A stretch of 64,000 nucleotides of DNA from an uncultured Verrucomicrobiae bacterium. GTDB taxonomy: Bacteria > Verrucomicrobiota > Verrucomicrobiia > Chthoniobacterales > UBA10450. The notes under the pieces are model-generated. The model was not told the origin of the DNA. It saw only the letters and a program-made list of their open reading frames with translations, and searched no databases. Every line of letters starts with the position of its first letter. Position 1 is the first letter of the stretch. Shown here piece after piece: positions 1-64,000 of the stretch. The DNA lies in contig CAVYZI010000006.1 of assembly GCA_963772915.1 (NCBI GenBank), positions 370,283 to 434,282 on the forward strand. Direction: 5' to 3'. Position numbers and translations under genes: made by a program.

Positions 1-474
1 CATGTTGCGGGGCGAGACGGAGGAAGTGCAGCGCCGCATCCAGAAAGCGGTGGCCGACCGCGATGGGCCGAGTTGGCCACGAAAAATTTCCGCTTCTTCG
101 ACACCATCTGCGGAGCGACCCAGGAACGACAGGATGCTCTGCGCGAATTGCTGACCGCGAAGATGGAACTGCTCCTCGTCGTCGGCGGCTACAACAGCTC
201 GAACACGTCGCACCTCGCTGAGATGGGCGAGGAGAAGCTGCCCACCTACTTCGTGCTTAACGCCAGCCGGCTGCTCTCGGCCAACGAAATTCTCCATTAC
301 AACCTGCACGAGCGCCGCGAAGTCGTGGCCCACGACTGGTTACCGGAAGCGCCCGTCGTCGTCGGCATCACCGCCGGCGCCTCCTGCCCAAACAATCTCA
401 TCGAGGAAACGCTCATTCGGCTTTTCGAACTGCGCGGGATAGGCATCGACGAGCTCAAGGCCGCCGCTGCCTAA
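1..474 (+). CDS. ispH: 4-hydroxy-3-methylbut-2-enyl diphosphate reductase IspH/LytB, C-terminal part. The 5' end lies outside the window, and there is an apparent frame break near 65-72.
   Basis: Frame 2 from nt 2 reads MLRGETEEVQRRIQKAVADRDGP. Frame 1 (ORF 73..474) then reads FRFFDTICGATQERQDAL...VVGGYNSSNTSHL...ITAGASCP. These segments are contiguous in long-form IspH homologues. Confidence 0.85.
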   Translation, partial: HVAGRDGGSAAPHPESGGRPRWAELATKNFRFFDTICGATQERQDALRELLTAKMELLLVVGGYNSSNTSHLAEMGEEKLPTYFVLNASRLLSANEILHYNLHERREVVAHDWLPEAPVVVGITAGASCPNNLIEETLIRLFELRGIGIDELKAAAA

Positions 475-485
475 CGAGGGCTGGT

Positions 486-960
486 GTGGCTCCGACCGGA
501 AACAAAACCCCTTTCATCCGACCGGTCCGGCTCGAAGATGCCGCCGAGGTCGCAGAGCTTTCCGGCCAGCTCGGGTATCCGGTCAGCGCCAGTGAAATGT
601 CAGCCCGGCTGAGCCGAGCGCTGGCCGATCCCGACTATGTCGTGACGGTGGCGGAAGGCAGCGATGGTTCCTTGCTCGGTTGGATTGGCGCGGAGTACCG
701 CTTCCTTCTCGAAATCGGCGACGAGGTGGAGATTGTTGGGCTGGTCGTCAGGCAGGGAACCCGCCGACTTGGGGTGGGGAAGGTGCTTCTGGCTGCGGCG
801 GAAAAGTTCGCGCGAACTCGAGGGCTCGATTCCATCCGGGTCCGTTCCAACGTCGCGCGGGTCGGAATCGCATCCATTCTACGAACGAATGGGCTACGCC
901 TTGGTCAAGACCCAGCATTGCTACCGCAAGCCGCTGGGGACGCCGGACGAAGCCGCCTAA
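486..960 (+). CDS. GNAT family N-acetyltransferase, with one apparent frame break near 855-865.
   Basis: The sequence IVGLVVRQGTRRLGVGKVLLAAAEKFARTRGLDSIRVRSNVAR carries the acetyl-CoA-binding RxxGxG motif. The C-terminus SHPFYERMGYALVKTQHCYRKPL continues in the frame of ORF 664..960. Confidence 0.75.
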
Positions 961-990
961 CGAGAAGATTGGAAGGCGGCGCCCGATCGC

Positions 991-1099
991 CCGTAACGCA
1001 GGCGTCTCGCCTGCTTGGTCGTGCGGGCTTCCAGCCCGCAGCCTGGAAACGGCAGGCGAGACGCCTGCCGGACGGACAGCCGCGACGGCTGTCTTACGG
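991..1099. repeat. Nested hairpin cluster between the convergent GNAT and HNH genes.
   Basis: GCAGGCGTCTCGCCTGC (998-1014) is the exact reverse complement of GCAGGCGAGACGCCTGC (1052-1068). Each can also fold on itself through a 7-bp stem. There are inner hairpins GCGGGCTTCCAGCCCGC (1023-1039) and ACAGCCGCGACGGCTGT (1077-1093), and an outer pair CCGTAA/TTACGG. Confidence 0.8.
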
Positions 1100-1119
1100 C
1101 GGCTGCGTCGGCCTCCGGC

Positions 1120-1467
1120 CTAACGACTGGCGCGGACAGCGTTCGAACTGCGCATCGCGGCGCGAAAACCGGCCGGTCGGCCCCGAATCCAGGCGGCAAA
1201 CTTCCTGATCTCCGGATGGCTGCGCAGTTTCGAGATGCTGTTAAAGTCGCGCTCGAGTTGTTTCTCGGTCAGCACCTGGTGGATCTGCGAGTGGCAGGGG
1301 CGGCAGAGCCCGATCACTTGCCTGACGACCGCGCGATCAAACTCGCGCTTGTTGCGCTTGTTATGATGGCGGGTGCGCGGGATGAGATGATGGCGCGTCA
1401 GCCGTTCCTCGCGTTCGCAGATCGCGCAGATTCCGTGCACGCCGGAGCATTCCCGCGCGGCCCGCAT
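1120..1467 (-). CDS. Small HNH endonuclease family protein.
   Basis: The arrangement ICAICEREERLTRHHLIPR...LCRPCHSQIH (CxxC...HH...CxxCH) is typical of HNH nucleases. Confidence 0.7.
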   Translation of the reverse strand: MRAARECSGVHGICAICEREERLTRHHLIPRTRHHNKRNKREFDRAVVRQVIGLCRPCHSQIHQVLTEKQLERDFNSISKLRSHPEIRKFAAWIRGRPAGFRAAMRSSNAVRASR

Positions 1468-1593
1468 TCTTCAAGTGCGCCGCTTGCCGGAGCTGGACGA
1501 TGAGCCGGCTGCAAATTCGCCGCTCCCACGGTGCAAGCTGGGAGCTTGCGCGAACTGCTTGATCGCGGGCTGCGCCAACCAAGCCGGGCGTCG

Positions 1594-3594
1594 TTACTCC
1601 GTCGCCGTCACCAGGCGGATGTCGTCGTTCTTGCTGTCGGCGACGTAGAGGTTGCCGGCGGCGTCGACCGCGACTCCCCAGGGAATATCAAATCGCGCAT
1701 CTTTTCCCGGACCATCCGCCCAGCCGGAATCCTTCAGCTTGCCGGCCAGGGTCCGCGTGGTTCCATCAGGGGTAATCTTGCGCAAGGTGTTATTGCGCAG
1801 GTCGCTGAGATAAATGTTCCCCGCGCTGTCAACCGTCAGCCCATTGGGATTGCCAAAGGTGGCCTCCATTCCCGTTCCGTCATCATTGCCGTGTCTTCCA
1901 CTTCCACCTGCCAGCGTTGTCACTACCGCGTCGGGAGTAATCTTGCGGATCGAGGCATTGTTCGAATCCGCGACGTAGAGATTCCCCGCGCTATCCAGCC
2001 CAATCCCCTCCGGACTGTCGAATCGTGCCTCGCCGCCGGTCCCATCATTGCGCCCGCTTTCTCCGGTTTTACCGGCGAAGACTGAGACGTCTCCGTTCGG
2101 GCTGATCTTATCGATCGTCTCCAGGTTAGTGTTCGCGACAAAAATCGTCCCATCCGGAGCTGCCGCCACGCCCTCGGGGGTGTCGAAGGTGGCGCCACGG
2201 GCCAGCGTCGTGACGACCCCCTTGGGCGTGACCTTGCGGATCAGACCGTTCTGAGTATCGGCCACGATGATGTTTCCAGCCGAGTCCAACGTCAGCGCTT
2301 GCGGAAAATTGAAACGCGCCTGATCGCGCGTCCCGTTCTGGGATCCCTTGAAGCCAGCCAACCCGGCGAGGGTTTTGACGGCGCCGTTTGCTTTGATCTT
2401 ACGGATCGTGTGGTTGAAGCCGTCGGCCACGTAAAGAACGCGCCTGGCGTTATCCACCGCCATGCCGCGTGGAAAGTAGAATTGCGCCTGATTGCCGACC
2501 GCGTCATCGCTCCCCGCCATGGCGAGACCGGCGAAGGTCGTCACGACCGCATCCGGGGTGACCTTCCGGATGTTGTTGTTCCCCACAAAAGCTCCGGCGC
2601 TCACTCCATCCGCTACAAAGACATTTCCACTCGGGTCGACCGCGACTCCCTGCGGATCGCGAAACCGCGCTCGGTCGCCGATCCCGTCGTCGCTTCCGGT
2701 GGAAACTCCTCCGACGAAATCCAGGCCCTGGCCGCCACCAGGCGGGACTCTTATCACGGAAGCAAAAACCGCCTCCTTGGCGGCGTAAGCCGTCCCATCC
2801 GGGGCAATCGCCACGTCCTCGCAGGAGTTCGGTAAGGTGGCGTAGTGGGTGACGACGGCGGTTGGAGTGATCATACGAATCGATTTGTCGTCATCGCCAA
2901 CGTAAAGGTTGTCGCTCGCGTCGATGCCCAGCCCGGTGATGATCGCAAAAGTCGCCTCCGTCCCCGTGCCGTCCTTGGTCCCAAACGCGCCCGAGCCGGC
3001 GAAGGTCGTCACCACTCCATCCGGGGTGATCTTGCGAATCCGACGGTTCAAAGTGTCCGCTACAAAGACATTGCCGTCGTGATCCGCCGCCACTCCACGC
3101 GGCTGGTTGAAAAGCGCCTGGTTCCCCGGACCATCCATGAATCCGGCCACTCCCGGCACGCCCGCGAGCGTGGTCACCACCGCGTCGGGCGTAATCTTGC
3201 GCACGGTGTGATTGTTCTGCTCGACGACGTAAAGGTTATCCGCGCTATCGACCGCGATATCCGTCGGAGAGCTGAAACGCGCCTGACTGCCGGTCCCGTC
3301 GCTGCTCCCTGGCTCTCCCGGCATTCCGACGAAAGTGCTCACGACTCCACCTGGCGTGATTTTGCGGACGACCGAATTATTCCAATCGGTAACAAAGAAA
3401 TTGCCGGCGCTATCCAGGATCACTCCGTAGGGAGCGTTGAAACGAGCAAATTTCCCGACGCCATCCCGCCAGGGAATATCCTTCCAGCCTGCGATCGTGG
3501 TGACGGTGTAAGGCTCATAGATCGTGTTTGCCCCGATGGGAGATAGCGCCAGGAAGAGCAGTCCGGGTACGAGCAAGAAGAAGAACTTTTTCAT
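1594..3594 (-). CDS. Secreted NHL-repeat beta-propeller protein.
   Basis: There is a signal peptide, MKKFFFLLVPGLLFLALSP. It is followed by about a dozen repeats of the form GVAVD.AGNLYVAD..N..IRKITPDG. The frame is intact over 2 kb. Confidence 0.85.
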   Translation of the reverse strand: MKKFFFLLVPGLLFLALSPIGANTIYEPYTVTTIAGWKDIPWRDGVGKFARFNAPYGVILDSAGNFFVTDWNNSVVRKITPGGVVSTFVGMPGEPGSSDGTGSQARFSSPTDIAVDSADNLYVVEQNNHTVRKITPDAVVTTLAGVPGVAGFMDGPGNQALFNQPRGVAADHDGNVFVADTLNRRIRKITPDGVVTTFAGSGAFGTKDGTGTEATFAIITGLGIDASDNLYVGDDDKSIRMITPTAVVTHYATLPNSCEDVAIAPDGTAYAAKEAVFASVIRVPPGGGQGLDFVGGVSTGSDDGIGDRARFRDPQGVAVDPSGNVFVADGVSAGAFVGNNNIRKVTPDAVVTTFAGLAMAGSDDAVGNQAQFYFPRGMAVDNARRVLYVADGFNHTIRKIKANGAVKTLAGLAGFKGSQNGTRDQARFNFPQALTLDSAGNIIVADTQNGLIRKVTPKGVVTTLARGATFDTPEGVAAAPDGTIFVANTNLETIDKISPNGDVSVFAGKTGESGRNDGTGGEARFDSPEGIGLDSAGNLYVADSNNASIRKITPDAVVTTLAGGSGRHGNDDGTGMEATFGNPNGLTVDSAGNIYLSDLRNNTLRKITPDGTTRTLAGKLKDSGWADGPGKDARFDIPWGVAVDAAGNLYVADSKNDDIRLVTATE

Positions 3595-3792
3595 AGGAGA
3601 GCCTTTCAACAAGTGCGGACTGGGCCCGCAAACGTATTAGCGTAGGCAAATTTCTTCCTCCTCGGCAAGACTAAATTCCCGCTTCGACGCGAGGCTGGGA
3701 CATGCGAGCCACTCCTTTCCTGGCCTAACGAAAGGAGAAGCCGGTGAGCCTGACGCGCGCAAATCGCTCCCGCCCTGCGAATTCTTTTTGTC

Positions 3793-4629
3793 ATGCGCGC
3801 GATTTGGAAAGGCAGTATCAGCTTCGGACTCGTTAACATCCCGATCGCTCTCTATCCGGCGACGCGACGGGAGGATCTCAAGTTCCGTCTCCTCCGGGGG
3901 AGCGACCTGAGCCCGGTGAACTACAAACGGGTGGCGGAGAAGGACGGCAAGGAAGTGCCGTGGGAGCAGATCGTCAAAGGCTACGAGTACGAAAAGGGCA
4001 AATTCGTCGTCCTGAACGAGAAGGATTTTCAGCGGGTCGATCTCGAGGCGACCCAGACGGTCGATATCCAGGACTTCGTCGACGTGGAAGAGATCGACCC
4101 GATGTATTTCTATAAGCCGTATTACCTCGAGCCGCAGAAAGGTGGCGACAAGGCCTACGTTCTCCTCCGCGAAACGCTCGAGAAAACGAACAAAGTCGGG
4201 ATCGCGAAGGTGATCATCAAGACGCGCCAATACCTCGCCGGAGTAAAGCCGCTCAAGCACGCCCTCGTCCTCGAGTTAATGCATTTCGCAGAGGAGCTTG
4301 CCGATGCGGAAAAACTGAACGTGCCGAAGAGATCATCCGAACCGGGGAAGCGTGAGTTGGATATGGCCAAGGCGCTGGTCGAGAACATGAGCGCGGAGTG
4401 GAACCCGACCAAGTACAAAGACGATTACCGTGATGCGCTCCTCGAGGTGATCGAGGAAAAAGTAGAATCCGGCGGCGAAGAAATCGAAGAGAAGCCGAAA
4501 GCAAAGAAACCATCGTCGAAGGTGATCGACCTCGTCGCCGTCCTGCAGGAAAGCCTGGCCAAATCGCAGGGGAACGGGAAGAAGCGCGCGAGCAAGAAGT
4601 CGAAAACGAGCAGGCGCAAAGCGGCCTGA
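3793..4629 (+). CDS. ku: Non-homologous end joining protein Ku.
   Basis: The N-terminus MRAIWKGSISFGLVNIPIALYPA, the motif YYLEPQKGGDKAYVLL and a lysine-rich C-terminal tail all match bacterial Ku. Confidence 0.9.
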   Translation: MRAIWKGSISFGLVNIPIALYPATRREDLKFRLLRGSDLSPVNYKRVAEKDGKEVPWEQIVKGYEYEKGKFVVLNEKDFQRVDLEATQTVDIQDFVDVEEIDPMYFYKPYYLEPQKGGDKAYVLLRETLEKTNKVGIAKVIIKTRQYLAGVKPLKHALVLELMHFAEELADAEKLNVPKRSSEPGKRELDMAKALVENMSAEWNPTKYKDDYRDALLEVIEEKVESGGEEIEEKPKAKKPSSKVIDLVAVLQESLAKSQGNGKKRASKKSKTSRRKAA

Positions 4630-4677
4630 GCGCTGGGTAAATTTGCCCACCTGGGGACTTGGTTTTTGTTGCTTGAT

Positions 4678-4693
4678 TCAAACGAACGTTTGA
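4678..4693. promoter_or_regulatory. Candidate TetR operator palindrome TCAAACG-AA-CGTTTGA.
   Basis: It has perfect 7-bp inverted arms and lies 18-33 nt upstream of the tetR ATG at 4711. Confidence 0.45.
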
Positions 4694-4710
4694 CTAATTT
4701 TGCAGCTGTC

Positions 4711-5349
4711 ATGGCGGAACAAATGCATGCCACCAAAGTCGCGATCCTGAACGCGACCGAGCGTCTCGTCGCCGCGCACGGTTTTGGCGCGACCTCCTTG
4801 CGCGCCATCACCGCCGCCGCCGGAGTCAACCTCGCCGCGGTCAATTATCACTTTGCGACCAAGGACGCCCTCATCCTCGCGATGTTGAACCGGCGCATGA
4901 AGCCGCTCAACGAAGCGCGCCTTGCCCTCCTTGATCGCTTCGAAGCGGAAGCCGGCGACGCTCCCGTCTCGGTCGAGAAGATTCTGGAAGCGCTCTTTCG
5001 CCCCGTCTTGGAGCTGATCGCCCGGCCCTCAAAAGGCGGCCGCAGCTTCCTCCGCCTCATCGCCCTCTGCCTGGCCGAGCCGGGGGCCTACCTCAAGCCG
5101 CTCGTGCAAAAGGAATTCGCGGAGAAAAATCGCCGCTTTTACCGCGCCCTGCGGCGCAGCCTGCCGGAGCTCTCCGAGGTCGAGGCGCATTGGCGCCTCC
5201 ATTTCGCGCACGGCGCTTTCTTCCATGCCGTCGCGCATTCCCAAGTGCTCGAGTTTTCCTCGGGCGGCCGTTGTCGCCTGACCAACGTCGGTGCCGTCCT
5301 CGACCGCGTCATCACTTTCTGTGCGGCCGGCCTCCGCAGCCGCGCGTAA
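4711..5349 (+). CDS. TetR/AcrR family transcriptional regulator.
   Basis: The N-terminal HTH reads ILNATERLVAAHGFGATSLRAITAAAGVNLAAVNYHFATKDAL. The gene lies directly upstream of the efflux genes. Confidence 0.85.
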   Translation: MAEQMHATKVAILNATERLVAAHGFGATSLRAITAAAGVNLAAVNYHFATKDALILAMLNRRMKPLNEARLALLDRFEAEAGDAPVSVEKILEALFRPVLELIARPSKGGRSFLRLIALCLAEPGAYLKPLVQKEFAEKNRRFYRALRRSLPELSEVEAHWRLHFAHGAFFHAVAHSQVLEFSSGGRCRLTNVGAVLDRVITFCAAGLRSRA

Positions 5350-5363
5350 CGAATCTAAAGAAT

Positions 5364-6640
5364 ATGCCTGCACTCGAAGAAGAACCCGTTCGAAACAAGA
5401 CGTCGCGTCCCGCCAAAGCGGACGTCCTGGTCGATCCCGGTGAACATCCGATCGAAGAAAAGAAGACGCCGTTTTTTCGTCGTCGCCGGTTGGTGATTGG
5501 CGTGGCCATCGTGCTCATTCTCGCGGTCGCTTACGTCGCGACCCTTTTCTTCCACAACCTGACCCACGAGAGCACCGACGACGCTTTCATCGACGCCCAC
5601 ATCATGAGCATCGCACCCAAGATCGCCGGCAAAATCTCGGCCGTGAAGGTGAGGAACAACGAGTTCGTGAAGAAGGGCCAGGTCCTGCTCGAGATCGATC
5701 CGCGTGACGTCGAAGCGATGGTCGCGCAGAAGCGCGCCGCGCTCGAAGTGGCGCAGGCGCATCTCGAGAACGCGAAGATGTCGGCGGAACAGGCCAAGGC
5801 GCACGTCCAGACGTTGCTTGCCGTCTACGCCTCGGCGCAGGCCGAGCACAGCGGCGGCGGCTGCGGATGCCGCAGAAGGTGCAGGGCGACCTCGCGCGGA
5901 ACAAGGATCTGATCGCGAGCGGCGCGATTTCGAAGCAGGATTTCCAACATTCGCAGAGCGACACCGCTTCTTCCGAGGCGACCTTCGAGTCGAAGAAGAA
6001 GCAGCTCGCAGGCGGCGGCAGCATATGCCGAGGAGGGGAAAAAGCAGGCCGGCTCAGCGCAGGCGCAGGTCAGCGCCGCGCAGGCGGAGGTGGCCGAAGC
6101 GCAGGCGGAATTGCAGTCAGGCGGAGCTGCAGAAATCGTACACCACGATCACCGCGCCGGAAGCCGGCCGGGTGACGAACAAATCGATCGAGCCGGGCGA
6201 TTACGTGCAGATCGGCCAGCCGCTTTTCGCGATCGTGCCGCGCAACGTTTGGGTGACGGCGAACTTCAAGGAAACGCAGCTCACCCACATGCGTCCGGGT
6301 CAGCCGGCGGAGGTTGATGTCGACGCCTACCCTGCGCGCTCTTTGCGTGGTCACGTCGACAGCATTCAAGCGGGCAGCGGGGCGCGATTCAGTCTGCTCC
6401 CGCCGGAAAACGCGACCGGTAATTTCGTCAAGGTCGTGCAGCGCGTCCCAGTGAAGATTGTGCTCGATGAACAACCGAACGTGCGGGAAGTCCTCGGTCC
6501 CGGCATGTCGGCCGTGCCGGACGTGAAAGTGACAGGCAGTTTCGGACCCGCGGTCGACGGTCACGATCGTCGCCCTGCTCGCCATCCTGCTCGTGGCCGG
6601 CGCGACCATTTGGTGGCTGGGTAAAATCAAGACTCGTTAG
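5364..6640 (+). pseudogene. emrA: HlyD/EmrA-type efflux periplasmic adaptor subunit, with about 4 frame breaks.
   Basis: The pieces in order are FIDAHIMSIAPKIAGKISAVKVRNNEFVKKGQVLLEIDPRD (frame of 5190), KVQGDLARNKDLIASGAISKQDF (5867 frame), an AQAQVSAAQAEVAEAQAELQ coiled coil (6090 frame), and TTITAPEAGRVTNKSIEPGDYVQIGQPLFAIVP...LPPENATGNFVKVVQRVPVKI (5704 frame). The last segment ends at TAG 6638-6640. Confidence 0.8.
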
Positions 6641-6648
6641 GCAGGATC

Positions 6649-8230
6649 GTGGCTGGCTCGGATTCGCCTAACGCCGCGCCTGAATGGCGGCCAAGTTACA
6701 ACCCGTGGCTGATCGCGGCCGCGGTCATGCTCGCGACTTTCATGGAAGTGCTCGACACTTCGGTCGCGAACGTCTCTCTCCCGCACATTGCCGGGAATCT
6801 CTCTGCGACGACGGATGAAGCGACCTGGGTCCTGACCAGTTACCTGGTCGCCAACGCCATTATTCTTCCGGCGACCAACTGGCTCGGAAATCTGTTTGGC
6901 CGAAAACGCTTCCTCGTTTCCTGCATCGTCCTCTTCACTCTCGCTTCCGCCCTTTGCGGCGCAGCGGGCAGCCTTGGTTTTCTCGTCGTCGCGCGCGTCC
7001 TGCAGGGCGCGGCCGGCGGCGCGCTCCAGCCGATTTCGCAGGCGGTTTTGCTCGAGAGTTTTCCGCCCAAGAAACGCGGCTCGGCCATGGCCGTCTTTGC
7101 CATGGGCGTGGTCGTGGCACCGATCCTCGGGCCAACCTTAGGCGGCTGGATCACCGACAACTACAGTTGGCGCTGGGTCTTTTACATCAATCTCCCGATC
7201 GGTCTCCTCGCCGGCCTGATGGCGAACGCCGTCATCGAGGACCCGCCCTATTTGAAACGGGTGAGCGCAGCCAACATCGACTACCTCGGATTCGGCTTCC
7301 TCGCCCTTTGGCTCGCGACTCTGCAGTTCGTGCTCGATAAGGGGCAGGAGCTGGACTGGTTCGGCTCGCACACGATCGCGTGGTGCGTCACGATCTCGGT
7401 GACGGCCTTTCTCGCCTTCGTCGTGAGGGAACTGACCGCCAGCCGGCCGCTGGTCGATCTGCGTGTCCTGAAAAACCGCAATCTCGCGGTCGGCTGCGCC
7501 CTCGTCGCAATCCTCGGCGCGCTCCTGTATGGGACGATTGCGGTCCTCCCGCTCTTCATGCAAAACCTGCTCCGTTACACCGCGCTCGATGCCGGTCTGG
7601 CCTTGAGCCCGCGTGGGGTGGGCGCGTTTTTTGCCACGATTGTGGTCGGCCGGCTGGTCGGGAAAATCAGCAACCGCATTCTGATTACGATCGGCTTTCT
7701 CGGACTCGCCTATTCCTCGTTCCTCTTCGGGAACATCAACCTCAGCATCGGGATGGTCAGCATCGTCTGGCCGACGATCCTGAGCGGCATCTCGATCAGT
7801 TTCATCTTCGTCCCGCTCGCCACCTCCGCCATGGGCACTCTCAAGCAGGATCAGATCGGCAACGCCAGCGGGCTTTTTAATCTCATGCGCAACCTCGGCG
7901 GGAGCATCGGGATCGCCGGCCTGACGACTCTTGTGGCCCGCGGCGCGCAATCGAACCAGGCCGCGTTCGTTAGCCATTTCTCGCCATACAGTCCGGTCTA
8001 CCAGCAGAAGCTCGCCGCCATCCAGCACGGTCTCGCAGATGCATGAAGGCGCCTGGCGCGCGGCGCAGCAGGCGCCGCAGGTGCTCTATCGGATTCTTGG
8101 TCAGCAGTCGTTGCTCGTGACCTACGCGCACAACTTCCGGCTCTTCGGCATCCTCTGTCTGGTCACGACGCCGCTCGTTTTCTTCTTCAAGAAAGTGCGG
8201 AAAGGGAAGGCGCCGGCCGGCGTGCATTAG
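6649..8230 (+). CDS. emrB: DHA2-family MFS efflux permease, EmrB/QacA type, with one frame break near 8040.
   Basis: The sequence LDTSVANVSLPHIAGNL...RVLQGAAGGALQP and a multi-TM profile match this family. The C-terminal 60 aa (QSLLVTYAHNFRLFGILCLVTTPLVFFFKK) continue in the frame of ORF 7931..8230. Confidence 0.85.
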
Positions 8231-8257
8231 CGATCGGGCGCGCTTCTGCGCGTCGAT

Positions 8258-8285
8258 GGAGATGCGGAAGCATGTCCCTCCAGGA
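8258..8285. repeat. Partial, inverted copy of the GTCCCTCCGGAGGGAC-type double-hairpin repeat (family A).
   Basis: GGAGATGCGGAAGCATGTCCCTCCAGG matches the reverse complement of the second half of the copy at 56859-56909. Confidence 0.6.
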
Positions 8286-8288
8286 TCG

Positions 8289-8765
8289 TTAGGCGATTTC
8301 CGCCAGGGCCGCGGCGACGGCCGCCGGCAACTGCCGTGGGCCACCGCCACCGAGCTGGGCGTCGACCGTTTCCAGGCGGCGGATCAGATCGAGCACATCG
8401 CGCCGCGCCATCGGTCCGCCGGCCGCGGCACAAAAATGGGTCCGGCAACCGAAGGGCCGGTCCGGGTAGATCAGGCAATTGCCGGAAGCGTGATCGAGGA
8501 GGGGACAGGCGCCGCCAACGTCGTTAGGCAACTTCTTCCGTCCGGTCGCCCGCAAGGCTCGGGCCGCGAGGAGCGCTTCGCCTTTCGTCAGGTAGGGCGT
8601 CAGGCCGGTGAGCTTGAACTGACAGCACTCGGTCCGCCGCACGCATTGGCGCTCGATCGGCCGTTGCGCAAGCTCGGCGTAAACGCGCCGCACCTCTTCG
8701 ATTGCGGAATGGGAAGAGTCGGTGGCGGAAAACGGTCGGCGCTTCATCGGCCAGGAAGGTGACAC
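8289..8765 (-). CDS. YkgJ-family cysteine-cluster (CxxCxxCC) protein.
   Basis: The cysteine pattern CVRRTECCQFKL...GGACPLLDHASGNCLIYPDRPFGCRTHFC matches this family. Confidence 0.75.
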   Translation of the reverse strand: MSPSWPMKRRPFSATDSSHSAIEEVRRVYAELAQRPIERQCVRRTECCQFKLTGLTPYLTKGEALLAARALRATGRKKLPNDVGGACPLLDHASGNCLIYPDRPFGCRTHFCAAAGGPMARRDVLDLIRRLETVDAQLGGGGPRQLPAAVAAALAEIA

Positions 8766-8809
8766 AAAATTCTTGACGCCGCTCTACAGCCCGAATAAAA
8801 ACGCGCTCG

Positions 8810-9729
8810 ATGAACAATAAATGTTCCCCTTGGGGATCCCTCGTGGGCTGTGCTTTGCTCGCCGCCCTTTCCTTCACCGTCACCACCGCCCGTGCCGCGA
8901 CCGCCTGTGTCTGGCGCGTGACCAACGCTCCGGCGCCCTTCTATCTCGTCGGGACCATTCACGCACTCAGCGGGAAGGATTATCCGCTGCCCAAAGCCTA
9001 CGACCAGGCCCTGCACGATTCGCAGCAGTTTTTCTTTGAGATCGATCCGGACCGGCGGAGCGGGGATAAATTTTCGAAGCTGTTCGCCGCCGCCGCCGCC
9101 TACCCAAAAGGGGACGATATTCGTCATCATATTCATCCTCAGACTTGGAATTTCCTTGCGAAGAGATTCCGGGCATCCAACCTCCTCGGCAATGGCTGGT
9201 GGTTTGGTGAGCAATATATCCCGGGTCTGCAAAATATCCGGGCCTGGGCGATCGCGTATTACCTCTGGGGTATTAACGGCTACACCGATATCTTCGGGTA
9301 AGTATGGCGTCGATTACCACATCTCTTGGGAGGCGCAGCGAAAGCACGAGGCCTGTGGCGCCTTGGAAACCAGCGAGCAACATGTCGACGTCCTCGCGGG
9401 GCATGGCCGACATCGACGCCGAGCTGGTCCTGCTCGATGCGCTCGTCCGCGGCGATAAGCGCAAAGACGATTTCAACGCCATGCGCGCCGGCTGGAAACA
9501 TGGCGATCTCGGGCCGATGCTGGCGGACGAGACTCGCCAGCGCAAACTCAATCCGGGCGCGGAAATGCGCCTGCTGGACTATCGCAATCTGCGTTGGATC
9601 CCGAAAATCGAAGCTCTGATCAAAAGCGGAATTCCAACCTCGATTGTCGTCGGCACTGGACACTTCTGCGGGACGAACAGCGTCATCGAGCTCCTGCAGA
9701 AAAAGGGTTACAAGATCGAGCAACTCTAG
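8810..9729 (+). pseudogene. TraB/GumN family protein, with 2 frame breaks near 9290 and 9390.
   Basis: The N-terminal part reads CVWRVTNAPAPFYLVGTIHALSGKDYPLP. The middle GVDYHISWEAQRKH is in the 9036 frame. The C-terminal IPTSIVVGTGHFCGTNSVIELLQKKGYKIEQL is in the 9304 frame. Confidence 0.7.
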
Positions 9730-9897
9730 TCGCGTTCGTCGCTCGCGAAGCCGAGCCGGGAGACGGCCGCTGAGATCTTCTCAGGGTGAATTCTGAACGT
9801 TGAACTGCGGTTCGGCGTCTCAGAGGGGGAACTTTGCCTGCAGCGGGTGGCATTTGCCATTCCGGCGCGCCGCACCTATTGCAGAACCTCATTGCTT

Positions 9898-11990
9898 ATG
9901 ATCAAAACCGCTCTTTGCACCACGCTCAGCCTGCTCTGCGCCGCCTCGCTGCGCGCCCAATCCGAGCCGGCTCAATCGCCCGCTGCCGCCGCAGAGGGAC
10001 AGTCGGCGTCCGAGAAAAATCCGCCGCCGCTCGACCCCAAAAACATGGACACGTCGGTCAAGCCCGGGGACGACTTTTACCGCTACGCCAACGGCAATTG
10101 GATCAAGAACAATCCCGTCCCGCCCGAGTATTCGCGCTGGGGCAGTTTCAACGAGCTGATCGAGAAAAATAACGACGCGCTCCACCAGATCGCGGAGAAA
10201 GCCGCCAAAATCGAGAAGGGCGCCGAGCCCGCGGTGCAAAAGGTGGGCGACTTCTACGCCAGCGGGATGAACGAGGAGGCGATCGACGAGGCGAAAATCC
10301 AGCCCTTGCAGGACGAGCTGAAGCAGATCGACGCGATGAAAGATCGCGACTGACCTGACGAAGGAAATCGGCCATCTCCACAGCATGGGTGTGAGAGCGT
10401 TTTTCGGTTTCACTTCCGGCCAGGATGACAAGAACAGCACGATGGTGATCGCGCAGGCTTTCCAGGGCGGGCTTGGGTTGCCCGATCGCGATTACTACAC
10501 GAAGCAGGACGACGCTTCGAAAAAGCTGCGGAAGCAATACGTCGATCACGTGACGAAGATGTTCACGTCTGCTGGGCGATTCTCCCGAGGATGCGGCGAA
10601 AAACGCCAAGACCGTGATGGAGGTGGAGACCTCGCTGGCCAAGCCGGCCCGCACCCGCGTCGAGCTGCGCGATCCGCAGAAGAATTACAACAAGATGTCG
10701 GTCGCCGACCTGAAGAAGCTGATGCCCGATTTCAAGTGGGACGATTATTTCCAGCAGCTCAACCTTGCGGCCCCGGGCGCGATCAACGTCGGCCAGCCCG
10801 ACTTTTTCAAAGCTGCCGACCAGGTCTTCAAGAACCGTCTCGCTCGACGACTGGAAGACTTATCTGCGCTGGCACCTCGTGCACGGCGCGGCGCCGATGC
10901 TTTCGAAGGATTTCGTCGACGAGAATTTCGCCTTCTATCGGCAAGACCCTGACCGGCGCCGAGAAAATCAAGCCGCGCTGGAAACGCGTCGTCACCACGA
11001 TCGACGACGAGATCGGCGAAGCGCTCGGCAAACTCTATGTCGCCGATTATTTCCCGCCCGAAGCCAAGAAGCGCGCCCTCGAGATGGTGCAACAACCTCA
11101 AGGAAGCGCTCGCCGACCGGATCAAGTCGAACGATTGGATGGATGAGCCGACGAAGCAGGCGGCGCTGAAAAAACTCGCCGCTTTCACGGTCAAGATCGG
11201 TTACCCCGACAAGTGGCGCGATTACTCCACCCTCAAGATCGATCGCGGGCCCTACGTCTCGAACGTCATGCGGAGCGACGAATTCGAAGTCGCGCGCGAG
11301 CTGAAGAAGATCGGCAAACCGGTCGATCGCAGCGAGTGGGGAATGAGCTCCGCCGACCGTCAACGCCTACTACAACCCGAACATGAACGAGATTGTTTTC
11401 CCGGCCGGCATTTTGCAGCCGCCTTTCTTTAATCCCAACGCCGACGATGCGGTGAACTACGGCGGCATGGGCGCGGTCATCGGCCACGAGATGACGCATG
11501 GCTTCGACGATCAGGGCCGGCAATACGACGCCCAGGGCAACCTGCGCGACTGGTGGACGCCGGCTTCCGCCGAAAGCCTTCAGCGAACGCGCCAAGGCCG
11601 TCGTCGACCAATACTCGGCCTACGAGCCGCTCCCCGGTCTGCACATCAACGGTAAGCTCACCCAGGGCGAAAACATCGCCGACATCGGCGGCCTCAAGAT
11701 CGCCTATGCCGCTTTCAAAAAAGCGCAGGCCGCGCATCACGACGACCCGAACAAGAAGATCGACGGCTTTACTCCCGATCAGCGGTTCTTCCTCGCCTGG
11801 GCGCAAATCTGGCGGGCCAATCAGCGCGATCAGGAGACCGAAGCTGCGTCTCAACACCGATCCGCATTCGCCGGGCCGTTTCCGCACCATCGGCCCCGTC
11901 TCCAACATGCCGGAATTCCAAAAAGCCTTCGACCTGCCCGACAACAGCCCGATGGTCCGTCCCGCAAAGGAACGCGCCAACATCTGGTAG
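9898..11990 (+). pseudogene. M13 family metallopeptidase, PepO/neprilysin-like, with 8 frame changes.
   Basis: The recognisable segments are [86 protein letters not shown], the zinc motif [29 protein letters not shown] and the C-terminal PAKERANIW. They are spread across ORFs 9847, 10385, 10614, 10765, 11037, 11383, 11498 and 11553. Confidence 0.85.
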
Positions 11991-12049
11991 GGGCGGCCGG
12001 GCCGCCTCCGGTTATTGGTTAATGGTGTAGAGGCGGCCGTGTCGGCCGC
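11987..12049. repeat. Two tandem REP-like units, each a GTAG followed by a hairpin.
   Basis: The units are GTAGGGGCGGCCGGGCCGCC (11987-) and TGTAGAGGCGGCCGTGTCGGCCGC (12026-12049). The TAG of the first GTAG is the M13 stop codon. Confidence 0.75.
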
Positions 12050-12065
12050 TCCCCCCACTCCGGAT

Positions 12066-12494
12066 TTATCCGCTAACCGCCGCGGCAGGGGCGATCCCAA
12101 ACATCTCCTTCACCGAACCGCGTATCAGCACGATCAACGTGAACACGCCGAGGATGACACCAAACGGAACGAACAAGCATTCCACGCACGCCATCACGAA
12201 CGAAAACCAATAACGGCGACGGCGCGCGATGCAGCGACCCGAGATCACGACGCAGATCGAAAAGGCGATCCCGAGTGAGAAAAGAACGAGGCCAATCACG
12301 ATAAAGATCCAGGCGAAGATCTCGGGAGGCGGGCCACCCTTCTGGTGAGGATCGGGTGGCGCATGCAGGATGAACCACCCCATGGCCGTGTAAAACAGCG
12401 GAAGAAACGAAAACAGCACCGCCAATCCCCCGACGACGTAGTGAAAAATTGCCAGCAACCGGAGGTGTTCTTCGTCCTGGGTTGAGATTGCCAT
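12066..12494 (-). CDS. Hypothetical integral membrane protein with about 4 TM segments.
   Basis: The 142-aa ORF is intact and contains hydrophobic helices: LAIFHYVVGGLAVLFSFLPLFY, IFAWIFIVIGLVLFSLGIAF and VPFGVILGVFTLIVLI. Confidence 0.6.
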   Translation of the reverse strand: MAISTQDEEHLRLLAIFHYVVGGLAVLFSFLPLFYTAMGWFILHAPPDPHQKGGPPPEIFAWIFIVIGLVLFSLGIAFSICVVISGRCIARRRRYWFSFVMACVECLFVPFGVILGVFTLIVLIRGSVKEMFGIAPAAAVSG

Positions 12495-12512
12495 CTGTAA
12501 TCCGAAGGTTGT

Positions 12513-12536
12513 GCGGCCGACGCGGCCGCCTCTACA
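12513..12536. repeat. REP-like unit, an inverted copy of 12026-12049.
   Basis: The reverse complement of GCGGCCGACGCGGCCGCCTCTACA is TGTAGAGGCGGCCGCGTCGGCCGC. This matches 12026-12049 at 23 of 24 positions. Confidence 0.8.
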
Positions 12537-13355
12537 TCATTTCACCACCGTCACTACAAACGCCTGGATCTTCCCGCTGATGTGCCCCTTCCCGAAGCGC
12601 TCCGCCAGCGCTTTGGTCGCGACCACCGTCGCGTCGCTCAGCAACGAGGCATCGCGCTCCTCGATCTCGCTCCGCAGCGGCGTGCCCTGGCAATAGGCCA
12701 TCGCGGCCACGCGCGGTGACCGCGCCTCGCTCCGCGCCGCCACCGTTTCGATCGCGGGCTTGGCGGTGAAGCCGCCCGCCGCCAGGTCGCGCTCCATCGT
12801 CGCGGGATCGTGATATCCGTGCGGCACGCGCGCATGGAAACGCGGCGGATCATCCGGGAAAAGCGACTCGAGCGATTTCGTCACGACATCAGGGAATTCA
12901 TTGGCCTCGATCCGGTCCCAGGTATTGAAAATGAAGACTCCGCCGGGGCGCAAGACCCGGCGCACTTCGGCAAATGCCTTCGCCTTGTCGGGGAAAAACA
13001 TCACCCCGAATCCGCAGACCGCGGCATCGAACGACTCGTCAGGGAAGGGGAGCTTCATCACATCCGCCTGCCGCCATTCCACTGAGCGCGAAGTGCCGAT
13101 CGACCGTGCCTGTTCCAGCATCCCTTCATTCAGATCGGTCGCGATGATGGAGACGCTCTCCGGCAAAGTGGAAGCGAGCGCCCGGGTCACGACCCCGGTG
13201 CCGGCCGCGATCTCGAGCACGTTCGAGGGCGATCGCGCCGCGACTCGCCCGGCCATTTCCGCCGCGTAGGGCTGAAAGACGAGCGGCACGAGGTAGGTCT
13301 CGTAAAGCTTCGGAACCGAACCGGTGAAGACGATATCGCTCTCAGGATTACTCAT
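12537..13355 (-). CDS. Class I SAM-dependent methyltransferase.
   Basis: Motif I is VLEIAAGTGVVTRAL. The DLNEGMLE, FDAAVCGFGVMFF and LRPGGVFIF motifs are also present. Confidence 0.85.
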   Translation of the reverse strand: MSNPESDIVFTGSVPKLYETYLVPLVFQPYAAEMAGRVAARSPSNVLEIAAGTGVVTRALASTLPESVSIIATDLNEGMLEQARSIGTSRSVEWRQADVMKLPFPDESFDAAVCGFGVMFFPDKAKAFAEVRRVLRPGGVFIFNTWDRIEANEFPDVVTKSLESLFPDDPPRFHARVPHGYHDPATMERDLAAGGFTAKPAIETVAARSEARSPRVAAMAYCQGTPLRSEIEERDASLLSDATVVATKALAERFGKGHISGKIQAFVVTVVK

Positions 13356-13419
13356 GGTTTGCTTGCTTCCGTCCGTGATCGAATCAGAACACGAAAAATG
13401 GCGCGAGCAAAATTCCCGT

Positions 13420-13445
13420 TGGAGGGACGTGCGCCGTCACGTCCG
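13420..13445. repeat. GGAGGGACGTG-CGCCGT-CACGTCC hairpin repeat, copy 1.
   Basis: The 26 nt are identical to 16306-16331. A related copy lies at 20665-20705. Confidence 0.85.
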
Positions 13446-13448
13446 TGT

Positions 13449-13871
13449 CTCTCGCTCGATTCGCACAAGGAGTGGATCAAGGACATCAACGAAACGCAGT
13501 CCTGCACGATGAACTTCCCGATCATCGCGGATCCGGACCGGAAAGTGGCGCTGGCTTACGACATGATCCATCCCAACGCGGACGACCAGGCCACGGTCCG
13601 TTCCGTCTTCATCATCGGGCCGGACAAGAAGGTGAAGCTCACCATCACCTATCCGGCCAGCACCGGTCGCAATTTCCTCGAGATCCTGCGCGTCATCGAC
13701 TCGCTCCAGCTCACCGCCAAACACAAGGTGGCGACCCCGGCCGACTGGAAACAAGGCGAGGATTGCATCGTGGTGCCGGCCGTCTCCGATGAGGACGCGG
13801 CCGAAATGTTCCCGAAAGGCGTGCGAAGGATAAAGCCCTACCTCCGCTACACCCCTCAACCAAACCTCTGA
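13449..13871 (+). pseudogene. 1-Cys peroxiredoxin (Prx6-like), 5'-truncated fragment lacking the catalytic Cys region.
   Basis: The sequence LSLDSHKEWIKDINETQ...NFPIIADPDRKVALAYDMIHP...VRSVFIIGPDKKVKLTITYPASTGRNF.EILRVIDSLQL matches residues from about 65 onward of Prx6-type enzymes. There is no PVCTTE region upstream. Homology starts within about 5 nt of the repeat at 13420-13445. Confidence 0.75.
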
Positions 13872-13981
13872 GCGGAAGGCATCGCAGGGAACGACCGGTT
13901 TTCCGCCAGACAGCGGTCCGCCCGGCCCAGTGGGCGGGCCGGGCGTCGCGATGAAATCGCTTCGAGCCGCGAGAAAGCGCG

Positions 13982-14584
13982 CTATCTCGCTTTCACTCGC
14001 GCCGTCGCGGTCCCGCCAAGATTGCTCGTGACCGTGATCATCTGAGGGTTGGCGATGTTTTTGAATTTCCCCCGATAATTACCGCCTCCCTGGTTCATCA
14101 GCATGCCGATGAGCGTGCCGTCGCTGCTCTTCGTGACGGTCAAGACCGCGGTATCATTGCTGTCGGTCGCCTGCACCGTGAGTTGCATGCGCGAGGTAGC
14201 GTAACGGGCGCGCGTGATCTGCACCGTGTCGATGGCTTCGGTCACGGTGACCGTTCCGATCATCCCGCAACAGGCACCGTGCGGTGAGCAGTAGTAGTTG
14301 AAGGTGCCCGCGGTCGTGAAGGTGAAGCTGAAGGTGAAACCAAGATTCTGCACTCCGGAATCCCACATCCCATCAGGATTGCCCGGCGTGCCGGAGGTGG
14401 TGCTGTGGCCATTGGCCGCCCAGACCCATTCGACCGTGTCGCCGACGTGGATATCGACATTCTGCGGGGTGAATTTGAGGCCGCCCGCGCCTACCTGCAC
14501 CTGGAAGGTGGTGGCCCGCGCACCGGCGACCGAGATGAGGGCGACGCAGCAGAATACGAATGTGAATTTGAGATAATGTTTCAT
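13982..14584 (-). CDS. Secreted cupredoxin (plastocyanin/azurin-like type-1 copper) domain protein.
   Basis: There is a signal peptide, MKHYLKFTFVFCCVALISVAGA. The copper-ligand pattern is VEWVWAANGHS...YYCSPHGACCGMIGTVTV (H...C.PH....GM). Confidence 0.75.
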   Translation of the reverse strand: MKHYLKFTFVFCCVALISVAGARATTFQVQVGAGGLKFTPQNVDIHVGDTVEWVWAANGHSTTSGTPGNPDGMWDSGVQNLGFTFSFTFTTAGTFNYYCSPHGACCGMIGTVTVTEAIDTVQITRARYATSRMQLTVQATDSNDTAVLTVTKSSDGTLIGMLMNQGGGNYRGKFKNIANPQMITVTSNLGGTATARVKAR

Positions 14585-14885
14585 GTTTTCCTCCATTTCA
14601 TCGATCATGACGAGCTGGCTTCCGGTTGCGAAGCTCTTTTTCGTAACAATCCGGTTACATTCCAATTCCGCGTATCGCACGAGATGTCGGGGCTCCGCGT
14701 TTGAAGGGGAGACTTTCCCCCTTCGACGATCGCTCCGGGCAGGAAAACGGCACTGCGTCGAACCCTTTTGAGTCGGCCTTCCGAGACTGCTCGCCATTTG
14801 ACGGCGGACTCAACCTCGGCGAGTGCTCGCCGCGACCGGGCCGATCATGGCTCGCAAGCCGCGCGATCATTTCGGCCTAACTATC

Positions 14886-15200
14886 ATGAGCACGTCGGAG
14901 ATTTTGCTGACCGCCATGGCGGTCATCTACACCGTGCCCTACCTCGTCTGGCGGGTCGGCCGCACGGAATACTACGCGCCGTTGGTCGTCGTGCAGATCG
15001 TCGGTGGCATTCTGCTCGGGCCCGGCGTGCTGGGCGCGGCCTTTCCCGAGTATTACCATTTCGTCTTCAATCCACAGGTCATTGGGCAGCTGAACGGCGT
15101 CGCGCAGTGGGCGGTCATGCTCTTCGTCTGGGTGGCGGGAATCGAGCTGGACTTTGGCCAAGCCTGGCGCCACCGGCGCGAGACGGCGGTGACCGCAATG
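14886..15200 (+). pseudogene. Cation:proton antiporter (Kef/CPA2-like), N-terminal fragment only.
   Basis: The sequence MSTSEILLTAMAVIYTVPYLVWRVGRTEYYAPLVVVQIVGGILLGPGVLG...WAVMLFVWVAGIELDF resembles the first about 100 aa of such an antiporter. Homology stops there, and the ORF runs on into unrelated sequence. Confidence 0.6.
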
Positions 15201-15204
15201 GGGC

Positions 15205-15735
15205 GTAGGCCCCGGCCAAAAAGTCGGCGTGATCGGCCTCGGCGGACTTGGCCACATGGCGCCAAGTTCGCGCGTGCCTTCGGCGCCGAAGTTACGCTCT
15301 TTACCACCTCACCAGGGAAGACAGCCGACGCGATGCGCTTGGGCGCGCACGAGGTCGTGATCTCGAACGACAAAGAAGCGATGGAGAAACGGGCGAAGCA
15401 TTTCGATTTCCTCATCGATACCGTTTCCGCGTCGCACGATCTCAACGCCTGCCTCGCGCTCCTGAAACGCGACGGCGCCCTCGTGCTGGTCGGTATTCCG
15501 GCGGACGCGATATCGGTAGACGCCTTCCATTTAATCGCCCCCCCGCAGGCAACTGGCCGGCTCGCTCATCGGCGGGATCGCCGAGACCCAGGAGATGCTC
15601 GATTTCTGCGCCGAGCGAGACATTGCCTGCGACATCGAGCTCATCGCGATCGACCAGATCAACCAGGCCTACGAGCGCATGCTGCAGCGCGACGTGAAAT
15701 ATCGTTTCGTGATCGACATGGCGTCGCTGCGATAG
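15205..15735 (+). pseudogene. Zinc-type NAD(P)-dependent alcohol dehydrogenase, C-terminal half, with 2 frame breaks.
   Basis: The sequence reads GQKVGVIGLGGLGHMA / KFARAFGAEVTLFTTSPGKTADAMRLGAHEVVISNDKEAM...LVLVGIP / [59 protein letters not shown]. The catalytic N-terminal domain is absent. Confidence 0.7.
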
Positions 15736-15746
15736 CAAGCCATGTT

Positions 15747-16286
15747 ATGTCACTCGAATCCGACGAGCCGGAAGCGAAAAAAATGAATTGGGACGCGATC
15801 GATGCGATTTCGCAATTTGTCAGTTCAATCGCCGTCGTCCTCTCGGTGCTTTATCTGGCCAAGGAAGTGCACCGCAGCACGCGCGTGGCCAAGGTGGCCG
15901 CCCAGGACGCCGCCGCCTCCGCGGTCCGTGAGGTGACCAACACCTTCATGGAAAATGCGGACATGTCCCGCATCTGGGGAATCGGGCTGGAGGATCTCAA
16001 AACATTATCGCGCGAAGATCAGGCGCGATTCTTCCACGCCGCTCATCAGTTCCTCAAGGCGCTCGAGACGATTCACTTTCACCAGGTGAATGGGTTGATG
16101 GATCAACAACTCTGGCACGGCTGGCAGGAACTGCTGCGCCATTACATCTCCGCGCCCGGCATCGCCCGCTATTGGGAGATCCGGAGCCAGCTTTTCTCAG
16201 CCCGCTTCCGCGAATTCGTCAACCAACTCGAGCCCGCCGGCGACCGCCGCACCGTCGGCACCCTGCTAGGTCAGGAAGAATTGTAG
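15747..16286 (+). CDS. Hypothetical protein (179 aa).
   Basis: This is the open-frame tail of ORF 14823..16286, starting at ATG 15747 (MSLESDEPEAKKMNWDAIDAISQFVSSIAVVLSVLYLAKE...). I recognise no family. Confidence 0.5.
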   Translation: MSLESDEPEAKKMNWDAIDAISQFVSSIAVVLSVLYLAKEVHRSTRVAKVAAQDAAASAVREVTNTFMENADMSRIWGIGLEDLKTLSREDQARFFHAAHQFLKALETIHFHQVNGLMDQQLWHGWQELLRHYISAPGIARYWEIRSQLFSARFREFVNQLEPAGDRRTVGTLLGQEEL

Positions 16287-16331
16287 GGCGGGCGCTCCGC
16301 CTGCCTGGAGGGACGTGCGCCGTCACGTCCG
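16283..16331. repeat. REP-like GTAG hairpin followed by GGAGGGACGTGCGCCGTCACGTCC, copy 2.
   Basis: TTGTAGGGCGGGCGCTCCGCCTGCC is followed by TGGAGGGACGTGCGCCGTCACGTCCG, which is identical to 13420-13445. Confidence 0.85.
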
Positions 16332-16336
16332 AGTTT

Positions 16337-16708
16337 CTAAACCGGCGAAGCCCCCGACATTCGTCCACGAGCCGACAAATCGCGACCAACCGCCGGCACC
16401 AACCCGCCGACCTGCCCCAGACCGAAGGGAGGCATATTGTGATAGATGTTCTCGGACGAGCCGGCCTTAACCAGATACGTCTCGTGCCAAATGCCGACGT
16501 CGCCGCTGTCGCCGACCGCGCGACTGAAGGCCTGCCAGGCCGGCAAATGTTCGCGCTCCCTGCTCGAAGCGTAGCTGGTCAGGCGCTCAAACGAGCGCCA
16601 GGACTGCACCGAAACGATGGTGCGCTCCAACCAGAAACGGCCGCCGGGGAAGCCCAACTCCGGGTGCGTTGCCAGTTCGGGGATCATCCTCCCCATGGCG
16701 CGTGCCAC
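16337..16708 (-). CDS. DUF4188-like (monooxygenase-family) protein. The N-terminus is uncertain or possibly truncated.
   Basis: The sequence WLPVARAMGRMIPELATHPELGFPGGRFWLERTIVSVQSWRSFERL...HLPAWQAF resembles DUF4188. The frame stays open upstream of the first ATG (..NRLHRRPLKIHQ) with no obvious start codon. Confidence 0.5.
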   Translation of the reverse strand: MARAMGRMIPELATHPELGFPGGRFWLERTIVSVQSWRSFERLTSYASSREREHLPAWQAFSRAVGDSGDVGIWHETYLVKAGSSENIYHNMPPFGLGQVGGLVPAVGRDLSARGRMSGASPV

Positions 16709-17138
16709 CGGCAGCCACTGATGGATCTTGAGCGGGCGTCGGTGCAGGCGATTCGACCTGCTCGCGTTAGAAGTGTTCGAAATTTGTCAGTTGCGAAATC
16801 GTCTTCGTCTTCGTTCTTCGAAAGACGTGGAAAGACGAGGACGAGGACGGGGAGGAATCACCCAAATTGACAATCGGCGAACACTACCTGCTCGCGTAGA
16901 AAGAGCCCTTTTTTGCTTGTCTTTGTCCGTTGCGCTCGACAAAAATTCGCTCATGAACCGATGTTCCCCGTCCGATTTCCCCGGGACGCCCGGGAACCGG
17001 GCGATGCAGCCAACCGCTGGCCGCTCCGATGCCTCCCTTTACTTTATGAAAACACGCCCATTGCAAGCCACGCTCGCTATCGCCAGCGGTGGCTGAGCTC
17101 CGTCTCGTTAGACCTAACCGCATCACCGTCAGCGAACG

Positions 17139-17477
17139 ATGAAAAGTCTCACGATTGCCATTGCCGTCTTGAGTGCCACACTGGCGTCGTGCGTCACTCC
17201 GGAGCCAAAAGCAACACATTCGAGCGCCCAGCTTCTCAACGCCCCCCGTCCGCGCTATCCGGACGCGGCAAAGCCGCACCTTTACGGTGGTGCCGGGATT
17301 TTCCTGCTACATTTCCGGCCAGATGGAACGGTTTCGGCCGTAACGGTCGAAAGGTCCACTGGCCAAAAGGTGCTCGACGAAGCGGCGGTTTATACATTCT
17401 CTCAGTGGCGTTGTCGACCAGGCGCGTATACGGTGGTCAGGATTCCGATGTCTTTCTCCACGCGCGGAGCACATTAG
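17139..17477 (+). CDS. Lipoprotein with a TonB C-terminal-like domain.
   Basis: The lipobox is LSATLASC. The sequence PRPRYPDAAKPHLYGGAGIFLLHFRPDGTVSAVTVERSTGQKVLDEAAVYTFSQWR matches the TonB_C fold signature. Confidence 0.65.
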   Translation: MKSLTIAIAVLSATLASCVTPEPKATHSSAQLLNAPRPRYPDAAKPHLYGGAGIFLLHFRPDGTVSAVTVERSTGQKVLDEAAVYTFSQWRCRPGAYTVVRIPMSFSTRGAH

Positions 17478-17513
17478 TTACCACATGAGGAGTCTAAGGC
17501 CTAGGCTCAACTT

Positions 17514-17840
17514 TGTAGTGCAACATTTGCTAGGTCTGAAGGAAGCATTGATTGGGTGTTTTGTAGCCATGTCTTTTTCGCGGTCGGTTATTAAGCTGCT
17601 CTGCGATTAGGTCGCATTCGCTTTGCGTGACTCGAGCCATCGTTTGACCTTTGGGAAGATACTGCCGGATGAGCCCGTTGGTGTTCTCATTGGTCCCGCG
17701 CTCCCAGCTGTGATGCGGGGTCGCGAAGTGGAACTTGACCGGGTTGACCGCTTCCACCTGGCCATACCAGTGGAACTCGGTCCCATTGTCCGCCGTAGTG
17801 CTCGCAGCCCATTTCGTCGACCCGTCCCGACGCGCTCACG
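17514..17840 (-). pseudogene. IS30 family transposase remnant: the C-terminal about 100 aa plus a terminal inverted repeat.
   Basis: The protein fragment reads DNGTEFHWYGQVEAVNPVKFHFATPHHSWERGTNENTNGLIRQYLPKG...RPRKRHGYKTPNQCF, with a stop codon upstream and no N-terminal domain. The outer end, TGTAGTGCAACATTTGC at 17514, resembles the IS30 terminal repeat TGTAG.... Confidence 0.8.
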
Positions 17841-18009
17841 TTGTGGGAAGCGCATCTCTCCTACTGGGGCGATTGCACTACGTTCTTGCTGCCGCTGGCG
17901 GCTATGGGCTGGTGCGCTCGGTGGTTTGTTTAACAGGGCGGTGCGGGGATCGTGCTTTTCCTGATCGCGCTGTTATTGTAGAACTCTGGTTACGGGGTGA
18001 GTTCGGGAG

Positions 18010-18654
18010 ATGCGCAAGAAACCCAGGTTCTACAGGCAAAGATCTGCATTGCTGATCGCAATTTCAGTCGGGCTGCGCTCTTTCCTTGCGGCCGGGATGG
18101 CCCTCTTCCTGGGCTCGACGGTGTGGGCCGAGGAGGAAGTGGCAACGCCCGCGCCCTATGCCCCCTGCGCCTTCCTTATCGGCGAATGGAACGTCGGCCC
18201 GATCGAGGGGAAGCCGGCGGCCGTCGCGCATTTCCGCTGGGGTCCGGGCAAGACCTGTATCTGGTACTCGGGGGCGCTGCTCGTAAAGGGCAGTGAGCAA
18301 CCCTCATGGGAGGGCCTGTTGGTTTGGAACGGGGTCCATAAAAACCTCGATTTTCTTCTCGTCCTCGACCCGACTCCCGGCCACCTGGTTCAGGAGCAGG
18401 GGACAATGCACCTCGAGCCTGATGGCACCGTGGTCCGAGAGATCACAGCCTTTTACTCCGAAGGCAACCCAGCGCCGCCAAACTGGGACCAGCCTGCGGG
18501 CGTCGAAGGAGCAACCGGGCAATTTCGGCAGACCTTCAAACCGGACGGTCCGGATCGCATCCGCACCGCCGTGATGAGGAAGGCCAGGAACCGCTGGGTC
18601 CCGAATTTCCCGGGGAGCGATCATCTGTTGATGACGAGGCAAGCGACGAAGTGA
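18010..18654 (+). CDS. Hypothetical secreted or membrane-anchored protein.
   Basis: The 214-aa ORF is intact and has an N-terminal hydrophobic segment, LLIAISVGLRSFLAAGMALFLGSTVWA. Confidence 0.5.
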   Translation: MRKKPRFYRQRSALLIAISVGLRSFLAAGMALFLGSTVWAEEEVATPAPYAPCAFLIGEWNVGPIEGKPAAVAHFRWGPGKTCIWYSGALLVKGSEQPSWEGLLVWNGVHKNLDFLLVLDPTPGHLVQEQGTMHLEPDGTVVREITAFYSEGNPAPPNWDQPAGVEGATGQFRQTFKPDGPDRIRTAVMRKARNRWVPNFPGSDHLLMTRQATK

Positions 18655-18753
18655 CGGGCTTGGAAGAGGATCCCCGGTTGTGGCTAGCCTCACGGCTTTG
18701 CCGTCTATCCCGCGGCAATTCGTCTTGTTATCGTTAGGCGCGGAAGACCGGTT

Positions 18754-19359
18754 GTGAAATCTGGACAAATCGTGCTTTTGAGCACACTCGCCGCGTGCGC
18801 CTACGGTGTCGTTCACGACCAGATTACGGTGCGGCTTTGCCTCGAGTATTTCACGGTGGCGCATCCGCCTCTGTTCCATACGACCTCGCCGACTCTCCTC
18901 GCACTCTGCTGGGGGGTGGCGGCCACCGCAGGGATCGGCGCTGCATTGGGTGTCGTCCTGGCTCTCGTTTCACAGTCGGGCGGTGCAGTTCCGTATTCGG
19001 TCTCCCGGGTCGGGCGATCGATTCTCGTCCTCCTCGCAATCATGGGCGCATCGGCCATCACTGCCGGTGTCATCGGTTACCAGCTCTCGCGCCGAGGACT
19101 CATCTCGCTGCCGGCTCGTTTGGCAGAGGCAATTCCGGTACAGCGGCATGATCGCTTCATGGCCGTCTGGTTCGCTCACGGGGCGAGTTACGTGGTTGGT
19201 TTGGCCGGCGGAGCGCTCGTCTGTTTCTGGATCTGGCAGGCCCGTGGCAAACCTTCCGTGATCTCGTTCTTCCCGCAGACGCGCGCCGGAGCCATCCGCG
19301 CGGGCGTTATTGGTGTGGTCGTTGTCTATATCGTGTGGGTTCGATTTCGTGCTGCTTGA
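18754..19359 (+). CDS. Hypothetical integral membrane protein.
   Basis: The 201-aa ORF is intact and contains several hydrophobic helices. Confidence 0.5.
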   Translation: MKSGQIVLLSTLAACAYGVVHDQITVRLCLEYFTVAHPPLFHTTSPTLLALCWGVAATAGIGAALGVVLALVSQSGGAVPYSVSRVGRSILVLLAIMGASAITAGVIGYQLSRRGLISLPARLAEAIPVQRHDRFMAVWFAHGASYVVGLAGGALVCFWIWQARGKPSVISFFPQTRAGAIRAGVIGVVVVYIVWVRFRAA

Positions 19360-19618
19360 TTGGCGCCTCAAGCGGGTCGCGGCTCCCACATTTCCCACAG
19401 TGCTCCGAATGAAAGAAGCGACCTTGCCAGCCGGGTTTCGGCTCGGCCGATCGGAGCGAGCTCGGATCGATAAATCCCATGCGCCATTCTTCCTGCGGCC
19501 GCAAAAATACGGCAAGTGATATTCGAACCTTGACCTTGTGATCGCCTTCCCATTGCGACTCTCCTCGCTTTGCGATCCAGCCTCTCACTTTCCGCCGCCC
19601 GCCTTGAGTCGAGGTTGA

Positions 19619-20605
19619 TCAACCGACCGGGCTAATGATATCGCCTTTGACTGGGGAGTAACCGGTCTTTGTTTCGCTATGACCGTCTTTGGTCAGGATG
19701 ACTTTTCGAAAGACGCATTTGATGCCCAGGGCCTCCTGGAAGATCGGCGAATTCTGGAGGTGATAATGCAGATGCGGTTCGGATGAATTTCCCGAATTGC
19801 CGCACCGGCCGAGAAGCTGGCCGCGTTTCACGCTTTCGCCCGCTTTCACCACGACGCTGCCGCGCTGCAGATGCGCGAGGACGGAAACCTCATGCGGTCG
19901 ATGCTGAATGACGACGCAATTGCCGACCAGACAATACGGATTCATCGAAGGCGGCGTGTTATCGCGAACGCCGTCGATCGCTTCGACCACGATCCCATCG
20001 GCCGGCGCGAGGATTTCGCGACCGAAGCAAAAATAGTCTTCATTCCCGGCGCCGTCGGCGCGATGCGTTTCGCCTTTTTCATTTACGCCGACCAGATCGA
20101 GCGCGAAACGCTGCGCCGGGACGTCGTGGTGATGGTTTAGCTCCTTTGTGTCGCCGCCCCAGAAGACCAGCCAGCGACCTTTGCAGGGCAACGATAACTC
20201 CGTCTGCTGCTTTTTCGCTTCCGGCTCCGAGGATGTCGCGCGCGGTTTGAAAAGCAGACCGGCTATCTTGCTTTCGGCGTCGAGTGCGAGCGACATGTTC
20301 AGCATTCCGCGCTCGCAGTGCGCGGGAAAAACCATCCAGTCGCCGCTGCGTTCCGGTTCACCAAGCTTCTGGATTTTTCCGAATTGTGTGGTCAATCCGG
20401 TAAAGAATTCCTTTGTCTTATCCAGGGGCAACGCCTTGCTCATCTCGCCGTTGAACAGCTTTTCGACGCCGGGATAATCTCCGGCATTGATCAGTTGGAC
20501 GAGTTGATCGGCAACTTTCGAGTAACGATCCGTCTCCGCGGCAACACTCATGTGCGCTGGATGGAGGATTGAACCCAGGAGAACAAGCGTAATTAGAGTT
20601 CGCAT
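19619..20605 (-). CDS. M23 family metallopeptidase.
   Basis: The sequence HHHDVPAQRFALDL...GNCVVIQHRPHEVSVLAHLQRGSVVVKAGESVKRGQLLGRCGNSGNSSEPHLHYHL carries the HxxxD and HxH motifs. An N-terminal signal peptide is present. Confidence 0.85.
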   Translation of the reverse strand: MRTLITLVLLGSILHPAHMSVAAETDRYSKVADQLVQLINAGDYPGVEKLFNGEMSKALPLDKTKEFFTGLTTQFGKIQKLGEPERSGDWMVFPAHCERGMLNMSLALDAESKIAGLLFKPRATSSEPEAKKQQTELSLPCKGRWLVFWGGDTKELNHHHDVPAQRFALDLVGVNEKGETHRADGAGNEDYFCFGREILAPADGIVVEAIDGVRDNTPPSMNPYCLVGNCVVIQHRPHEVSVLAHLQRGSVVVKAGESVKRGQLLGRCGNSGNSSEPHLHYHLQNSPIFQEALGIKCVFRKVILTKDGHSETKTGYSPVKGDIISPVG

Positions 20606-20664
20606 GCCGCAGTTCTACCGAATGCGGGGCGCATAAACAATGAGGGATTTTGCGCGCGAGAGTC

Positions 20665-20705
20665 GGAGGGACGTTCCGCCTGAGGCGGATCACGTCCGTG
20701 TTTCT
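20665..20705. repeat. Variant of the GGAGGGACGT...ACGTCCGTGT hairpin repeat.
   Basis: GGAGGGACGTTCCGCCTGAGGCGGATCACGTCCGTGTTTC shares both ends with 13420-13451. Confidence 0.7.
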
Positions 20706-20818
20706 TCTTCGATGACGAGGCCGTTGCTGACCGGGGTTTTGTGAAACGAAGAGCCGAAAGATTTGGCTCGCGCGCACCCGGCCAGTTGTGCATTCTGCCT
20801 GCCGCCGGAGCCTTGACC

Positions 20819-22005
20819 ATGAAACGACTGCTCTGCCTGGCAACCCTGCTTGCCATCTCCACCGGATTCGCCGCGGACTTGCCGGTTGTCTTTCCGGTGT
20901 CTCCATCGGCCGACGGCCGCTACCTTCAGGATGCAACCGGGGTTCCGTTCCCGATCCTCGGCCGGACGGCATGGTTCATCACCTCACTGAAGCGGTCAGA
21001 ATACGAGACCTTCCTCAACGATACTGCGGCCAGGGGCTATACCGCGATCGAGTTCCACGTCGTCAACCATGATTCCCGCGGCAACCACCCGCCCTTCGCC
21101 GGGAACCGGGCGCTGCCTTTTTCTGAAGAACCTGGACGGCTCCAGATACACAGGCGGCCTGAGCGGAACCGCGGACTTCACCACGCCTAACGAGGCCTAC
21201 TGGGCCTATGTCGATTCCCTTCTCGATTACGCGGAGTCGAAAGGTCTGCTCGCCTTCATCTTCCCCGCCTATGCCGGATACCTCGGCGGCAGCCAGGGCT
21301 GGATGATCGAGCTGCTGGCCAACGGCCCGGAGAAGGTGGAGACCTACGGCGCATGGATCGCCACCCGTTATGCTACGCGGAAAAACATTGTCTGGATGAT
21401 GGGCGGCGATATCGGCACCGACGATAACTCTTTCACGCCCGAGCAGACGGCGGTGGAGCGAGTGTTGCTCACCGGACTGCAAAGCGTGCCCGGCCAGCAG
21501 TCCATTTATTTCTCGGCCGAGTGGAATACCGATTCCGTCGCGACCGACCAGGTGGACTTCGGGACCGCGATGACGAATCCTAACCGCGGGCTGGCAGAAC
21601 CACCTGAACACGCTTGGCGCGCAGGACATGGCGCGGCTTAACGCCTTCATCAGATCGGTTCCGTGGCAAACGCTCGTGCCCTCCGGGCTCGGCGGCATCG
21701 GCACGATCGTGACCGACGGCGGCGGCACGACCGATTTCGATTTCATAACCGCCGCAGTAACGGCGAACGGACGATTACTCGTCGCCTACGTGCCGCCAGG
21801 CGGGCACCCGGGATCGATCAGGACCTTTACGATCGACATGAGTTTTCTTGCCGGCCCGGCACGAGCCCGTTGGTTCAATCCGGCGACGGCGCAATACAGC
21901 GTGATCGCCAAAAATCTGCCCAACGCTGGCGGGCACGTCTTCACGACCCCGGGAAACAACGGTTCGGGCTACAGCGACTGGGTCCTGGTGATCGACTCGC
22001 AGTGA
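20819..22005 (+). pseudogene. DUF4038 / GH140-like glycoside hydrolase with a C-terminal collagenase-type binding domain. There are 2 frame breaks, at T5 run 21118-21122 and near 21600.
   Basis: The signal peptide is MKRLLCLATLLAIS. Recognisable segments are GRYLQDATGVPFPILGRTAWF...GYTAIEFHV, then FTTPNEAYWAYVDSLLDYAESKGL...IVWMMGGD, then WFNPATAQYSV...GYSDWVLVI. Confidence 0.7.
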
Positions 22006-22048
22006 GGCGGCGAGAAGCGCGCCGGGCTCTCAGGTCCCAGGGCGTCTT

Positions 22049-22070
22049 GCCTAACGCCTAACGCCTAACG
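22049..22070. repeat. Three tandem overlapping copies of GCCTAACG (a 7-nt period).
   Basis: The sequence is GCCTAACGCCTAACGCCTAACG. The middle CTA (22058-22060) is the TAG stop of the minus-strand SprT-like gene. Confidence 0.95.
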
Positions 22071-22702
22071 AGCTGGAGCTTGAAGCGGCGGTCGTATCGT
22101 CCGCCATTATAGGTGCGACAGCAGGCGAGGCAGGCGGAAGTGCGACGCAGCGCGCGGGTGCGCGGAAAATCGCGGTGGCAATGCGGACAGGTGTAAAGAT
22201 AACGGCGTTGCTGGCGGCGAATGGGGAAGGGGAGATTATGGCAGCGCGCTTCCCCGGCGATCCCAAGGTCGGCGCAGGCGCGACGCCATTCCGCTCCGTG
22301 GGGTGCGATCCGGCGGCGGCCAGCGCGGGTTTGGGCGAGGAGGTGGGCCAGCTCATGGCGCAGGGTGCGATCGATTTCCGCCTCGCCGTGCGCGGCGAGG
22401 CGGCAATTGAGCAGAACGCGCGCGTGGCGGAACTCCGCCCGCCCGGCGGCGGAACGGAGTCGTGATGACCATTCGACGCGCGCGCGCGCGGCAAGGTCCG
22501 GCGCGCCTTGCGCGAGGAGGAGATTACGGGCCAGGGCTTCGAGCCCGGGATCGCGGCCCGGCGATTTTTTCGGCAGAGGAGTTGTGAGCGCGAGCTCGAG
22601 TTGGATCTGGACCTGACGCGGCGCGTCCCTCCGGAGGGACGCGCTTTCGCGCGTCCGGTTTCTCGGCCGACCGTGAGGCGGGTCCACGCTAGACCAGGGC
22701 AT
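22058..22702 (-). CDS. SprT-like zinc metalloprotease domain protein. The ORF is probably over-extended at its N-terminus.
   Basis: The HExxH motif reads TLRHELAHLLAQ. The C-terminal zinc ribbon reads YLYTCPHCHRDF...SACLACC. The first about 30 codons cover a hairpin repeat. Confidence 0.7.
   Translation of the reverse strand: MPWSSVDPPHGRPRNRTRESASLRRDAPRQVQIQLELALTTPLPKKSPGRDPGLEALARNLLLAQGAPDLAARARVEWSSRLRSAAGRAEFRHARVLLNCRLAAHGEAEIDRTLRHELAHLLAQTRAGRRRIAPHGAEWRRACADLGIAGEARCHNLPFPIRRQQRRYLYTCPHCHRDFPRTRALRRTSACLACCRTYNGGRYDRRFKLQLVRR
22614..22658. repeat. Family A hairpin repeat variant.
   Basis: GCGCGTCCCTCCGGAGGGACGCGC is a perfect 24-nt palindrome. It is followed by GGACGCGC-TTTC-GCGCGTCC. 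Confidence 0.8.
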
Positions 22703-23969
22703 GGGGCGGCCGATCGGCCATCCGCGTCCTGGGCTGCCGCTGCACGATGCGCTGGATGGCTGCGATGGTTTGCTCGATTTCGGCGGCGGTCGTTTCTCTG
22801 CCTAACGAAAAGCGAATGGCAGAAGCGGCGCGCTCCGCCGGCAATCCGAGCGCGAGCAGGACATGGGAGGCGACGACCGAGCCGACCATGCAGGCCGAGC
22901 CGCTCGAGGCGCAGACGCCTTCGAGATCGAGCGCCATCAGCATCGTCTCCGAATCGAAACCGGGGAAGCTGACGTTGAGCGTGTTGGCCAGGCGCGGCGC
23001 GCCGGCCGCGTTCAGTTGCGCCGCGGGGAAAACGCGGGCTACGCCGCGCCAGAGTTCGTCGCGCAATTTTGCCTCCCGTGCCTGTTCGTTAGGCAAATCG
23101 CGCAAAACTTCCTCCGCGGCCGCTGCCATCCCGACGATGGCGGGGACATTTTCGGTCCCGGGCCGGCGCTCGCCCTCGTGCGCACCGCCGAATTGGATGT
23201 GATCGATCGGCAGGCCCGAGCGCAGATAGAGAAAGCCGGCGCCTTTCGGGCCGTAGAATTTGTGCGCGCCGAAGCTGGCGGCGTCGCAGAGAAATGATCC
23301 TGGACGCGCGGAAGCGCGTCCCTCCGGTAGGGCGAGACTCTGTCGAGCCGGGGGCAAAACGTCGCCGCCGAAGAAACCTTCCCGCCCTGGCTCGACAGAG
23401 TCTCGCCCTACCAAAGAGTCCAGTTTGCCGAAGGATTGCACCATGTCGGTGTGCAAGAGGACGCCGTGCGTTTGGCAACGTGCTGCAATTTCGGCCATCG
23501 GCTGGATGACGCCCGTCTCGTTGTTTGCAGTCATGATCGAGACCAGGATCGTGTCGGGGCGGATGGCCCGCTCGAGCTCGTCCGGATCGATCAAACCCTC
23601 CGAAGAAAGCGGGAGCCAGGTGACCTCGAAGTCTTCCCGCTGCTCCAGATGTTCGAGCGTGTGGAGCACAGCATGATGCTCCGCCCGGTTGCTGATCAAA
23701 TGCTTTCCATCAGGCGCGCCGCGTCGCGCCAGGCCGAGGAGGGCGAGGTTGTTCGATTCCGTCCCGCCGCTGGTGAAAATGATCTCGTGCGGTTTCGCGC
23801 CTAACAATGCCGCGAGCCGGTCGCGCGCGTCGTCGATCGCGGCCCGCGTTTCGCGTCCGGCGCGATGAACGCTGGAAGGATTGCCAAAATGCCGCTCGAA
23901 ATAAGGCTGCATCGCGCGCCAGGCCGCCTCGCTCAGCGGGGTGGTGGCGTTGTAGTCGAGGTAGATCAT
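22689..23969 (-). CDS. Cysteine desulfurase of the NifS/IscS family, carrying a 38-codon in-frame repeat insertion.
   Basis: The conserved segments are MIYLDYNATTP, IIFTSGGTESNN, ETGVIQP, LLHTDMVQSFGKL, SFGAHKFYGPKG (the PLP lysine), RPGTENV and SGSACM.... Confidence 0.88.
   Translation of the reverse strand: MIYLDYNATTPLSEAAWRAMQPYFERHFGNPSSVHRAGRETRAAIDDARDRLAALLGAKPHEIIFTSGGTESNNLALLGLARRGAPDGKHLISNRAEHHAVLHTLEHLEQREDFEVTWLPLSSEGLIDPDELERAIRPDTILVSIMTANNETGVIQPMAEIAARCQTHGVLLHTDMVQSFGKLDSLVGRDSVEPGREGFFGGDVLPPARQSLALPEGRASARPGSFLCDAASFGAHKFYGPKGAGFLYLRSGLPIDHIQFGGAHEGERRPGTENVPAIVGMAAAAEEVLRDLPNEQAREAKLRDELWRGVARVFPAAQLNAAGAPRLANTLNVSFPGFDSETMLMALDLEGVCASSGSACMVGSVVASHVLLALGLPAERAASAIRFSLGRETTAAEIEQTIAAIQRIVQRQPRTRMADRPPHALV
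23299..23412. repeat. Composite repeat, a family A half-unit fused to family B MITE-like element copy B1, inside the cysteine desulfurase ORF.
   Basis: CCTGGACGCGCGGAAGCGCGTCCCTCCG is fused to GGTAGGGCGAGACTCTGTCGAGCC...GGCTCGACAGAGTCTCGCCCTACC. The total is 114 nt, which equals 38 codons. Confidence 0.9.
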
Positions 23970-24892
23970 CGCCCGACCGATGCATCCGAGCCGGTCAAGG
24001 GACGGTTGCGCTTGAGCATGACCTGGAACTGGTTCGCATCGTAGGCGACGAGCGAATCGGGCGGCACACTCTGAGTGAGAAAAACATTGCCGCCGATCGT
24101 GCTCCGCGCGCCGATCACCGTCTCGCCCCCGAGGACGGTCGAGTTGGGATAAATCGTGACGTTATCCTCGACGTTGGGATGACGTTTCCCGCCCTTCTTG
24201 ATGTGGCCTTCTTCGTCCTTCTGGAAGCTGCGCGCGCCTAACGTCACCCCATGATACAGCTTCACGTGATTGCCGATCACGCAGGTCTCGCCGATCACGA
24301 CGCCGGTGCCGTGATCGATAAAAAAATGGCTCCCGATCTGCGCCCCGGGATGAATGTCGATCCCGGTGCGGCCGTGGGCCCATTCCGTCATCATGCGCGG
24401 AATGAGCGGGAGATTTGCCTCGTAAAGCAGATGCGCGAGGCGCTGGATGGCGAGGGCTTCGAGGGAGGGATAGGCGAGAATGATTTCCTCAAAACTGGTC
24501 GAGGCCGGGTCGCCTTCGTAGGCGGCATCGATATCGGCCCAGAGCATCTCGCGCACGCTGGCGAGCTGGGCGAAAAAGCTTTTCAGAATCCGATCGGCAT
24601 CCGGGGCGACGGAACCATTCCCGCCGCGGCGCGCGAGGCTCTTGCACATCTCGGGGTGGAGTCGGGTATAGAGCGAACGAATCCGGCTCCGGGTCAGATC
24701 CGGCAGATCGCCCGGATGCACGATGGCGGCGCCATGAAAACCGGGGAAGAGCAGGCTGAGTAATTCGACGCAGGCGGCATCGATCGCGGGGCGCGACGGG
24801 AGGCTGGCGGCGACGTCGAGATAATTAATCCCGCCGCCGGCGGTGTAAGTGCGCAGGAGTGCCTCGGCCGGGTCGTTGGAAGTTTCAGCCAT
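23966..24892 (-). CDS. cysE: Serine O-acetyltransferase.
   Basis: The sequence GIDIHPGAQIGSHFFIDHGTGVVIGETCVIGNHVKLYHGVTLG is the hexapeptide-repeat core. The stop codon overlaps the cysteine desulfurase start (ATGA). Confidence 0.9.
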   Translation of the reverse strand: MAETSNDPAEALLRTYTAGGGINYLDVAASLPSRPAIDAACVELLSLLFPGFHGAAIVHPGDLPDLTRSRIRSLYTRLHPEMCKSLARRGGNGSVAPDADRILKSFFAQLASVREMLWADIDAAYEGDPASTSFEEIILAYPSLEALAIQRLAHLLYEANLPLIPRMMTEWAHGRTGIDIHPGAQIGSHFFIDHGTGVVIGETCVIGNHVKLYHGVTLGARSFQKDEEGHIKKGGKRHPNVEDNVTIYPNSTVLGGETVIGARSTIGGNVFLTQSVPPDSLVAYDANQFQVMLKRNRPLTGSDASVGR

Positions 24893-24948
24893 CGCCTGAA
24901 ATATCGGTGAGGCGAGCGGTAATGAAAATCAAAAAGGTTTCCGCGCGG

Positions 24949-24974
24949 CTGTAGCCGGGGTCGGTGACCCCGGC
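24949..24974. repeat. REP-like GTAG hairpin.
   Basis: The sequence is CTGTAGCCGGGGTC-GGTG-ACCCCGGC. Confidence 0.7.
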
Positions 24975-25701
24975 TGGTCTGGAGGCGCGGCCGGCACATT
25001 CCACCTGGCCCCGGGGTCAACGCCCCCGGCGACAGCCGAAGCCGGAGAGTCGCAACGCAAAATGCGGGCGCCGCCACGATTGGGGATTGACACAAAAACG
25101 TCGGCTCTGCAGACTCGCGGCCGGTTTCGATTACCTCGCCAATGCGTTCCGCCCGCCCATTAATGCGTCACCCACCAATGGCGCAGTTGCTGCAGGACCC
25201 TGCTCTTGCTCCCGATCGGCATTTTGCGGGCCCATTTTCCGATTAACCCGGAGGCGAAACGAGCGCCCGGAGGCGAAAGGCAGATCGACCAGATCGATCC
25301 GGAGCTGGTCGCCAGTTTCGAGCTTAGTAGCAACCAAGCGATGGTGCGGTTTGATTGGTTCGACCCATCCAAGTCTCAGGCTGCGCCCGTGCTTCGCACG
25401 CCTATGTCGCAGCGTCCCCCCGGACTCCATTCACTCGTGCCCTCGGTCAGCCTCCGGGCTTCCCCGTCTATGTCGCGGCTTGGCAATCCGCTCCATTGGG
25501 GCGTGGAATTCTCCCTTCTATTCCCCCAAGGCCCTCAACGCGAGCAGGAAATCACGACCCTCCGTGCACGCGAAAATGCACTCGCCCGTGTACGAGCTTG
25601 GGTCTATTACTAGTTAGGTCTCGTGCGCGACGCCATTATTCGTTTCGTGGAGTTGCTGAACCAGCTCTCGGAGGTTCTTAGGCCATTCGTTACCAGTCAC
25701 C

Positions 25702-26025
25702 ATGCTGGCGATCGCGTCTGGAACGGCCAAGAGGTACGCGCCATCTTCTGAGACCTGCGACGCTGATCCGGTTGTCGCCGCTTGGTGGGCCACCGCCTTT
25801 ACGGCCGCGCACCTCCTGACTGGCCAGCGGAGTCTCACCCCGGAGCAATACGGCTTTTTGCAGCAGCAGTTGTTCAGCGGCATGGGCAGCCTCAACGATC
25901 TGTCACTCGACTCCGCTCGTTGGGGGGCCAAGGCCACAGAAGCAAATCGTCAGCTGGAGGTCATTCGCCCCGCGCTATACAGTTGCTTCCAGCGTCTCAC
26001 GCCACATGAAGCCGAAAAGACCTAA
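25702..26025 (+). CDS. Hypothetical protein with a GMGSLNDL motif. It may start near 25620 in another frame.
   Basis: The sequence TPEQYGFLQQQLFSGMGSLNDLSLDSARWG...ANRQLEVIRPALY looks protein-like. This segment is more AT-rich than its surroundings. The competing antisense ORF 25614..25937 is less convincing. Confidence 0.4.
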   Translation: MLAIASGTAKRYAPSSETCDADPVVAAWWATAFTAAHLLTGQRSLTPEQYGFLQQQLFSGMGSLNDLSLDSARWGAKATEANRQLEVIRPALYSCFQRLTPHEAEKT

Positions 26026-26083
26026 CAACCATACATCTGAGGTCGTCCGTCAACCATTTTGAATGAAGTTATTGGCATGTAAC

Positions 26084-27406
26084 TCAGGCGGCCTTGGCGA
26101 GGGCGAGTTCGAGTTTGGAAGCCAGAGGTGAGCCTCTGCGTTTGAGGGTCTCGAGGTAATTGGTTTCGTCATAGGCGACGCGGTCGCGCCAGCAGACGAA
26201 CATGATGCGCTGCCACTTGAAGGCGAGGGCGCGGACGGCGGTGGGATGCTTTTTGCCTTTGGCGATCTGTTCCTGGAGGAAAAGTTTGGCCCAGGAGCAA
26301 TGGAGAACCGATTGGTTGGCGTACTCGAAGAAGCTCTGATGAAGGAAGTGTGGCCGGGCCCAGCGACGATGGACCCAGTGCTGGTTTTTGCCGCTGCGCT
26401 CGGTGACCGGGGCGATGCCGCTGTATTGCTGGATGGCGGCAGCGCTCTGGTAACGGGCGCGTTCGCTGCCGAAGGCGCAGCAGAGCCGGGGGGCGAGGGT
26501 GGGCCCGGCGCCCGGGAAGCTCTCCCAGATGCGGGCATCGGGATGGGCAAGGAAGAGTTGCTCGATCCTGGAGTCATACTCTTGGAGGGCGGCGGCGAGT
26601 GGGAGTAACTGGTGGGCGAGCATGGCGACCTGAACTTTGGCGGGTTCGACCAGGGCGGGGTCGGAGGTGAGCGGGAGCATCGCGCCGATCGCTGCGAGGC
26701 GTTTGTTGATCACATCCAAACGCCGGCAACGGTGGGCGTAGTAGAACTTGCGGATGGTTTGCTTTCTGGCTCTTTGCAGTTCCTGGAGGGAAGGCCACTG
26801 GAGGAGGAAGTGACAAGCCAGCGGGGCAAAGAGATCCTGGCCGGCTAACTCGAGGGCCTGGGGATAGTAGCTCTTGAGGGCGTCGCGCAGCATGTTGGTG
26901 AGCAGGGTGCGCAGATCGACCAGGCCGCGGCGCGCTTGGAGGAGCCGGGCGAGCTGGCGGGTCTGGGGATCGTCGAGGGTCAGGGGAGTGAGTTTGGCGC
27001 GATGGTGGAGGAGCAACTCGAGGCAGACCTCTGCATCGGAGGGATCGCTCTTGGCCCGGCTGGTCTGAAAGGCCTGGCGGTAGCGGGCGGCGGTGGCCGG
27101 GTTGACCGGGTAAAGCACGAGGAAGGGGTAAGCCAGCAGAGAAGAAATCAGAGGCCCTTTGGCTTGCTCCAGACAAAGGGCGATCTTGCCTTCCGGGAAG
27201 CGCTCCGCCAGGGCGGCCGCCCATTGGGCGATGGCTTCGGGAGTGTGCTCCAGAGTGGAGGCCTCGCGCTGGCCGGTGGTGCAATCGTAGAGACACAAAG
27301 CGTGCTCTTGGCTGCCCCAATCCAGCCCGATGAGAGCGGCCCAGTCGCCCTCCCTCGGGGTTTTCTTCATCGTCTCGTGATCGTGGTTGGTGGATTTGAT
27401 TTTCAT
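26084..27406 (-). CDS. IS110 family transposase (DEDD recombinase), element 1.
   Basis: The N-terminus reads LIGLDWGSQEHALCLYD. The C-terminal Transposase_20-like part reads YQSAAAIQQYSGIAPVTERSGK...RWARPHFLHQSFFEYA. The frame is intact. Confidence 0.85.
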   Translation of the reverse strand: MKIKSTNHDHETMKKTPREGDWAALIGLDWGSQEHALCLYDCTTGQREASTLEHTPEAIAQWAAALAERFPEGKIALCLEQAKGPLISSLLAYPFLVLYPVNPATAARYRQAFQTSRAKSDPSDAEVCLELLLHHRAKLTPLTLDDPQTRQLARLLQARRGLVDLRTLLTNMLRDALKSYYPQALELAGQDLFAPLACHFLLQWPSLQELQRARKQTIRKFYYAHRCRRLDVINKRLAAIGAMLPLTSDPALVEPAKVQVAMLAHQLLPLAAALQEYDSRIEQLFLAHPDARIWESFPGAGPTLAPRLCCAFGSERARYQSAAAIQQYSGIAPVTERSGKNQHWVHRRWARPHFLHQSFFEYANQSVLHCSWAKLFLQEQIAKGKKHPTAVRALAFKWQRIMFVCWRDRVAYDETNYLETLKRRGSPLASKLELALAKAA

Positions 27407-27442
27407 GGTTTGATGTGGTGTTTGCGGGCGCACAACACGCTG

Positions 27443-27596
27443 GCTTTCATTCGGCGAAGGCATTATTGTCTGGACCTCGAACGGGTCGTCATTTGAGGAT
27501 TCGTTACGAATGAAAGCACGCCCGGACTCCACTCGAAGCTATGGTTACAATCGTCGAGCGATTGGCGATGGAGATTCGTAGTGGGCCGGTGCGTGC
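27443..27596 (-). ncRNA. Candidate IS110 bridge/seek guide RNA region: two stem-closed domains just 5' of transposase 1.
   Basis: GCTTTCATTCG (27443-27453) pairs perfectly with CGAATGAAAGC (27507-27517). GCACGCCCGG (27515-27524) pairs with CCGG(T)GCGTGC (27586-27596). There is no credible ORF here. Confidence 0.35.
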
Positions 27597-37156: not shown

Positions 37157-37551
37157 AAATTTTTGGTCAGCACCAATTCGGTTCCGCGGCTGCGCAGGAC
37201 GTAATCGACCTGATCGAAAGCGTTCCGGATGAGATGGAGACCGAGCCCGCCCGGCTTGATCAGGTCGGGCGGACGACTGTTCATCGCCGCCGCCTTTTTC
37301 CCGTAATCCCGCAGACGCAGGCAGACGCAGTCGCTTTTGCTCTCCAGCGAGAGCGAGATGAGCTGGTCGTCCCGCAAATGGTAGGCGTGCCGGATAATGT
37401 TGGTGCAGGCTTCGTCCACCCCCAGCACCATGAGGGTGCGCTGGCGTTCGGAGAAGGGGAAGGCTTCGAGGAAGCGGCGCACACAATTGCGCATCAGGGC
37501 GAGGTTGCCGGTATGACTGGAGAATTCGATTTTCTTCTTCGTCTTCTTCAT
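37150..37551 (-). CDS. Anti-sigma regulatory factor / HATPase_c_2 serine kinase, RsbW/SpoIIAB-like.
   Basis: The sequence reads VDEACTNIIRHAY...LRLRDYGKK...GGLGLHLIRNAFDQVDY. Confidence 0.7.
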   Translation of the reverse strand: MKKTKKKIEFSSHTGNLALMRNCVRRFLEAFPFSERQRTLMVLGVDEACTNIIRHAYHLRDDQLISLSLESKSDCVCLRLRDYGKKAAAMNSRPPDLIKPGGLGLHLIRNAFDQVDYVLRSRGTELVLTKNLE

Positions 37552-37686
37552 CACCGGGAGCGCGCCTAACAATCAGCCCGCTCTTTCCCTCTGTCATGCT
37601 GGCGAGTTTCGGCCCGGCTCGCAACGACTTTCTCGCGGAGAGAAAGGACTTTGCCTAACGACTGCCGTTTCTCGGCAGGCACTTTT

Positions 37687-37768
37687 GGTGGGGCGAGACT
37701 CTTCGAGCCGGGGCAGCCGGGCCGGCACGATTAACCCTCTCCCAGGCTCGACAGAGTCTCGCCCCACC
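37687..37768. repeat. Family B MITE-like element, copy B2.
   Basis: The sequence is GGTGGGGCGAGACTCTTCGAGCCGGGG...CAGGCTCGACAGAGTCTCGCCCCACC. Confidence 0.9.
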
Positions 37769-37807
37769 GACCTGGCGCATCATCGGGTTGGCAATCTGGG
37801 CCGAGCC

Positions 37808-38542
37808 ATGCACTGTTTTCGCATGTCCAAATGGCTTTTTGCTCTCCTCTTGTTTGCCGCCCCGGCCCTTGCCCAGGAACGGCCGACCGCTTACGAAGCG
37901 ATGCGGGTCGTCGGCACGCAGCTTAATCGCGATTTCGTCAACCACGTCATTTCGGTCAGCGGAACGAACGGCGATCCCCAGCCGGAGACGTGGAAGATTC
38001 TGCTCGATGATCCGCAGGCGCGGGGCGGGGTGCGCGAGGTCGAGGTCGGCAATGGTCGGATCATCTCGGAACGCACCCCTCTGCGCTCTTCCGTCGAAGG
38101 GTCGTTAGGCGCGGTCATCGACACCGAGCGGCTGAATCTCGATTCGAGCGGCGCCTTTGCTCTCGCCCAGCAGACGGCCGACAAATCGCACGTCCCGTTC
38201 GCGACCGCCGATTACACTCTGCGCGTCGACGATCGCGGCAACCCAATCTGGAGGGTCGCGTTGCAGCGGCAGGATGGCGAACCCGCCGGCACCATTTTCA
38301 TCGGGGCCAATCACGGCACGGTCACTCGGACCGAAGGACTTTTCGCGGGCGGCGACCGGGCCGCCATAGCCGAGCAAGGCGACGAGCCCGAGCGCGAGAA
38401 CGCGGATGAAGAGAATGACAATGAGGAGGGAAATATTGTCGAGCGGCGGATCAAACACACTTTTTACCAGGTCCGCGACGATGTGAAGCGCACCTTCTTC
38501 AAGGTGCGCCGCTCCTTCATCGACTTCTTCAAGGACAAATGA
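37808..38542 (+). CDS. Hypothetical secreted protein with an acidic C-terminal region.
   Basis: The signal peptide is MSKWLFALLLFAAPALAQE, and the ORF is intact. The ORF-track start at 37685 lies inside repeat B2 and is rejected. Confidence 0.55.
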   Translation: MHCFRMSKWLFALLLFAAPALAQERPTAYEAMRVVGTQLNRDFVNHVISVSGTNGDPQPETWKILLDDPQARGGVREVEVGNGRIISERTPLRSSVEGSLGAVIDTERLNLDSSGAFALAQQTADKSHVPFATADYTLRVDDRGNPIWRVALQRQDGEPAGTIFIGANHGTVTRTEGLFAGGDRAAIAEQGDEPERENADEENDNEEGNIVERRIKHTFYQVRDDVKRTFFKVRRSFIDFFKDK

Positions 38543-38645
38543 GCGTGCCCGTTTGTAGCGTCCGCTGTCTCAGCGGATCGGCCTCTTGGCGCGAGAGCGC
38601 ATCTCGCGTCAGACGAGCCTTGCAATCTCCGGCGTGCGCCCGAAA

Positions 38646-39587
38646 ATGAGCACGATGAAAGGACAACTCCCTGAGGCCGCGGCCTGGACGAATGTCAGCC
38701 ATGGCTGGCAACGGCTTTACGGCAGCTTCGAGGAAATGGGGATCAGCATCGAGTGGCACGATTTCCAGACCAGCCGGCCGCTTGATTGGGCGGAGAGTTT
38801 CCGTCCGCGCAGCATCGAGTTTTGTCTGAACCTCGACGGCCGCGGCGCGATCGGTCGCGGCAACGCGACCCACGATTACGGCCCGAGCAGCTCCGGTTAT
38901 TATGCGATCGGCGACGAGCCCCTGCGCGCGACGCGGCAGGCGAACGACCATCATCGCTTCGTCACCCTCGAGTATTCGCGCGAACATTTGCAAACGCAGG
39001 TGGCCCCGGCAGAGAGCGACCTCAATCCGGCGATGCGCGAATTGATTTTCCCGAAACGAGAACAAAGCGTCGTCTCGGCGCCACAACCGATGACGGCCGA
39101 GCAGCGCGCGATCGTCGCCAGCCTGGCCGAGCCGCCGGTGCCCAAAGCGGCGCGCATTCTCTGGTATCAGAGCAAGGCGCTCGAGCTGATGTCCCATTTC
39201 CTCTTCGAACCGAAAGATCCGGAGTTCTTCTGCATGCGGCAAAAACGCGTGGCCCGCGACCGGGTCATGCGGACGAAGGAGCTGCTCGTGCGCGATCTGG
39301 CGAATCCGCCCACGCTCGAAATGCTTGGGCAGGAAGTCGGTTGCAGCCCGTTTTACCTGAGCCGGATTTTCTCGAAGGAAGTTGGACTGACGATCCCGCA
39401 ATTCCTGCGCAACGCGCGGATGGAACGGGCCGCCGAGCTGCTCCGGAGCGGGCGCTATAACGTGACCGAAGCGGCGACCGAGGTCGGCTACTCGAGCCTG
39501 AGCCATTTCAGCAAAGCCTTCTGCGAGACGATCGGTTGTTGTCCGGTCCTTTATCCGGCCGCCAAGCACATCGTGCTCGATCGTTAG
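38646..39587 (+). CDS. AraC family transcriptional regulator.
   Basis: The C-terminal dual HTH reads LEMLGQEVGCSPFYLSRIFSKEVGLTIPQFLRNARMERAAELLRSGRYNVTEAATEVGYSSLSHFSKAF. Confidence 0.85.
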   Translation: MSTMKGQLPEAAAWTNVSHGWQRLYGSFEEMGISIEWHDFQTSRPLDWAESFRPRSIEFCLNLDGRGAIGRGNATHDYGPSSSGYYAIGDEPLRATRQANDHHRFVTLEYSREHLQTQVAPAESDLNPAMRELIFPKREQSVVSAPQPMTAEQRAIVASLAEPPVPKAARILWYQSKALELMSHFLFEPKDPEFFCMRQKRVARDRVMRTKELLVRDLANPPTLEMLGQEVGCSPFYLSRIFSKEVGLTIPQFLRNARMERAAELLRSGRYNVTEAATEVGYSSLSHFSKAFCETIGCCPVLYPAAKHIVLDR

Positions 39588-39593
39588 GCCGGG

Positions 39594-40409
39594 ATGAGCG
39601 CAGCGGCCGCCAGCGCCGGAGGCAAACGCTCCGGCTTTTTTCTTTTGCCCACCGCCACTCTCTGGCAGCGCGAGATCGTGCGCTTTTACCGCCAGCGTAA
39701 TCGGATCATCGGCGCGCTCCTTTCCCCGCTTGTTTTCTGGTTCGTTATCGGGTCGGGAATCGGGTCTTCCTTTCGCACCGGCTCCTCGCCTAACGGCGCC
39801 AGCTACCTCGAGTATTTCTATCCGGGCACGCTCATCCTCATCATGCTTTTCACCGCCATCTTCTCGACCATCTCGATCATTGAGGATCGGCGGGAAGGTT
39901 TCCTCCAATCCGTTCTCGTCGCGCCGATCTCGCCCGGGAGCATCGTTTGTGGAAAAATTCTCGGCGGAACGACCCTCGCGCTTTTGCAGGGGCTGATCTT
40001 TCTTTTGCTCGCGCCCTTCGTCGGGATCCACATCTCGCCCGAGCGGCTCCTGGTTTGTCTCGGGACGCTTTTCGTGGTCGGCTTTGGTCTCACGGGGCTC
40101 GGTTTTCTCGTTGCCTGGCCGATGGAATCGACCCAGGGCTTCCACGCCATCATGAACGTCTTTCTCATTCCGCTCTGGCTCATGTCGGGCGCGCTTTTTC
40201 CCGCCACCAACCCGCATTCCTGGATCTTCTGGGCGGTCCACCTCAACCCCGTCACTTACGGCGTCGCGGCCATCCGGCGCGCCCTTTACGCAGGCGATCC
40301 GGGCGTCCTCAATCTGCCGAGCTTCGCCCTCTCGATCGGCGTGTCGTTAGGCTTCGGGCTCGTCATGTACGTCGTCGCCTATCTGCTCGTGCAGCGAAAA
40401 TCTTCATGA
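39594..40409 (+). CDS. ABC-2 type transporter permease, NodJ/DrrB-like.
   Basis: The sequence reads [27 protein letters not shown] and the protein has 6 TM helices. There is no adjacent ATPase gene. Confidence 0.8.
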
Positions 40410-41938
40410 AAATCAAGCGCGCACTCATCTCCGTTTCCGACAAGACCGGCGTGGTCGATTTCGCGCGCGAGCTTGAGAAACAGGGCGTCGAGATCATCTC
40501 CACCGGCGGCACGGCGAGCCTCTTGCGCCAGGAGGGAATCAAGGCGATCGACGTTTCCACTTTCACCGGTTTCCCCGAAGTGCTCGATGGCCGGGTAAAA
40601 ACGCTCCACCCCAAAGTGCACGGCGCGCTCCTTTACCTGCGCGGCAACAAGGAGCACGAAGCCGCCGCCCGCGAGCACGGGATCGAGGCGATCGATCTCG
40701 TGGTCGTGAATCTTTATCCCTTCGAAGCCACGGTCGCGAAACCCGGAGTCAAACTGGCCGAAGCGATCGAGCAGATCGACATCGGCGGACCTTCGATGCT
40801 GCGCAGCGCCTCGAAGAATTACCAGTCGGTCACGGTGTTGGTCGACCCGGCCGATTACCAGGCGGTGCTCGACGAAATGCGCGACCGCGAGGGTGAAACG
40901 ACGCTCAAATTGCGCGAACGCCTCGCGATCAAAGCCTTCATCACGACTTCCGATTACGACCGCGCGATCGCCAGCTACCTGAACGAGAAGCAGAAAACCG
41001 AGACGTCATTTTCGCTTTCGCTGCCGCTCGTCAGCCGGCTGCGCTACGGCGAAAACCCGCACCAGAAAGCCTCGATCTACGGCAACTTCACCGAGCACTT
41101 CGAGAAGTTGCACGGCAAAGACCTTTCCTTTAACAACATCATCGACATCACGGCCGCGGCCGACCTGATCGAGGAATTCACCGAGCCCACAATCGCGATC
41201 CTGAAACACACCAATCCCTGCGGGGTGGGGAGCGATCCCGACCTGCGCGAAGCCTGGCTCAAAGCTTTCGCGACTGACAAGCAGGCGCCCTTTGGCGGGA
41301 TCATCATCTGCAATCGGGCCCTCGATCTGCCAGTCGCGAAGGCGATCAGCGAGATCTTCAGCGAAGTCATCATCGCGCCCGAATTCACGAGCGACGCCCG
41401 GGCACTGTTGCAGAAGAAAAAGAATCTCCGCCTCATGCGCGCCCTCGCCCCGGCTGTGCCTAACGACAAGCCGGAGCTCGACATTCGTTCCGTCCGGGGC
41501 GGCGTGCTCGTGCAGCAGAAAGACGCCGCCGAGCTGGAAGGTCTCGAGACCAAAGTGGTGAGCAAACGTCCGCCGACCAAACAGGAAATGGCCGCCATGC
41601 TTTTCGGCTGGCGGGTGGTGAAACACGTGAAATCGAACGCCATCGTCTACGCCGGCTCCGACCGAACGTTAGGCATTGGCGCCGGCCAGATGTCGCGCGT
41701 CGACGCCTCGCGCATCGCCGTCTGGAAAGCGCAGGAAGCGGGCCTCTCCCTTCAAGGCAGCGCGGTCGCGAGCGACGCCTTCTTTCCATTCCCCGACGGC
41801 CTCATCGCCGCCGCCGAAGCCGGCGCGACCGCCGCCATCCAACCGGGCGGTTCCGTCCGCGACGAAGAAGTGATCGCCGCCGCCGACGAGCGCAAGGTCG
41901 CGATGGTCTTCACCGGCGTGCGCCATTTCCGGCACTAA
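40406..41938 (+). CDS. purH: Bifunctional AICAR transformylase / IMP cyclohydrolase.
   Basis: The conserved segments are [38 protein letters not shown] and [11 protein letters not shown]. The start overlaps the permease stop (ATGA). Confidence 0.95.
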
Positions 41939-41987
41939 TAACCAACCCCGATAACCAACAACCGCGGCCGGCATCGCGGCCACTCGG

Positions 41988-42518
41988 TTACAACGGGCGG
42001 CGCCGCTGGCGGCTGCGGAACATCATCGACTGCGCGAGGATGCCGAAGATTGCCAGGACCACGATGAGGACAGTCGTGCCCGCGCTCGGCAAGTGGACGG
42101 CGTCTGCGATCAACCGCGCACCTTCGATCGAAGAAAAGACAATCAACGCCCAATCGAAAAGGGCGAGGAGGAGAAGCGCGCCGAGGATTCCGCCGATCAC
42201 GAAGGTGATGGTGGAATAGTGCGCATGATTGGCGAGGAAGGCGGCAGCGAGGGCGAGCGCGATGCGGCCGCCGACGAGAAACCCGGCGATGCCGATGGCG
42301 AGCTTTTGCAGGAGGAGCGCGACCAGCGCGCCGAGGAGACCCAGGCCGAGGGAGAGAAGGAGGGAAAGCCAGAGGGGCGGGTTTTGGCTGAGGTGAGGGG
42401 CGAGCTGGAGGCCAATGGCGAAGCCGAGGGCGGCGACGAAAAGCCAGAAAAGGCGGCGGCCGAAGAAGAGGAGGGCGATTCCGATGAGGACGCTGATGAT
42501 CGGCAGCGAGAAATTCAT
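41988..42518 (-). CDS. Integral membrane protein, possibly DUF4203/TMEM198-like.
   Basis: The 176-aa ORF is almost entirely hydrophobic helices. Confidence 0.55.
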   Translation of the reverse strand: MNFSLPIISVLIGIALLFFGRRLFWLFVAALGFAIGLQLAPHLSQNPPLWLSLLLSLGLGLLGALVALLLQKLAIGIAGFLVGGRIALALAAAFLANHAHYSTITFVIGGILGALLLLALFDWALIVFSSIEGARLIADAVHLPSAGTTVLIVVLAIFGILAQSMMFRSRQRRRPL

Positions 42519-42567
42519 GCGGAGACTTTAGCCAACGCACGAGCGTTGTGAATCGCCGAGATTCGTT

Positions 42568-42656
42568 GGTGGGGCGAGACTCTGTCGAGCCTGAGAGAGA
42601 GGGCGGCTTGGAATAGATGGATGCGAAACCCCGGCTCGACGGAGTCTCGCCCCACC
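42568..42656. repeat. Family B MITE-like element, copy B3.
   Basis: The sequence is GGTGGGGCGAGACTCTGTCGAGCC...GGCTCGACGGAGTCTCGCCCCACC. Confidence 0.9.
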
Positions 42657-42681
42657 AGGTTGGAGCCTGCCTTCTCTGAGC

Positions 42682-44369
42682 CTACTTCTTCTGCGACATC
42701 ATCTGGTCGCGTTTCGCTTTGAACTCAGAATCGGGCAGCCACGTCGGATAACGATTGCCGTTCGCGACCTGGTAGCCGACGTCGAAGAGGAGCCGCATGT
42801 CTTGGACCGCACCGGATAAGTCCCACTTCGGGTTCACTTCGTCGGAGACCTGGTGGTAATGATGCAGGGTGTAGTCGTCGCTTTTCTTTCTGTCCGTAGT
42901 CAGCCGGCTGGCCAATGTAGTCCTTTGGTTTGCTCCCGATGTAGAGCGAGGGCACGCCGACTTTCGCGAACTCGAAATTGATCGGCCCGGAAGAAGGTGC
43001 CTTTCTCCGGTTCGCTGTTCGGCTTCGCCATCCGACCGGCCTCCTTCGCGTCTTCCGCGAGAAGATCGTCGAGGGTGGAATTGCCAGCCGCGATGTCTTC
43101 GATGTCGTGCGTTTTCCCCCAGGCGTTGACGCCATCGATGTTGATGTCGGCCAGGGTGTGATCGAGCGGGTAGAGCGGATGCTCGGCGTAATATTTCGCG
43201 CCTAACAATCCCGCTTCCTCCGCGGTCGTGGCCATGAAAAGGATGCTGCGCGGCGGCGGCTGCGGGAGTTTGGTAAAAGCCTGCGCGATCTCGAGGATGG
43301 AGGCGACGCCGGAGGCGTTGTCGAGAGCGCCGTTGTAGATCTGGTCGCCTTTCAGCCTGGTGTCGCGGCCGAGGTGATCCCAGTGCGCGCTGTAGATAAT
43401 GTATTCATCCTTCTTCTCCGGATCGCTTCCTTCGAGCTTCCCGACCACGTTATGCGATTTGAAATGCGTGATCTTGTTCTGGAGCGCAAAACTGGCTTTC
43501 GCGCCTAACGACACCGGCTTGAAGTCCTTGCTCAGGGCCGCCTTCTTCAACTCGTCGTAGTTTTTCCCGGCGGCCGCGAAAAGCTTGCGCGCCGTCTCGA
43601 GCGTGATCCAGGAGCGAACGCCGAGCGTGCTCATGTTTTTGTCCGGGGCGTCGATCACGAAATTGGTTTTCGCGTTGCTGTTCTCGACCACCGACCACGG
43701 ATAGGCAGCGGGGATCGTCTCGTGCACGATGACCGCGGCGGCGGCGCCTTTCTCGGCCGCGATCTCGTATTTGTAGCTCCAACGGCCGTAGTAGGTCATC
43801 GCTTTTCCTTTAAACATTTTGTCGTCGAGCTTCGACGGATCGTCGGGCGAGGGGATGGGCGGATCGTTGATGAGAAAGACGACCGTTTTGCCTTTTACGT
43901 CGACGCCTTTGAAATCGTCCCAGCCATATTCGGGCGCGACGACGCCGTAGCCGACGAAGACCATCTCGGAATCGTCGACCTTGATCTCAGGCGTGATCTG
44001 TTGGGTGAAAGCGACGAACTCGTTCGGCGAATGGAGTTCCATCTTCTGGTCGCCGATGGTAAAGGTCGCACTCGGGGTGGTGAGGATACCGGCAAGCGGG
44101 ACTTCCTGGGTGTAGGTGCCGTCTGGGTTGCCGGGTTTCAGTCCGAGCGCCTTGAACTGCGCCGTGATGTATTGGACCGATTCCTCTTCGCCCTTCGAGC
44201 CGGGGGCGCGGCCTTCAAACTTATCCGAGCCGAGGACTTTGATGTGCTGGAGGAGGCCGGCCGCGTCGATTGCGTTCTGGGCTTCCTTGGGGGGCTCGTT
44301 CGGGGTCGGTGGCAGCGCGAGAAGTGAAAGCGCGGAGAAGGCGAGCGAGAGGTGGACGAGTCGTTTCAT
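42682..44369 (-). pseudogene. M28 family aminopeptidase, with 2 frame breaks near the 3' end (about 42990 and 42905).
   Basis: The signal peptide is [20 protein letters not shown]. Conserved segments are YSAHWDHLG and [18 protein letters not shown]. The C-terminus HHYHQVSDEV...TWLPDSEFK is in ORF 42682..42915. Confidence 0.8.
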
Positions 44370-44414
44370 GAAGTCGACAGCATAACGCGAAAATGCGGTC
44401 GCTTCACGTGCGGC

Positions 44415-44513
44415 GCTGTAGACGCTTCGCTGGGCGAAGCGCGAGTGTGGCAGCGTTTGCGAGAGAACATGGCCCACGCAGACCCGCGCTTCGCACAGCG
44501 AAGCGTCTACAGC
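44415..44513. repeat. Inverted pair of GTAG-type REP units (BIME/REPIN-like), family C.
   Basis: GCTGTAGACGCTTCGCTGGGCGAAGCGCG is followed by about 40 nt and then CGCGCTTCGCACAGCGAAGCGTCTACAGC. Confidence 0.9.
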
Positions 44514-46679
44514 CTATGGTTTGGGCGGCTTTGGCGGGGCCGCACCCGGCTTGCTCTCGGCCGGCGGCTGGCTCTCCGCTTTCGCCGGGGCCTCGATGCC
44601 TAACGTTTTCAAGTAGGGCTGGATCGAACGGTCGCGGCCGAGGAAGTTGTGGATCGAGACATCGATGTCGCGCGAGCCGCCCGGTTCGTAAATCTCCTTG
44701 CGCAGCTTCATCCCGGCATTCTTGTCGAGGAATCCGTTAGGCGCTTTCTGGAAGACGGTCGCCATGTCGGCTGCGATCGCGTCCGCCCAGGCGTAGCCGT
44801 AGTAGCCGGCGTCGTAGCCGGCGAGATGTCCGAAGAAGGCGACGAAGGCGGTGTCGTTGTCGACCGGGAAAAAATCCTTTTTGAAGATCGGATTCGAGAT
44901 GGCGACGCAATCGTAGGGCTGACCCGCGGGATGGACATCGTGCAGGGTGAGATCGATGTCGGCAAAGGTGAACTGCCGCCGGTAAAAGACGCCGACGGTG
45001 GCGAGCTTCGCTTCCTTCATTTTCGCGATCAGCTCGGCCGGGATTTTCTTCGACGGATCGCGATAATCGGCCGCGAAAGTGTCGAGCACTTTCTTGTCCC
45101 AGACCCAGTTTTGCAGCATCTGCGAGGGCGCCTCGACGAAATCCGCCGGCACACTCGTGCCGGAGAACCGCACATATTTGGCCTTCGTGACGATGGCGTG
45201 GAGGGCGTGGCCGAATTCATGGAAGAGCGTCTCGACATCCTGATGGCTGAGGAGCGACGGCTTGTCCTTGGCCGGCGGCGGGAAGTTACAAATGAGGGCG
45301 ACGGTCGGGCGCTGGTAATTTCCGTCGGGCAACAATTTCCCCGGGATAATCGGGAACTCGGCGAAGTGATTGAACTTCCCGTCGCGCGGGAACATGTCGA
45401 GGTAGAACATGCCTAACGGCTGCCCGCTGGCCGCGTCCGTCACGATGTAGAGCTGGAGATCGTCGATCCATTTATAGGGCGCGATGATCTTGGTAAATTT
45501 CAGCCCGAAGATGCTCTGGTAGATGTCGAACATCCCGTCGAGCACGCGCTGGAAAGGGAAGTAAACCCGGAGCGCGTCGGTATCGACGGTGTACTTGTCC
45601 TTCTTGAATTCGTTCTGGAAATAGCGCCAGTCCCAGATGTTGATCTGGGCGTTGGAATCTTTCGTTTCCGCGACCTTCAGCTTGCGCAGCTCCGCGACCT
45701 CGGCGTCGAACTTCGGTTGAATCCCGGCGACGAGATCGTGGATGAAGGTCCTGGCCGCGGCCCCGCTCTTGGCCATTTTGATTTCGGTCTGGAAATCGTC
45801 CCACGATTTGTAGCCGAGCTTGAGCGCGATCTGGTTGCGATGGGCGAGGATGTCGTTCAGGACCGGGACGTTTTTGTCCCGCGCGAGACTGAAACGGACC
45901 TCGTAAAGATGTTTGCGGGTTTCCTCCTTCTTCGCCGTTTCCTCGACCGTGTTGTATTGGAAAGTCACGTTCCCGAGAATGGTGTAGGAATCGGCGCCGG
46001 TCTTAACCCCGGGCGAATCGAGAATCGTGTCCGGCACTCCTTCCAGCTCAGCCTTGGTGAAAACGATCGGCGCTTTCACGGCCACGATGTTGGCCTCGAA
46101 ATCGGTCTCGAGTTTGGCCAGTTCCTTGCGCAGCTTCTCGACCTCGGCCCGCTTTTCGGGCGGAAGAGCGAGCCCGGCCCGGCGATAATCCCGCAGGGTG
46201 TGTTCGAGCAGAAGCTTGTCCTCGCCCTTCAGCTCCGGCTTGGTGTCGGCGTAAGTCTTCACCGCCTTGTAAACGTCCTCGCGATAATCGATCCCGACCG
46301 CCCAATCCTGGAAGACCTTGATCGCTTTCTCGGCCGCATCGCGCATCGCGGCCTCCTGGTTGGTCTGTTGGATGACGGTTGTTTTTGAAAAGGCGATTTG
46401 AGCTTCGTTCTGGAGGTTGTCGAGCGCGCCGACCGTGCTCGCAAAGGTTACCTTGGCGAGGTCCTGTTTCCCGATCACGTCGAGGGCGGCGTTCGCCTTC
46501 GCGATCGCGGTATTGACGTTGTCCTGCACCGCGATCGGCGTCTTCGGCCAATCGGGAATGGTCAGGACCTCGTGCGCCTTCTTGGCCGCGGCCTGGAAAT
46601 CGGCCAGACTTTTGACAGCCTCGGCGTGGAGAGAAAGGGGGAGAGCGAGGCAGAGACTAACGAGCAGGAAGTTTTTCAT
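44514..46679 (-). CDS. M3 family metallopeptidase, Dcp/oligopeptidase A-like, secreted.
   Basis: The zinc motif is TLFHEFGHALH. A signal peptide, MKNFLLVSLCLALPLSLHA, is present. The 721-aa ORF is intact. Confidence 0.9.
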   Translation of the reverse strand: MKNFLLVSLCLALPLSLHAEAVKSLADFQAAAKKAHEVLTIPDWPKTPIAVQDNVNTAIAKANAALDVIGKQDLAKVTFASTVGALDNLQNEAQIAFSKTTVIQQTNQEAAMRDAAEKAIKVFQDWAVGIDYREDVYKAVKTYADTKPELKGEDKLLLEHTLRDYRRAGLALPPEKRAEVEKLRKELAKLETDFEANIVAVKAPIVFTKAELEGVPDTILDSPGVKTGADSYTILGNVTFQYNTVEETAKKEETRKHLYEVRFSLARDKNVPVLNDILAHRNQIALKLGYKSWDDFQTEIKMAKSGAAARTFIHDLVAGIQPKFDAEVAELRKLKVAETKDSNAQINIWDWRYFQNEFKKDKYTVDTDALRVYFPFQRVLDGMFDIYQSIFGLKFTKIIAPYKWIDDLQLYIVTDAASGQPLGMFYLDMFPRDGKFNHFAEFPIIPGKLLPDGNYQRPTVALICNFPPPAKDKPSLLSHQDVETLFHEFGHALHAIVTKAKYVRFSGTSVPADFVEAPSQMLQNWVWDKKVLDTFAADYRDPSKKIPAELIAKMKEAKLATVGVFYRRQFTFADIDLTLHDVHPAGQPYDCVAISNPIFKKDFFPVDNDTAFVAFFGHLAGYDAGYYGYAWADAIAADMATVFQKAPNGFLDKNAGMKLRKEIYEPGGSRDIDVSIHNFLGRDRSIQPYLKTLGIEAPAKAESQPPAESKPGAAPPKPPKP

Positions 46680-46847
46680 AGATTGCGAATTTCAAATTCC
46701 CAATTGCCAATTTGGTAGGGAGGATTGGCAATCGGTCGGGTGAACTCGACCCCGTTCTCGACAATTTGGCAACACCGAAATCCTTCTCGTGCTCGCGAGC
46801 TTCGATTCGGAGTTGGAAATTGGCACTCGGCAATCCACAATCCCGGC

Positions 46848-47429
46848 GTGCGCGACATCACGACCAAATTCCTGACCGCTTTCATCCCGATCTTCGTCGC
46901 GATCGACGCCATCGGGATGGTGGCGATTTTCATCGGGCTGGGGGCAAACGTCGAGCCGCGGCGGCGCCAACAGGAAGCACTCCTCGGGATCGGGACCGCG
47001 CTCGCCATTGCGGTCGGGTTCATGTTTCTCGGCAAGCTGATTTTCAAGGCACTCGGGATCACGGTGGCCGATTTCCAGGTCGCGGGAGGGTTGCTCCTCC
47101 TCACCTTTGCGATCCGCGACCTGCTCGATGTCGGGGGGGAGAAACGCCCCACGCCAGAGTCGTTCGGGATCGTGCCGCTCGGGATGCCGTTGATCGCCGG
47201 GCCGGCCCTGCTCACCGCGCTCCTCGTCCTGATTGATTCCGTGGGGATGATCTACACCCTCGCCTCGCTGATCCTGAACCTGGTGATTGTGGCGGTGGTT
47301 TTTTGCTACGCCGATCGCCTGACGAAATGGATGGGCAAACAGGGGATTAACGGCATTTCCAAACTCGTTTCCCTTCTCCTCGCGGCCATCGCGGTCAGCC
47401 TCATCCGGCGCGGACTGGTGGGGCGCTAG
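46848..47429 (+). CDS. MarC family (UPF0056) inner membrane protein.
   Basis: The sequence reads TKFLTAFIPIFVAIDAIGMVAIFIG...FQVAGGLLLL. A GTG start at 46848 is assumed. Confidence 0.75.
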   Translation: MRDITTKFLTAFIPIFVAIDAIGMVAIFIGLGANVEPRRRQQEALLGIGTALAIAVGFMFLGKLIFKALGITVADFQVAGGLLLLTFAIRDLLDVGGEKRPTPESFGIVPLGMPLIAGPALLTALLVLIDSVGMIYTLASLILNLVIVAVVFCYADRLTKWMGKQGINGISKLVSLLLAAIAVSLIRRGLVGR

Positions 47430-47563
47430 GAGGAAACGAACGCCTTTCGTCAGGCTGGCAAAGCCATTGCTGGAAAATTGTGTTTGCGCGATACTGGACG
47501 CGCGAATGAAGGCGCGAGACCAGAGATGGCTGGTGATCGCGCGACCTTGACCTGGATTGCAAA

Positions 47564-48329
47564 GTGCTGGCCCATAAGGAAACCTCTCCCGCTGCGACCG
47601 CGCTCGGCTTCAGCGAAGCGAATGAGGCCGGGGGCGCATTTGCGACCACGCATTGGAGTGTGCTCGCGGCCGCCCAGGGATCGTCGCGCGCCGCGGAGGA
47701 AGCGATGGAACGGCTTTGCCGCGCTTATTGGCAGCCGCTTTACATCTTCGTGCGGCGACAGGGCTGGGGAGTCGAAGAAGCGCAGGATCTCACCCAGAGT
47801 TTTTTCGCGCGCCTCCTCGAGCGTCGCGATCTGGCCGCCGTCCGGAGAGAAAAAGGCCGGCTCCGTTCCTACCTCCTCATCTCGCTCAAACATTTCCTCC
47901 AGAACGCGCGCGAACGCGCTCTCGCCCTGAAGCGAGGGGCTGGCGAGCGACTCATTCCGCTGGAGGAAATCGGCGCCACAGGGGTGGTCGGTTCCGCGAC
48001 GGCGACGGCGGAACTCATTTACGAACGGCGCTGGGCTTTGACCTTGCTCGAGCAAGTCCTCGCCCGGCTGCGCGAGGAATACGACGCGGCCGGCAATGCG
48101 CAACTCTTCGGCCGGCTCCATGAAATTCTGATCGACGATGCCGGCAAGTTGTCGCAGACGCAGATTGCCGCCGAAGTTGGGCATGACCGAAAACGCGGTC
48201 CGGCAGGCATTCCACCGTTTGCGCGTGCGCTACCGGGAGATTTTGCGCGAAGAGATCGCCCGGACGGTTATGCTGCCGGGCGATGTGGAGGATGAATTGC
48301 GGCACTTGATCACGGTGCTGCGGGCCTGA
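47564..48329 (+). CDS. ECF-type sigma-70 family RNA polymerase sigma factor, with one frame break at GGG 48179-48181.
   Basis: The region 2-like segment reads LCRAYWQPLYIFVRRQGWGVEEAQDLTQSFFARLLE. Region 4 reads QIAAEVGMTENAVRQAFHRLRVRYREIL and is split between ORFs 47564 and 48138. Confidence 0.8.
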
Positions 48330-48337
48330 TTCGCGGG

Positions 48338-51123
48338 ATGCTGACGGAAGACGGAAGTTGCACGAAGTGCGGGGCGGTGCTGGTCGCGGACGATCCGAAG
48401 CAAGGCTGCCCGGCCTGTCTTTTTGAGGAAGGGCTGACTCTACTCGCGGGCGAACGACGATCGCCCGCAACGCACAAGGCAACTGGGCGATTTCGGCGAC
48501 TACGAACTGGAGGAGGAAATCGGGCGGGGCGGTCAGGGGGTTGTTTACCGCGCCAGGCAGAAAAGTCTCAATCGCACCGTCGCGCTCAAGGTGGTCGGCC
48601 TCGGCCCCTGGGCGACGGAAGCGCACCTGAAGCGCTTCCGCCTCGAAGCCGAGTCGGCCGCGGGCCTGGATCATCCCGGGATTGTTCCGATTTACGAAGT
48701 GGGGGAGCGGGAAGGCTTTTGCTATTTCAGCATGAAGTTGATGGAGGGCGGCCCGCTGGACGCAGTCGTTAGGCGCGAGCCGCTTCCTCTGCGGCAGGCC
48801 GTGGAATTGACCGCGAAAATGGCGCGCAGCGTGCACTACGCGCACGAGCGCGGCATTCTGCATCGCGATATCAAGCCGGGGAACGTCTTGCTCGATGCGA
48901 AGGGCGACCCGCATCTGACCGATTTCGGGCTGGCGCGGCTGTTTGAGACTGAGAGCACGGTCACGCGCACAATGGAGTTTTTGGGAACGCCGAGCTACAT
49001 CGCACCTGAACAGACCGGCGGCGATCAAAGCGCGCCGCCGACGCGCGCGACCGATGTTTACGGAGTCGGTGCGGTTTTCTATCAACTGCTCACCGGCCAT
49101 CCGCCTTTTGTTGGCCGAACCGCTTTTGAAACTGTCCAGCTCGTGCTCGGCGCCGAGCCGCGGCCGCCTCGGCTCTACAATCCGAATGTCGATCGCGATC
49201 TCGCCACGATCTGCCTGAAATGTCTGGAGAAGGATCCGGAGCGGCGTTACCCATCAGCCCTCGCCCTGGCGGAGGACCTCGAGCGCTGGCTGCGGCAGGA
49301 ACCGATTCTGGCCCGGCGCACGGGAGTTTTTTCCCGTGGCCGGAAATGGGTCCGGCGCAATGCCACCGCGACGGCTCTGGCGGCCTCGTTAGTCGCGCTC
49401 GTCGCCGCCGTCGGCACGATCGTCTGGAAAAGCGAATCCGCCGGCCGACCGATGCCGACCGGGATCGCCGTCCTGCCCTTTCAAAACCTGAGCGCGCAAA
49501 AAGAGAACGCCTGGCTGGCCGATGGCGTGCAGGACGACATCCTGACCAAGCTCGCCAAGATCGCCGGGCTCAAGGTCATCAGCCGCACGAGCGTGATGCA
49601 ATATCGCGGGGCGCAAAACACGCGCGAGATCGGCGAAGCGCTGCGCGTCTCGCATGTGCTGGAAGGAAGCGTGCGCCGGGAGCATGGCCGCATTCACTTG
49701 AACGCGCAGCTCATCGATACCCGCACCGATACGCATGTCTGGGCGGAGGAATTCGATCGCGAGGCGAGCGAGATGTTCCCTCTTCAGGGTGAGATCGCGC
49801 GCAAAGTCGCGGAGAAACTCCACGTCAAAATCTCACCCGCGGAAGAACTGGCGATTGCGCGACCGCCCACGGTTGACCTCGCGGCCTTCGATCTCTACGC
49901 GCGCGCCGAAAATCTTCTCATCACGGCAAACTTCAATGGCAACGGGAAAGCGAACCTCCTCCAGGCCGCCGCGCTCCTGCAGCAGGCCGCCGCCCTGGAT
50001 CCGTCGTTTTTCCAGGCCTTCTGCGAACTCGGCTACACCCACGACACGCTCTATTTCTTCGGCTTCGATCATACCCCGGCCCGACTTGCAATGGCGGAAG
50101 CTGCCATCGCGGCAGCCTTTCGTCTTCGGCCCGACGCCGGGTGAAGCGCATTTGGCCCGAGCCGGAAATCTTTATCGAGGGTCATCTCGATTACGAGGGC
50201 GCGCTCGCCGAGCTGGCGATTGCCCGCCGCACCCTGCCTAACGATCACCGCGTTTTCGCGCTCGAGGGCTACATCGAGCGCCGCCGGGGCCGGCAGGAAG
50301 AGGCACTCGTTAGTCTGGAGCGCGCGGCCGACCTCGACCCGCGCAACAGTTTCATCCTCCAGCAGATCGCGATGAGCTACGAGGATCTGCGGCGCTATCC
50401 CGCGGCGGAGGCGGCGCTGGAGCGTGCGCGCGCGATCGATCCCGACGATCTCGACGTCAAGGTCGCGCGGGCAAACCTGGACCTGATTTGGAAAGCCGAT
50501 ACCGGGCCGTTGCACCAACTGCTGGATGAAATTCGCGCGAAAAATCCCGCCGCCATCCCGGGCGTGTTCGATAGCCTTCTCACCTGCGCGCTGGCCGAGC
50601 GGGACACGGCGGCGGCAAAGAACGCTTTATCCATCTGGGGAAGGATACTTTCGGAAACGATGCCGTCAGATTTCCGCGCAGCTTCGGCGACGCTCTGATT
50701 GCGCGGATGACGAACGACGCGACCGGGGCGCGGGATTCTCTTCTGGCAGCGCGGGCGGCGCAGGAAAAAATCGTTCGGGCTCAGCCGGGTTACGGTCCGC
50801 CGCTTTGCGTCCTCGGTTTAATCGATGCCGGTCTCGGGCGGAAAGAGGAAGCGCTGCGCGAAGGTCGACGCGCGGTCGAGCTGCTTCCGCGGGAAAAAGA
50901 CGCCTCCAATGGCGCGCACATGATCGAATACCTGGCCATGATCGCGGCCTGGGTAGGGGAGAAAGACCTGGCCTGCGCGCAGCTCGCAGTCGCGGTTCGT
51001 CCGCCGATCGGCTTGAGTTATGGCCAGCTAAAGTTGCTGCCGTTCTGGGATCCCTTGCGCGGCGATCCGCGTTTCGAGAAGCTCGTCGTCTCCCTCGCGC
51101 CGGACGAAGCCACCCGACCGTGA
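48338..51123 (+). pseudogene. Serine/threonine protein kinase with an N-terminal zinc ribbon, a TM segment, a TolB-N-like domain and TPR repeats. There are at least 3 frame breaks.
   Basis: The zinc ribbon is CTKCG..x13..CPAC. Kinase motifs are GRGGQGVVYRA, HRDIKPGNVLLD, DFGLARL and GTPSYIAPEQ. TPR-like helices continue in ORFs 50141 and 50707. Confidence 0.85.
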
Positions 51124-51198
51124 GAATGAGGCGCGCCGAAACTCTTTCGCATATTTTTGCGTAACACAGCCGAAGATTTTCTGTAGTACCCTGATGTT

Positions 51199-53482
51199 AT
51201 GAGCACCAGTTCCACTTTTTCATTTGCCCGGTTGCACCTGCTTTTTCTGCCTCTGCTGGCGCTCATTGGCCTCGGCGTTTTTTCCGGCTACGGCCAAGGC
51301 AGAGACGACTGACGCGAGCTCCAGCGAATGGTCATGGCAAAACCCGCTTCCGCAGGGCAACGACTTGCGCGGCGCTTCCTTTGTCGACGCCGATACGGGC
51401 ACTGTCGTCGGGTTCTACGGCACGATCGTGCACACGACCGACGGAGGAAATGCCTGGACGATTCAACGCAGCGGAACGGCGCAGAATCTCTGGGCCGTCT
51501 CGTTCAGCGATGCGAACGACGGGAGCGCTGTCGGTGCCGGCGGGACTATCCTGCGGACCACAGATGGAGGGGCGAATTGGAATAGCCAGACGAGCGGCAC
51601 GACGTCTGAGCTGCGCGGCGTCTCCTTCCCCGATGCCAACAATGGCACGGCCGTGGGTGAGGGCGGCTTGATCCTCCACACGACCGATGGCGGAAACAGC
51701 TGGGTCCGACAGACAAGCGGAACTGTCTTCACGCTTTTCGGCGTTTCCTTTAGCGATGCGAATCATGGGACCGCGGTCGGCGGCACGATCGGTAAGAGCC
51801 AAATCCTGCATACGACCGATGGCGGAGCGCACTGGGCGATTCAACCCAACCCCGGCAAAGTGTTTCTCTTCGATGTTTCCATGATCGACGCGAACCTGGG
51901 GACGGCGGTCGGCGATGGTGGAACGATCCTCCACACAACCGACGGCGGCGAAAACTGGGTGGTCCAGCCCAGCGGGACGTTCAAGACGCTCTACGGAGTT
52001 TCCTTTGCCGACGCTAACAACGGCACCGCGGTCGGATTCGAATTGGGCGGCACCGGCATCATTCTTCATACAACTGATGGAGGCGCGAGCTGGGCGGAGC
52101 AGAGCACGCCCACGTCCAACCTCTTTTATGCCGTTTCGCTGGCGGATGCGAACACCGGTGTGACGGTCGGGAACTCCGGCACGATTCTGCGCACGACCGA
52201 CGGTGGAAACGACTGGGCGTTCACCCGGCCAAGCGCCACTTTCCAGTTTCTCTACGGGGTCTCGTTCACGGACGCGAACACGGGCACGGCGGTCGGCTAC
52301 GATTATCCGAGCGGCACGATTCTGAGGACGACAGACGGCGGCCAAACATGGCTCCATCAGGACAGCGGCATCAGCAATACTTTTAGCGGCCTCAGCTTCT
52401 TTGGGGTCTCTTTCAGCAGCGCCAGCACGGGAACGGTCGTGGGCGAGAGTGGAATCATCCTCCGCACGACCGATGCCGGCCAGACCTGGATCGAGCAAAC
52501 GAGCGGGACGGCCGATTATCTCTACAAGGTGTTTTTCACGGACGATAACAATGGGACTGCGGTCGGGTTCCTTTTCGGGGCGATTGTCCACACGAACGAC
52601 GGTGGCCAAAACTGGGTCCTGCAGGACGGCGGGACGAGTGAAGGGTTACTCGGCGTCTACTTCACGGACGCGAACACGGGCACTGTGGTGGGCAACTCCG
52701 GAACGATCCGGCATACGACCGACGGAGGGCAAACCTGGCTTCCCCAAAGCAGTGGCACCACCAATCAGCTGCGCGCGGTTTCCTTCGCCGACGCCGAGAA
52801 CGGAATCATTGTTGGGGAGCTGGGAACCATCCTTCGGACGACTGACGGAGGCCAGACCTGGACGAATCAGACGAGTGGAACAACGATCACACTCCTGGCG
52901 ATCGATTTCGCGGATATCGATCATGCGACCGCCGTTGGCCAGCTCGGCATCATTCTGAAATCGAGCGATGGAGGCGTGTCCTGGACGCCGCAGGAAAGCG
53001 GGACAAACCAGGATCTCTACGACGTGACATTTCCTGAGCTCACGACGGGAACGGCAGTGGGCGGGTTCGGGACGATTCTGCGGACCGTCGGAGGATCGGA
53101 GTCGAATACCTGCCCGCAATCCGTGGCCTACTGGAAGCATCGACCCGCGCTTTGGCCGGTCGATAGCCTGGAACTCGGCAGCGAGTCCTACAGCAAAGAG
53201 GAATTGCGCGGCATCCTAACGACTAACGACTGGAAAGCCGATGCCAGCCTGGTTCTGGCCGGCGAACTGATCGCGGCCAGGCTGAACCTCGCGAACGGCT
53301 CCGATCCCGGGCCGGTTACGGGGACGATCGGCGACGCAGACGCGCTTCTTAGCGGTTACTCCGGCAAGCTGCCCTACAACGTGGACCGGAAGTCGGAAAG
53401 TGGCCGGGCGATGGTGAACGATGCTGGCACTCTGCGTGCGTACGATCAGGGCGAGCTCACGCCGGATTGCACGCCGCGATGA
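51199..53482 (+). CDS. BNR/Ycf48-like repeat beta-propeller protein, secreted, with a frame break in the T6 run 51278-51283 within the signal peptide.
   Basis: There are about 17 repeats of G.ILHTTDGG..W. ATG 51199 gives MSTSSTFSFARLHLLFLPLLALIGLG, which joins the main ORF (51224..53482) after a 1-nt shift. Confidence 0.85.
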
Positions 53483-53520
53483 CCCGGTCAGCGCGATAAA
53501 CTCCGGGAGCCTTCTTCGCA

Positions 53521-53649
53521 CTGTCATCCCGAAGCTGGCGCAGCGCGCTGAGGGACCTCACCCCATGGGCTGGGACATCTCGCTCCGGTTCGTCAACCGA
53601 CGAGCCCGGGTGAGGTCCCTCGCCGCGCTCCGCCGGTTCGGGAGGACAG
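53521..53649. repeat. Long imperfect hairpin (about 129 nt) between convergent genes.
   Basis: CTGTCATCCCGAA pairs with TTCGGGAGGACAG. GCGCGCTGAGGGACCTCACCC pairs with GGGTGAGGTCCCTCGCCGCGC. Confidence 0.8.
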
Positions 53650-53728
53650 GCGAAAGGATGGCTCGCGAGATGGTCGCGCCGGCGAACGCGGTCTCTATCT
53701 CAGACGGATACGCTGAGAGACTCAGCGC

Positions 53729-54980
53729 CTATTCGTAGCGCAGCGCCGTCACGGGATCGAGCCGGGAGGCGGTCCAGGCCGGTGCGATCCCGGAGACCAA
53801 ACCCGTCACGACCGAGACGATCATGCTCGCGATGACGAGGCTGAAGGAAAAGCGGATCGGGAAGGAAGGAAACGCTTTCGCCATTCCGAAACACATCAGG
53901 TAAGCGACGATCAAACCGATCAAGCCGCCAACCAGACAGAGCGCGGTCGATTCGATCAGGAATTGGAGAAGGATGGTGCGCCGCCGCGCGCCTAACGCCT
54001 TCCGCGTGCCGATCTCTTTCGTCCGCTCTTTCACGCTCACGAAGGTGATGTTCATGATCCCGATCGCGCCCACGAAAAGCGAGAGCCCGGTGATGAAAAG
54101 CCCGGCGATCGCGATCGTCCCTTTGACCGCGTCGAGCGTGCTCTTGAAAGCCTGCTGCTCGTTGATGCTGAAGTCGTCGCGCTTCTCCGGCGGGAGGGAG
54201 CGCAGTCGGCGCATGATCCCGGTCAGCTCGTCGCGCGCGTCGGCCATGTGGGTTTTGTCGCGCACTTTCACCCGCACGTCGGCTTCGCTTTTCGCGCTGA
54301 AATATTTTTTGAAGGCCGGCAGCGGGATGACCACGATGGAATCGAGACTGAAAAGCCCGAGGAAACGTGCCCTGGCGCGAGAGTGTCCCGAGAACGCGGA
54401 AGGCGTGGCCGTTGATCAGCACTCTTTTGTCGAGCGCGCTGCGCCCGGCGAAAAGCGCGTCGGCCACGTCGTAACCGACGACGCAGACCTCCTCGCCGCC
54501 GCGCGTTTCGATTTCGTTGAAGAAACGGCCCTCGCTGCAATCGAGCGTCGAGATGACGGCGTAATCGGCCGTCGTCCCGAGGATGTAAACATTATCCACC
54601 TTGTTTTCGCCCGCCTTCACGGCGCGGAGCAGGCTCATCGTCGGGACCGCGAGCATAAGGTTGGAGTTGGGCGTGCGCTCGATCGTGCGGTTGATTTTGT
54701 CGGCGTATTCGGTCCGGATTTTTTTCCGGTCGCGGTAGTTCCACCAATCGTTCATCCGCGTCCAGGGCCGCTGTTCGATATAAAGCACGTCGTCGCCGAT
54801 GACCGACATGCTTTTGTCGAACCCGGTCGAGATCCCGTTGATCGCCGTCCCCATGAGGGTGACGGCGACGATCCCAATGATGACCCCGAGCGCGGTCAGG
54901 ATGGAGCGCGTTTTGTTCGCCGCCATTTGCGCGGCGGCGATCTTCCAGCTCTCGGTCAGCTCGTAGAGAAGGCGCTTCAT
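53729..54980 (-). CDS. ABC transporter permease, MacB/FtsX family, with one frame break near 54350.
   Basis: The N-terminus NKTRSILTALGVIIGIVAV and the MacB periplasmic domain are in the 53700..54980 frame. The FtsX domain ERTKEIGTRKALGARRRTILLQFLIES...RLDPVTALRYE is in ORF 53729..54334. Confidence 0.85.
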
Positions 54981-54996
54981 CCTCGCCGGGAAAATA

Positions 54997-55794
54997 TCAG
55001 CGCCCCGACCGGTCGCGAGCGGTTTCGTCTACCTTTTCGCTTTCCGCTTCGGCTTCGTCTTTCGTCCTCGTCTTCGTCCTCGGCTTTGCTTTTGGCTTTG
55101 GCTCGTCGATCACGGGGAGGGCGCGCTTGTAACCAAAGAGGGAGTAATCGCAGAGCATGTTGCCGGTGGTGTCGGGGACATCGCGCCCCTCGCGAATCCC
55201 CTGCGGATAATGCTCCGGCCGGATGAAGCTTTCGTAGACCGCACCCAATTGCTGATCGCCTTTTTTCATGAGGCGCCGCGCGCTGACCTGGGCGACGAAG
55301 CGCGCTACCTGAATCGCGGCCGCGTAAGCCGGATTGGCCACCGCCGATGCGCCTTGGATCAGGCTAAGGAGGCTGCTCGTGAAGGCGGAGAAGTCTGGCG
55401 CGCTCAGGACATCGTTCACGTCGCTGGCCGCTTCGCGGATGTCGCGCGAGGAGCGGATGGCGAGAAAAATCCAGGTGAAAGCTTCGGGAATTTCTTCCGA
55501 CTCGTGCAGGATGAGCCCGGTATCGCCGAAGCGGACCGGGACCTTGTCCTGCACCCGATTGATCTCGGTCAGCTCCCGCGTGCTCAAGGCCTGACCGACC
55601 AAGGCCTGCAGCATCGATTTTTTAGCCGCCGGATCGTTGCTTCGCATCCAGGCGTCGAGTTCGGGAAGATTTTGATCCGAGCGGGAGATGAAGCTGAGAA
55701 ACTTCACCTTGGCAAAGTCATGCCCAAAGAAGACGCCGGATTTGATTCCCCCGTTGTCGAGGAATCGGACTCGATCGATTCGGAAATAGAACAT
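54997..55794 (-). CDS. Hypothetical protein (265 aa) with a Lys/Thr/Glu-rich tail.
   Basis: The ORF is intact from ATG 55794 (MFYFRIDRVRFLDNGGIKSGVFFGHDFAKVKFLSFI...). I recognise no family. Confidence 0.5.
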   Translation of the reverse strand: MFYFRIDRVRFLDNGGIKSGVFFGHDFAKVKFLSFISRSDQNLPELDAWMRSNDPAAKKSMLQALVGQALSTRELTEINRVQDKVPVRFGDTGLILHESEEIPEAFTWIFLAIRSSRDIREAASDVNDVLSAPDFSAFTSSLLSLIQGASAVANPAYAAAIQVARFVAQVSARRLMKKGDQQLGAVYESFIRPEHYPQGIREGRDVPDTTGNMLCDYSLFGYKRALPVIDEPKPKAKPRTKTRTKDEAEAESEKVDETARDRSGR

Positions 55795-55924
55795 CGCTGA
55801 CCTCCTGTGTTGTGGCTGCTTATTCGCATCCATAACAAGACTGCGCGAGAAGGAGAAGGTCGAATTTTGACCGCCGCGGGTTTGCGCTTGCCGGGATTTT
55901 GCTGACTCGGCAGATTCTGGCGGC

Positions 55925-56845
55925 GTGCTGACGATTTCTAACCTAACGAAAAGCTACGGCTCGCTCCTCGCGCTGGACGACGTCTCGCTTGCCCTCCAGC
56001 CGGGAGAATTCTTCGGCTTGCTCGGACCGAACGGGGCCGGTAAGACCACCCTCATGTCGCTCGTCGCGGGCATTCGACCAGCCGACAGCGGCGAGATTTT
56101 TCTTGAGGGCAAAAAATTTCAGCATGAGCAGATCGAGCAGCGCGCACAGCTCGGTTTTGTCCCGCAGGCCCTGGCGCTTTACGAGGAACTGAGCGGCGAG
56201 GAAAATTTGCGTTTGTTTGGGCGGCTCTATGGGCTGCACGGCCAGATCCTGCGCGAGCGAGTCGAGGAAGGGCTCCTCGCCGCGGGCTTGCAGGATCGCC
56301 GCCGCGACGAGGTGAAAACTTATTCCGGCGGGATGCGTCGCCGGCTCAATGTGGTCGCGGCCATTTTGCATCGGCCCAAGCTTCTCCTTTGCGACGAGCC
56401 GACGGTGGGGGTCGACCCGCAATCGCGCAACGCCATCTTCGAGTTCGTGCAAAAGCTCAACGCTGAAGGGATGACAATCGTTTATTCGACCCATTACATG
56501 GAGGAAGCGACCCGGCTCTGCTCGCGCATCGGGATTATCGATCACGGCAAATTGCTCGCCCTCGGGACGCTCGACGAACTGCTCGTGCAGTTGCCGTTCG
56601 CGGAACAGATTCGGATCGTGCGCAACGAAGCAGTGACGGCACAGCTCGATGATTTGCGGCCGTTCGGCGAAATCGCGGCGACCGAAGAGGCCTTCGTCCT
56701 CACGCCGCGGGAGGATCTGCGCCTCTCCGAATTTTTTGCCGCAGTGGAACGGCTCGGGCTTTCCTATCGTTACTTCACCGTCACGCGTCCGACCCTTGAA
56801 AATGTCTTCCTGCACCTTACCGGAAAAACGCTGCGCGATGCCTGA
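55925..56845 (+). CDS. ABC transporter ATP-binding protein, ABC-2/DrrA-like.
   Basis: The motifs are Walker A GPNGAGKTT, signature YSGGMRRRL and Walker B LLLCDEPTVGVD. Confidence 0.9.
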   Translation: MLTISNLTKSYGSLLALDDVSLALQPGEFFGLLGPNGAGKTTLMSLVAGIRPADSGEIFLEGKKFQHEQIEQRAQLGFVPQALALYEELSGEENLRLFGRLYGLHGQILRERVEEGLLAAGLQDRRRDEVKTYSGGMRRRLNVVAAILHRPKLLLCDEPTVGVDPQSRNAIFEFVQKLNAEGMTIVYSTHYMEEATRLCSRIGIIDHGKLLALGTLDELLVQLPFAEQIRIVRNEAVTAQLDDLRPFGEIAATEEAFVLTPREDLRLSEFFAAVERLGLSYRYFTVTRPTLENVFLHLTGKTLRDA

Positions 56846-56858
56846 GGACATGACTGAG

Positions 56859-56909
56859 CCTGGACGCGCGGAAGCGCGTCCCTCCGGAGGGACATGCTTC
56901 CGCATGTCC
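56859..56909. repeat. Family A double-hairpin repeat, full copy A2, lying between the ABC ATPase and permease genes.
   Basis: The sequence is CCTGGACGCGC-GGAA-GCGCGTCCCTCCGGAGGGACATGC-TTCC-GCATGTCC. Confidence 0.9.
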
Positions 56910-56946
56910 AGGATCATCAGGGTTGGCAAGTCGTTAGGATGAACTT

Positions 56947-58273
56947 ATGCGAACAGTCTTAATCCTGCTCGGCAGCGAGATACGCCGCTTCCTCCACGAC
57001 AAGACGGCGCTCTCGCTTACCTTCCTCGTGCCGGTCGTGCTCATCTACATCTTCGGGCACGTCTTTGGTGTGACCGGCGGCCAGAGTGGACCGACTGGAA
57101 TTCCGATCGCGGTCGTGAGCGAGACCGACGCGCCGGTCGCAGTCGCGATCACTGCGGCCTTGCAGCAAGGAGAAAGCTTTCAAGGTGCTGACGACCGAAA
57201 AGCAGGGCGACAAGGAAGTGCCGCTGACTGAAGCCCGGGTGCGTGAGCAGATGCATGCCGGCTCGCTCCGCTTCGCCCTCATCTTTCCGCCGGACACACA
57301 AAGCGACGAGAGCTTTGGCCTGAAGCTGAAATTCCTCAAGAACCCGCGGAACGAGATCGAAACCCAGACGGTCACCGGGTTGGTGCAGAAAACGATCTAC
57401 ACCTCCGCGCCGCAGGCGTTGCTCGTTTCGCTCCAGAAGAAAGGCATCAACTTCATTGGGCAGGAAAACTTCGATCGATTCAATCGCGCGCTCGCCAGCT
57501 CCATTGCGCAGGCCTTCGGCGGCGATGCCGACGAGATCTACGAAAATATGAGCAAAGGCGAAATCGATTTCGGCGACGGCACGAGCACATCGACCGGCGA
57601 TTCGTCGCTTTTCGATAGCCTGATTAAGATCGAATCCGAACAAGTCGGCGGCCAGACGGCGAAAAAAAGCAGCATGGCGACACGGAGCGTGGGCGGCTGG
57701 GCGATCATGTTTCTGCTCTTCTCGCTCTCGGGCGCGGCCACCTCGCTTTTCGACGAAAAGAAAGCAGGCCTTTTTCAGCGGCTGCTCGCCGCGCCGGTCC
57801 GGCGCACCCACATTCTCTGGAGCAAATACCTCTTCGGAATGATCGTCGGTCTCGTGCAGTTGAGCGCACTCTTCCTCGCCGGCCGTCTCCTCTTCGGGAT
57901 CGACATCACGACCAACCTCGGGAATCTGCTTCTCATCTGCCTGGCGGCTTCGATCGCCTGCGTCTCCTTCGGGATGCTCCTCGCCGCGATCTCGCCCACT
58001 TCCGCGGCTGCCAACGGTCTCGGCACCTTCCTCATTCTCACCATGAGCGCGATCGGCGGAGCCTGGTTCCCGACCAGCTTCATGCCGGAGTTCATCCAGA
58101 AGCTGAGCCGGCTAACGATTGTTTACTGGTCGCTCGACGGCTTCATCAAGGTCTTGTGGGCGAATTGCACGACGCTCGAGTTGTTGCCCACCCTCGGGGT
58201 GTTGTTAGGCATCGCCGCGCTCGTCAACGCCATCAGCATCTGGCGCTTCAATCACGGCCAGATCTTCGAGTAG
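56947..58273 (+). CDS. ABC-2 type transporter permease with a large extracytoplasmic loop and one frame break near 57180.
   Basis: The N-terminal TM and loop are in ORF 56947..57231. The rest is in ORF 57185..58273, which has 5 C-terminal TM helices. Confidence 0.8.
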
Positions 58274-58305
58274 AAACGTTCGTGGCTCGTTAGGCTGGGT
58301 GAGCC

Positions 58306-58641
58306 TCATTTCCCGCCCGTCACGGTGTAACCCTCGGCGCGCAGATCCTGCGCCAGTTCCATTTCCATCTGCACCGCGGCCTCGAACGGCATCGGGTTGA
58401 GGTGCGCGTAAAGCTCAGGCAGGAGGCGCACCCCGTATTTCTCCACCACCCACGAGGATTTGTATCCGTGCCTGTGGTTTTCAAAACGATGCTCAACCGG
58501 AAGCCCGGTCATCCCGACATAAACACACGGCTTGGCCGGGTCTCGTTTCGGATTCAGGCGCACGATCGACGGATGCTTCAGCACCGCCGGGTCCAGCAGA
58601 ATCACATAAACGTTGTGATGAAACTTTTCCGCCTCCGGCAC
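58306..58641 (-). CDS. Hypothetical small protein, possibly GIY-YIG-like.
   Basis: The pattern NVYVILLD...CVYVGMTG...RFENHRHG resembles the GIY-YIG core. The assignment is uncertain. Confidence 0.4.
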   Translation of the reverse strand: MPEAEKFHHNVYVILLDPAVLKHPSIVRLNPKRDPAKPCVYVGMTGLPVEHRFENHRHGYKSSWVVEKYGVRLLPELYAHLNPMPFEAAVQMEMELAQDLRAEGYTVTGGK

Positions 58642-58740
58642 GGGCGCAGCATAGACCGCCGTGCAAGACGCGGCTAGGCGCAGCCGGGGCGGGAGCTGTT
58701 CTTCTCCGTTCGCAACAAGAGCGACCCGATTTTTCAGTCG

Positions 58741-58989
58741 TTAGACGACGCGACCGCCATGCCCTTGCCCGTGATCGCCTTGCGCGATTCCGCGGATGGA
58801 CAAATCTTCGTCGAGATCCGGCCAATGAAGGCCGAAGGGAGAAATCTCGATGTGATTCAGCTGCTCGGGAGTGCCTCGGGCAAGACGAGGGTTCTCTGCC
58901 GCCAGAAACCGGAGCGTCGCCCCGGTCTGGAGAACGATGACGATCTGGCCATCGCGAAAAACCGCTGAACGAGGTTGATCAATCGGCAT
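58741..58989 (-). CDS. DUF2442 domain protein.
   Basis: The C-terminus IEISPFGLHWPDLDEDLSIRGI is the DUF2442 signature. The start is taken at ATG 58989. Confidence 0.6.
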   Translation of the reverse strand: MPIDQPRSAVFRDGQIVIVLQTGATLRFLAAENPRLARGTPEQLNHIEISPFGLHWPDLDEDLSIRGIAQGDHGQGHGGRVV

Positions 58990-59177
58990 CGACCGATCCT
59001 CTCCGAACGGACCATGAAAAGCGATCAGATTATCTTGGGCGACCGGTGCCAGGGCCTCTCGAGCGAACTCGGGCAGTTGGCGCGCGATCTCGCACAAATT
59101 GACAGGTCGGAGATTTGGCAGTGTTTGAATTTGCCGAGGCCCGCTGTGTCCGGCAGAGTGCACTTCCCAATAATCAG

Positions 59178-60992
59178 ATGGAAAAACTTACCAGAGTAGA
59201 TTTTGCGGTCGGGATCGGCGGCGAGAACGGTCAGGGCATCGCCTCCACGGGCGACATTCTCGCCCGCATCTTTGCCCGGCGCGGGCTCCACCTCAACGCC
59301 TACAACGCCTACCAGTCGATCATCCGCGGCGGGCACACTTTCCTCACCATTCGCGCGAGCGACGCGCCCGTCACCAACATGGGGGACAAGATCGACGTCT
59401 TCATCCCGCTCAACCAGGACACGATGGATCGCCACCTGCGTCTGTTGAAATCCGGCGCCTGCGCGATTTACGACGCCGAAAAAGTCACGCCCGGCCAGGC
59501 CGCCGACGGCGTCCAGCTTTGCCCGATGCCGATGAAGGAGCTGACCAAGGGCAACAAGCTGGCGGTCAACACCGCCGCGCTCGGCGCCGCGCTCCAGTTG
59601 CTCGGGATCGAATCGGAACCGCTCGAATCGGTCGTCGCCCGGCAGTTCAAGAAGAAGGGCGACGAGGTCGTGGCCGGGAACATCGCCGTCGCCCGGGCCG
59701 GTTACGAATATGCGGCGCAGAATTTCAAAGCCTTTCCGTGGAAGGCGCCGGCGGGCGGGAAACCGCTCGGCATCGTCACCGGCAACCAGGCGACCGCCAT
59801 GGGCGGCGCGGCGGCGGGTGTGAAATTTTATGCGGCCTATCCGATGAGCCCGTCCACCGGCGTGCTCATGTGGATGGCGGCGCACGCGCGCCAGCTCGGC
59901 ATCATGGTCCGGCAGGTCGAGGACGAGATCGGCGTCATGAACATGGTCATCGGCGCGGCCCACACCGGTTGCCGGGCGATGTGCGCGACCAGCGGCGGCG
60001 GCTTTGCCCTCATGACCGAAGCCGTCGGCATGGCGGGCATGATCGAGACGCCGATTGTCTGCGTCGATGTGCAACGCGCCGGCCCGGCCACCGGCGTGCC
60101 GACCAAGACCGAGCAGGGCGATCTCTGGCAGGCGCTCGGCGCCGGGCAGGGCGATTACCCGCGCCTGATCGTGGCCCCGACCAGCCAGCTCGATTTGTTC
60201 CGGACGATCCCGGAACTGTTCAACCTTTGCGACAAATACCAGTGCCCCGGCCTCGTCCTGGCCGACCTCCTCATCTCCGAGGGCACCACCAGCATTGATC
60301 CCGACGACCTCGACTTCAACGTCACGATCGACCGCGGCGAACTGATTTTGCCTAACGGAAACGGAGACGGCGCAAGTCCCGGCAGCGGCTACGGCGACAA
60401 AGCCTACCTGCGTTTCAAGAACACCGAGAGCGGCATCTCCCCGCGCGCCGTGCCCGGCGTTCCCGGTCACATCTTCACCGCCGCGACCGACGAGCACGAC
60501 GAAGACGGCACCCTCGTCAGCGACGAGTTCACCAACCCGAACATCCGCCGCATGATGGTCGAGAAACGCGGCCGCAAAATGAAGGCGGCCATCAACGACA
60601 TCGCCCCGCCCAAGCTCTTCGGCCCCGAAAACGCCGCCGTCACTCTGGTCGGCTGGGGTTCAACCGATGGCGTGATTCGCGAAGCGGTCGAGAAACTCGC
60701 GGGCGAAGAGGGGATCGTGGCCAATCATCTTCACATCAAATGGATCGTCCCGTTCCACGCCGCCGAGATCAGCCGCATTCTTGCGCAGAGCAAGCAAGTC
60801 ATCATCGTCGAGAACAGCTACAGCGGCCAGTTCGCCCGCTACCTCCGGAGCGAGACCGGCTTCGACGCCCACGGCCACATCCGCAAATACGACGGCGAAC
60901 CCTTCATGCCCCATCACATCGTCGAAGCAGTCAAAGACCAGCTGGCCGGCAAAACAAAACTCTCCGTCCCCATCCACGAAGTGCTCGCATGA
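59178..60992 (+). CDS. korA: 2-oxoacid:ferredoxin (acceptor) oxidoreductase subunit alpha, with fused gamma and alpha domains.
   Basis: The conserved segments are IGGENGQGIASTGDILARIF, YNAYQSIIRGGH, GNQATAMGGAAAGVKFYAAYPMSPST and VDVQRAGPATGVPTKTEQGDL. Confidence 0.9.
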   Translation: MEKLTRVDFAVGIGGENGQGIASTGDILARIFARRGLHLNAYNAYQSIIRGGHTFLTIRASDAPVTNMGDKIDVFIPLNQDTMDRHLRLLKSGACAIYDAEKVTPGQAADGVQLCPMPMKELTKGNKLAVNTAALGAALQLLGIESEPLESVVARQFKKKGDEVVAGNIAVARAGYEYAAQNFKAFPWKAPAGGKPLGIVTGNQATAMGGAAAGVKFYAAYPMSPSTGVLMWMAAHARQLGIMVRQVEDEIGVMNMVIGAAHTGCRAMCATSGGGFALMTEAVGMAGMIETPIVCVDVQRAGPATGVPTKTEQGDLWQALGAGQGDYPRLIVAPTSQLDLFRTIPELFNLCDKYQCPGLVLADLLISEGTTSIDPDDLDFNVTIDRGELILPNGNGDGASPGSGYGDKAYLRFKNTESGISPRAVPGVPGHIFTAATDEHDEDGTLVSDEFTNPNIRRMMVEKRGRKMKAAINDIAPPKLFGPENAAVTLVGWGSTDGVIREAVEKLAGEEGIVANHLHIKWIVPFHAAEISRILAQSKQVIIVENSYSGQFARYLRSETGFDAHGHIRKYDGEPFMPHHIVEAVKDQLAGKTKLSVPIHEVLA

Positions 60993-61052
60993 CCTGTGAA
61001 AAAGCTGAAAAACTGAAAAGCTGAAATCTGACCACTCTGATCTCTAACTAAA

Positions 61053-61970
61053 ATGAGCGCTACCGTAGAAACACCCGCGACCACCGAGAAGCCCGGCCAA
61101 CTCACCAAGGACACGTACAAAGGCCGCATCCACCCCGACTGGTGCCCCGGCTGCGGCGATTTCTCCGTCCTCGCCGCGCTCCAGACCGCCGTCTTCGAGC
61201 TCGGACTCCAGCCGACTCAGGTCTGCGTCATCAGCGGGATCGGCTGCTCCTCGAACCTGCCCGGTTACATGAACACCTACGGCATGCACACCCTGCATGG
61301 CCGCTCCCTCGCGGTGGCCACCGGCGTCAAGCTGGCCAACCACGAACTGAAAGTCATCTGCACCGGCGGCGACGGCGACGGCTACGGGATCGGCGGCAAC
61401 CATTTCGTCCACACCATGCGGCGCAACGTCGACCTCACCTACATCGTGATGGACAACCAGATTTACGGCCTCACGACCGGCCAGGTCTCGCCCACCAGCG
61501 TCAAGGGGATGAAGACCAAGAGCACGCCTTACGGCAGCGTCGAGAACCCGATCAACCCGATCCCGATGGCGATTGTCGGGGGCGCGACCTACGTGGCGCG
61601 CGCCTTCAGCGGCAAACAGAAACACATGGTCGAGATGATCAAGGGCGCGATCCAGCACAAAGGCTTCGCGCTCGTCGACGTCTTCAGTCCCTGCGTCACC
61701 TACAACAAGGACAACACCTACCAGTGGTTTAACCCGCGCATCAAGATGCTGGAAGAACAGGGCCACGACCCGACCGACCTGCACGCAGCGATCGACCGCG
61801 GCTACCAATGGGGCGACGAGATCCCGATCGGCCTCTTCTGGCGCCGCACCGACCTGCCGGCGTTGGAAGACCTGGAGCCCGTCCTCCACACCGGCGAAGG
61901 CCCGCTCGCCTTTCGCAAAATCGGCATCCCCGGCGACCAGGCGAAAGCGTTGGTGAACGAGTTGCTGTAA
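61053..61970 (+). CDS. korB: 2-oxoacid:ferredoxin oxidoreductase subunit beta (TPP-binding).
   Basis: The conserved segments are WCPGCGDFSVL, GIGCSS and GGDGDGYGIGGNHFVHTMRRNVDLTYIVMDNQIYGLTTGQ. Confidence 0.9.
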   Translation: MSATVETPATTEKPGQLTKDTYKGRIHPDWCPGCGDFSVLAALQTAVFELGLQPTQVCVISGIGCSSNLPGYMNTYGMHTLHGRSLAVATGVKLANHELKVICTGGDGDGYGIGGNHFVHTMRRNVDLTYIVMDNQIYGLTTGQVSPTSVKGMKTKSTPYGSVENPINPIPMAIVGGATYVARAFSGKQKHMVEMIKGAIQHKGFALVDVFSPCVTYNKDNTYQWFNPRIKMLEEQGHDPTDLHAAIDRGYQWGDEIPIGLFWRRTDLPALEDLEPVLHTGEGPLAFRKIGIPGDQAKALVNELL

Positions 61971-62010
61971 CTCAAGCACGACAAACCCGAACTCCATTTC
62001 GGCATTAATC

Positions 62011-64000
62011 TTGCACACTGACCGCGATTCCCCGATTCCCTCCCACTTTTCCGCTGAATTGAATCCCGATATTCCGATCGCCGACGGGACCGGAGACATG
62101 TTTGGTTACCTACCAGTTGCCGAACAGCTCTTGCCAAACATAACTCGCCCTCCCGGATCGCCGAGTCTGATAGTCGGAATAGAAGCACCTTGGGGCGCCG
62201 GAAAAACATCATTTCTCAATATTCTCCGGGACCTGCTGAGTATCGACCCTGGACATGTCGTCCTAGATTACCTGCCTTGGCTTTATTCAACCGTTGATTC
62301 GCTACTCATCGGCTTCTGCAACCAGCTATCTTCGCAGTTGAACAGGCGAAGTGGTAAGAAGCTGCAAGCGATAGGTGCCGCCTTTGGGCAACTTTCGAGC
62401 GCGATCTCGCCCTTCGCTCCACTGGCAGGACATCCTGTTCTCGGTCTAGCGGCAACGACGATCACCGGCCTAATTGCTAAGGGGCTAAGCGCAATTGGGC
62501 AACGGAGAACACTAGACGTTTCCAACGCACAACAGCAGGTTCAGAAAGCAATCCTCGATTCAGGAAAATCAATCGTAGTCTTTCTGGACGATATCGATCG
62601 CCTGCCCCCAATCGAGATTCGACTCCTATTCCAATTCCTCAAAGCGGTTGCCGCATTCGACGGCGTCGTCTATGTGCTTGCGTACGATCCAAGTCCGGTC
62701 GAAAAGGCACTTTCGTTCGACCAAACGTTAGATGGTCGCGAGGTACATCAAGAAATTTATTCAGCTACCATTGAGGTTGCCCCGACTTAGCAAACTTCTT
62801 TTGCGAAGGTACTTTTCCGTCGCCATTGCTACTCTTGAAAAGTCGCCTCTTCGCAAAGCGGGTCCCGCCGACCTACAAGCACTCCGGGATTGTGCGTCAG
62901 CATCCGAAGTTTTACGTTGCCTACAGACGCCGCGCGATGTCATTCGCAGTTTAAATGTGTTGCAAATGCGGTGTCATGATTGTCTGGGTGAAGTAGCTCT
63001 AGACGAGCTATTCGTTTTTATTCTTTTGGATCTTATTTGTCCAGAAGCGGTTGAAATAGTTCGAGAGCATCCAGGAGCCTTTCTGCCCGGCCTTAGCCAC
63101 CACCCCGAATTTGACGCGGCCGAGCCGCCACATTTGCGCTCTTCGCTTTTGGATGATCGGGCAACCATCCGAGAACGCAGGCAGAAGCTTTACGAGCGGC
63201 TTCCAACCCAGACGAGAGATGCCGCTGTATCGCTAGTCGAGAGGCTTTTCAATGATTCCTCTGAAGAAATGACAGCACTTTCCGCTCGGAGTGCCCACGG
63301 ATTAATCAAGTTATTGTATGGCGGCGGGTCGCCGCTATCTTTTTCGACAAAGGAGGTCCAGGCATTCCTGGCGGGCGATAAGCGAAAACAGGTGCTGAGC
63401 GACAAGGTTAAAGGGGATGCTTTGCGCGAATGGTTGATTTTCGCGTATTCCATCGTGCCCTCAGGACTAATCGAGCGAGCTGACGAACTGGCGCACGTAA
63501 CTCATCGAAGCCAGTCAATACATTACGCGGGACGAGTTTCACAGGACACATACTGTTATAGCTGAATATCTCCTCAGTCTAGCTGAACACGTCAGCGAGG
63601 AAGCTCGCGGCGATTTCTTCGACGCTATGATCAATCAATCTACGAACCTGTACATTGGTGAAGATGTCCTTCGCAGTCTAGCACGCGATGCCGGTCTCTG
63701 GTCCGAAGGTGAATATGCCGTCGAAGGCGGAGCGCCGCGCGAAACTTGGAAAAATGTTATTCCGATTGGGCGAATTCCGCAGCTCGTGGAAAGGTGGTTG
63801 GATCAGGTGCGGCGTGTCGCCTCAGAAGATAAGATGTACGATCAGCCGCACCTTGGAGACATTTTACATCGATGGGGACAATTTAGCGAGGCAGGTTACG
63901 ATGAGCCCAGAGATTATTTAAAGCGAGGGTTCGGATTGCGCGATCCCCTTTTAATTCTCCGGCACTTTAATTTGCACGAGGGAACCGATGGCCTTGAGAA
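62011..64000 (+). pseudogene. KAP family P-loop NTPase, with at least 2 frame breaks. The 3' end lies outside the window.
   Basis: The motifs are Walker A IVGIEAPWGAGKTSFLNIL and Walker B IVVFLDDIDRLPP.EI. The reading frame continues through ORF 62732..63565 and then an open frame from 63501 to 64000. The DNA is visibly more AT-rich than the rest of the window. Confidence 0.75.

Follow-up and report, generated by a model that had tools for sequence, protein, structure and literature searches.

A lineage-specific genome word resembling DNA uptake sequences in an uncultured clade of soil Chthoniobacterales

The 64-kb stretch of DNA analyzed here (the window) derives from an uncultured soil member of the Chthoniobacterales (phylum Verrucomicrobiota) and contains 37 exact copies of GCCTAACG/CGTTAGGC, 22 on the plus strand and 15 on the minus strand. 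An earlier note on this DNA had reported at least 37 copies, and each one is present at the position and on the strand that it gave. In its fuller form, the word is 9 to 10 bases long (YGCCTAACGA) and occurs on both strands about once per 1 to 2 kb in the genome of the window and in its relatives.

Many copies lie within genes, where they are read in several frames. Read as CCT-AAC (Pro-Asn), the word occurs in sense orientation in a GNAT acetyltransferase ORF at 486-1208 (1118..1125, +), an MFS transporter gene at 6649-8046 (6666..6673, +), the minus-strand gene at 8289-8765 (8522..8529, -), an apiosidase-like gene (21185..21192, +; kept in the related locus L081), a cysteine desulfurase gene (23087..23094, -), and xseA (35287..35294, -). 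The same reading is found in glgB (31707..31714, +; common to L081, L084, and L085), an ABC-2 permease gene (39788..39795, +; common to L085), purH (41458..41465, +), an M3 peptidase gene (44735..44742, -), a TPR protein gene (50236..50243, +), and the gene for a 2-oxoacid:acceptor oxidoreductase alpha subunit (60350..60357, +). CTA-ACG (Leu-Thr) is used in sense in the GNAT ORF (955..962, +) and in xseA (34724..34731, -), and GTT-AGG (Val-Arg) results from antisense copies in xseA (34591..34598, +; common to L081, L082, and L085), a Ser/Thr kinase gene (48767..48774, -), and a minus-strand MacB-type permease gene (53990..53997, +). TTA-GGC (Leu-Gly) appears in the cysteine desulfurase gene (22800..22807, +, antisense), a hexapeptide-repeat (cysE-like) gene (24236..24243, +), a hypothetical gene at 37685-38542 (38103..38110, -), the ABC-2 permease gene (40345..40352, -), purH (41667..41674, -), an M28 peptidase gene (43503..43510, +), and twice in the M3 peptidase gene (44598..44605 and 45411..45418, both +).

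Elsewhere, the word supplies stop codons: its TAA terminates an ispH/LytB-type gene ending at 474 (469..476, +) and the gene at 8289-8765 (8287..8294, -), and its antisense TAG terminates an AraC-type regulator gene at 38586-39587 (39582..39589, -). Three overlapping copies, (GCCTAAC)3 followed by G, occupy 22049..22070 (+) at the 3' end of a SprT-like gene (22058-22702, -) and provide its stop codon as an antisense TAG; two of these units are present in L081. Intergenic copies lie upstream of a Ku gene at 3793-4629 (3723..3730, +), between HlyD-type and MFS genes (6635..6642, -, paired divergently with the 6666 copy), at 18732..18739 (-), at 37653..37660 (+; kept in L081 despite differing flanks on both sides), and just downstream of an ABC-2 gene at 57185-58273 (58288..58295, -), and one further copy lies in the 3' region of a frameshifted ruvB gene (36073..36080, -; kept in L081).

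A 6.5-kb insertion at 24936..31435, carrying two IS110-family transposase genes and one DDE transposase gene, contains no copy of the word, against about 4 expected at the density of the window. This insertion is missing from L081 by blastn, and the gene order in L082, L087, and L088, in which glgB adjoins the cysE-like gene, likewise lacks it. The window also includes a separate MITE-like palindromic element without the word. Of genes that might relate to competence (comEC, comEA, dprA, or type IV pilus genes), it has only a generic prepilin-like one, at 33789-34511.

The 37 copies compare with 2.5, 1.2, 1.2, and 1.6 expected in the window under Markov models of orders 0, 1, 2, and 3 and with a mean of 1.20 (maximum, 3) in 100 dinucleotide-preserving shuffles, and the excess is therefore 15- to 30-fold; the earlier note was right that the word is in excess but, at about 10-fold, set the size too low. 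Among coding copies, 26 are observed versus 0.79 ± 0.89 (maximum, 5) in 1,000 synonymous-codon shuffles, which hold protein sequences and codon usage fixed. The note had proposed a Markov model of maximal order as a check; at that order, the expectation in the window (34.6) nearly equals the observed count, only because the word's own subwords, GCCTAAC (43 in the window), CCTAACG (41), and CCTAAC (51), nearly all sit inside the word. The maximal-order model absorbs the signal and is invalid as a refutation test here.

In the window, A follows the word in 25 of the 37 copies, matching the two-thirds noted earlier, and a pyrimidine precedes it in 31. The 171 kb of pooled sequence contain 86 occurrences of GCCTAACGA (0.93 expected), whereas all 27 single-mismatch 9-mers together occur 112 times, with about 35 of these expected by chance. 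Several variants are themselves abundant, as in the pooled counts for GCCTAACAA (17 versus 0.4 expected) and GACTAACGA (13 versus 0.4), and GCGCCTAACAAT, described previously as a one-off variant, is indeed present at 23797, 37562, and 43198. A profile so rich in perfect copies has been described as typical of the uptake signal sequences (USS) and DNA uptake sequences (DUS) and as differing from what regulatory binding sites show (PMC1626085).

At least seven related Chthoniobacterales genomes, from both Illumina short-read and long-read assemblies and with GC contents of 56 to 62%, carry the word at 0.4 to 1.0 per kb. Copy numbers are 21 in 21 kb (L081), 9 in 9.8 kb (L082), 5 in 12 kb (L084), 21 in 21 kb (L085), 14 in 21 kb (L087), 18 in 21 kb (L088), and 10 in 21 kb (L089), and there are 19 in 20.6 kb in L090, a region without synteny to the window that shares a contig with L086 at a distance of about 150 kb. 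Copies are conserved at orthologous sites more often than ordinary 8-mers are: 21/23 versus 62% of all 8-mers in L081 (P = 0.002), 11/16 versus 23% in L087, 10/16 versus 21% in L088, and 6/11 versus 18% in L089. In the outgroups L002, L004, and L005, 0 to 1 of the window copies are conserved. A sister lineage (L001, L004, and L020) has an unrelated word, AAGATCGACA(W), at 0.8 to 2 per kb on both strands, which is conserved within that lineage (5/9 versus 12%); GCCTAACGA and AAGATCGACA have no obvious common core. L005 and L011 have weaker candidate variants, YCCTAACGA and GGTAAACGA, respectively.

Codon preference gives way to the word. Of the Leu codons, 2% are TTA, yet 8 of the 39 TTA codons fall in the word; among Pro-Asn dicodons, CCTAAC is the most frequent. 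In both the cysE-like gene (VTLGA) and purH (RTLGI), the peptide is invariant, the outgroups use CTN-GGN, and TTA-GGC is confined to word-bearing genomes: the Leu codon of the cysE-like gene is CTT, CTC, or CTG in relatives outside the word clade, and that of purH is CTG, CTC, or CTT in outgroups. The word is thus made in situ through point substitution, and some of the synonymous changes take two steps (CTC to TTA, for example). These synonymous rare-codon changes and the conservation of orthologous sites bear out the earlier claim of selection on the DNA word itself, and the codon readings that the note gave gene by gene (TTA-GGC, CTA-ACG, GTT-AGG, and CCT-AAC) are correct.

The surroundings of the copies are unrelated: over 60 flanking bases, mean pairwise identity is 0.28 (maximum, 0.47), compared with 0.25 at random sites. 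A search for longer repeat families containing the word found none, so the word is free-standing, as first described, and the longer mobile repeat that the earlier note had named as contrary evidence does not surround the copies. Orientation is balanced in the window (22:15), in the pooled set (61:53), in six syntenic loci sharing one orientation (39:38), and in the independent locus L090 (11:8), and within genes of the window sense and antisense copies number 14 and 12. No relation of copies to promoters or gene ends and no regular spacing were found; distances between copies are roughly exponential, and just one inverted pair is closely spaced. Density in the window is 0.48 per kb in coding and about 0.7 to 1.2 per kb in noncoding DNA, and the same noncoding enrichment alongside many coding copies has been reported for USS and DUS (PMC1626085).

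Several known systems invite comparison. The DUS of the Neisseriaceae, dialects included (Frye et al. 2013, PMC3630211), are likewise short, nonpalindromic words found about once per kb on both strands, within and between genes, and recognized as the most overrepresented 9- to 12-mers; they are strongly conserved within a lineage, with other variants on other branches of the phylogeny, and in them, too, one frame of either strand holds a stop codon, so that the positions open to the word are restricted. The present word differs in its unrelated sequence without a CTG core, in the lack of inverted pairs acting as terminators, in belonging to uncultured Verrucomicrobiota, where it is known from sequence alone, and in that the sister lineage, instead of a dialect differing by one to three bases, has an unrelated word. 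DUS dialects have CTG in common, and USS types have GCGGT in common. With the Pasteurellaceae USS, both Hin-type and Apl-type, the word shares a 9-bp core present roughly once per kb without orientation bias, a majority of coding copies despite the higher noncoding density, perfect copies that rival or outnumber single-mismatch copies, an origin by mutation rather than copying, individual sites that are stable across species, and types specific to subclades (Redfield et al. 2006, PMC1626085). Unlike USS, to which it is likened here by such features, it is unrelated in sequence and has no AT-rich flanking segments, with information only at the -1 pyrimidine and the +1 A (and +2 C/G). HIP1 (GCGATCGC), the cyanobacterial highly iterated palindrome, whose function is still debated, is an octamer that similarly occurs about once per kb, pervades coding regions, is lineage restricted, and is conserved beyond expectation, but it is a perfect palindrome overlapping methyltransferase sites, whereas the word is asymmetric. 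REP/BIME and MITE-type repeats also have many copies per genome but are longer, palindromic, mostly intergenic, and spread by copying, in contrast to the unrelated flanks and in situ origin of the word.

These comparisons support a resemblance to uptake sequences together with selection on the word, and all of the in silico hallmarks of uptake sequences that we examined are present. USS-type AT-rich flanks and DUS-type inverted pairs are absent, however, and this, like the lack of a common core between the two main words, speaks against the uptake reading. The earlier likening to DUS and USS on density and distribution is strengthened by sharing across the clade, the bare IS insertion, and the different word of the sister lineage. 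As the best explanation, we consider it about an even bet (probability, roughly 0.5) that YGCCTAACGA, a lineage-specific genome word, is produced by uptake-sequence-like drive, in which a sequence-specific process favoring word-bearing DNA would both create and maintain it. The discriminating step would be the uptake machinery of competent cells, preferentially binding and importing fragments that contain the word; imported fragments would then recombine and replace the homologous chromosomal segment, and word-creating point mutations would therefore spread while word-destroying ones were removed. Over time, the word would accumulate on both strands wherever coding allows but not in recently arrived foreign DNA. 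This scheme presupposes that the bacteria are naturally transformable and have a surface receptor, probably a pilin-like protein, that reads the word. Uptake sequences are known only from relatives of Neisseria and Haemophilus, and we know of no experimental uptake or natural transformation in any Verrucomicrobia. Our literature searches, in line with the note's statement that it knew of no described equivalent for such genomes, found no published description of the word.

Conservation above background and overridden codon preference would be equally expected if each site served a function inside the cell. The word might be bound by an abundant intracellular protein, such as a nucleoid-organizing or chromosome maintenance factor, and be kept by purifying selection for the benefit of the cell; its presence throughout core genes fits this, and differing protein specificities could give differing lineage words. 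We nonetheless judge this unlikely, as the copies bear no relation to promoters or gene ends and are not regularly spaced, and we know of no precedent among nucleoid-type proteins for a 90-fold-enriched asymmetric 9-mer at 1 per kb. Nor would such a site readily explain the bare IS insertion, although that region may simply be young. Moreover, the consensus of known nucleoid proteins and regulators is relaxed, and their perfect sites do not exceed near-sites (PMC1626085), unlike the 86 perfect copies here against about 77 single-mismatch copies above chance.

A nonpalindromic 8- to 9-mer inside genes, specific to a lineage as Chi sequences are and absent from an IS insertion, could also be a self-recognition signal for recombination and repair or for a defense nuclease (Chi-like, with RecBCD/AddAB, or a marker of own DNA), selected for protection or repair of the chromosome. 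Chi and the FtsK-orienting KOPS (5- to 8-mers) are similarly overrepresented, tolerated in genes, taxon specific, and asymmetric, but their copies are strongly biased toward the direction of replication (in Escherichia coli, about 75% or more are co-oriented with it), and both are enriched only a few-fold. The word, enriched 30- to 90-fold, is without polarity in the window, the syntenic loci, and the independent locus, in agreement with the earlier argument from strand balance, and this explanation seems improbable. Still more doubtful is a functionless by-product of sequence-specific mutation or repair bias, such as a very-short-patch (VSP)-like mismatch endonuclease with a methyltransferase converting near-matches. 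It would accommodate the origin by point substitution, even the two-step change from CTC to TTA, and HIP1 shows that hyperabundant words without known function can exist; however, all 8 to 9 positions would have to be read, known VSP-type effects are only a few-fold, and near-match substrates should be depleted, whereas several single-mismatch variants are enriched 20- to 40-fold. The window does appear to come from a long-read metagenome assembly and has frameshifted genes, which would suit an error of assembly or basecalling where a motif is methylated, and remnants of MITEs were considered as well. Such an artifact or dispersed mobile repeat fragment is essentially refuted by the unrelated flanks, with no longer repeat family carrying the word, and by independent short-read assemblies in which matching orthologous sites carry it (L082, GCA_036490855.1; L085, GCA_036494545.1; and the JGI contigs L083 and L086).

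Apart from the IS insertion, the window includes a 10-kb word-free stretch (8530-18731), which counts against the proposed drive; a gap this long has a chance probability of about 0.06. This stretch is not obviously foreign, since homologues of its cupredoxin gene occur in the clade.

A two-strand search of the window for the octamer GCCTAACG recovers 37 copies, exactly the 22 forward and 15 reverse occurrences that an earlier note, made by eye, had counted as a genome word resembling the uptake sequences of Neisseriaceae (DUS) and Pasteurellaceae (USS). At 0.58 copies per kb, GCCTAACG ranks fourth among all 8-mers of the window, and its extended form, GCCTAACGA, heads the list of 9-mers at 25 copies. 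Shuffling the window with dinucleotides preserved leaves a mean of 1.20 copies of the octamer and never more than 3, and Markov models of orders 0, 1, 2, and 3 predict 2.5, 1.2, 1.2, and 1.6 copies, respectively. When synonymous codons are shuffled across all predicted genes, such that neither the protein sequences nor the overall codon usage changes, the expectation for the 26 coding copies is 0.79 ± 0.89, and the highest count among 1000 trials is 5. The 8-mer is enriched 15- to 30-fold and the 9-mer about 90-fold. The maximal-order Markov model that the earlier note proposed as a refutation test predicts 34.6 copies, an observed/expected ratio near 1, because the sub-words GCCTAAC, CCTAACG, and CCTAAC occur almost exclusively within the word itself; this model was dropped as an invalid null, and low-order Markov models, dinucleotide shuffles, and synonymous-codon shuffles were adopted in its place.

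The motif is one position longer on each side than the octamer: A follows in 25 of 37 copies, or the two-thirds previously estimated, and C or T precedes in 31 of 37, with flank composition beyond positions -1 to +2 at background level. The description of the motif as a free-standing word holds as well, in that the 60-base flanks of its copies have a mean identity of 0.28 (maximum, 0.47), against 0.25 for random sites, and none of the repeat families of at least 24 nt in the window includes it; an explanation as a dispersed repeat is ruled out by the unrelated flanks. Scans of the window for Rfam families and tRNAs returned no RNA family and no tRNA, and an analysis of spacing detected no excess of close inverted pairs of the word. 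Its sole tandem arrangement in the window, according to a tandem-repeat scan, is the triple at 22049, an overlapping (GCCTAAC)n at the end of a SprT-like gene that has three units in the window (22049-22070) and two in the closest relative, L081 (17149-17163), constituting a small copy-number polymorphism.

On a gene map derived from GC3 periodicity, with most genes checked against Pfam and NCBIfam, 26 of the 37 copies lie inside coding sequence, 4 over a stop codon, and 7 between genes. Word density is greater in non-coding DNA, though many copies are coding. Copies within genes are split 14:12 between sense and antisense and occupy every stop-free frame, as had been claimed: CCT-AAC (Pro-Asn) 12 times, TTA-GGC (Leu-Gly) 8 times, GTT-AGG (Val-Arg) 4 times, and CTA-ACG (Leu-Thr) twice. 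In the four stop-overlapping cases (469, 8287, 22056/22063, and 39582), the gene terminates at the TAA or TAG within the word. The associated claim that rare codons are forced into these genes is borne out by leucine codons, only 2% of which are TTA, with 8 of the 39 TTA codons falling within the word. TTAGGC is the third commonest Leu-Gly dicodon, and CCTAAC is the commonest Pro-Asn dicodon, yet CCT makes up just 10% of proline codons. One copy of the word is situated 63 bp upstream of a Ku-domain gene (3793-4629, + strand), of the type involved in bacterial non-homologous end joining.

The glgB product of the window has its best similarity (71-81% identity) to those of MAGs labelled Chthoniobacterales, Verrucomicrobiota, or “Candidatus Udaeobacter,” and relatives were compared through pieces of about 20 kb surrounding xseA homologues. 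Every relative whose xseA is 75-100% identical to that of the window is dense in the word, at 0.4-1.0 copies per kb: L081 (93% nucleotide identity to the window) has 21 copies in 21 kb, L082 has 9 in 9.8 kb, L084 has 5 in 12 kb, L085 (GC content of 57%; the same sequence as L086) has 21 in 21 kb, L087 has 14 in 21 kb, L088 (from a 3.58-Mb contig) has 18 in 21 kb, and L089 (from a 4.02-Mb contig) has 10 in 21 kb. A further piece, L090, which comes from the 1.285-Mb contig that also carries L086, at a distance of about 150 kb, and is non-syntenic with the window, contains 19 copies in 20.6 kb (11:8, a ratio belonging to this one independent locus). The word is a genome-wide property of the clade. 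An artefact of basecalling or assembly is excluded because the word is present in assemblies from different projects, based on both short and long reads. Pooling 171 kb from seven genomes yields 114 copies of GCCTAACG and 86 of GCCTAACGA, the latter against 0.93 expected. All 27 kinds of single-mismatch 9-mers together amount to 112 copies (chance expectation, about 35), and enrichment is greatest for GCCTAACAA (17 versus 0.4 expected) and GACTAACGA (13 versus 0.4).

Codons at word sites were mapped onto orthologues. Within the invariant VTLGA of the cysE-like gene, leucine is encoded by CTT, CTC, or CTG outside the word clade and in L082, and the window and L081 read ACG-TTA-GGC; within the invariant RTLGI of purH, leucine is CTG, CTC, or CTT in outgroups, CTA in L085, and TTA in the window and L081. 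Other copies lie at variable protein positions, with amino-acid changes. The word is thus made in situ by point substitution, at times through two synonymous steps to a rare codon. Once present, sites persist: L081 retains 21 of 23 word sites, compared with 62% of ordinary 8-mers (P = 0.002), and the two exceptions are a triple repeat shortened by one unit and a deletion of one base. Retention remains at 11/16 sites in L087 (82% nucleotide identity; ordinary 8-mers, 23%), 10/16 in L088 (80% identity; 21%), and 6/11 in L089 (79% identity; 18%), and it falls to 0-1 of 4-10 sites in the outgroups L002, L004, and L005 (73-77% identity; 10-14%). Bases adjoining conserved words vary, as at 37653 and 41667. 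Positions also turn over, with L085 and L088 holding many copies that have no counterpart in the window, and the word-making force is therefore still active in each lineage.

A screen for the most over-represented 8-mers of each fetched locus revealed a different word in a sister lineage. The Chthoniobacterales MAG contigs L001, L004, and L020, whose glgB is 74-75% identical to that of the window, carry (A)AGATCGACA(W) at about 1-2 copies per kb; GATCGAC occurs 17 times in 8 kb of L001 and 26 times in 22 kb of L004, half on each strand. This second word is absent from the clade of the window, with only one AGATCGACA in the window itself. Between L004 and L001, 5 of 9 sites of this word are conserved, against 12% expected, and it is not conserved at orthologous sites in other lineages. 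Word types follow lineages, with GCCTAACGA accompanying an xseA 75-100% identical to that of the window and AAGATCGACA found in L001, L004, and L020 (kinship here being judged from sequence identity). Two weak candidates, YCCTAACGA in L005 (5 copies in 22 kb versus 0.24 expected) and GGTAAACGA in L011 (5 copies in 14 kb versus 0.10 expected), have a 3' AACGA in common and, small as their numbers are, could possibly be further variants in more distant Chthoniobacterales. The other Chthoniobacterales loci fetched, including those of “Ca. Udaeobacter” and Chthoniobacter, and all non-Verrucomicrobia loci fetched have no comparable dispersed word.

The longest word-free intervals of the window are 8530-18731 and 24244-31706. 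The second of these encompasses a 6.5-kb segment (24936-31435) with no copies of the word that is a composite insertion, missing from the 93%-identical L081 and also from L082, L087, and L088, since glgB adjoins the cysE-like gene in these three. It contains two IS110-family transposase genes (26084-27532 and 28278-29447, both on the - strand) and a DDE transposase fragment (29957-30487), and it is the one case of its kind. That every word-free stretch is foreign is true of this insertion and does not hold for 8530-18731, which is not demonstrably foreign and has a cupredoxin gene with Chthoniobacterales homologues at 64-83% identity; a gap as long as this would arise among 37 randomly placed points with a probability of about 0.06. 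The last 3.6 kb of the window (60358-64000), with a lower GC content (0.57) and no copies of the word, may be accessory DNA, and an open reading frame within it (62011-62790) weakly matches the QatA anti-phage ATPase.

The absence of strand skew, as previously asserted, applies to the window (22:15), to the pooled loci (61:53), and to six loci sharing gene order and orientation (39:38). Testing co-orientation locally, i.e., in the 64-kb window, the six syntenic loci, and one independent locus, gave no skew, and polar signals of the Chi or KOPS type are rejected for this reason. The proposed resemblance to DUS and USS extends to every sequence-testable property on a list taken from Redfield et al. 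2006 (PMC1626085) and Frye et al. 2013 (PMC3630211). Like those sequences, the word occurs about once per kb, is over-represented by one to two orders of magnitude, is unbiased in orientation, and has many copies in genes with a higher density outside them, its placement being limited by the stop codon that it contains. The consensus is so strong that perfect copies rival those with a single mismatch, chance allowed for, which is the measure applied to USS (PMC1626085). Other shared features are an origin by mutation and not by copying, long-term stability of individual sites beyond the neutral expectation, the linkage of word types to subclades, and, in the one case of the 6.5-kb IS insertion, depletion in mobile DNA. 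In sequence, however, the word is similar to neither: read directly, GCCTAACGA is devoid of the CTG core that is essential to DUS (PMC3630211), the Neisseriaceae form of which is GCCGTCTGAA, and inverted-pair terminators are absent, and its core differs from that of the Pasteurellaceae USS, which ends in GCGGT and is accompanied by two AT-rich flanking segments that are absent here. If it is an uptake sequence, it would be an independent invention. Unlike REP elements and MITEs, its copies share no longer palindromic unit, and unlike HIP1-type palindromes, it is not its own reverse complement, as GCCTAACG differs from CGTTAGGC.

From this pattern, we consider the chances to be roughly even that a bias in DNA uptake is the mechanism behind the word. 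The fuller reading, to which we assign a probability of about 0.45, is that Chthoniobacterales undergo sequence-selective natural transformation and have evolved uptake sequences of their own, independently of Neisseriaceae and Pasteurellaceae, with the unrelated words of sister lineages (GCCTAACGA, AAGATCGACA, and possibly GGTAAACGA) acting as barriers to gene flow. The word could also be bound by an abundant intracellular protein, in which case it would indicate an unknown and very abundant DNA-binding system, or a non-polar signal by which a nuclease recognizes self DNA. A pure repair bias, on the other hand, is an unlikely source because near-match variants are enriched and not depleted. 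Competence genes are nearly universal, and those related to competence in the window of about 64 kb and the 20-kb pieces of relatives come down to a single generic prepilin-like gene. This gene (33789-34511, + strand), located between glgB and xseA, encodes 240 amino acids with only an N-terminal cleavage/methylation motif and a weak match to “Verru_Chthon cassette protein D”; the same arrangement recurs in most fetched loci of the clade (L082 to L087 and L089). Population genomics has been used to argue for widespread competence among abundant soil bacteria, in a study that does not cover the present clade (PMC7305173). Our survey of the literature on Verrucomicrobia and Chthoniobacter found no account of either uptake sequences or hyper-abundant words, and that on uptake sequences outside the two classical families gave no prior description either, in agreement with the earlier note, which knew of no described equivalent.

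To our knowledge, uptake sequences have been recognized for about 40 years in only two families of host-associated Proteobacteria, and the reason for their existence is debated, being viewed either as a by-product of biased uptake machinery or as an adaptation promoting sex between kin. Among the uncultured Verrucomicrobia of soils, Chthoniobacterales rank with the most abundant, and we know of no cultured member of the word clade. A transformation system in these bacteria would be the third known to use uptake sequences and the first from a phylum that is environmental and uncultured, making the phenomenon a general one that reaches beyond two host-associated families into free-living and very abundant soil bacteria. 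It would also supply a marker of natural transformation, readable from sequence alone, for organisms that cannot be cultured, and the unrelated words of sister lineages would represent a natural experiment on changes in uptake specificity and the isolation of gene pools. On extrapolating the local density to a genome of roughly 4 Mb, the 9-mer would be reshaping the codon usage of each genome at about 2,000-4,000 positions. In practice, the word could help in designing DNA for possible uptake by these bacteria, which would offer a route to genetic tools, and in assigning metagenomic contigs to the clade.

Several features of the window are separate from the word. Frameshift-broken genes occupy 8810-11450 and 36012-37037, including a TraB/GumN gene split at 9301/9304, an M13 peptidase gene in at least two pieces, and a truncated ruvB; these are either pseudogenes or indel errors of long-read metagenomes, and the frameshifts fit a long-read metagenome assembly. 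Gene fragmentation of a like kind occurs in L081. Within the cysteine desulfurase gene (22689-23969, - strand) is an in-frame palindromic, MITE/REP-like element of about 115-135 bp (23286-23421), whose long hairpin (GGTAGGGCGAGACTCTGTCGAGCC...GGCTCGACAGAGTCTCGCCCTACC) has a predicted fold of -89 kcal/mol. It adds 39 amino acids relative to the L082 orthologue, its DNA is absent from L081, and it resembles the Rickettsia palindromic elements, which insert into open reading frames. Copies or pieces of the same family, mostly at gene ends, are present at 22606-22657, 35931-35982, 56859-56910, 37741-37768, and 42629-42656; none of these further copies, with cores GCGCGTCCCTCCGGAGGGAC and GGCTCGACAGAGTCTCGCCCCACC, contains GCCTAACG. 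Two initial candidates for dispersed words, AATGACGA in L087 and the window and CTCAACAC in L010, proved to be tandem heptamer arrays of local extent. The intergenic stretch 37057-37155 of the window, with ruvB on one side and an anti-sigma-factor-kinase-like gene on the other, holds (AATGACG)n arrays in inverted orientation, and a similar array lies at a different intergenic position in L087 (15503-15700).

Follow-up and report, generated by a model that had tools for sequence, protein, structure and literature searches.

Features of the word-free interval

The window, i.e., the whole stretch of DNA that was analysed (64 kb), contains 37 copies of the 8-mer GCCTAACG/CGTTAGGC (hereafter, the word), compared with 1.2 expected. 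As a preliminary description had stated, an exact scan of the window found no copy between 8530 and 18731, and the resulting word-free interval (hereafter, the tract) spans 10,202 bp. Genome-wide (4.54 Mb), the 8-mer occurs 2,595 times and is about equally frequent on both strands. The 9-mer GCCTAACGA is present in approximately 1,000–4,300 copies in each of the 24 same-genus genomes (24/24), and in 1–19 copies in every other family of the order. The following features were located in and around the tract.

8522–8529, minus strand: left bounding copy of the word, inside a conserved CxxCxxCC-domain gene (8289–8765, minus strand)
8810–9729, plus strand: TraB/PrgY/GumN-family gene in three frames, with private 1-nt insertions at about 9296 and 9395
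9889–11990, plus strand: M13 zinc metallopeptidase gene, HExxH motif kept and otherwise well preserved
12021–12541: 142-aa ORF (12066–12494, minus strand) between 29-nt inverted REP-like repeats (pair I1)
12537–13355, minus strand: SAM-dependent methyltransferase, intact (Pfam; single tblastn HSP)
13356–22050: non-syntenic patchwork of native gene fragments (8.7 kb); synteny with congeners resumes near 22,050
13420–13452, plus strand: REP-like palindromic unit (family D1) at the peroxiredoxin truncation point; second copy at 16306–16338
13455–13871, plus strand: 1-Cys peroxiredoxin remnant (residues 74–210 of 211), 93% identical to congeners
13982–14797, minus strand: cupredoxin (plastocyanin/azurin-like) domain protein (Pfam PF00127)
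14823–16286, plus strand: chimeric 487-aa ORF composed of a Na/H-exchanger N-terminal fragment, an ADH_zinc_N fragment and a 585-bp piece (Pfam)
16337–16783, minus strand: Monooxy_af470-like (formerly DUF4188) ORF, profile positions 11–118 of 118
17491–17809: 318-bp multicopy repeat, 86–95% identical across species, with a weak integrase-core (rve_3) signal on the minus strand (E=0.03)
18732–18739, minus strand: right bounding copy of the word

The GumN and M13 genes were delimited by tblastn with intact congener proteins, and Pfam PF01963 was matched on the GumN orthologue of the congener G003. Genome-wide, 14 exact and 47 two-mismatch copies of the 29-nt unit of pair I1 were counted, along with about 10 copies of the D1 unit at ≤2 mismatches. 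Near the left boundary, the position of a word copy at 8287 is kept in six of six congeners, whereas the copy at 8522 is kept only in G003. The truncated peroxiredoxin (5′ end missing), the antiporter/ADH fusion and the DUF4188 ORF were all found as previously described. The element listed earlier as an IS30 remnant does carry a mobile-element signal, namely the weak rve_3 match on the 318-bp repeat (2 copies in this genome and at least 8 in G003), but its assignment to the IS30 family was not confirmed.

Frame breaks in the GumN and M13 genes and across the assembly

The earlier count of two frame breaks in GumN and eight in M13 was reproduced. All ten are private +1 insertions (in M13, at 10352, 10567, 10833, 10939, 11089, 11349, 11572 and 11840), with no deletion and no larger indel, and no corresponding insertion was found in six congeners. 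Although these insertions, like the truncated peroxiredoxin and the chimeric ORF, are disabling mutations, M13 bears no mark of relaxed selection. After removal of the eight insertion columns, its 681 codons contain 0 stops, its dN/dS values (0.06–0.175) are the same as those among congeners, and its 12 private replacements at invariant sites compare with 9–24 in congeners. Three-taxon arithmetic on pairwise distances also gave the lowest M13 dN to the G000 branch.

Frame breaks of the same kind occur elsewhere in the assembly (87% genome completeness, 12 contigs). Frameshifts were present in 18 of 167 sampled orthologues (~11%), amounting to 24 shifts (0.12 per kb), 19 of which (79%) were net +1. 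Essential genes were likewise split, the single-copy rpoB and rpoC each lying in three frames and metK in two, with every step being +1. Because rpoB, rpoC and metK are broken alike, frame breaks in this assembly cannot be read as gene decay, and the other ‘decayed’ or ‘pseudogene’ calls made in the window need the same check. Given the private +1 insertions, the lack of relaxed selection and the identical breaks in these three genes, the earlier interpretation of the GumN and M13 breaks as decay was abandoned, and we infer that they are most likely consensus errors of long-read metagenome assembly. Indel errors in long-read-only assemblies are known to create pseudo-pseudogenes. As in such cases, the genes split here by single-base indels are otherwise well conserved, and some of them are essential and single-copy; the share of conserved genes hit is about 11%, and marker completeness is depressed despite the assembly being in 12 contigs. 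On the other hand, the errors here are insertion-biased (about 80–100%), fall outside homopolymers and are strongly clustered locally; their being non-homopolymer and insertion-biased is unlike the classic nanopore error profile, which counts against assembly error.

An unlikely alternative in which the errors elsewhere are a separate matter is that GumN and M13 are true and very recent lineage pseudogenes produced by real single-base insertions. The insertion density in these two genes (ten in 2.6 kb, about 3 per kb) is ~26 times the genome-wide rate, a clustering that relaxed constraint on one locus would produce, and real rearrangement is seen in the adjoining region. However, bacterial pseudogenes have a known deletion bias, to which ten insertions out of ten events are contrary; moreover, in-frame stops are absent, the dN/dS values and private replacements match those of the intact orthologues, and rpoB, rpoC and metK are broken with the same signature. 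On the preferred reading, the breaks are assembly errors and not evolutionary decay, and they have no bearing on the word. Elsewhere in the genome, no association between frame breaks and word density was found (7.3 and 6.9 words per 10 kb in frameshifted and intact orthologues, respectively; p=0.46), and as many as 7 words lie in a UvrA-like gene that has five +1 shifts.

Composition and synteny of the tract

The preliminary description took the pattern to fit recently acquired or decaying DNA from which a host signature word is missing. On this reading, the word either never entered the tract or disappeared from it during long decay, which we consider improbable. The tetranucleotide distance of the tract (0.092) lies at the 5th percentile of 10-kb bins, i.e., among the most native, and its GC content is 60.4%, compared with 61.1% for the genome; neither base composition nor k-mer signature deviates as in a genomic island, and the proposed comparison of k-mer signatures thus gave no sign of foreign origin. 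Parts of the tract were matched in all 18 congeners searched (18/18), most of the listed matches having 66–91% identity. Hallmarks of mobility are likewise lacking: no tRNA was found in positions 1–30000 of the window, the rve_3 remnant is weak, and the direct repeats are members of a REP-like family with dispersed copies. Degenerate copies of the word are not in excess; as previously noted, only such forms occur inside the tract, and two one-mismatch forms of the 9-mer were found (14875 and 17105), compared with ~4 predicted from the window average.

Synteny and intactness in relatives, named in the preliminary description as evidence that would count against its reading, were found for one part of the tract and not for the other. 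The region 8286–13355 is syntenic in congeners and its genes are intact there (GumN, 303–310 aa; M13, 725–765 aa; methyltransferase, 271–295 aa); the GumN–M13–methyltransferase order is found in five congeners and M13 in all six, and the methyltransferase, syntenic in five congeners, is the last gene of this block. In the congeners examined, the orthologues of the three genes are word-free, with words present only in the spacers (0–3 per genome); the lack of the word is therefore an inherited trait that has nothing to do with damage to the genes. Taken over six species, these orthologues amount to roughly 23 kb of coding DNA with 0 words, whereas ~12 would be expected by density, which suggests real local depletion rather than pure chance. 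On the left side, congeners connect position 4629 of the window straight to 8286, and the intervening emrAB block (3.65 kb), although missing from this locus in six congeners, does carry the word, which tells against the acquired-DNA reading. With native composition, a first 4.8 kb that is syntenic and intact in congeners, and word-free orthologues, horizontal acquisition of the tract was rejected, and the interpretation as acquired or decaying DNA is largely refuted for 8530–13355.

The remainder, 13356–18731, is non-syntenic, with several pieces matching congeners, and it is here that the acquired or decaying reading finds its local support, in the truncated peroxiredoxin, the chimeric ORF and the mobile-element remnant; long-ORF coverage of the tract as a whole is also at the 2nd percentile. 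Beyond the methyltransferase, congeners continue into DNA that is located at C3:164378-169785 in this genome. Only two words (18732 and 21185) occur in the entire patchwork, of which 13356–18731 forms the first 5.4 kb, where ~3 words would be expected by density. The 5′ part of the peroxiredoxin gene (residues 1–73, including the catalytic Cys) was found nowhere in the assembly, and the intact gene in G012 and G017 adjoins DNA found here at C3:172575-174225. The pieces of the chimeric ORF map to different congener loci, with the 585-bp piece being a separate conserved gene elsewhere in congeners. The congener homologues of the peroxiredoxin and of this piece are equally word-free, which for these two fragments counts against the acquired or decaying reading.

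The patchwork resembles the scars that rearrangement leaves at REP-like repeats or IS elements: a synteny breakpoint lies beside a REP-like palindrome, one gene is truncated, one ORF is chimeric and a mobile element has left a remnant. It differs from such scars in that the tract yielded neither an intact transposase gene nor a RAYT gene. Provided that the assembly is correct at these positions, the shortened peroxiredoxin gene and the chimeric ORF are true remnants, and part of the tract may loosely be called decaying DNA. The assembly itself might instead be at fault, with the segment from approximately 9.3 to 22 kb being poorly supported or chimeric, the indel cluster and the patchwork both being artefacts and nothing biological remaining to be explained. 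Many insertion errors are demonstrable and their densest cluster adjoins the synteny break; in addition, the peroxiredoxin 5′ part is missing and completeness is only 87% in 12 contigs. Nevertheless, the fragment junctions coincide with REP-like repeats present elsewhere in the genome, which fits real recombination, and since every fragment has just one copy in the assembly, a duplicated mis-join of some other locus can be discounted. We give this explanation little credence.

Spacing of the word in the genome and its depletion in accessory DNA

Among ~2,600 word intervals in the genome, 31 gaps of at least 10.2 kb were observed, compared with 8.3 from uniform scatter (maximum of 16 in 300 simulations), and the gap of the tract is the 31st largest. 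Gaps of at least 10 kb hold 12% of all bases, and a gap of at least 10.2 kb occurs in 32% of the real 64-kb windows but in 8% of the Poisson-simulated ones. The earlier claim of rarity (a Poisson probability below 1%) is correct for a single pre-chosen 10.2-kb segment, for which P(0) is ~0.003, and does not extend to the whole genome; that is, a gap that appears significant within one window is routine genome-wide, with 31 such gaps and about 8 expected by chance.

Most of these gaps (20/31) lie in low-GC, atypical DNA. The other 11 have native composition (tetranucleotide distance ≤0.108), which is close to the chance number, and include the tract. The preliminary description had held that similar gaps being common in conserved core regions would tell against its reading; this is partly the case, as shown by C3:843723-855340 (LepA, SodA, RpsN), a comparable gap in core DNA that is syntenic in 11 of 12 congeners, although most gaps are atypical. 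Conversely, of the 51 fixed 10-kb bins that combine native GC with a tetranucleotide distance ≤0.105, none was word-free (0/51), indicating that native word-free stretches of 10 kb are uncommon, which counts against pure chance. Overall, the word-free interval is real yet ordinary for this genome, and we infer that it arose by chance in native DNA that is moderately poor in the word.

The tract is thus probably no more than ordinary variation in how a genus-specific 9-mer is spaced, arising from two unrelated neighbours, with frame breaks that are most likely assembly errors. The first neighbour (8530–13355) is a native, genus-conserved block comprising the CxxCxxCC protein, TraB/GumN, the M13 peptidase, the small membrane ORF and the SAM methyltransferase, and the second (13356–18731) is the start of the patchwork, with its native gene fragments, REP-like repeats and mobile-element remnant.

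Genome-wide, the general rule that a host word is missing from acquired or decaying DNA is supported, even though it fails as an explanation of the tract itself. Zero-word 10-kb bins have a lower GC content (58.4%, compared with 61.1%) and more atypical tetranucleotide content, and the longest of all gaps corresponds to an EPS/PEP-CTERM locus to which 16 of 20 congeners have no match. Depletion in accessory DNA was modest in a second genome (G001), where word density was 0.70 per kb in DNA shared with G000 and 0.47 per kb in unshared DNA (1.5 times, p=0.007). These observations also speak in favour of the acquired or decaying reading of the tract. Word depletion in accessory, low-GC DNA is a prediction of an uptake- or recombination-driven word, and the interest lies in the word itself rather than in the gap.

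Horizontally acquired islands and prophages are poor in DNA uptake sequences, such as the Neisseria DUS and the Pasteurellaceae USS. Like these sequences, the word is short, strand-symmetric, specific to one lineage, over-represented ~30-fold and present in both coding and non-coding DNA (0.575 and 0.559 per kb, respectively), and it is scarcer in low-GC, atypical, accessory DNA. The tract differs from DUS- or USS-depleted islands in being native in composition and syntenic in congeners, with orthologues that are word-free too, and an uptake bias is only hypothetical in this uncultured Chthoniobacterales genus. Competence-related genes were found (ComEC, frame-broken in the assembly; DprA; a ComEA-like HHH_3 protein; and secretins), but they are only permissive, as they occur in non-competent control genomes as well. 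A doubtful possibility is that the word is an uptake or recombination signature of the genus and that conserved word-free blocks, such as GumN–M13–methyltransferase, are native genes systematically excluded from its spreading. Candidate causes of such exclusion are recombination-cold loci or strong protein constraint against word-encoded peptides. Were this so, word spacing would provide a readable map of recombination history, beyond foreignness alone.

Form and distribution of the word

The exact word GCCTAACG/CGTTAGGC, an 8-mer, occurred 37 times in the window, against 1.2 copies expected from shuffled sequences, and 2,595 times in the assembly under study (G000; 4.54 Mb in 12 contigs, GC 61%, marker completeness 87%), with an even split between strands. 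The window corresponds to C6:370283-434282 of this assembly. Genome-wide, 86% of the copies carried an A at position +8; thus, the unit is the 9-mer GCCTAACGA. The sequences flanking the copies were unique and showed 3-base periodicity, so the word is free-standing, with no longer repeat around it. The word is genus-specific: the 9-mer was present in approximately 1,000–4,300 copies in each of the 24 same-genus genomes (congeners) and in 1–19 copies in all other families of the order, below the reversed-word control. In G022, from another of these families, there were just 19 copies, most of them in same-strand clusters with a spacing of approximately 400–900 bp (C7:94047-96651, C21:53993-55767, and C13:25-1453), which may represent an array of repeats or DNA originating from the word-bearing genus.

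Word densities in G000 were alike in predicted coding and intergenic DNA, at 0.575 and 0.559 per kb, respectively, and the word supplied the TAA stop codon in 130 cases. Protein sequence is shaped by the word. In predicted genes, 526 of 731 Pro-Asn-Asp/Glu tripeptides (72%) were word-encoded, and 22% of [SPTA]-Leu-Gly sites were encoded by its reverse complement via the rare TTA codon. A protein-sequence control, in which word-capable peptide sites were counted in orthologues, was rejected as circular because, with 72% of these tripeptides word-encoded, the word creates the peptide.

Gaps between copies of the word

No exact word lay between the copies at 8522-8529 and 18732-18739 of the window; the gap from 8530 to 18731 (the tract) reported in the preliminary description exists, and the accompanying gene list was accurate. 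Two one-mismatch forms were found within the tract (14875 and 17105) versus approximately four predicted from the window average, so there was no surplus of degenerate copies. Assembly insertions as destroyers of words in the tract were rejected, the single candidate being GCCGTAACG at 17337, a type of form estimated to occur window-wide at about the chance rate.

Although the gap had been considered unlikely by chance, it ranked only as the 31st largest in G000, where 31 gaps reached 10 kb or more and together made up 12% of all bases. When the same number of words was scattered uniformly (300 trials), 8.3 gaps of this size were obtained genome-wide (maximum 16). Such a gap was present in 8% of Poisson-simulated 64-kb windows, versus 32% of the real ones. 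Word spacing was over-dispersed (variance/mean 1.85 in 10-kb bins). Twenty of the 31 gaps showed tetranucleotide distances of at least 0.119 and mostly low GC, and 11, the tract among them, were of native composition (≤0.108), a number close to the chance expectation.

Word counts per 10-kb bin rose with GC (rho 0.63) and, weakly, with long-ORF coverage (rho 0.22), and they fell with tetranucleotide distance (rho −0.16). Bins devoid of the word had a mean GC of 58.4% and a mean distance of 0.175. The largest gaps contained what we take, from their sequences, to be genes of EPS/PEP-CTERM type, large sensor kinases, and a cluster of O-antigen type. When 20 kb of the largest gap was sampled, 16 of 20 congeners gave no match. 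In the congener G001, word density fell from 0.70 per kb in the part alignable with G000 to 0.47 per kb elsewhere (p = 0.007). The proposed depletion of the word in atypical or accessory DNA was thus borne out genome-wide, a pattern that resembles that of DUS/USS, which are known to be rarer in accessory DNA. The word is a candidate for the DUS/USS class; ComEC, DprA, a ComEA-like protein, and secretins were present in the genome and are not diagnostic for the class. We found no paper in the literature connecting the word, or any uptake sequence, with Verrucomicrobia or Chthoniobacterales.

Gaps were, however, not confined to non-core DNA. The region C3:843723-855340, read by eye as containing LepA, SodA, and ribosomal protein S14, was word-free in G000 and syntenic in 11 of 12 congeners, and the equivalent congener regions held 1–5 words at varying positions. 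In the congener G017, 20 kb (C2:10500-30499) lacked any word despite conserved genes, namely a peroxiredoxin, a 545-aa gene (C3:172586-174223 in G000), and a GlyRS-region block that overlaps the word-free gap C3:611216-624333 of G000. At some loci, a scarcity of the word may be conserved across species.

The GumN–M13 peptidase–methyltransferase block

The first half of the tract (8530-13355) was compared with six same-genus genomes. The gene order of 8286-13355 was kept in five of the six, and the congener genes were intact (TraB/PrgY/GumN, 303–310 aa; M13 peptidase, 725–765 aa; SAM-dependent methyltransferase, 271–295 aa). All of these orthologues were word-free in the six genomes, where words at the block were confined to spacers (0–3 per genome); therefore, the absence in G000 was inherited and reflects neither gene damage nor recent acquisition. 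The tract was not foreign by k-mer signature, its composition being within the most native 5% of bins. The three genes were word-free across six species, yet a lack of the word was otherwise rare in 10-kb bins of native composition (0 of 51).

Immediately upstream, an emrA/emrB block (3.65 kb, 4630-8285) was missing from the locus in all six congeners, in which 4629 was joined straight to 8286. The block nevertheless contained two exact copies of the word along with four one-mismatch forms; lack of synteny therefore does not preclude presence of the word. The best matches of the EmrB protein were to soil MAGs labelled Chthoniobacterales or Verrucomicrobiae.

In G000, GumN was read in three frames and the M13 peptidase in many. 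Comparison with multiple congeners showed that each break was a single base private to G000 (M13, eight; GumN, two), with none in the compared congeners, and the unambiguously placed insertions were outside homopolymer runs. Removal of the eight inserted columns left an M13 reading frame of 681 codons uninterrupted by stops. The dN/dS of M13 against congeners (0.06–0.175) equalled the range among the congeners themselves, three-taxon arithmetic on the same distances gave the lowest dN on the G000 branch, and private replacements at otherwise invariant residues numbered 12, versus 9–24 in congeners. A gene that had gathered eight indels under neutrality should also have a few stop codons and dozens of substitutions; neither this substitution load nor the stops were found in G000 M13.

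Frame breaks were also found across the assembly. Among 167 orthologues sampled from G001 (19 regions, 20 kb each; 193 kb of coding sequence), 18 (approximately 11%) were frame-shifted in G000, with 24 shifts (0.12 per kb), 19 of which (79%) were net +1. The affected genes recognized by eye included MetK, RuvB, TreS, Lnt, and a double UvrA. Direct searches, with frames derived from start coordinates modulo 3, placed rpoB and rpoC in three frames each and metK in two, in every case at a single locus with contiguous profile coordinates.

Single-copy genes of G000 split by +1 steps
C7:944468-952341, rpoB and rpoC
C4:402975-404148, metK

Both large RNA polymerase subunits are indispensable to a living cell, which cannot lose them; therefore, the rpoB and rpoC breaks are consensus-sequence errors. 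The breaks in GumN and M13 bore the same signature as those in rpoB, rpoC, and metK, differing just in density (approximately 3 per kb), and we strongly infer that they are an assembly artefact. Pseudogene calls throughout this assembly are thus unsafe. A genome-wide cause shared by frame breaks and word loss was rejected, as 7.3 and 6.9 words lay within ±5 kb of frame-shifted and intact orthologues, respectively (p = 0.46), and a UvrA-like gene with five +1 shifts contained seven words. The gap and the damaged genes coincide without a common mechanism: a native gene block that is word-poor across the genus would lie by chance beside a patchwork of native fragments.

The patchwork downstream and its repeats

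In the second half (13356-18731), the G000 methyltransferase adjoined a REP-like palindrome at 13420-13452, next to which lay the remnant of a peroxiredoxin (residues 74–210, 93% identity). The 5' part of the peroxiredoxin gene was absent throughout the assembly. The DNA following the methyltransferase in congeners corresponded to C3:164378-169785 of G000, and the intact peroxiredoxin of the congeners G012 and G017 neighboured DNA corresponding to C3:172575-174225. The gene for a protein with a ComEA-like HHH_3 domain (C3:168746-168913 in G000) lies in DNA that directly follows the GumN–M13–methyltransferase block in three congeners (G003, G006, and G015) and was parted from it in G000 by rearrangement.

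Features of the tract and its surroundings (window coordinates unless a contig is named)
12021-12049 and 12513-12541, REP-like inverted pair, approximately 47 copies genome-wide with ≤2 mismatches
13420-13452, 16306-16338, and 20690-20713, REP-like units, approximately 10 copies genome-wide with ≤2 mismatches
After the peroxiredoxin remnant, cupredoxin gene
After the cupredoxin gene, 487-aa chimeric ORF (Na/H-exchanger fragment, ADH_zinc_N fragment, and 585-bp piece)
Downstream of the chimeric ORF, second REP-like copy, then Monooxy_af470-like ORF and 318-bp multicopy repeat
17491-17809, the 318-bp repeat, also at C6:90391-90708 and in at least 8 copies in G003; weak rve_3 signal

In congeners, the 585-bp piece formed a gene of its own, located elsewhere; several fragments showed orthologue-typical identity to congeners (mostly 66–91%), and synteny returned near 22,050. 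No word was found in the congener homologues of the peroxiredoxin and the 585-bp piece; approximately three words would be expected in the second half by density, so their absence alone is weak evidence. The second half is more probably a genuine scar left by rearrangement of native DNA than a chimera of the assembly. The acquisition proposed in the preliminary description does not hold for the first half, which is syntenic and intact in congeners, and the second half is indeed non-syntenic, though built of native fragments. The "decay" of the tract appears to be mostly an assembly artefact, as judged from GumN and M13, although the peroxiredoxin remnant and the chimeric ORF are present.

The Rfam scan of the whole window gave no gathering-score match. 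The 26-nt direct repeats were rejected as island boundaries because they are part of the dispersed REP-like family of approximately 10 copies. One REP-like unit coincided exactly with the point at which the peroxiredoxin is truncated, and the inverted pair flanked a 142-aa ORF. The 318-bp repeat was 86–95% identical across species, above the level of orthologous genes, and probably represents one end of a mobile element common to the genus.

Follow-up and report, generated by a model that had tools for sequence, protein, structure and literature searches.

The palindromic elements of Rickettsia (RPEs) reportedly lie in frame within protein-coding genes, as Ogata et al. are said to have described in 2000 and 2002. 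In-frame palindromic insertions of this kind in coding genes are summarised in PMC10969869 and PMC3733652. The phylum to which the DNA studied here belongs is also represented: intragenic GTAG/CGTC REPs are described in Opitutus terrae (Di Nocera et al. 2013, PMC3733652). According to the account given there, REP singletons and dimers located within known genes encode 7-30 aa (up to 82), the spacers of dimers are 20-100 bp long and variable in sequence, double insertions per gene occur, and a GTGG variant of the GTAG tag is found among the O. terrae REPs. REPINs are REP doublets which form hairpins and are moved by RAYT transposases (Bertels and Rainey 2011, PMC3116915). Finally, intragenic MITEs with in-frame fusions, as reviewed in PMC10969869, include ERIC, BOX, Coxiella QMITE1 and MITEs of Anabaena. 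The locus described here comes from an uncultured bacterium of the verrucomicrobial order Chthoniobacterales. We analyzed a stretch of 64,000 nucleotides (the window; contig CAVYZI010000006.1), and all coordinates refer to positions within it.

A composite palindromic insert in a cysteine desulfurase gene

The host of the insert is a NifS/IscS-type (class I) cysteine desulfurase gene on the minus strand (22689-23969). Its 426-aa ORF matches Pfam Aminotran_5 (E 8e-73) and IscS/Nfs1/NifS structures in PDB (E 1e-88 to 1e-65). The PDB match is broken into two blocks, in which query residues 2-182 and 228-409 are aligned with chain residues 11-193 and 203-384, respectively; hence, the protein contains ~36 extra residues. 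Against NCBIfam, the protein scores 416 bits for NifS and 330 bits for IscS, below the equivalog cut-offs of 530.75 and 643, and is accordingly placed in neither subfamily; part of this shortfall is due to the insert splitting the profile match. Between the two blocks lies an insert of 114 nt, or 38 codons (23299-23412, minus strand; VGRDSVEPGREGFFGGDVLPPARQSLALPEGRASARPG), encoding residues 187-224 (VGRDSVEP...ASARPG) with zero stop codons; its nucleotide boundaries are one base off the codon boundaries. Subtraction of the 38 aa leaves 388 aa, the modal length of orthologues, and a GKL-to-SFGAHK spacing of 10 residues, the same as in uninserted orthologues reading GKLPTDLTGIDAASFGAHK.

The insert consists of one hairpin unit of repeat family A followed by a complete inverted repeat of family B. 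The A unit (23299-23325) comprises the hairpin GGACGCGC-GGAA-GCGCGTCC (23302-23321), in which positions 23302-23309 pair with 23314-23321, and the tag CTCC (23322-23325), and represents half of a two-hairpin A element. Full copies, in which two units abut tag to tag, are present in intergenic DNA at 35934-35982 and at 56862-56910, the latter just past the stop codon of an ABC-transporter ATPase gene. The sequence GGACGCGCGGAAGCGCGTCCCTCCGG is found exactly at 23302, 35934 and 56862, and with 1 mismatch on the minus strand at 22631, compared to zero occurrences in shuffled sequences. As single-stranded DNA, the A unit folds with -11.4 kcal/mol (z = -4.2), and is thus itself palindromic. In A hairpins of loci L002, L005 and L006 the stems are perfect, though the inner 4 bp differ. 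The tag beside the stem reads GGAG and falls outside the reported GTAG/CGTC variants.

Family B adjoins the exact boundary between two A units (CTCC/GGAG), in the place expected for the other A unit. It spans 23326-23412, and its 28-nt arms (23326-23353 and 23385-23412) are 96% complementary and separated by a 31-nt spacer (23354-23384). The sequence GGTAGGGCGAGACTCTGTCGAGCC occurs at 23326 (plus strand) and 23389 (minus strand), and with 1-2 mismatches at 37745, 42568 and 42633, with none found in 100 shuffles. Two B copies lie outside the desulfurase gene (37685-37768 and 42568-42656), so that both A and B represent dispersed families. B spacers are 31-41 nt long and unrelated between copies, while the arms are conserved, as in REPINs formed by inverted dimers. 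Arms pair in 96.4% of cells in 7 copies, and three pairs have changed on both sides, i.e. are compensated. The terminal inverted repeats characteristic of MITEs are present in B, as well as in a third family, C, discussed below; the conserved MITE interior has no equivalent in the unrelated B spacers. At its outer ends, B reads G-GTAG-GG in the copy inside the desulfurase gene and in that of L164, and other copies have G-GTGG-GG. A single B arm does not form a hairpin by itself (-2.9 kcal/mol, z = 0.17), and for this reason we abandoned the idea that B is made up of two self-folding GTAG REPs.

As expected for RPEs and intragenic REPs, the 28-nt arms are accompanied by a stable RNA fold, with the insert region reaching -93 kcal/mol (z = -7.6). 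An Rfam search returned no family. Its only matches, to miRNA hairpins, were sub-threshold, scoring 28.7 bits where the gathering score is 80, and we regarded them as chance. A scan for terminators and promoters gave nothing above background, including no terminator-like tail. Comparison of inserted and empty sites (L164/L004; L123/L148; L032/L067) revealed no target-site duplication. In the same pairs, the insertions are not clean, with native loop codons replaced on both flanks. Intein junction residues were not found either, because the first residue of the insert is V and the last is G, followed by S, with no HN. Predicted insert peptides include DSVEPGR, EGFFGGDVLPPAR and QSLALPEGR.

The desulfurase gene is tightly packed between its neighbors. 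Its start is overlapped by 4 nt by a serine O-acetyltransferase gene (cysE/EpsC-like by profile match; 23966-24892, minus strand) of the same operon, and the cysE-desulfurase gene order also occurs in L081, L082, L083 and L166. Its stop codon is overlapped by 14 nt by an SprT-like gene (22058-22702, minus strand; profile match). The N-terminus of the SprT-like protein, which has 214 aa compared to 186 aa in relatives, includes a second, full copy of family A (22613-22656) in frame. The SprT start junction is a second recurrent A site, with six loci. No match to a RAYT-type transposase (PF01797) was obtained among the 66 ORFs of the 64-kb window. Genes for IS110 and DDE transposases are present in the window, and several other genes in it are split by frameshifts.

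Most of what had been proposed for this locus from the sequence is borne out by the analysis. The ORF translation agrees with the original prediction of a stop-free, in-frame palindromic insert of 38 codons; repeat searches and arm pairing agree with its division into an A half-unit and a complete B element; and the proposal that its removal restores the usual spacing is matched by the uninserted orthologues. The proposal that copies elsewhere are intergenic stands for those at 35934 and 56862, but has to be corrected for the A copy in the SprT-like gene. The latter in-frame copy had been overlooked, as had the recurrent use of the loop by three repeat families.

Integrity and predicted structure of the host enzyme

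The desulfurase has structural hallmarks of class I enzymes, namely, the fold-type I PLP fold, the PLP-binding lysine, the SSGSAC loop and the conserved His, Asp and Arg. The PLP-binding lysine K237 (codon 23259-23261, minus strand; motif SFGAHK) and the catalytic cysteine C360 (codon 22890-22892, minus strand; motif SSGSAC) were read from the sequence, and, together with H98, D175 and R386, they are invariant over 145 aligned sequences and retained in the window gene. Outside the loop, dN/dS between the window gene and ten relatives is 0.07-0.11. Strong purifying selection acts on this part, and the gene is not decaying.

An AlphaFold model based on 80 close relatives was poor (pLDDT 60.7) and was replaced by an AF2 model of the 426-aa protein based on a diverse alignment (pLDDT 90.6, pTM 0.89). 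In the latter, pLDDT below 50 is confined to residues 195-220, and residues 181-229 lack secondary structure. In Foldseek comparisons with IscS, Nfs1 and NifS, the model gave TM-scores of 0.88-0.95 and an rmsd of ~2 A. As modelled, the core is an ordinary IscS fold and the 38 insert residues are an unstructured excursion outside the confident region. The insert follows the beta-strand that ends at D175 and precedes the strand that runs up to K237; its end lies 12 residues before this lysine. Low pLDDT and lack of secondary structure suggest that it is surface-exposed. On the basis of the dN/dS, the model and the Foldseek comparisons, the host protein appears to remain functional, with the insert in a position compatible with the fold.

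The loop as a recurrent insertion site in Chthoniobacterales

Most orthologues in Chthoniobacterales are 387-388 aa long and insert-free, the latter reaching up to 89% masked identity to the window gene. Among 246 distinct orthologues, 171 have a bare 9-residue loop, ~22% have inserts of at least 10 aa in the loop, and only five have B. Outside the order, the match of each of 150 diverse NifS/IscS representatives from other taxa breaks at query positions ~183-228; all 150 are insert-free, and 108 have a D-to-HK spacing of 23-26. The insert is therefore lineage-specific. Across the order, the inserts found in this loop belong to three palindromic families that are unrelated to each other, A, B and C. 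In the 25 insert-bearing loci collected by the DNA-level search, as well as in L081-83 and L164-166, all inserts are multiples of three and stop-free. Judging by this conservation of the frame, the insert is probably translated and not skipped. Among the 120 closest orthologues, the region preceding QSFGK (177 residues) is invariant in length in 118 of 119 cases, and length after HK changes at the C-terminal tail only. As far as can be judged from these alignments, the desulfurase gene has no internal indel site other than the loop.

Four independent assemblies, each from a different sample, have the same A+B architecture, and their substitutions are those expected from vertical divergence; this rules out a misassembly. 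A scan of metagenomes found nothing closer than 75% identity, and the comparison of A+B inserts thus covers four genes. Although about 40% of their third codon positions are different, the architecture has the same length in all four. Between orthologues, the identity of B arms is 0.77-0.92, that of the B spacer is 0.26-0.59, and that of third codon positions of the gene is 0.58-0.64. Conservation of the arms equals that of codon positions 1+2 and extends to all three codon positions, while drift of the spacer is close to neutral.

Cassettes differ between genes which are nearly identical (95-100%) nearby. L165 has an A cassette and L166 has a C cassette, and the identity of the two genes rises from 92.3% upstream of the loop to 98.5% on its downstream side. 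Owing to this jump in identity across the loop, recombination at the loop is demonstrable. According to Fitch counts on a neighbour-joining tree, A changes state 15 times, B 5 times and C 13 times. We rejected these counts as numbers of insertions, because the close clade is star-like and recombination takes place at the loop.

Origin of the inserts and relation to known elements

The most probable explanation of these observations, to which we assign a probability of roughly 0.78, is that selfish dispersed palindromic repeat DNA has landed in a PLP enzyme of housekeeping type, in its one structurally permissive loop, and that ribosomes read through it. According to this scenario, the loop would have received one unit of the REP-like, double-hairpin family A together with family B, and the encoded peptide would have no function of its own, being simply tolerated. 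Conservation of the arms would reflect forces acting on the element, either maintenance that depends on pairing or homogenisation with copies elsewhere, and not the function of the protein. The loop would recur as an insertion site mainly since in-frame insertions at other points of the gene would be lethal and lost. Once the loop is occupied, cassettes may be exchanged between strains by homologous recombination. Conserved arms could, however, also mean a selected function of the RNA or DNA.

It is possible, but on our assessment less probable, that insertion is targeted, beyond what selection would produce. The elements or their mobilising enzyme might recognise the DNA of the loop, or a resident palindrome might attract the next one, which would give nested insertion at the tag boundary. 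Two observations run counter to a pure selection filter: all three families begin 2-5 nt past the GGCAAA (Gly-Lys) codons, which such a filter does not obviously explain, and the native loop (ACGGACCTGAC) has 7 nt, GGACCTG, in common with the common A-variant stem (GGACCTGC-TTCC-GCAGGTCC). Targeting would also be in line with the resemblance of the right end of C (GGATGACATCGG) to native GATCGACACCGA, with the position of B exactly at the internal boundary of A, with the recurrence of A at the SprT start junction and with the nesting of REPs in other palindromes described in PMC3733652. However, by our own estimate a chance 7-mer match is expected about 0.1-0.2 times per 1.2-kb gene, the native loop sequence differs between lineages, and right-hand junctions are unlike between events. 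Moreover, recombination can spread a few events widely, and hence the number of independent insertions is uncertain. A more far-reaching version, which we consider rather doubtful, is that the loop from Gly-Lys to His-Lys is a true landing pad which directs unrelated palindromes by DNA similarity or through a resident palindrome, with the hairpins being kept because they act on the cysE-desulfurase-sprT transcript. If this were true, the order would offer a natural range of sites, some filled, some empty and some swapped, in which to study REP-like insertion and its absorption by an enzyme core.

Co-option of the insert, either as an mRNA structure in the cysE-desulfurase-sprT operon (a barrier to processing or decay, or a translational pause) or as a new partner-binding loop of the protein, seems unlikely. 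REP roles in mRNA stability have been proposed, according to PMC3733652, and the very stable hairpin, the compensatory changes in arms conserved like codon positions 1+2, and the constant A+B length in four diverged lineages could all be viewed in this light. Yet most orthologues are insert-free, others have unrelated elements at the same place, and near-identical genes swap their cassettes. The insert peptide is predicted to be disordered, the B spacer is unconstrained, and neither a terminator-like tail nor an Rfam family was detected. Homogenisation among dispersed copies predicts the conservation of arms equally well.

We regard as highly improbable that the insert is absent from the mature protein as a result of ribosome bypass, intein splicing or RNA removal. 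GC-rich mobile hairpins are hopped by ribosomes in yeast mitochondria, and T4 gene 60 provides a precedent from a bacterial virus; these precedents lend the idea some support, as does the strength of the hairpin (-93 kcal/mol). On the other hand, inserts in all of the at least 25 loci are stop-free multiples of three, which would be needless if they were skipped; junction residues of inteins, a terminal HN and a stop codon are all missing, and 38 aa are too short for an intein. Equally improbable, and already largely refuted, is inactivation of the gene by the insertion or an assembly artefact: frameshift-split genes hint at flaws in the assembly or the genome, and the insert lies only 12 residues from the catalytic lysine, but the low dN/dS, intact catalytic residues, confident model core and vertical-type substitutions in four independent assemblies all argue against it.

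Selfish palindromic DNA tolerated in a single loop would extend protein-coding palindromes beyond Rickettsia-type endosymbionts to a new host lineage, the abundant, uncultured, free-living soil Chthoniobacterales, including Udaeobacter, and to a new target, a central sulfur-trafficking enzyme. One loop entered by three unrelated families, always in frame, provides a natural experiment on the choice of insertion sites, on the tolerance of the PLP fold to 14-45 extra residues beside the active-site strand, and on the spread of cassettes by recombination. In practical terms, such inserts split profile matches and can mislead annotation of metagenome-assembled genomes, because here the split matches drop below the NCBIfam equivalog cut-offs.

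Compared with known systems, family B resembles REPINs in having two inverted arms and a spacer that together give a long hairpin, arms that are more conserved than the spacer, and preserved pairing. However, REPINs are described as extragenic, B arms are not palindromic, and no RAYT gene was found among the ORFs of the 64-kb window. Similarly to intragenic MITEs, the elements are small non-autonomous inverted repeats able to add peptide segments to host proteins, but here target-site duplications are lacking, the interior is not conserved between copies, and a parent IS with matching ends is not apparent. With the REPs of O. terrae they share the phylum of the host; in those REPs GTAG is often mutated to GTGG, and GTGG is also read at the outer ends of B copies here. 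Unlike in those REPs, the A tag is GGAG and not GTAG/CGTC, and a single B arm forms no hairpin. The intragenic REP peptides in Additional file 3 of PMC3733652 include no counterpart of the A and B peptides, and the list of REP-bearing genes in that paper includes no desulfurase or aminotransferase. Recurrence in O. terrae, as described in the same source, is by gene class (DNA repair genes), whereas here it concerns one loop across an order. The original prediction that no such case had been reported accordingly holds for the order and the enzyme, but not for the phylum, in view of the O. terrae REPs (PMC3733652).

The likeness to RPEs, which had also been proposed, is upheld: in both cases, dispersed palindromes are found in intergenic DNA as well as in frame in conserved genes, are translated or translatable, are tolerated by the fold, and have insert-free orthologues. 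The differences are that RPEs reside in an AT-rich obligate intracellular alphaproteobacterium and the present elements in a free-living soil Verrucomicrobium with 61% GC, that the sequence families appear unrelated, that the insert described here is a composite of an A unit and B, and that three families with turnover of cassettes share one loop, a feature absent from the RPE summaries in PMC10969869 and PMC3733652. Taken together, in-frame palindromic insertions as a kind are already known, and what is new here are the host order, the enzyme and the hot-spot loop.

The desulfurase gene and its palindromic insert

The minus-strand ORF 22689..23969 encodes a cysteine desulfurase of 426 aa (Pfam Aminotran_5, E 8e-73). 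Its residues 2-182 and 228-409 align separately with solved cysteine desulfurases (chain 11-193 and 203-384), leaving about 36 residues surplus at a single point. Here lies the 114-nt insert (23299-23412), in the loop between the Gly-Lys of QSFGK and the PLP-lysine motif SFGAHK. It contains an 8-bp hairpin of palindromic family A (23302-23309 with 23314-23321) and an inverted repeat of family B, whose 28-nt arms (23326-23353 with 23385-23412) are 96% complementary. Further copies in the window are at 22631, 35934 and 56862 for the A unit and at 37745, 42568 and 42633 for the B arm; neither pattern had a match in shuffled sequence (100 trials each). As judged from other copies, the usual form of A is a double hairpin, GGAC-N4-GGAA-N4'-GTCC, CTCCGGAG and GGAC-N4-TTCC-N4'-GTCC, the inner 4 bp of which vary from copy to copy and are complementary in every one. 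B consists of two 24-28-nt arms flanking a 31-41-nt spacer, with spacers unrelated among copies. In the desulfurase one A unit is followed by an entire B, placed precisely at the CTCC|GGAG boundary of A, the position expected for the second A unit. The original prediction of an A half-unit fused to a complete B, both recurring in the window, was thus accurate.

The best 120 homologues all come from Chthoniobacterales or 'Spartobacteria' metagenome-assembled genomes, as do the 80 genome loci. The modal length of the orthologues is 387-388 aa and their loop reads QSFGK-LPTDLTGID-AASFGAHK. Removal of the insert had been predicted to restore the usual spacing, and indeed, once the 38 residues are subtracted, the protein has exactly 388 aa and the 10-residue spacing of uninserted orthologues. 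The insertion also proved lineage-specific, as proposed: for the best 150 cluster representatives (50% identity, all taxa), matches fall into two stretches broken at query ~183-228 with no homologous segment in unrelated taxa, and the Asp-to-Lys spacing is the standard 23-26 residues in the 108 representatives parsed by pattern.

A pseudogene is all but ruled out by the dN/dS of 0.07-0.11 outside the loop (window gene versus ten relatives) and by the intact catalytic residues H98, D175, K237 (PLP-lysine), C360 (catalytic cysteine) and R386, all in invariant columns of a 145-sequence alignment. Nor is the insert an assembly artefact, because three other assemblies from different samples (loci L081, L082 and L083) encode a 426-aa orthologue with the same A-unit plus B architecture and the same length, differing from the window gene by substitutions only. 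An AlphaFold2 model built on the 145-sequence alignment has a mean pLDDT of 90.6 and a pTM of 0.89, and residues 195-220 form its only segment of at least three residues with pLDDT below 50. DSSP assigns no secondary structure to residues 187-229, which are flanked by strands 171-175 and 230-234. The model superimposes on human Nfs1, E. coli IscS, M. tuberculosis IscS and the T. maritima NifS-like protein with target-normalised TM of 0.88-0.95 and rmsd of ~2 Å. The gene is therefore under purifying selection with an intact core fold, and the insert occupies a loop between two core strands. The 38 residues would be translated into a disordered loop at the surface that has no role of its own.

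The window holds other repeats and irregular genes. At least five more inverted-repeat families (85-110 nt, with 24-35-nt arms 88-91% complementary and 29-45-nt spacers) lie between genes, with elements at 991-1075, 24946-25038, 37055-37163, 44415-44513 and 53537-53634; one of these elements is directly upstream of cysE and one is composed of GAATGAC heptamer runs. Genes are split or truncated at 8810-9729, 9847-12022, 21069-22005 and 36246-37037: TraB/GumN is spread over two ORFs, Peptidase_M13 over at least three and an apiosidase-like gene over two overlapping ORFs, and RuvB, with 334 aa in L081, has just 263 aa. Either these genes are true pseudogenes or the long-read assembly contains indel errors. 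Nucleoside-diphosphate kinase, expected to have roughly 140-150 aa, has 358 aa in relatives (L081:12925-14001, L083:4098-5174), for which a fusion, a wrongly called start or another insert might account.

Constraint on the insert sequence

Pairwise identities among the four orthologues with A unit plus B, omitting the close pair L082/L083 (0.82-0.96 in every class), are 0.89-0.90 at codon positions 1+2 of the gene and 0.58-0.64 at third positions, as compared with 0.77-0.92 in the B arms, 0.69-0.88 in the A unit and 0.26-0.59 in the B spacer, which drifts in sequence at constant length. The arms are conserved at all three codon positions though they encode two different peptides (VGRDSVEP and ARQSLAL), and in L002, L005 and L006 the A hairpins differ in their inner stems but are perfectly paired in every case. 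Taken together, these observations indicate that what is constrained is nucleic-acid pairing or resemblance to other copies rather than the peptide. Across seven B copies, 96.4% of arm cells are paired and three pairs have changed on both sides, values reached by 5 of 500 column shuffles. Arm pairing is thus maintained while the spacer drifts, and element-level processes may be what keeps the B arms. The insert region has a predicted RNA fold of -93 kcal/mol (z = -7.6); an Rfam search of the insert returned no fitting family, and no terminator-like tail was found at it.

Cassette turnover at a single loop

Among 246 distinct orthologues, the loop is bare in 171, carries A alone in 18, B in five (four with an A unit, one, protein P0005, without) and in 27 the unrelated inverted repeat of family C (GTCATTCCGAGCGAAGTCGAGGAATC...; peptide VIPSEVEESR...RDPSTSLRSAQDD); about 25 have short leftovers of +1 to +15 residues, and inserts reach at least 10 residues in 54. 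Some leftovers resemble collapsed palindromes, GKLDLRPGFLPCD being apparently an A-bearing loop minus the segment between repeated GCGCG. An +11-residue variant in L103, L104 and L112 (SASRTDSSCGE before TDIDLSSVD) matches none of A, B and C. Among the 120 closest proteins, the stretch of 177 residues preceding QSFGK has a constant length in 118 of 119, and length variation after HK is confined to the C-terminal tail, so the loop is the gene's only internal indel site. All 25 insert-bearing loci from DNA-level searches are in frame and stop-free. Four of the six frames of the window insert are open, so the lack of stops is unremarkable; what is remarkable is the consistent multiple of three.

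Family C, abundant in Udaeobacter-like contigs, occupies the loop in L029, L032, L033, L038, L074, L106, L109, L120-L123, L130, L131, L136, L150 and L158, with nested extra hairpins in L029 and L033 and an internal deletion in L038. The loci contain about 59 more C arm matches; many lie 600-800 nt beyond the desulfurase stop, around the end of the SprT-like gene.

With the loop masked, the window protein is closest to uninserted proteins (89%), the other A plus B proteins being ~85% identical; taken alone, this is weak evidence for turnover, as the clade is nearly star-like. Three filled or swapped contrasts are robust: P0005 (locus L164, with B) is 95% identical to uninserted L004 at dS 0.35; L083 (A unit plus B) and L005 (full A) differ in their cassettes, including right-hand A hairpins and tails, at dS 0.165; and P0014 (L165, with A) is 95% identical in protein to P0028 (L166, with C). 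In the last pair, the identity of the DNA (L165:289-1509 versus L166:3001-4275) is only 92.3% upstream of the loop but 98.5% downstream, rising to 100% beyond 90 nt, which marks a recombination breakpoint at or next to the loop. Hence the same loop holds unrelated elements in relatives, and recombination decouples cassettes from the flanking gene. Because of it, the changes counted by the Fitch method on a neighbour-joining tree, 15 for A, 5 for B and 13 for C, overstate independent insertions, the minimum being one event per family. C occurs in two clades, 63-67% and ~76% identical to the query.

Filled-versus-empty comparisons revealed no target-site duplication, and on either side codons of the native loop have been replaced. 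Inserts of all families start 2-5 nt after the GGCAAA codons, and GGACCTG is common to the native loop and a frequent A stem, which is no more than suggestive of targeted insertion. Recurrence at the loop would mainly reflect a selective filter, the only survivors being in-frame insertions here, possibly helped by sequence targeting. The 64-kb window contains no RAYT-type gene; its only transposase genes, 2-6 kb from the operon on the minus strand, are two of the IS110 family (DEDD; 26084-27532, 28278-29447) and a DDE_Tnp_1_6 fragment (29957-30487). REPs are reported as targets of IS elements (PMC1525189). A Ku homologue (3793-4629, plus strand) suggests that this organism probably has end-joining repair, a conceivable route for filler-DNA capture at breaks.

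A second full A element (22613-22656) is translated in frame at the N-terminus of the minus-strand SprT-like ORF 22058..22702, which has a 14-nt overlap with the desulfurase stop. Its protein of 214 aa compares with 186 aa in L002-L006, L081, L083 and L164, and the stretch from the element to the conserved QLEL start region offers no other start codon. Related N-terminal inserts are present in L001 and L007, and the same junction harbours A-like cores in L015, L018 and L089.

Relation to known elements

Rickettsia RPEs and several MITEs are established cases of in-frame palindromic insertion (PMC10969869). In a survey of many species, Di Nocera et al. 2013 (PMC3733652) listed REPs of the GTAG and CGTC types that lie within genes, the verrucomicrobium Opitutus terrae having more than any other species, and noted GTAG-to-GTGG variants, REP dimers with variable 20-100-bp spacers and REPs nested within other palindromes. 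Neither a desulfurase nor a peptide that matches A or B appears in their list, and no paper in the literature searched ties cysteine desulfurase, Chthoniobacterales or Udaeobacter to such elements. A is REP-like in forming a strong self-hairpin but carries GGAG instead of GTAG or CGTC; near the outer ends of B is GTAG or GTGG, but a single B arm does not fold alone, and B is without MITE hallmarks. The original reading as an in-frame palindromic element insertion is right and the finding real, the desulfurase adding a case to a known kind of event. What is new is a single-loop hot spot, order-wide, with three families and cassette exchange, together with a second A copy, also in frame, in the neighbouring SprT-like gene.
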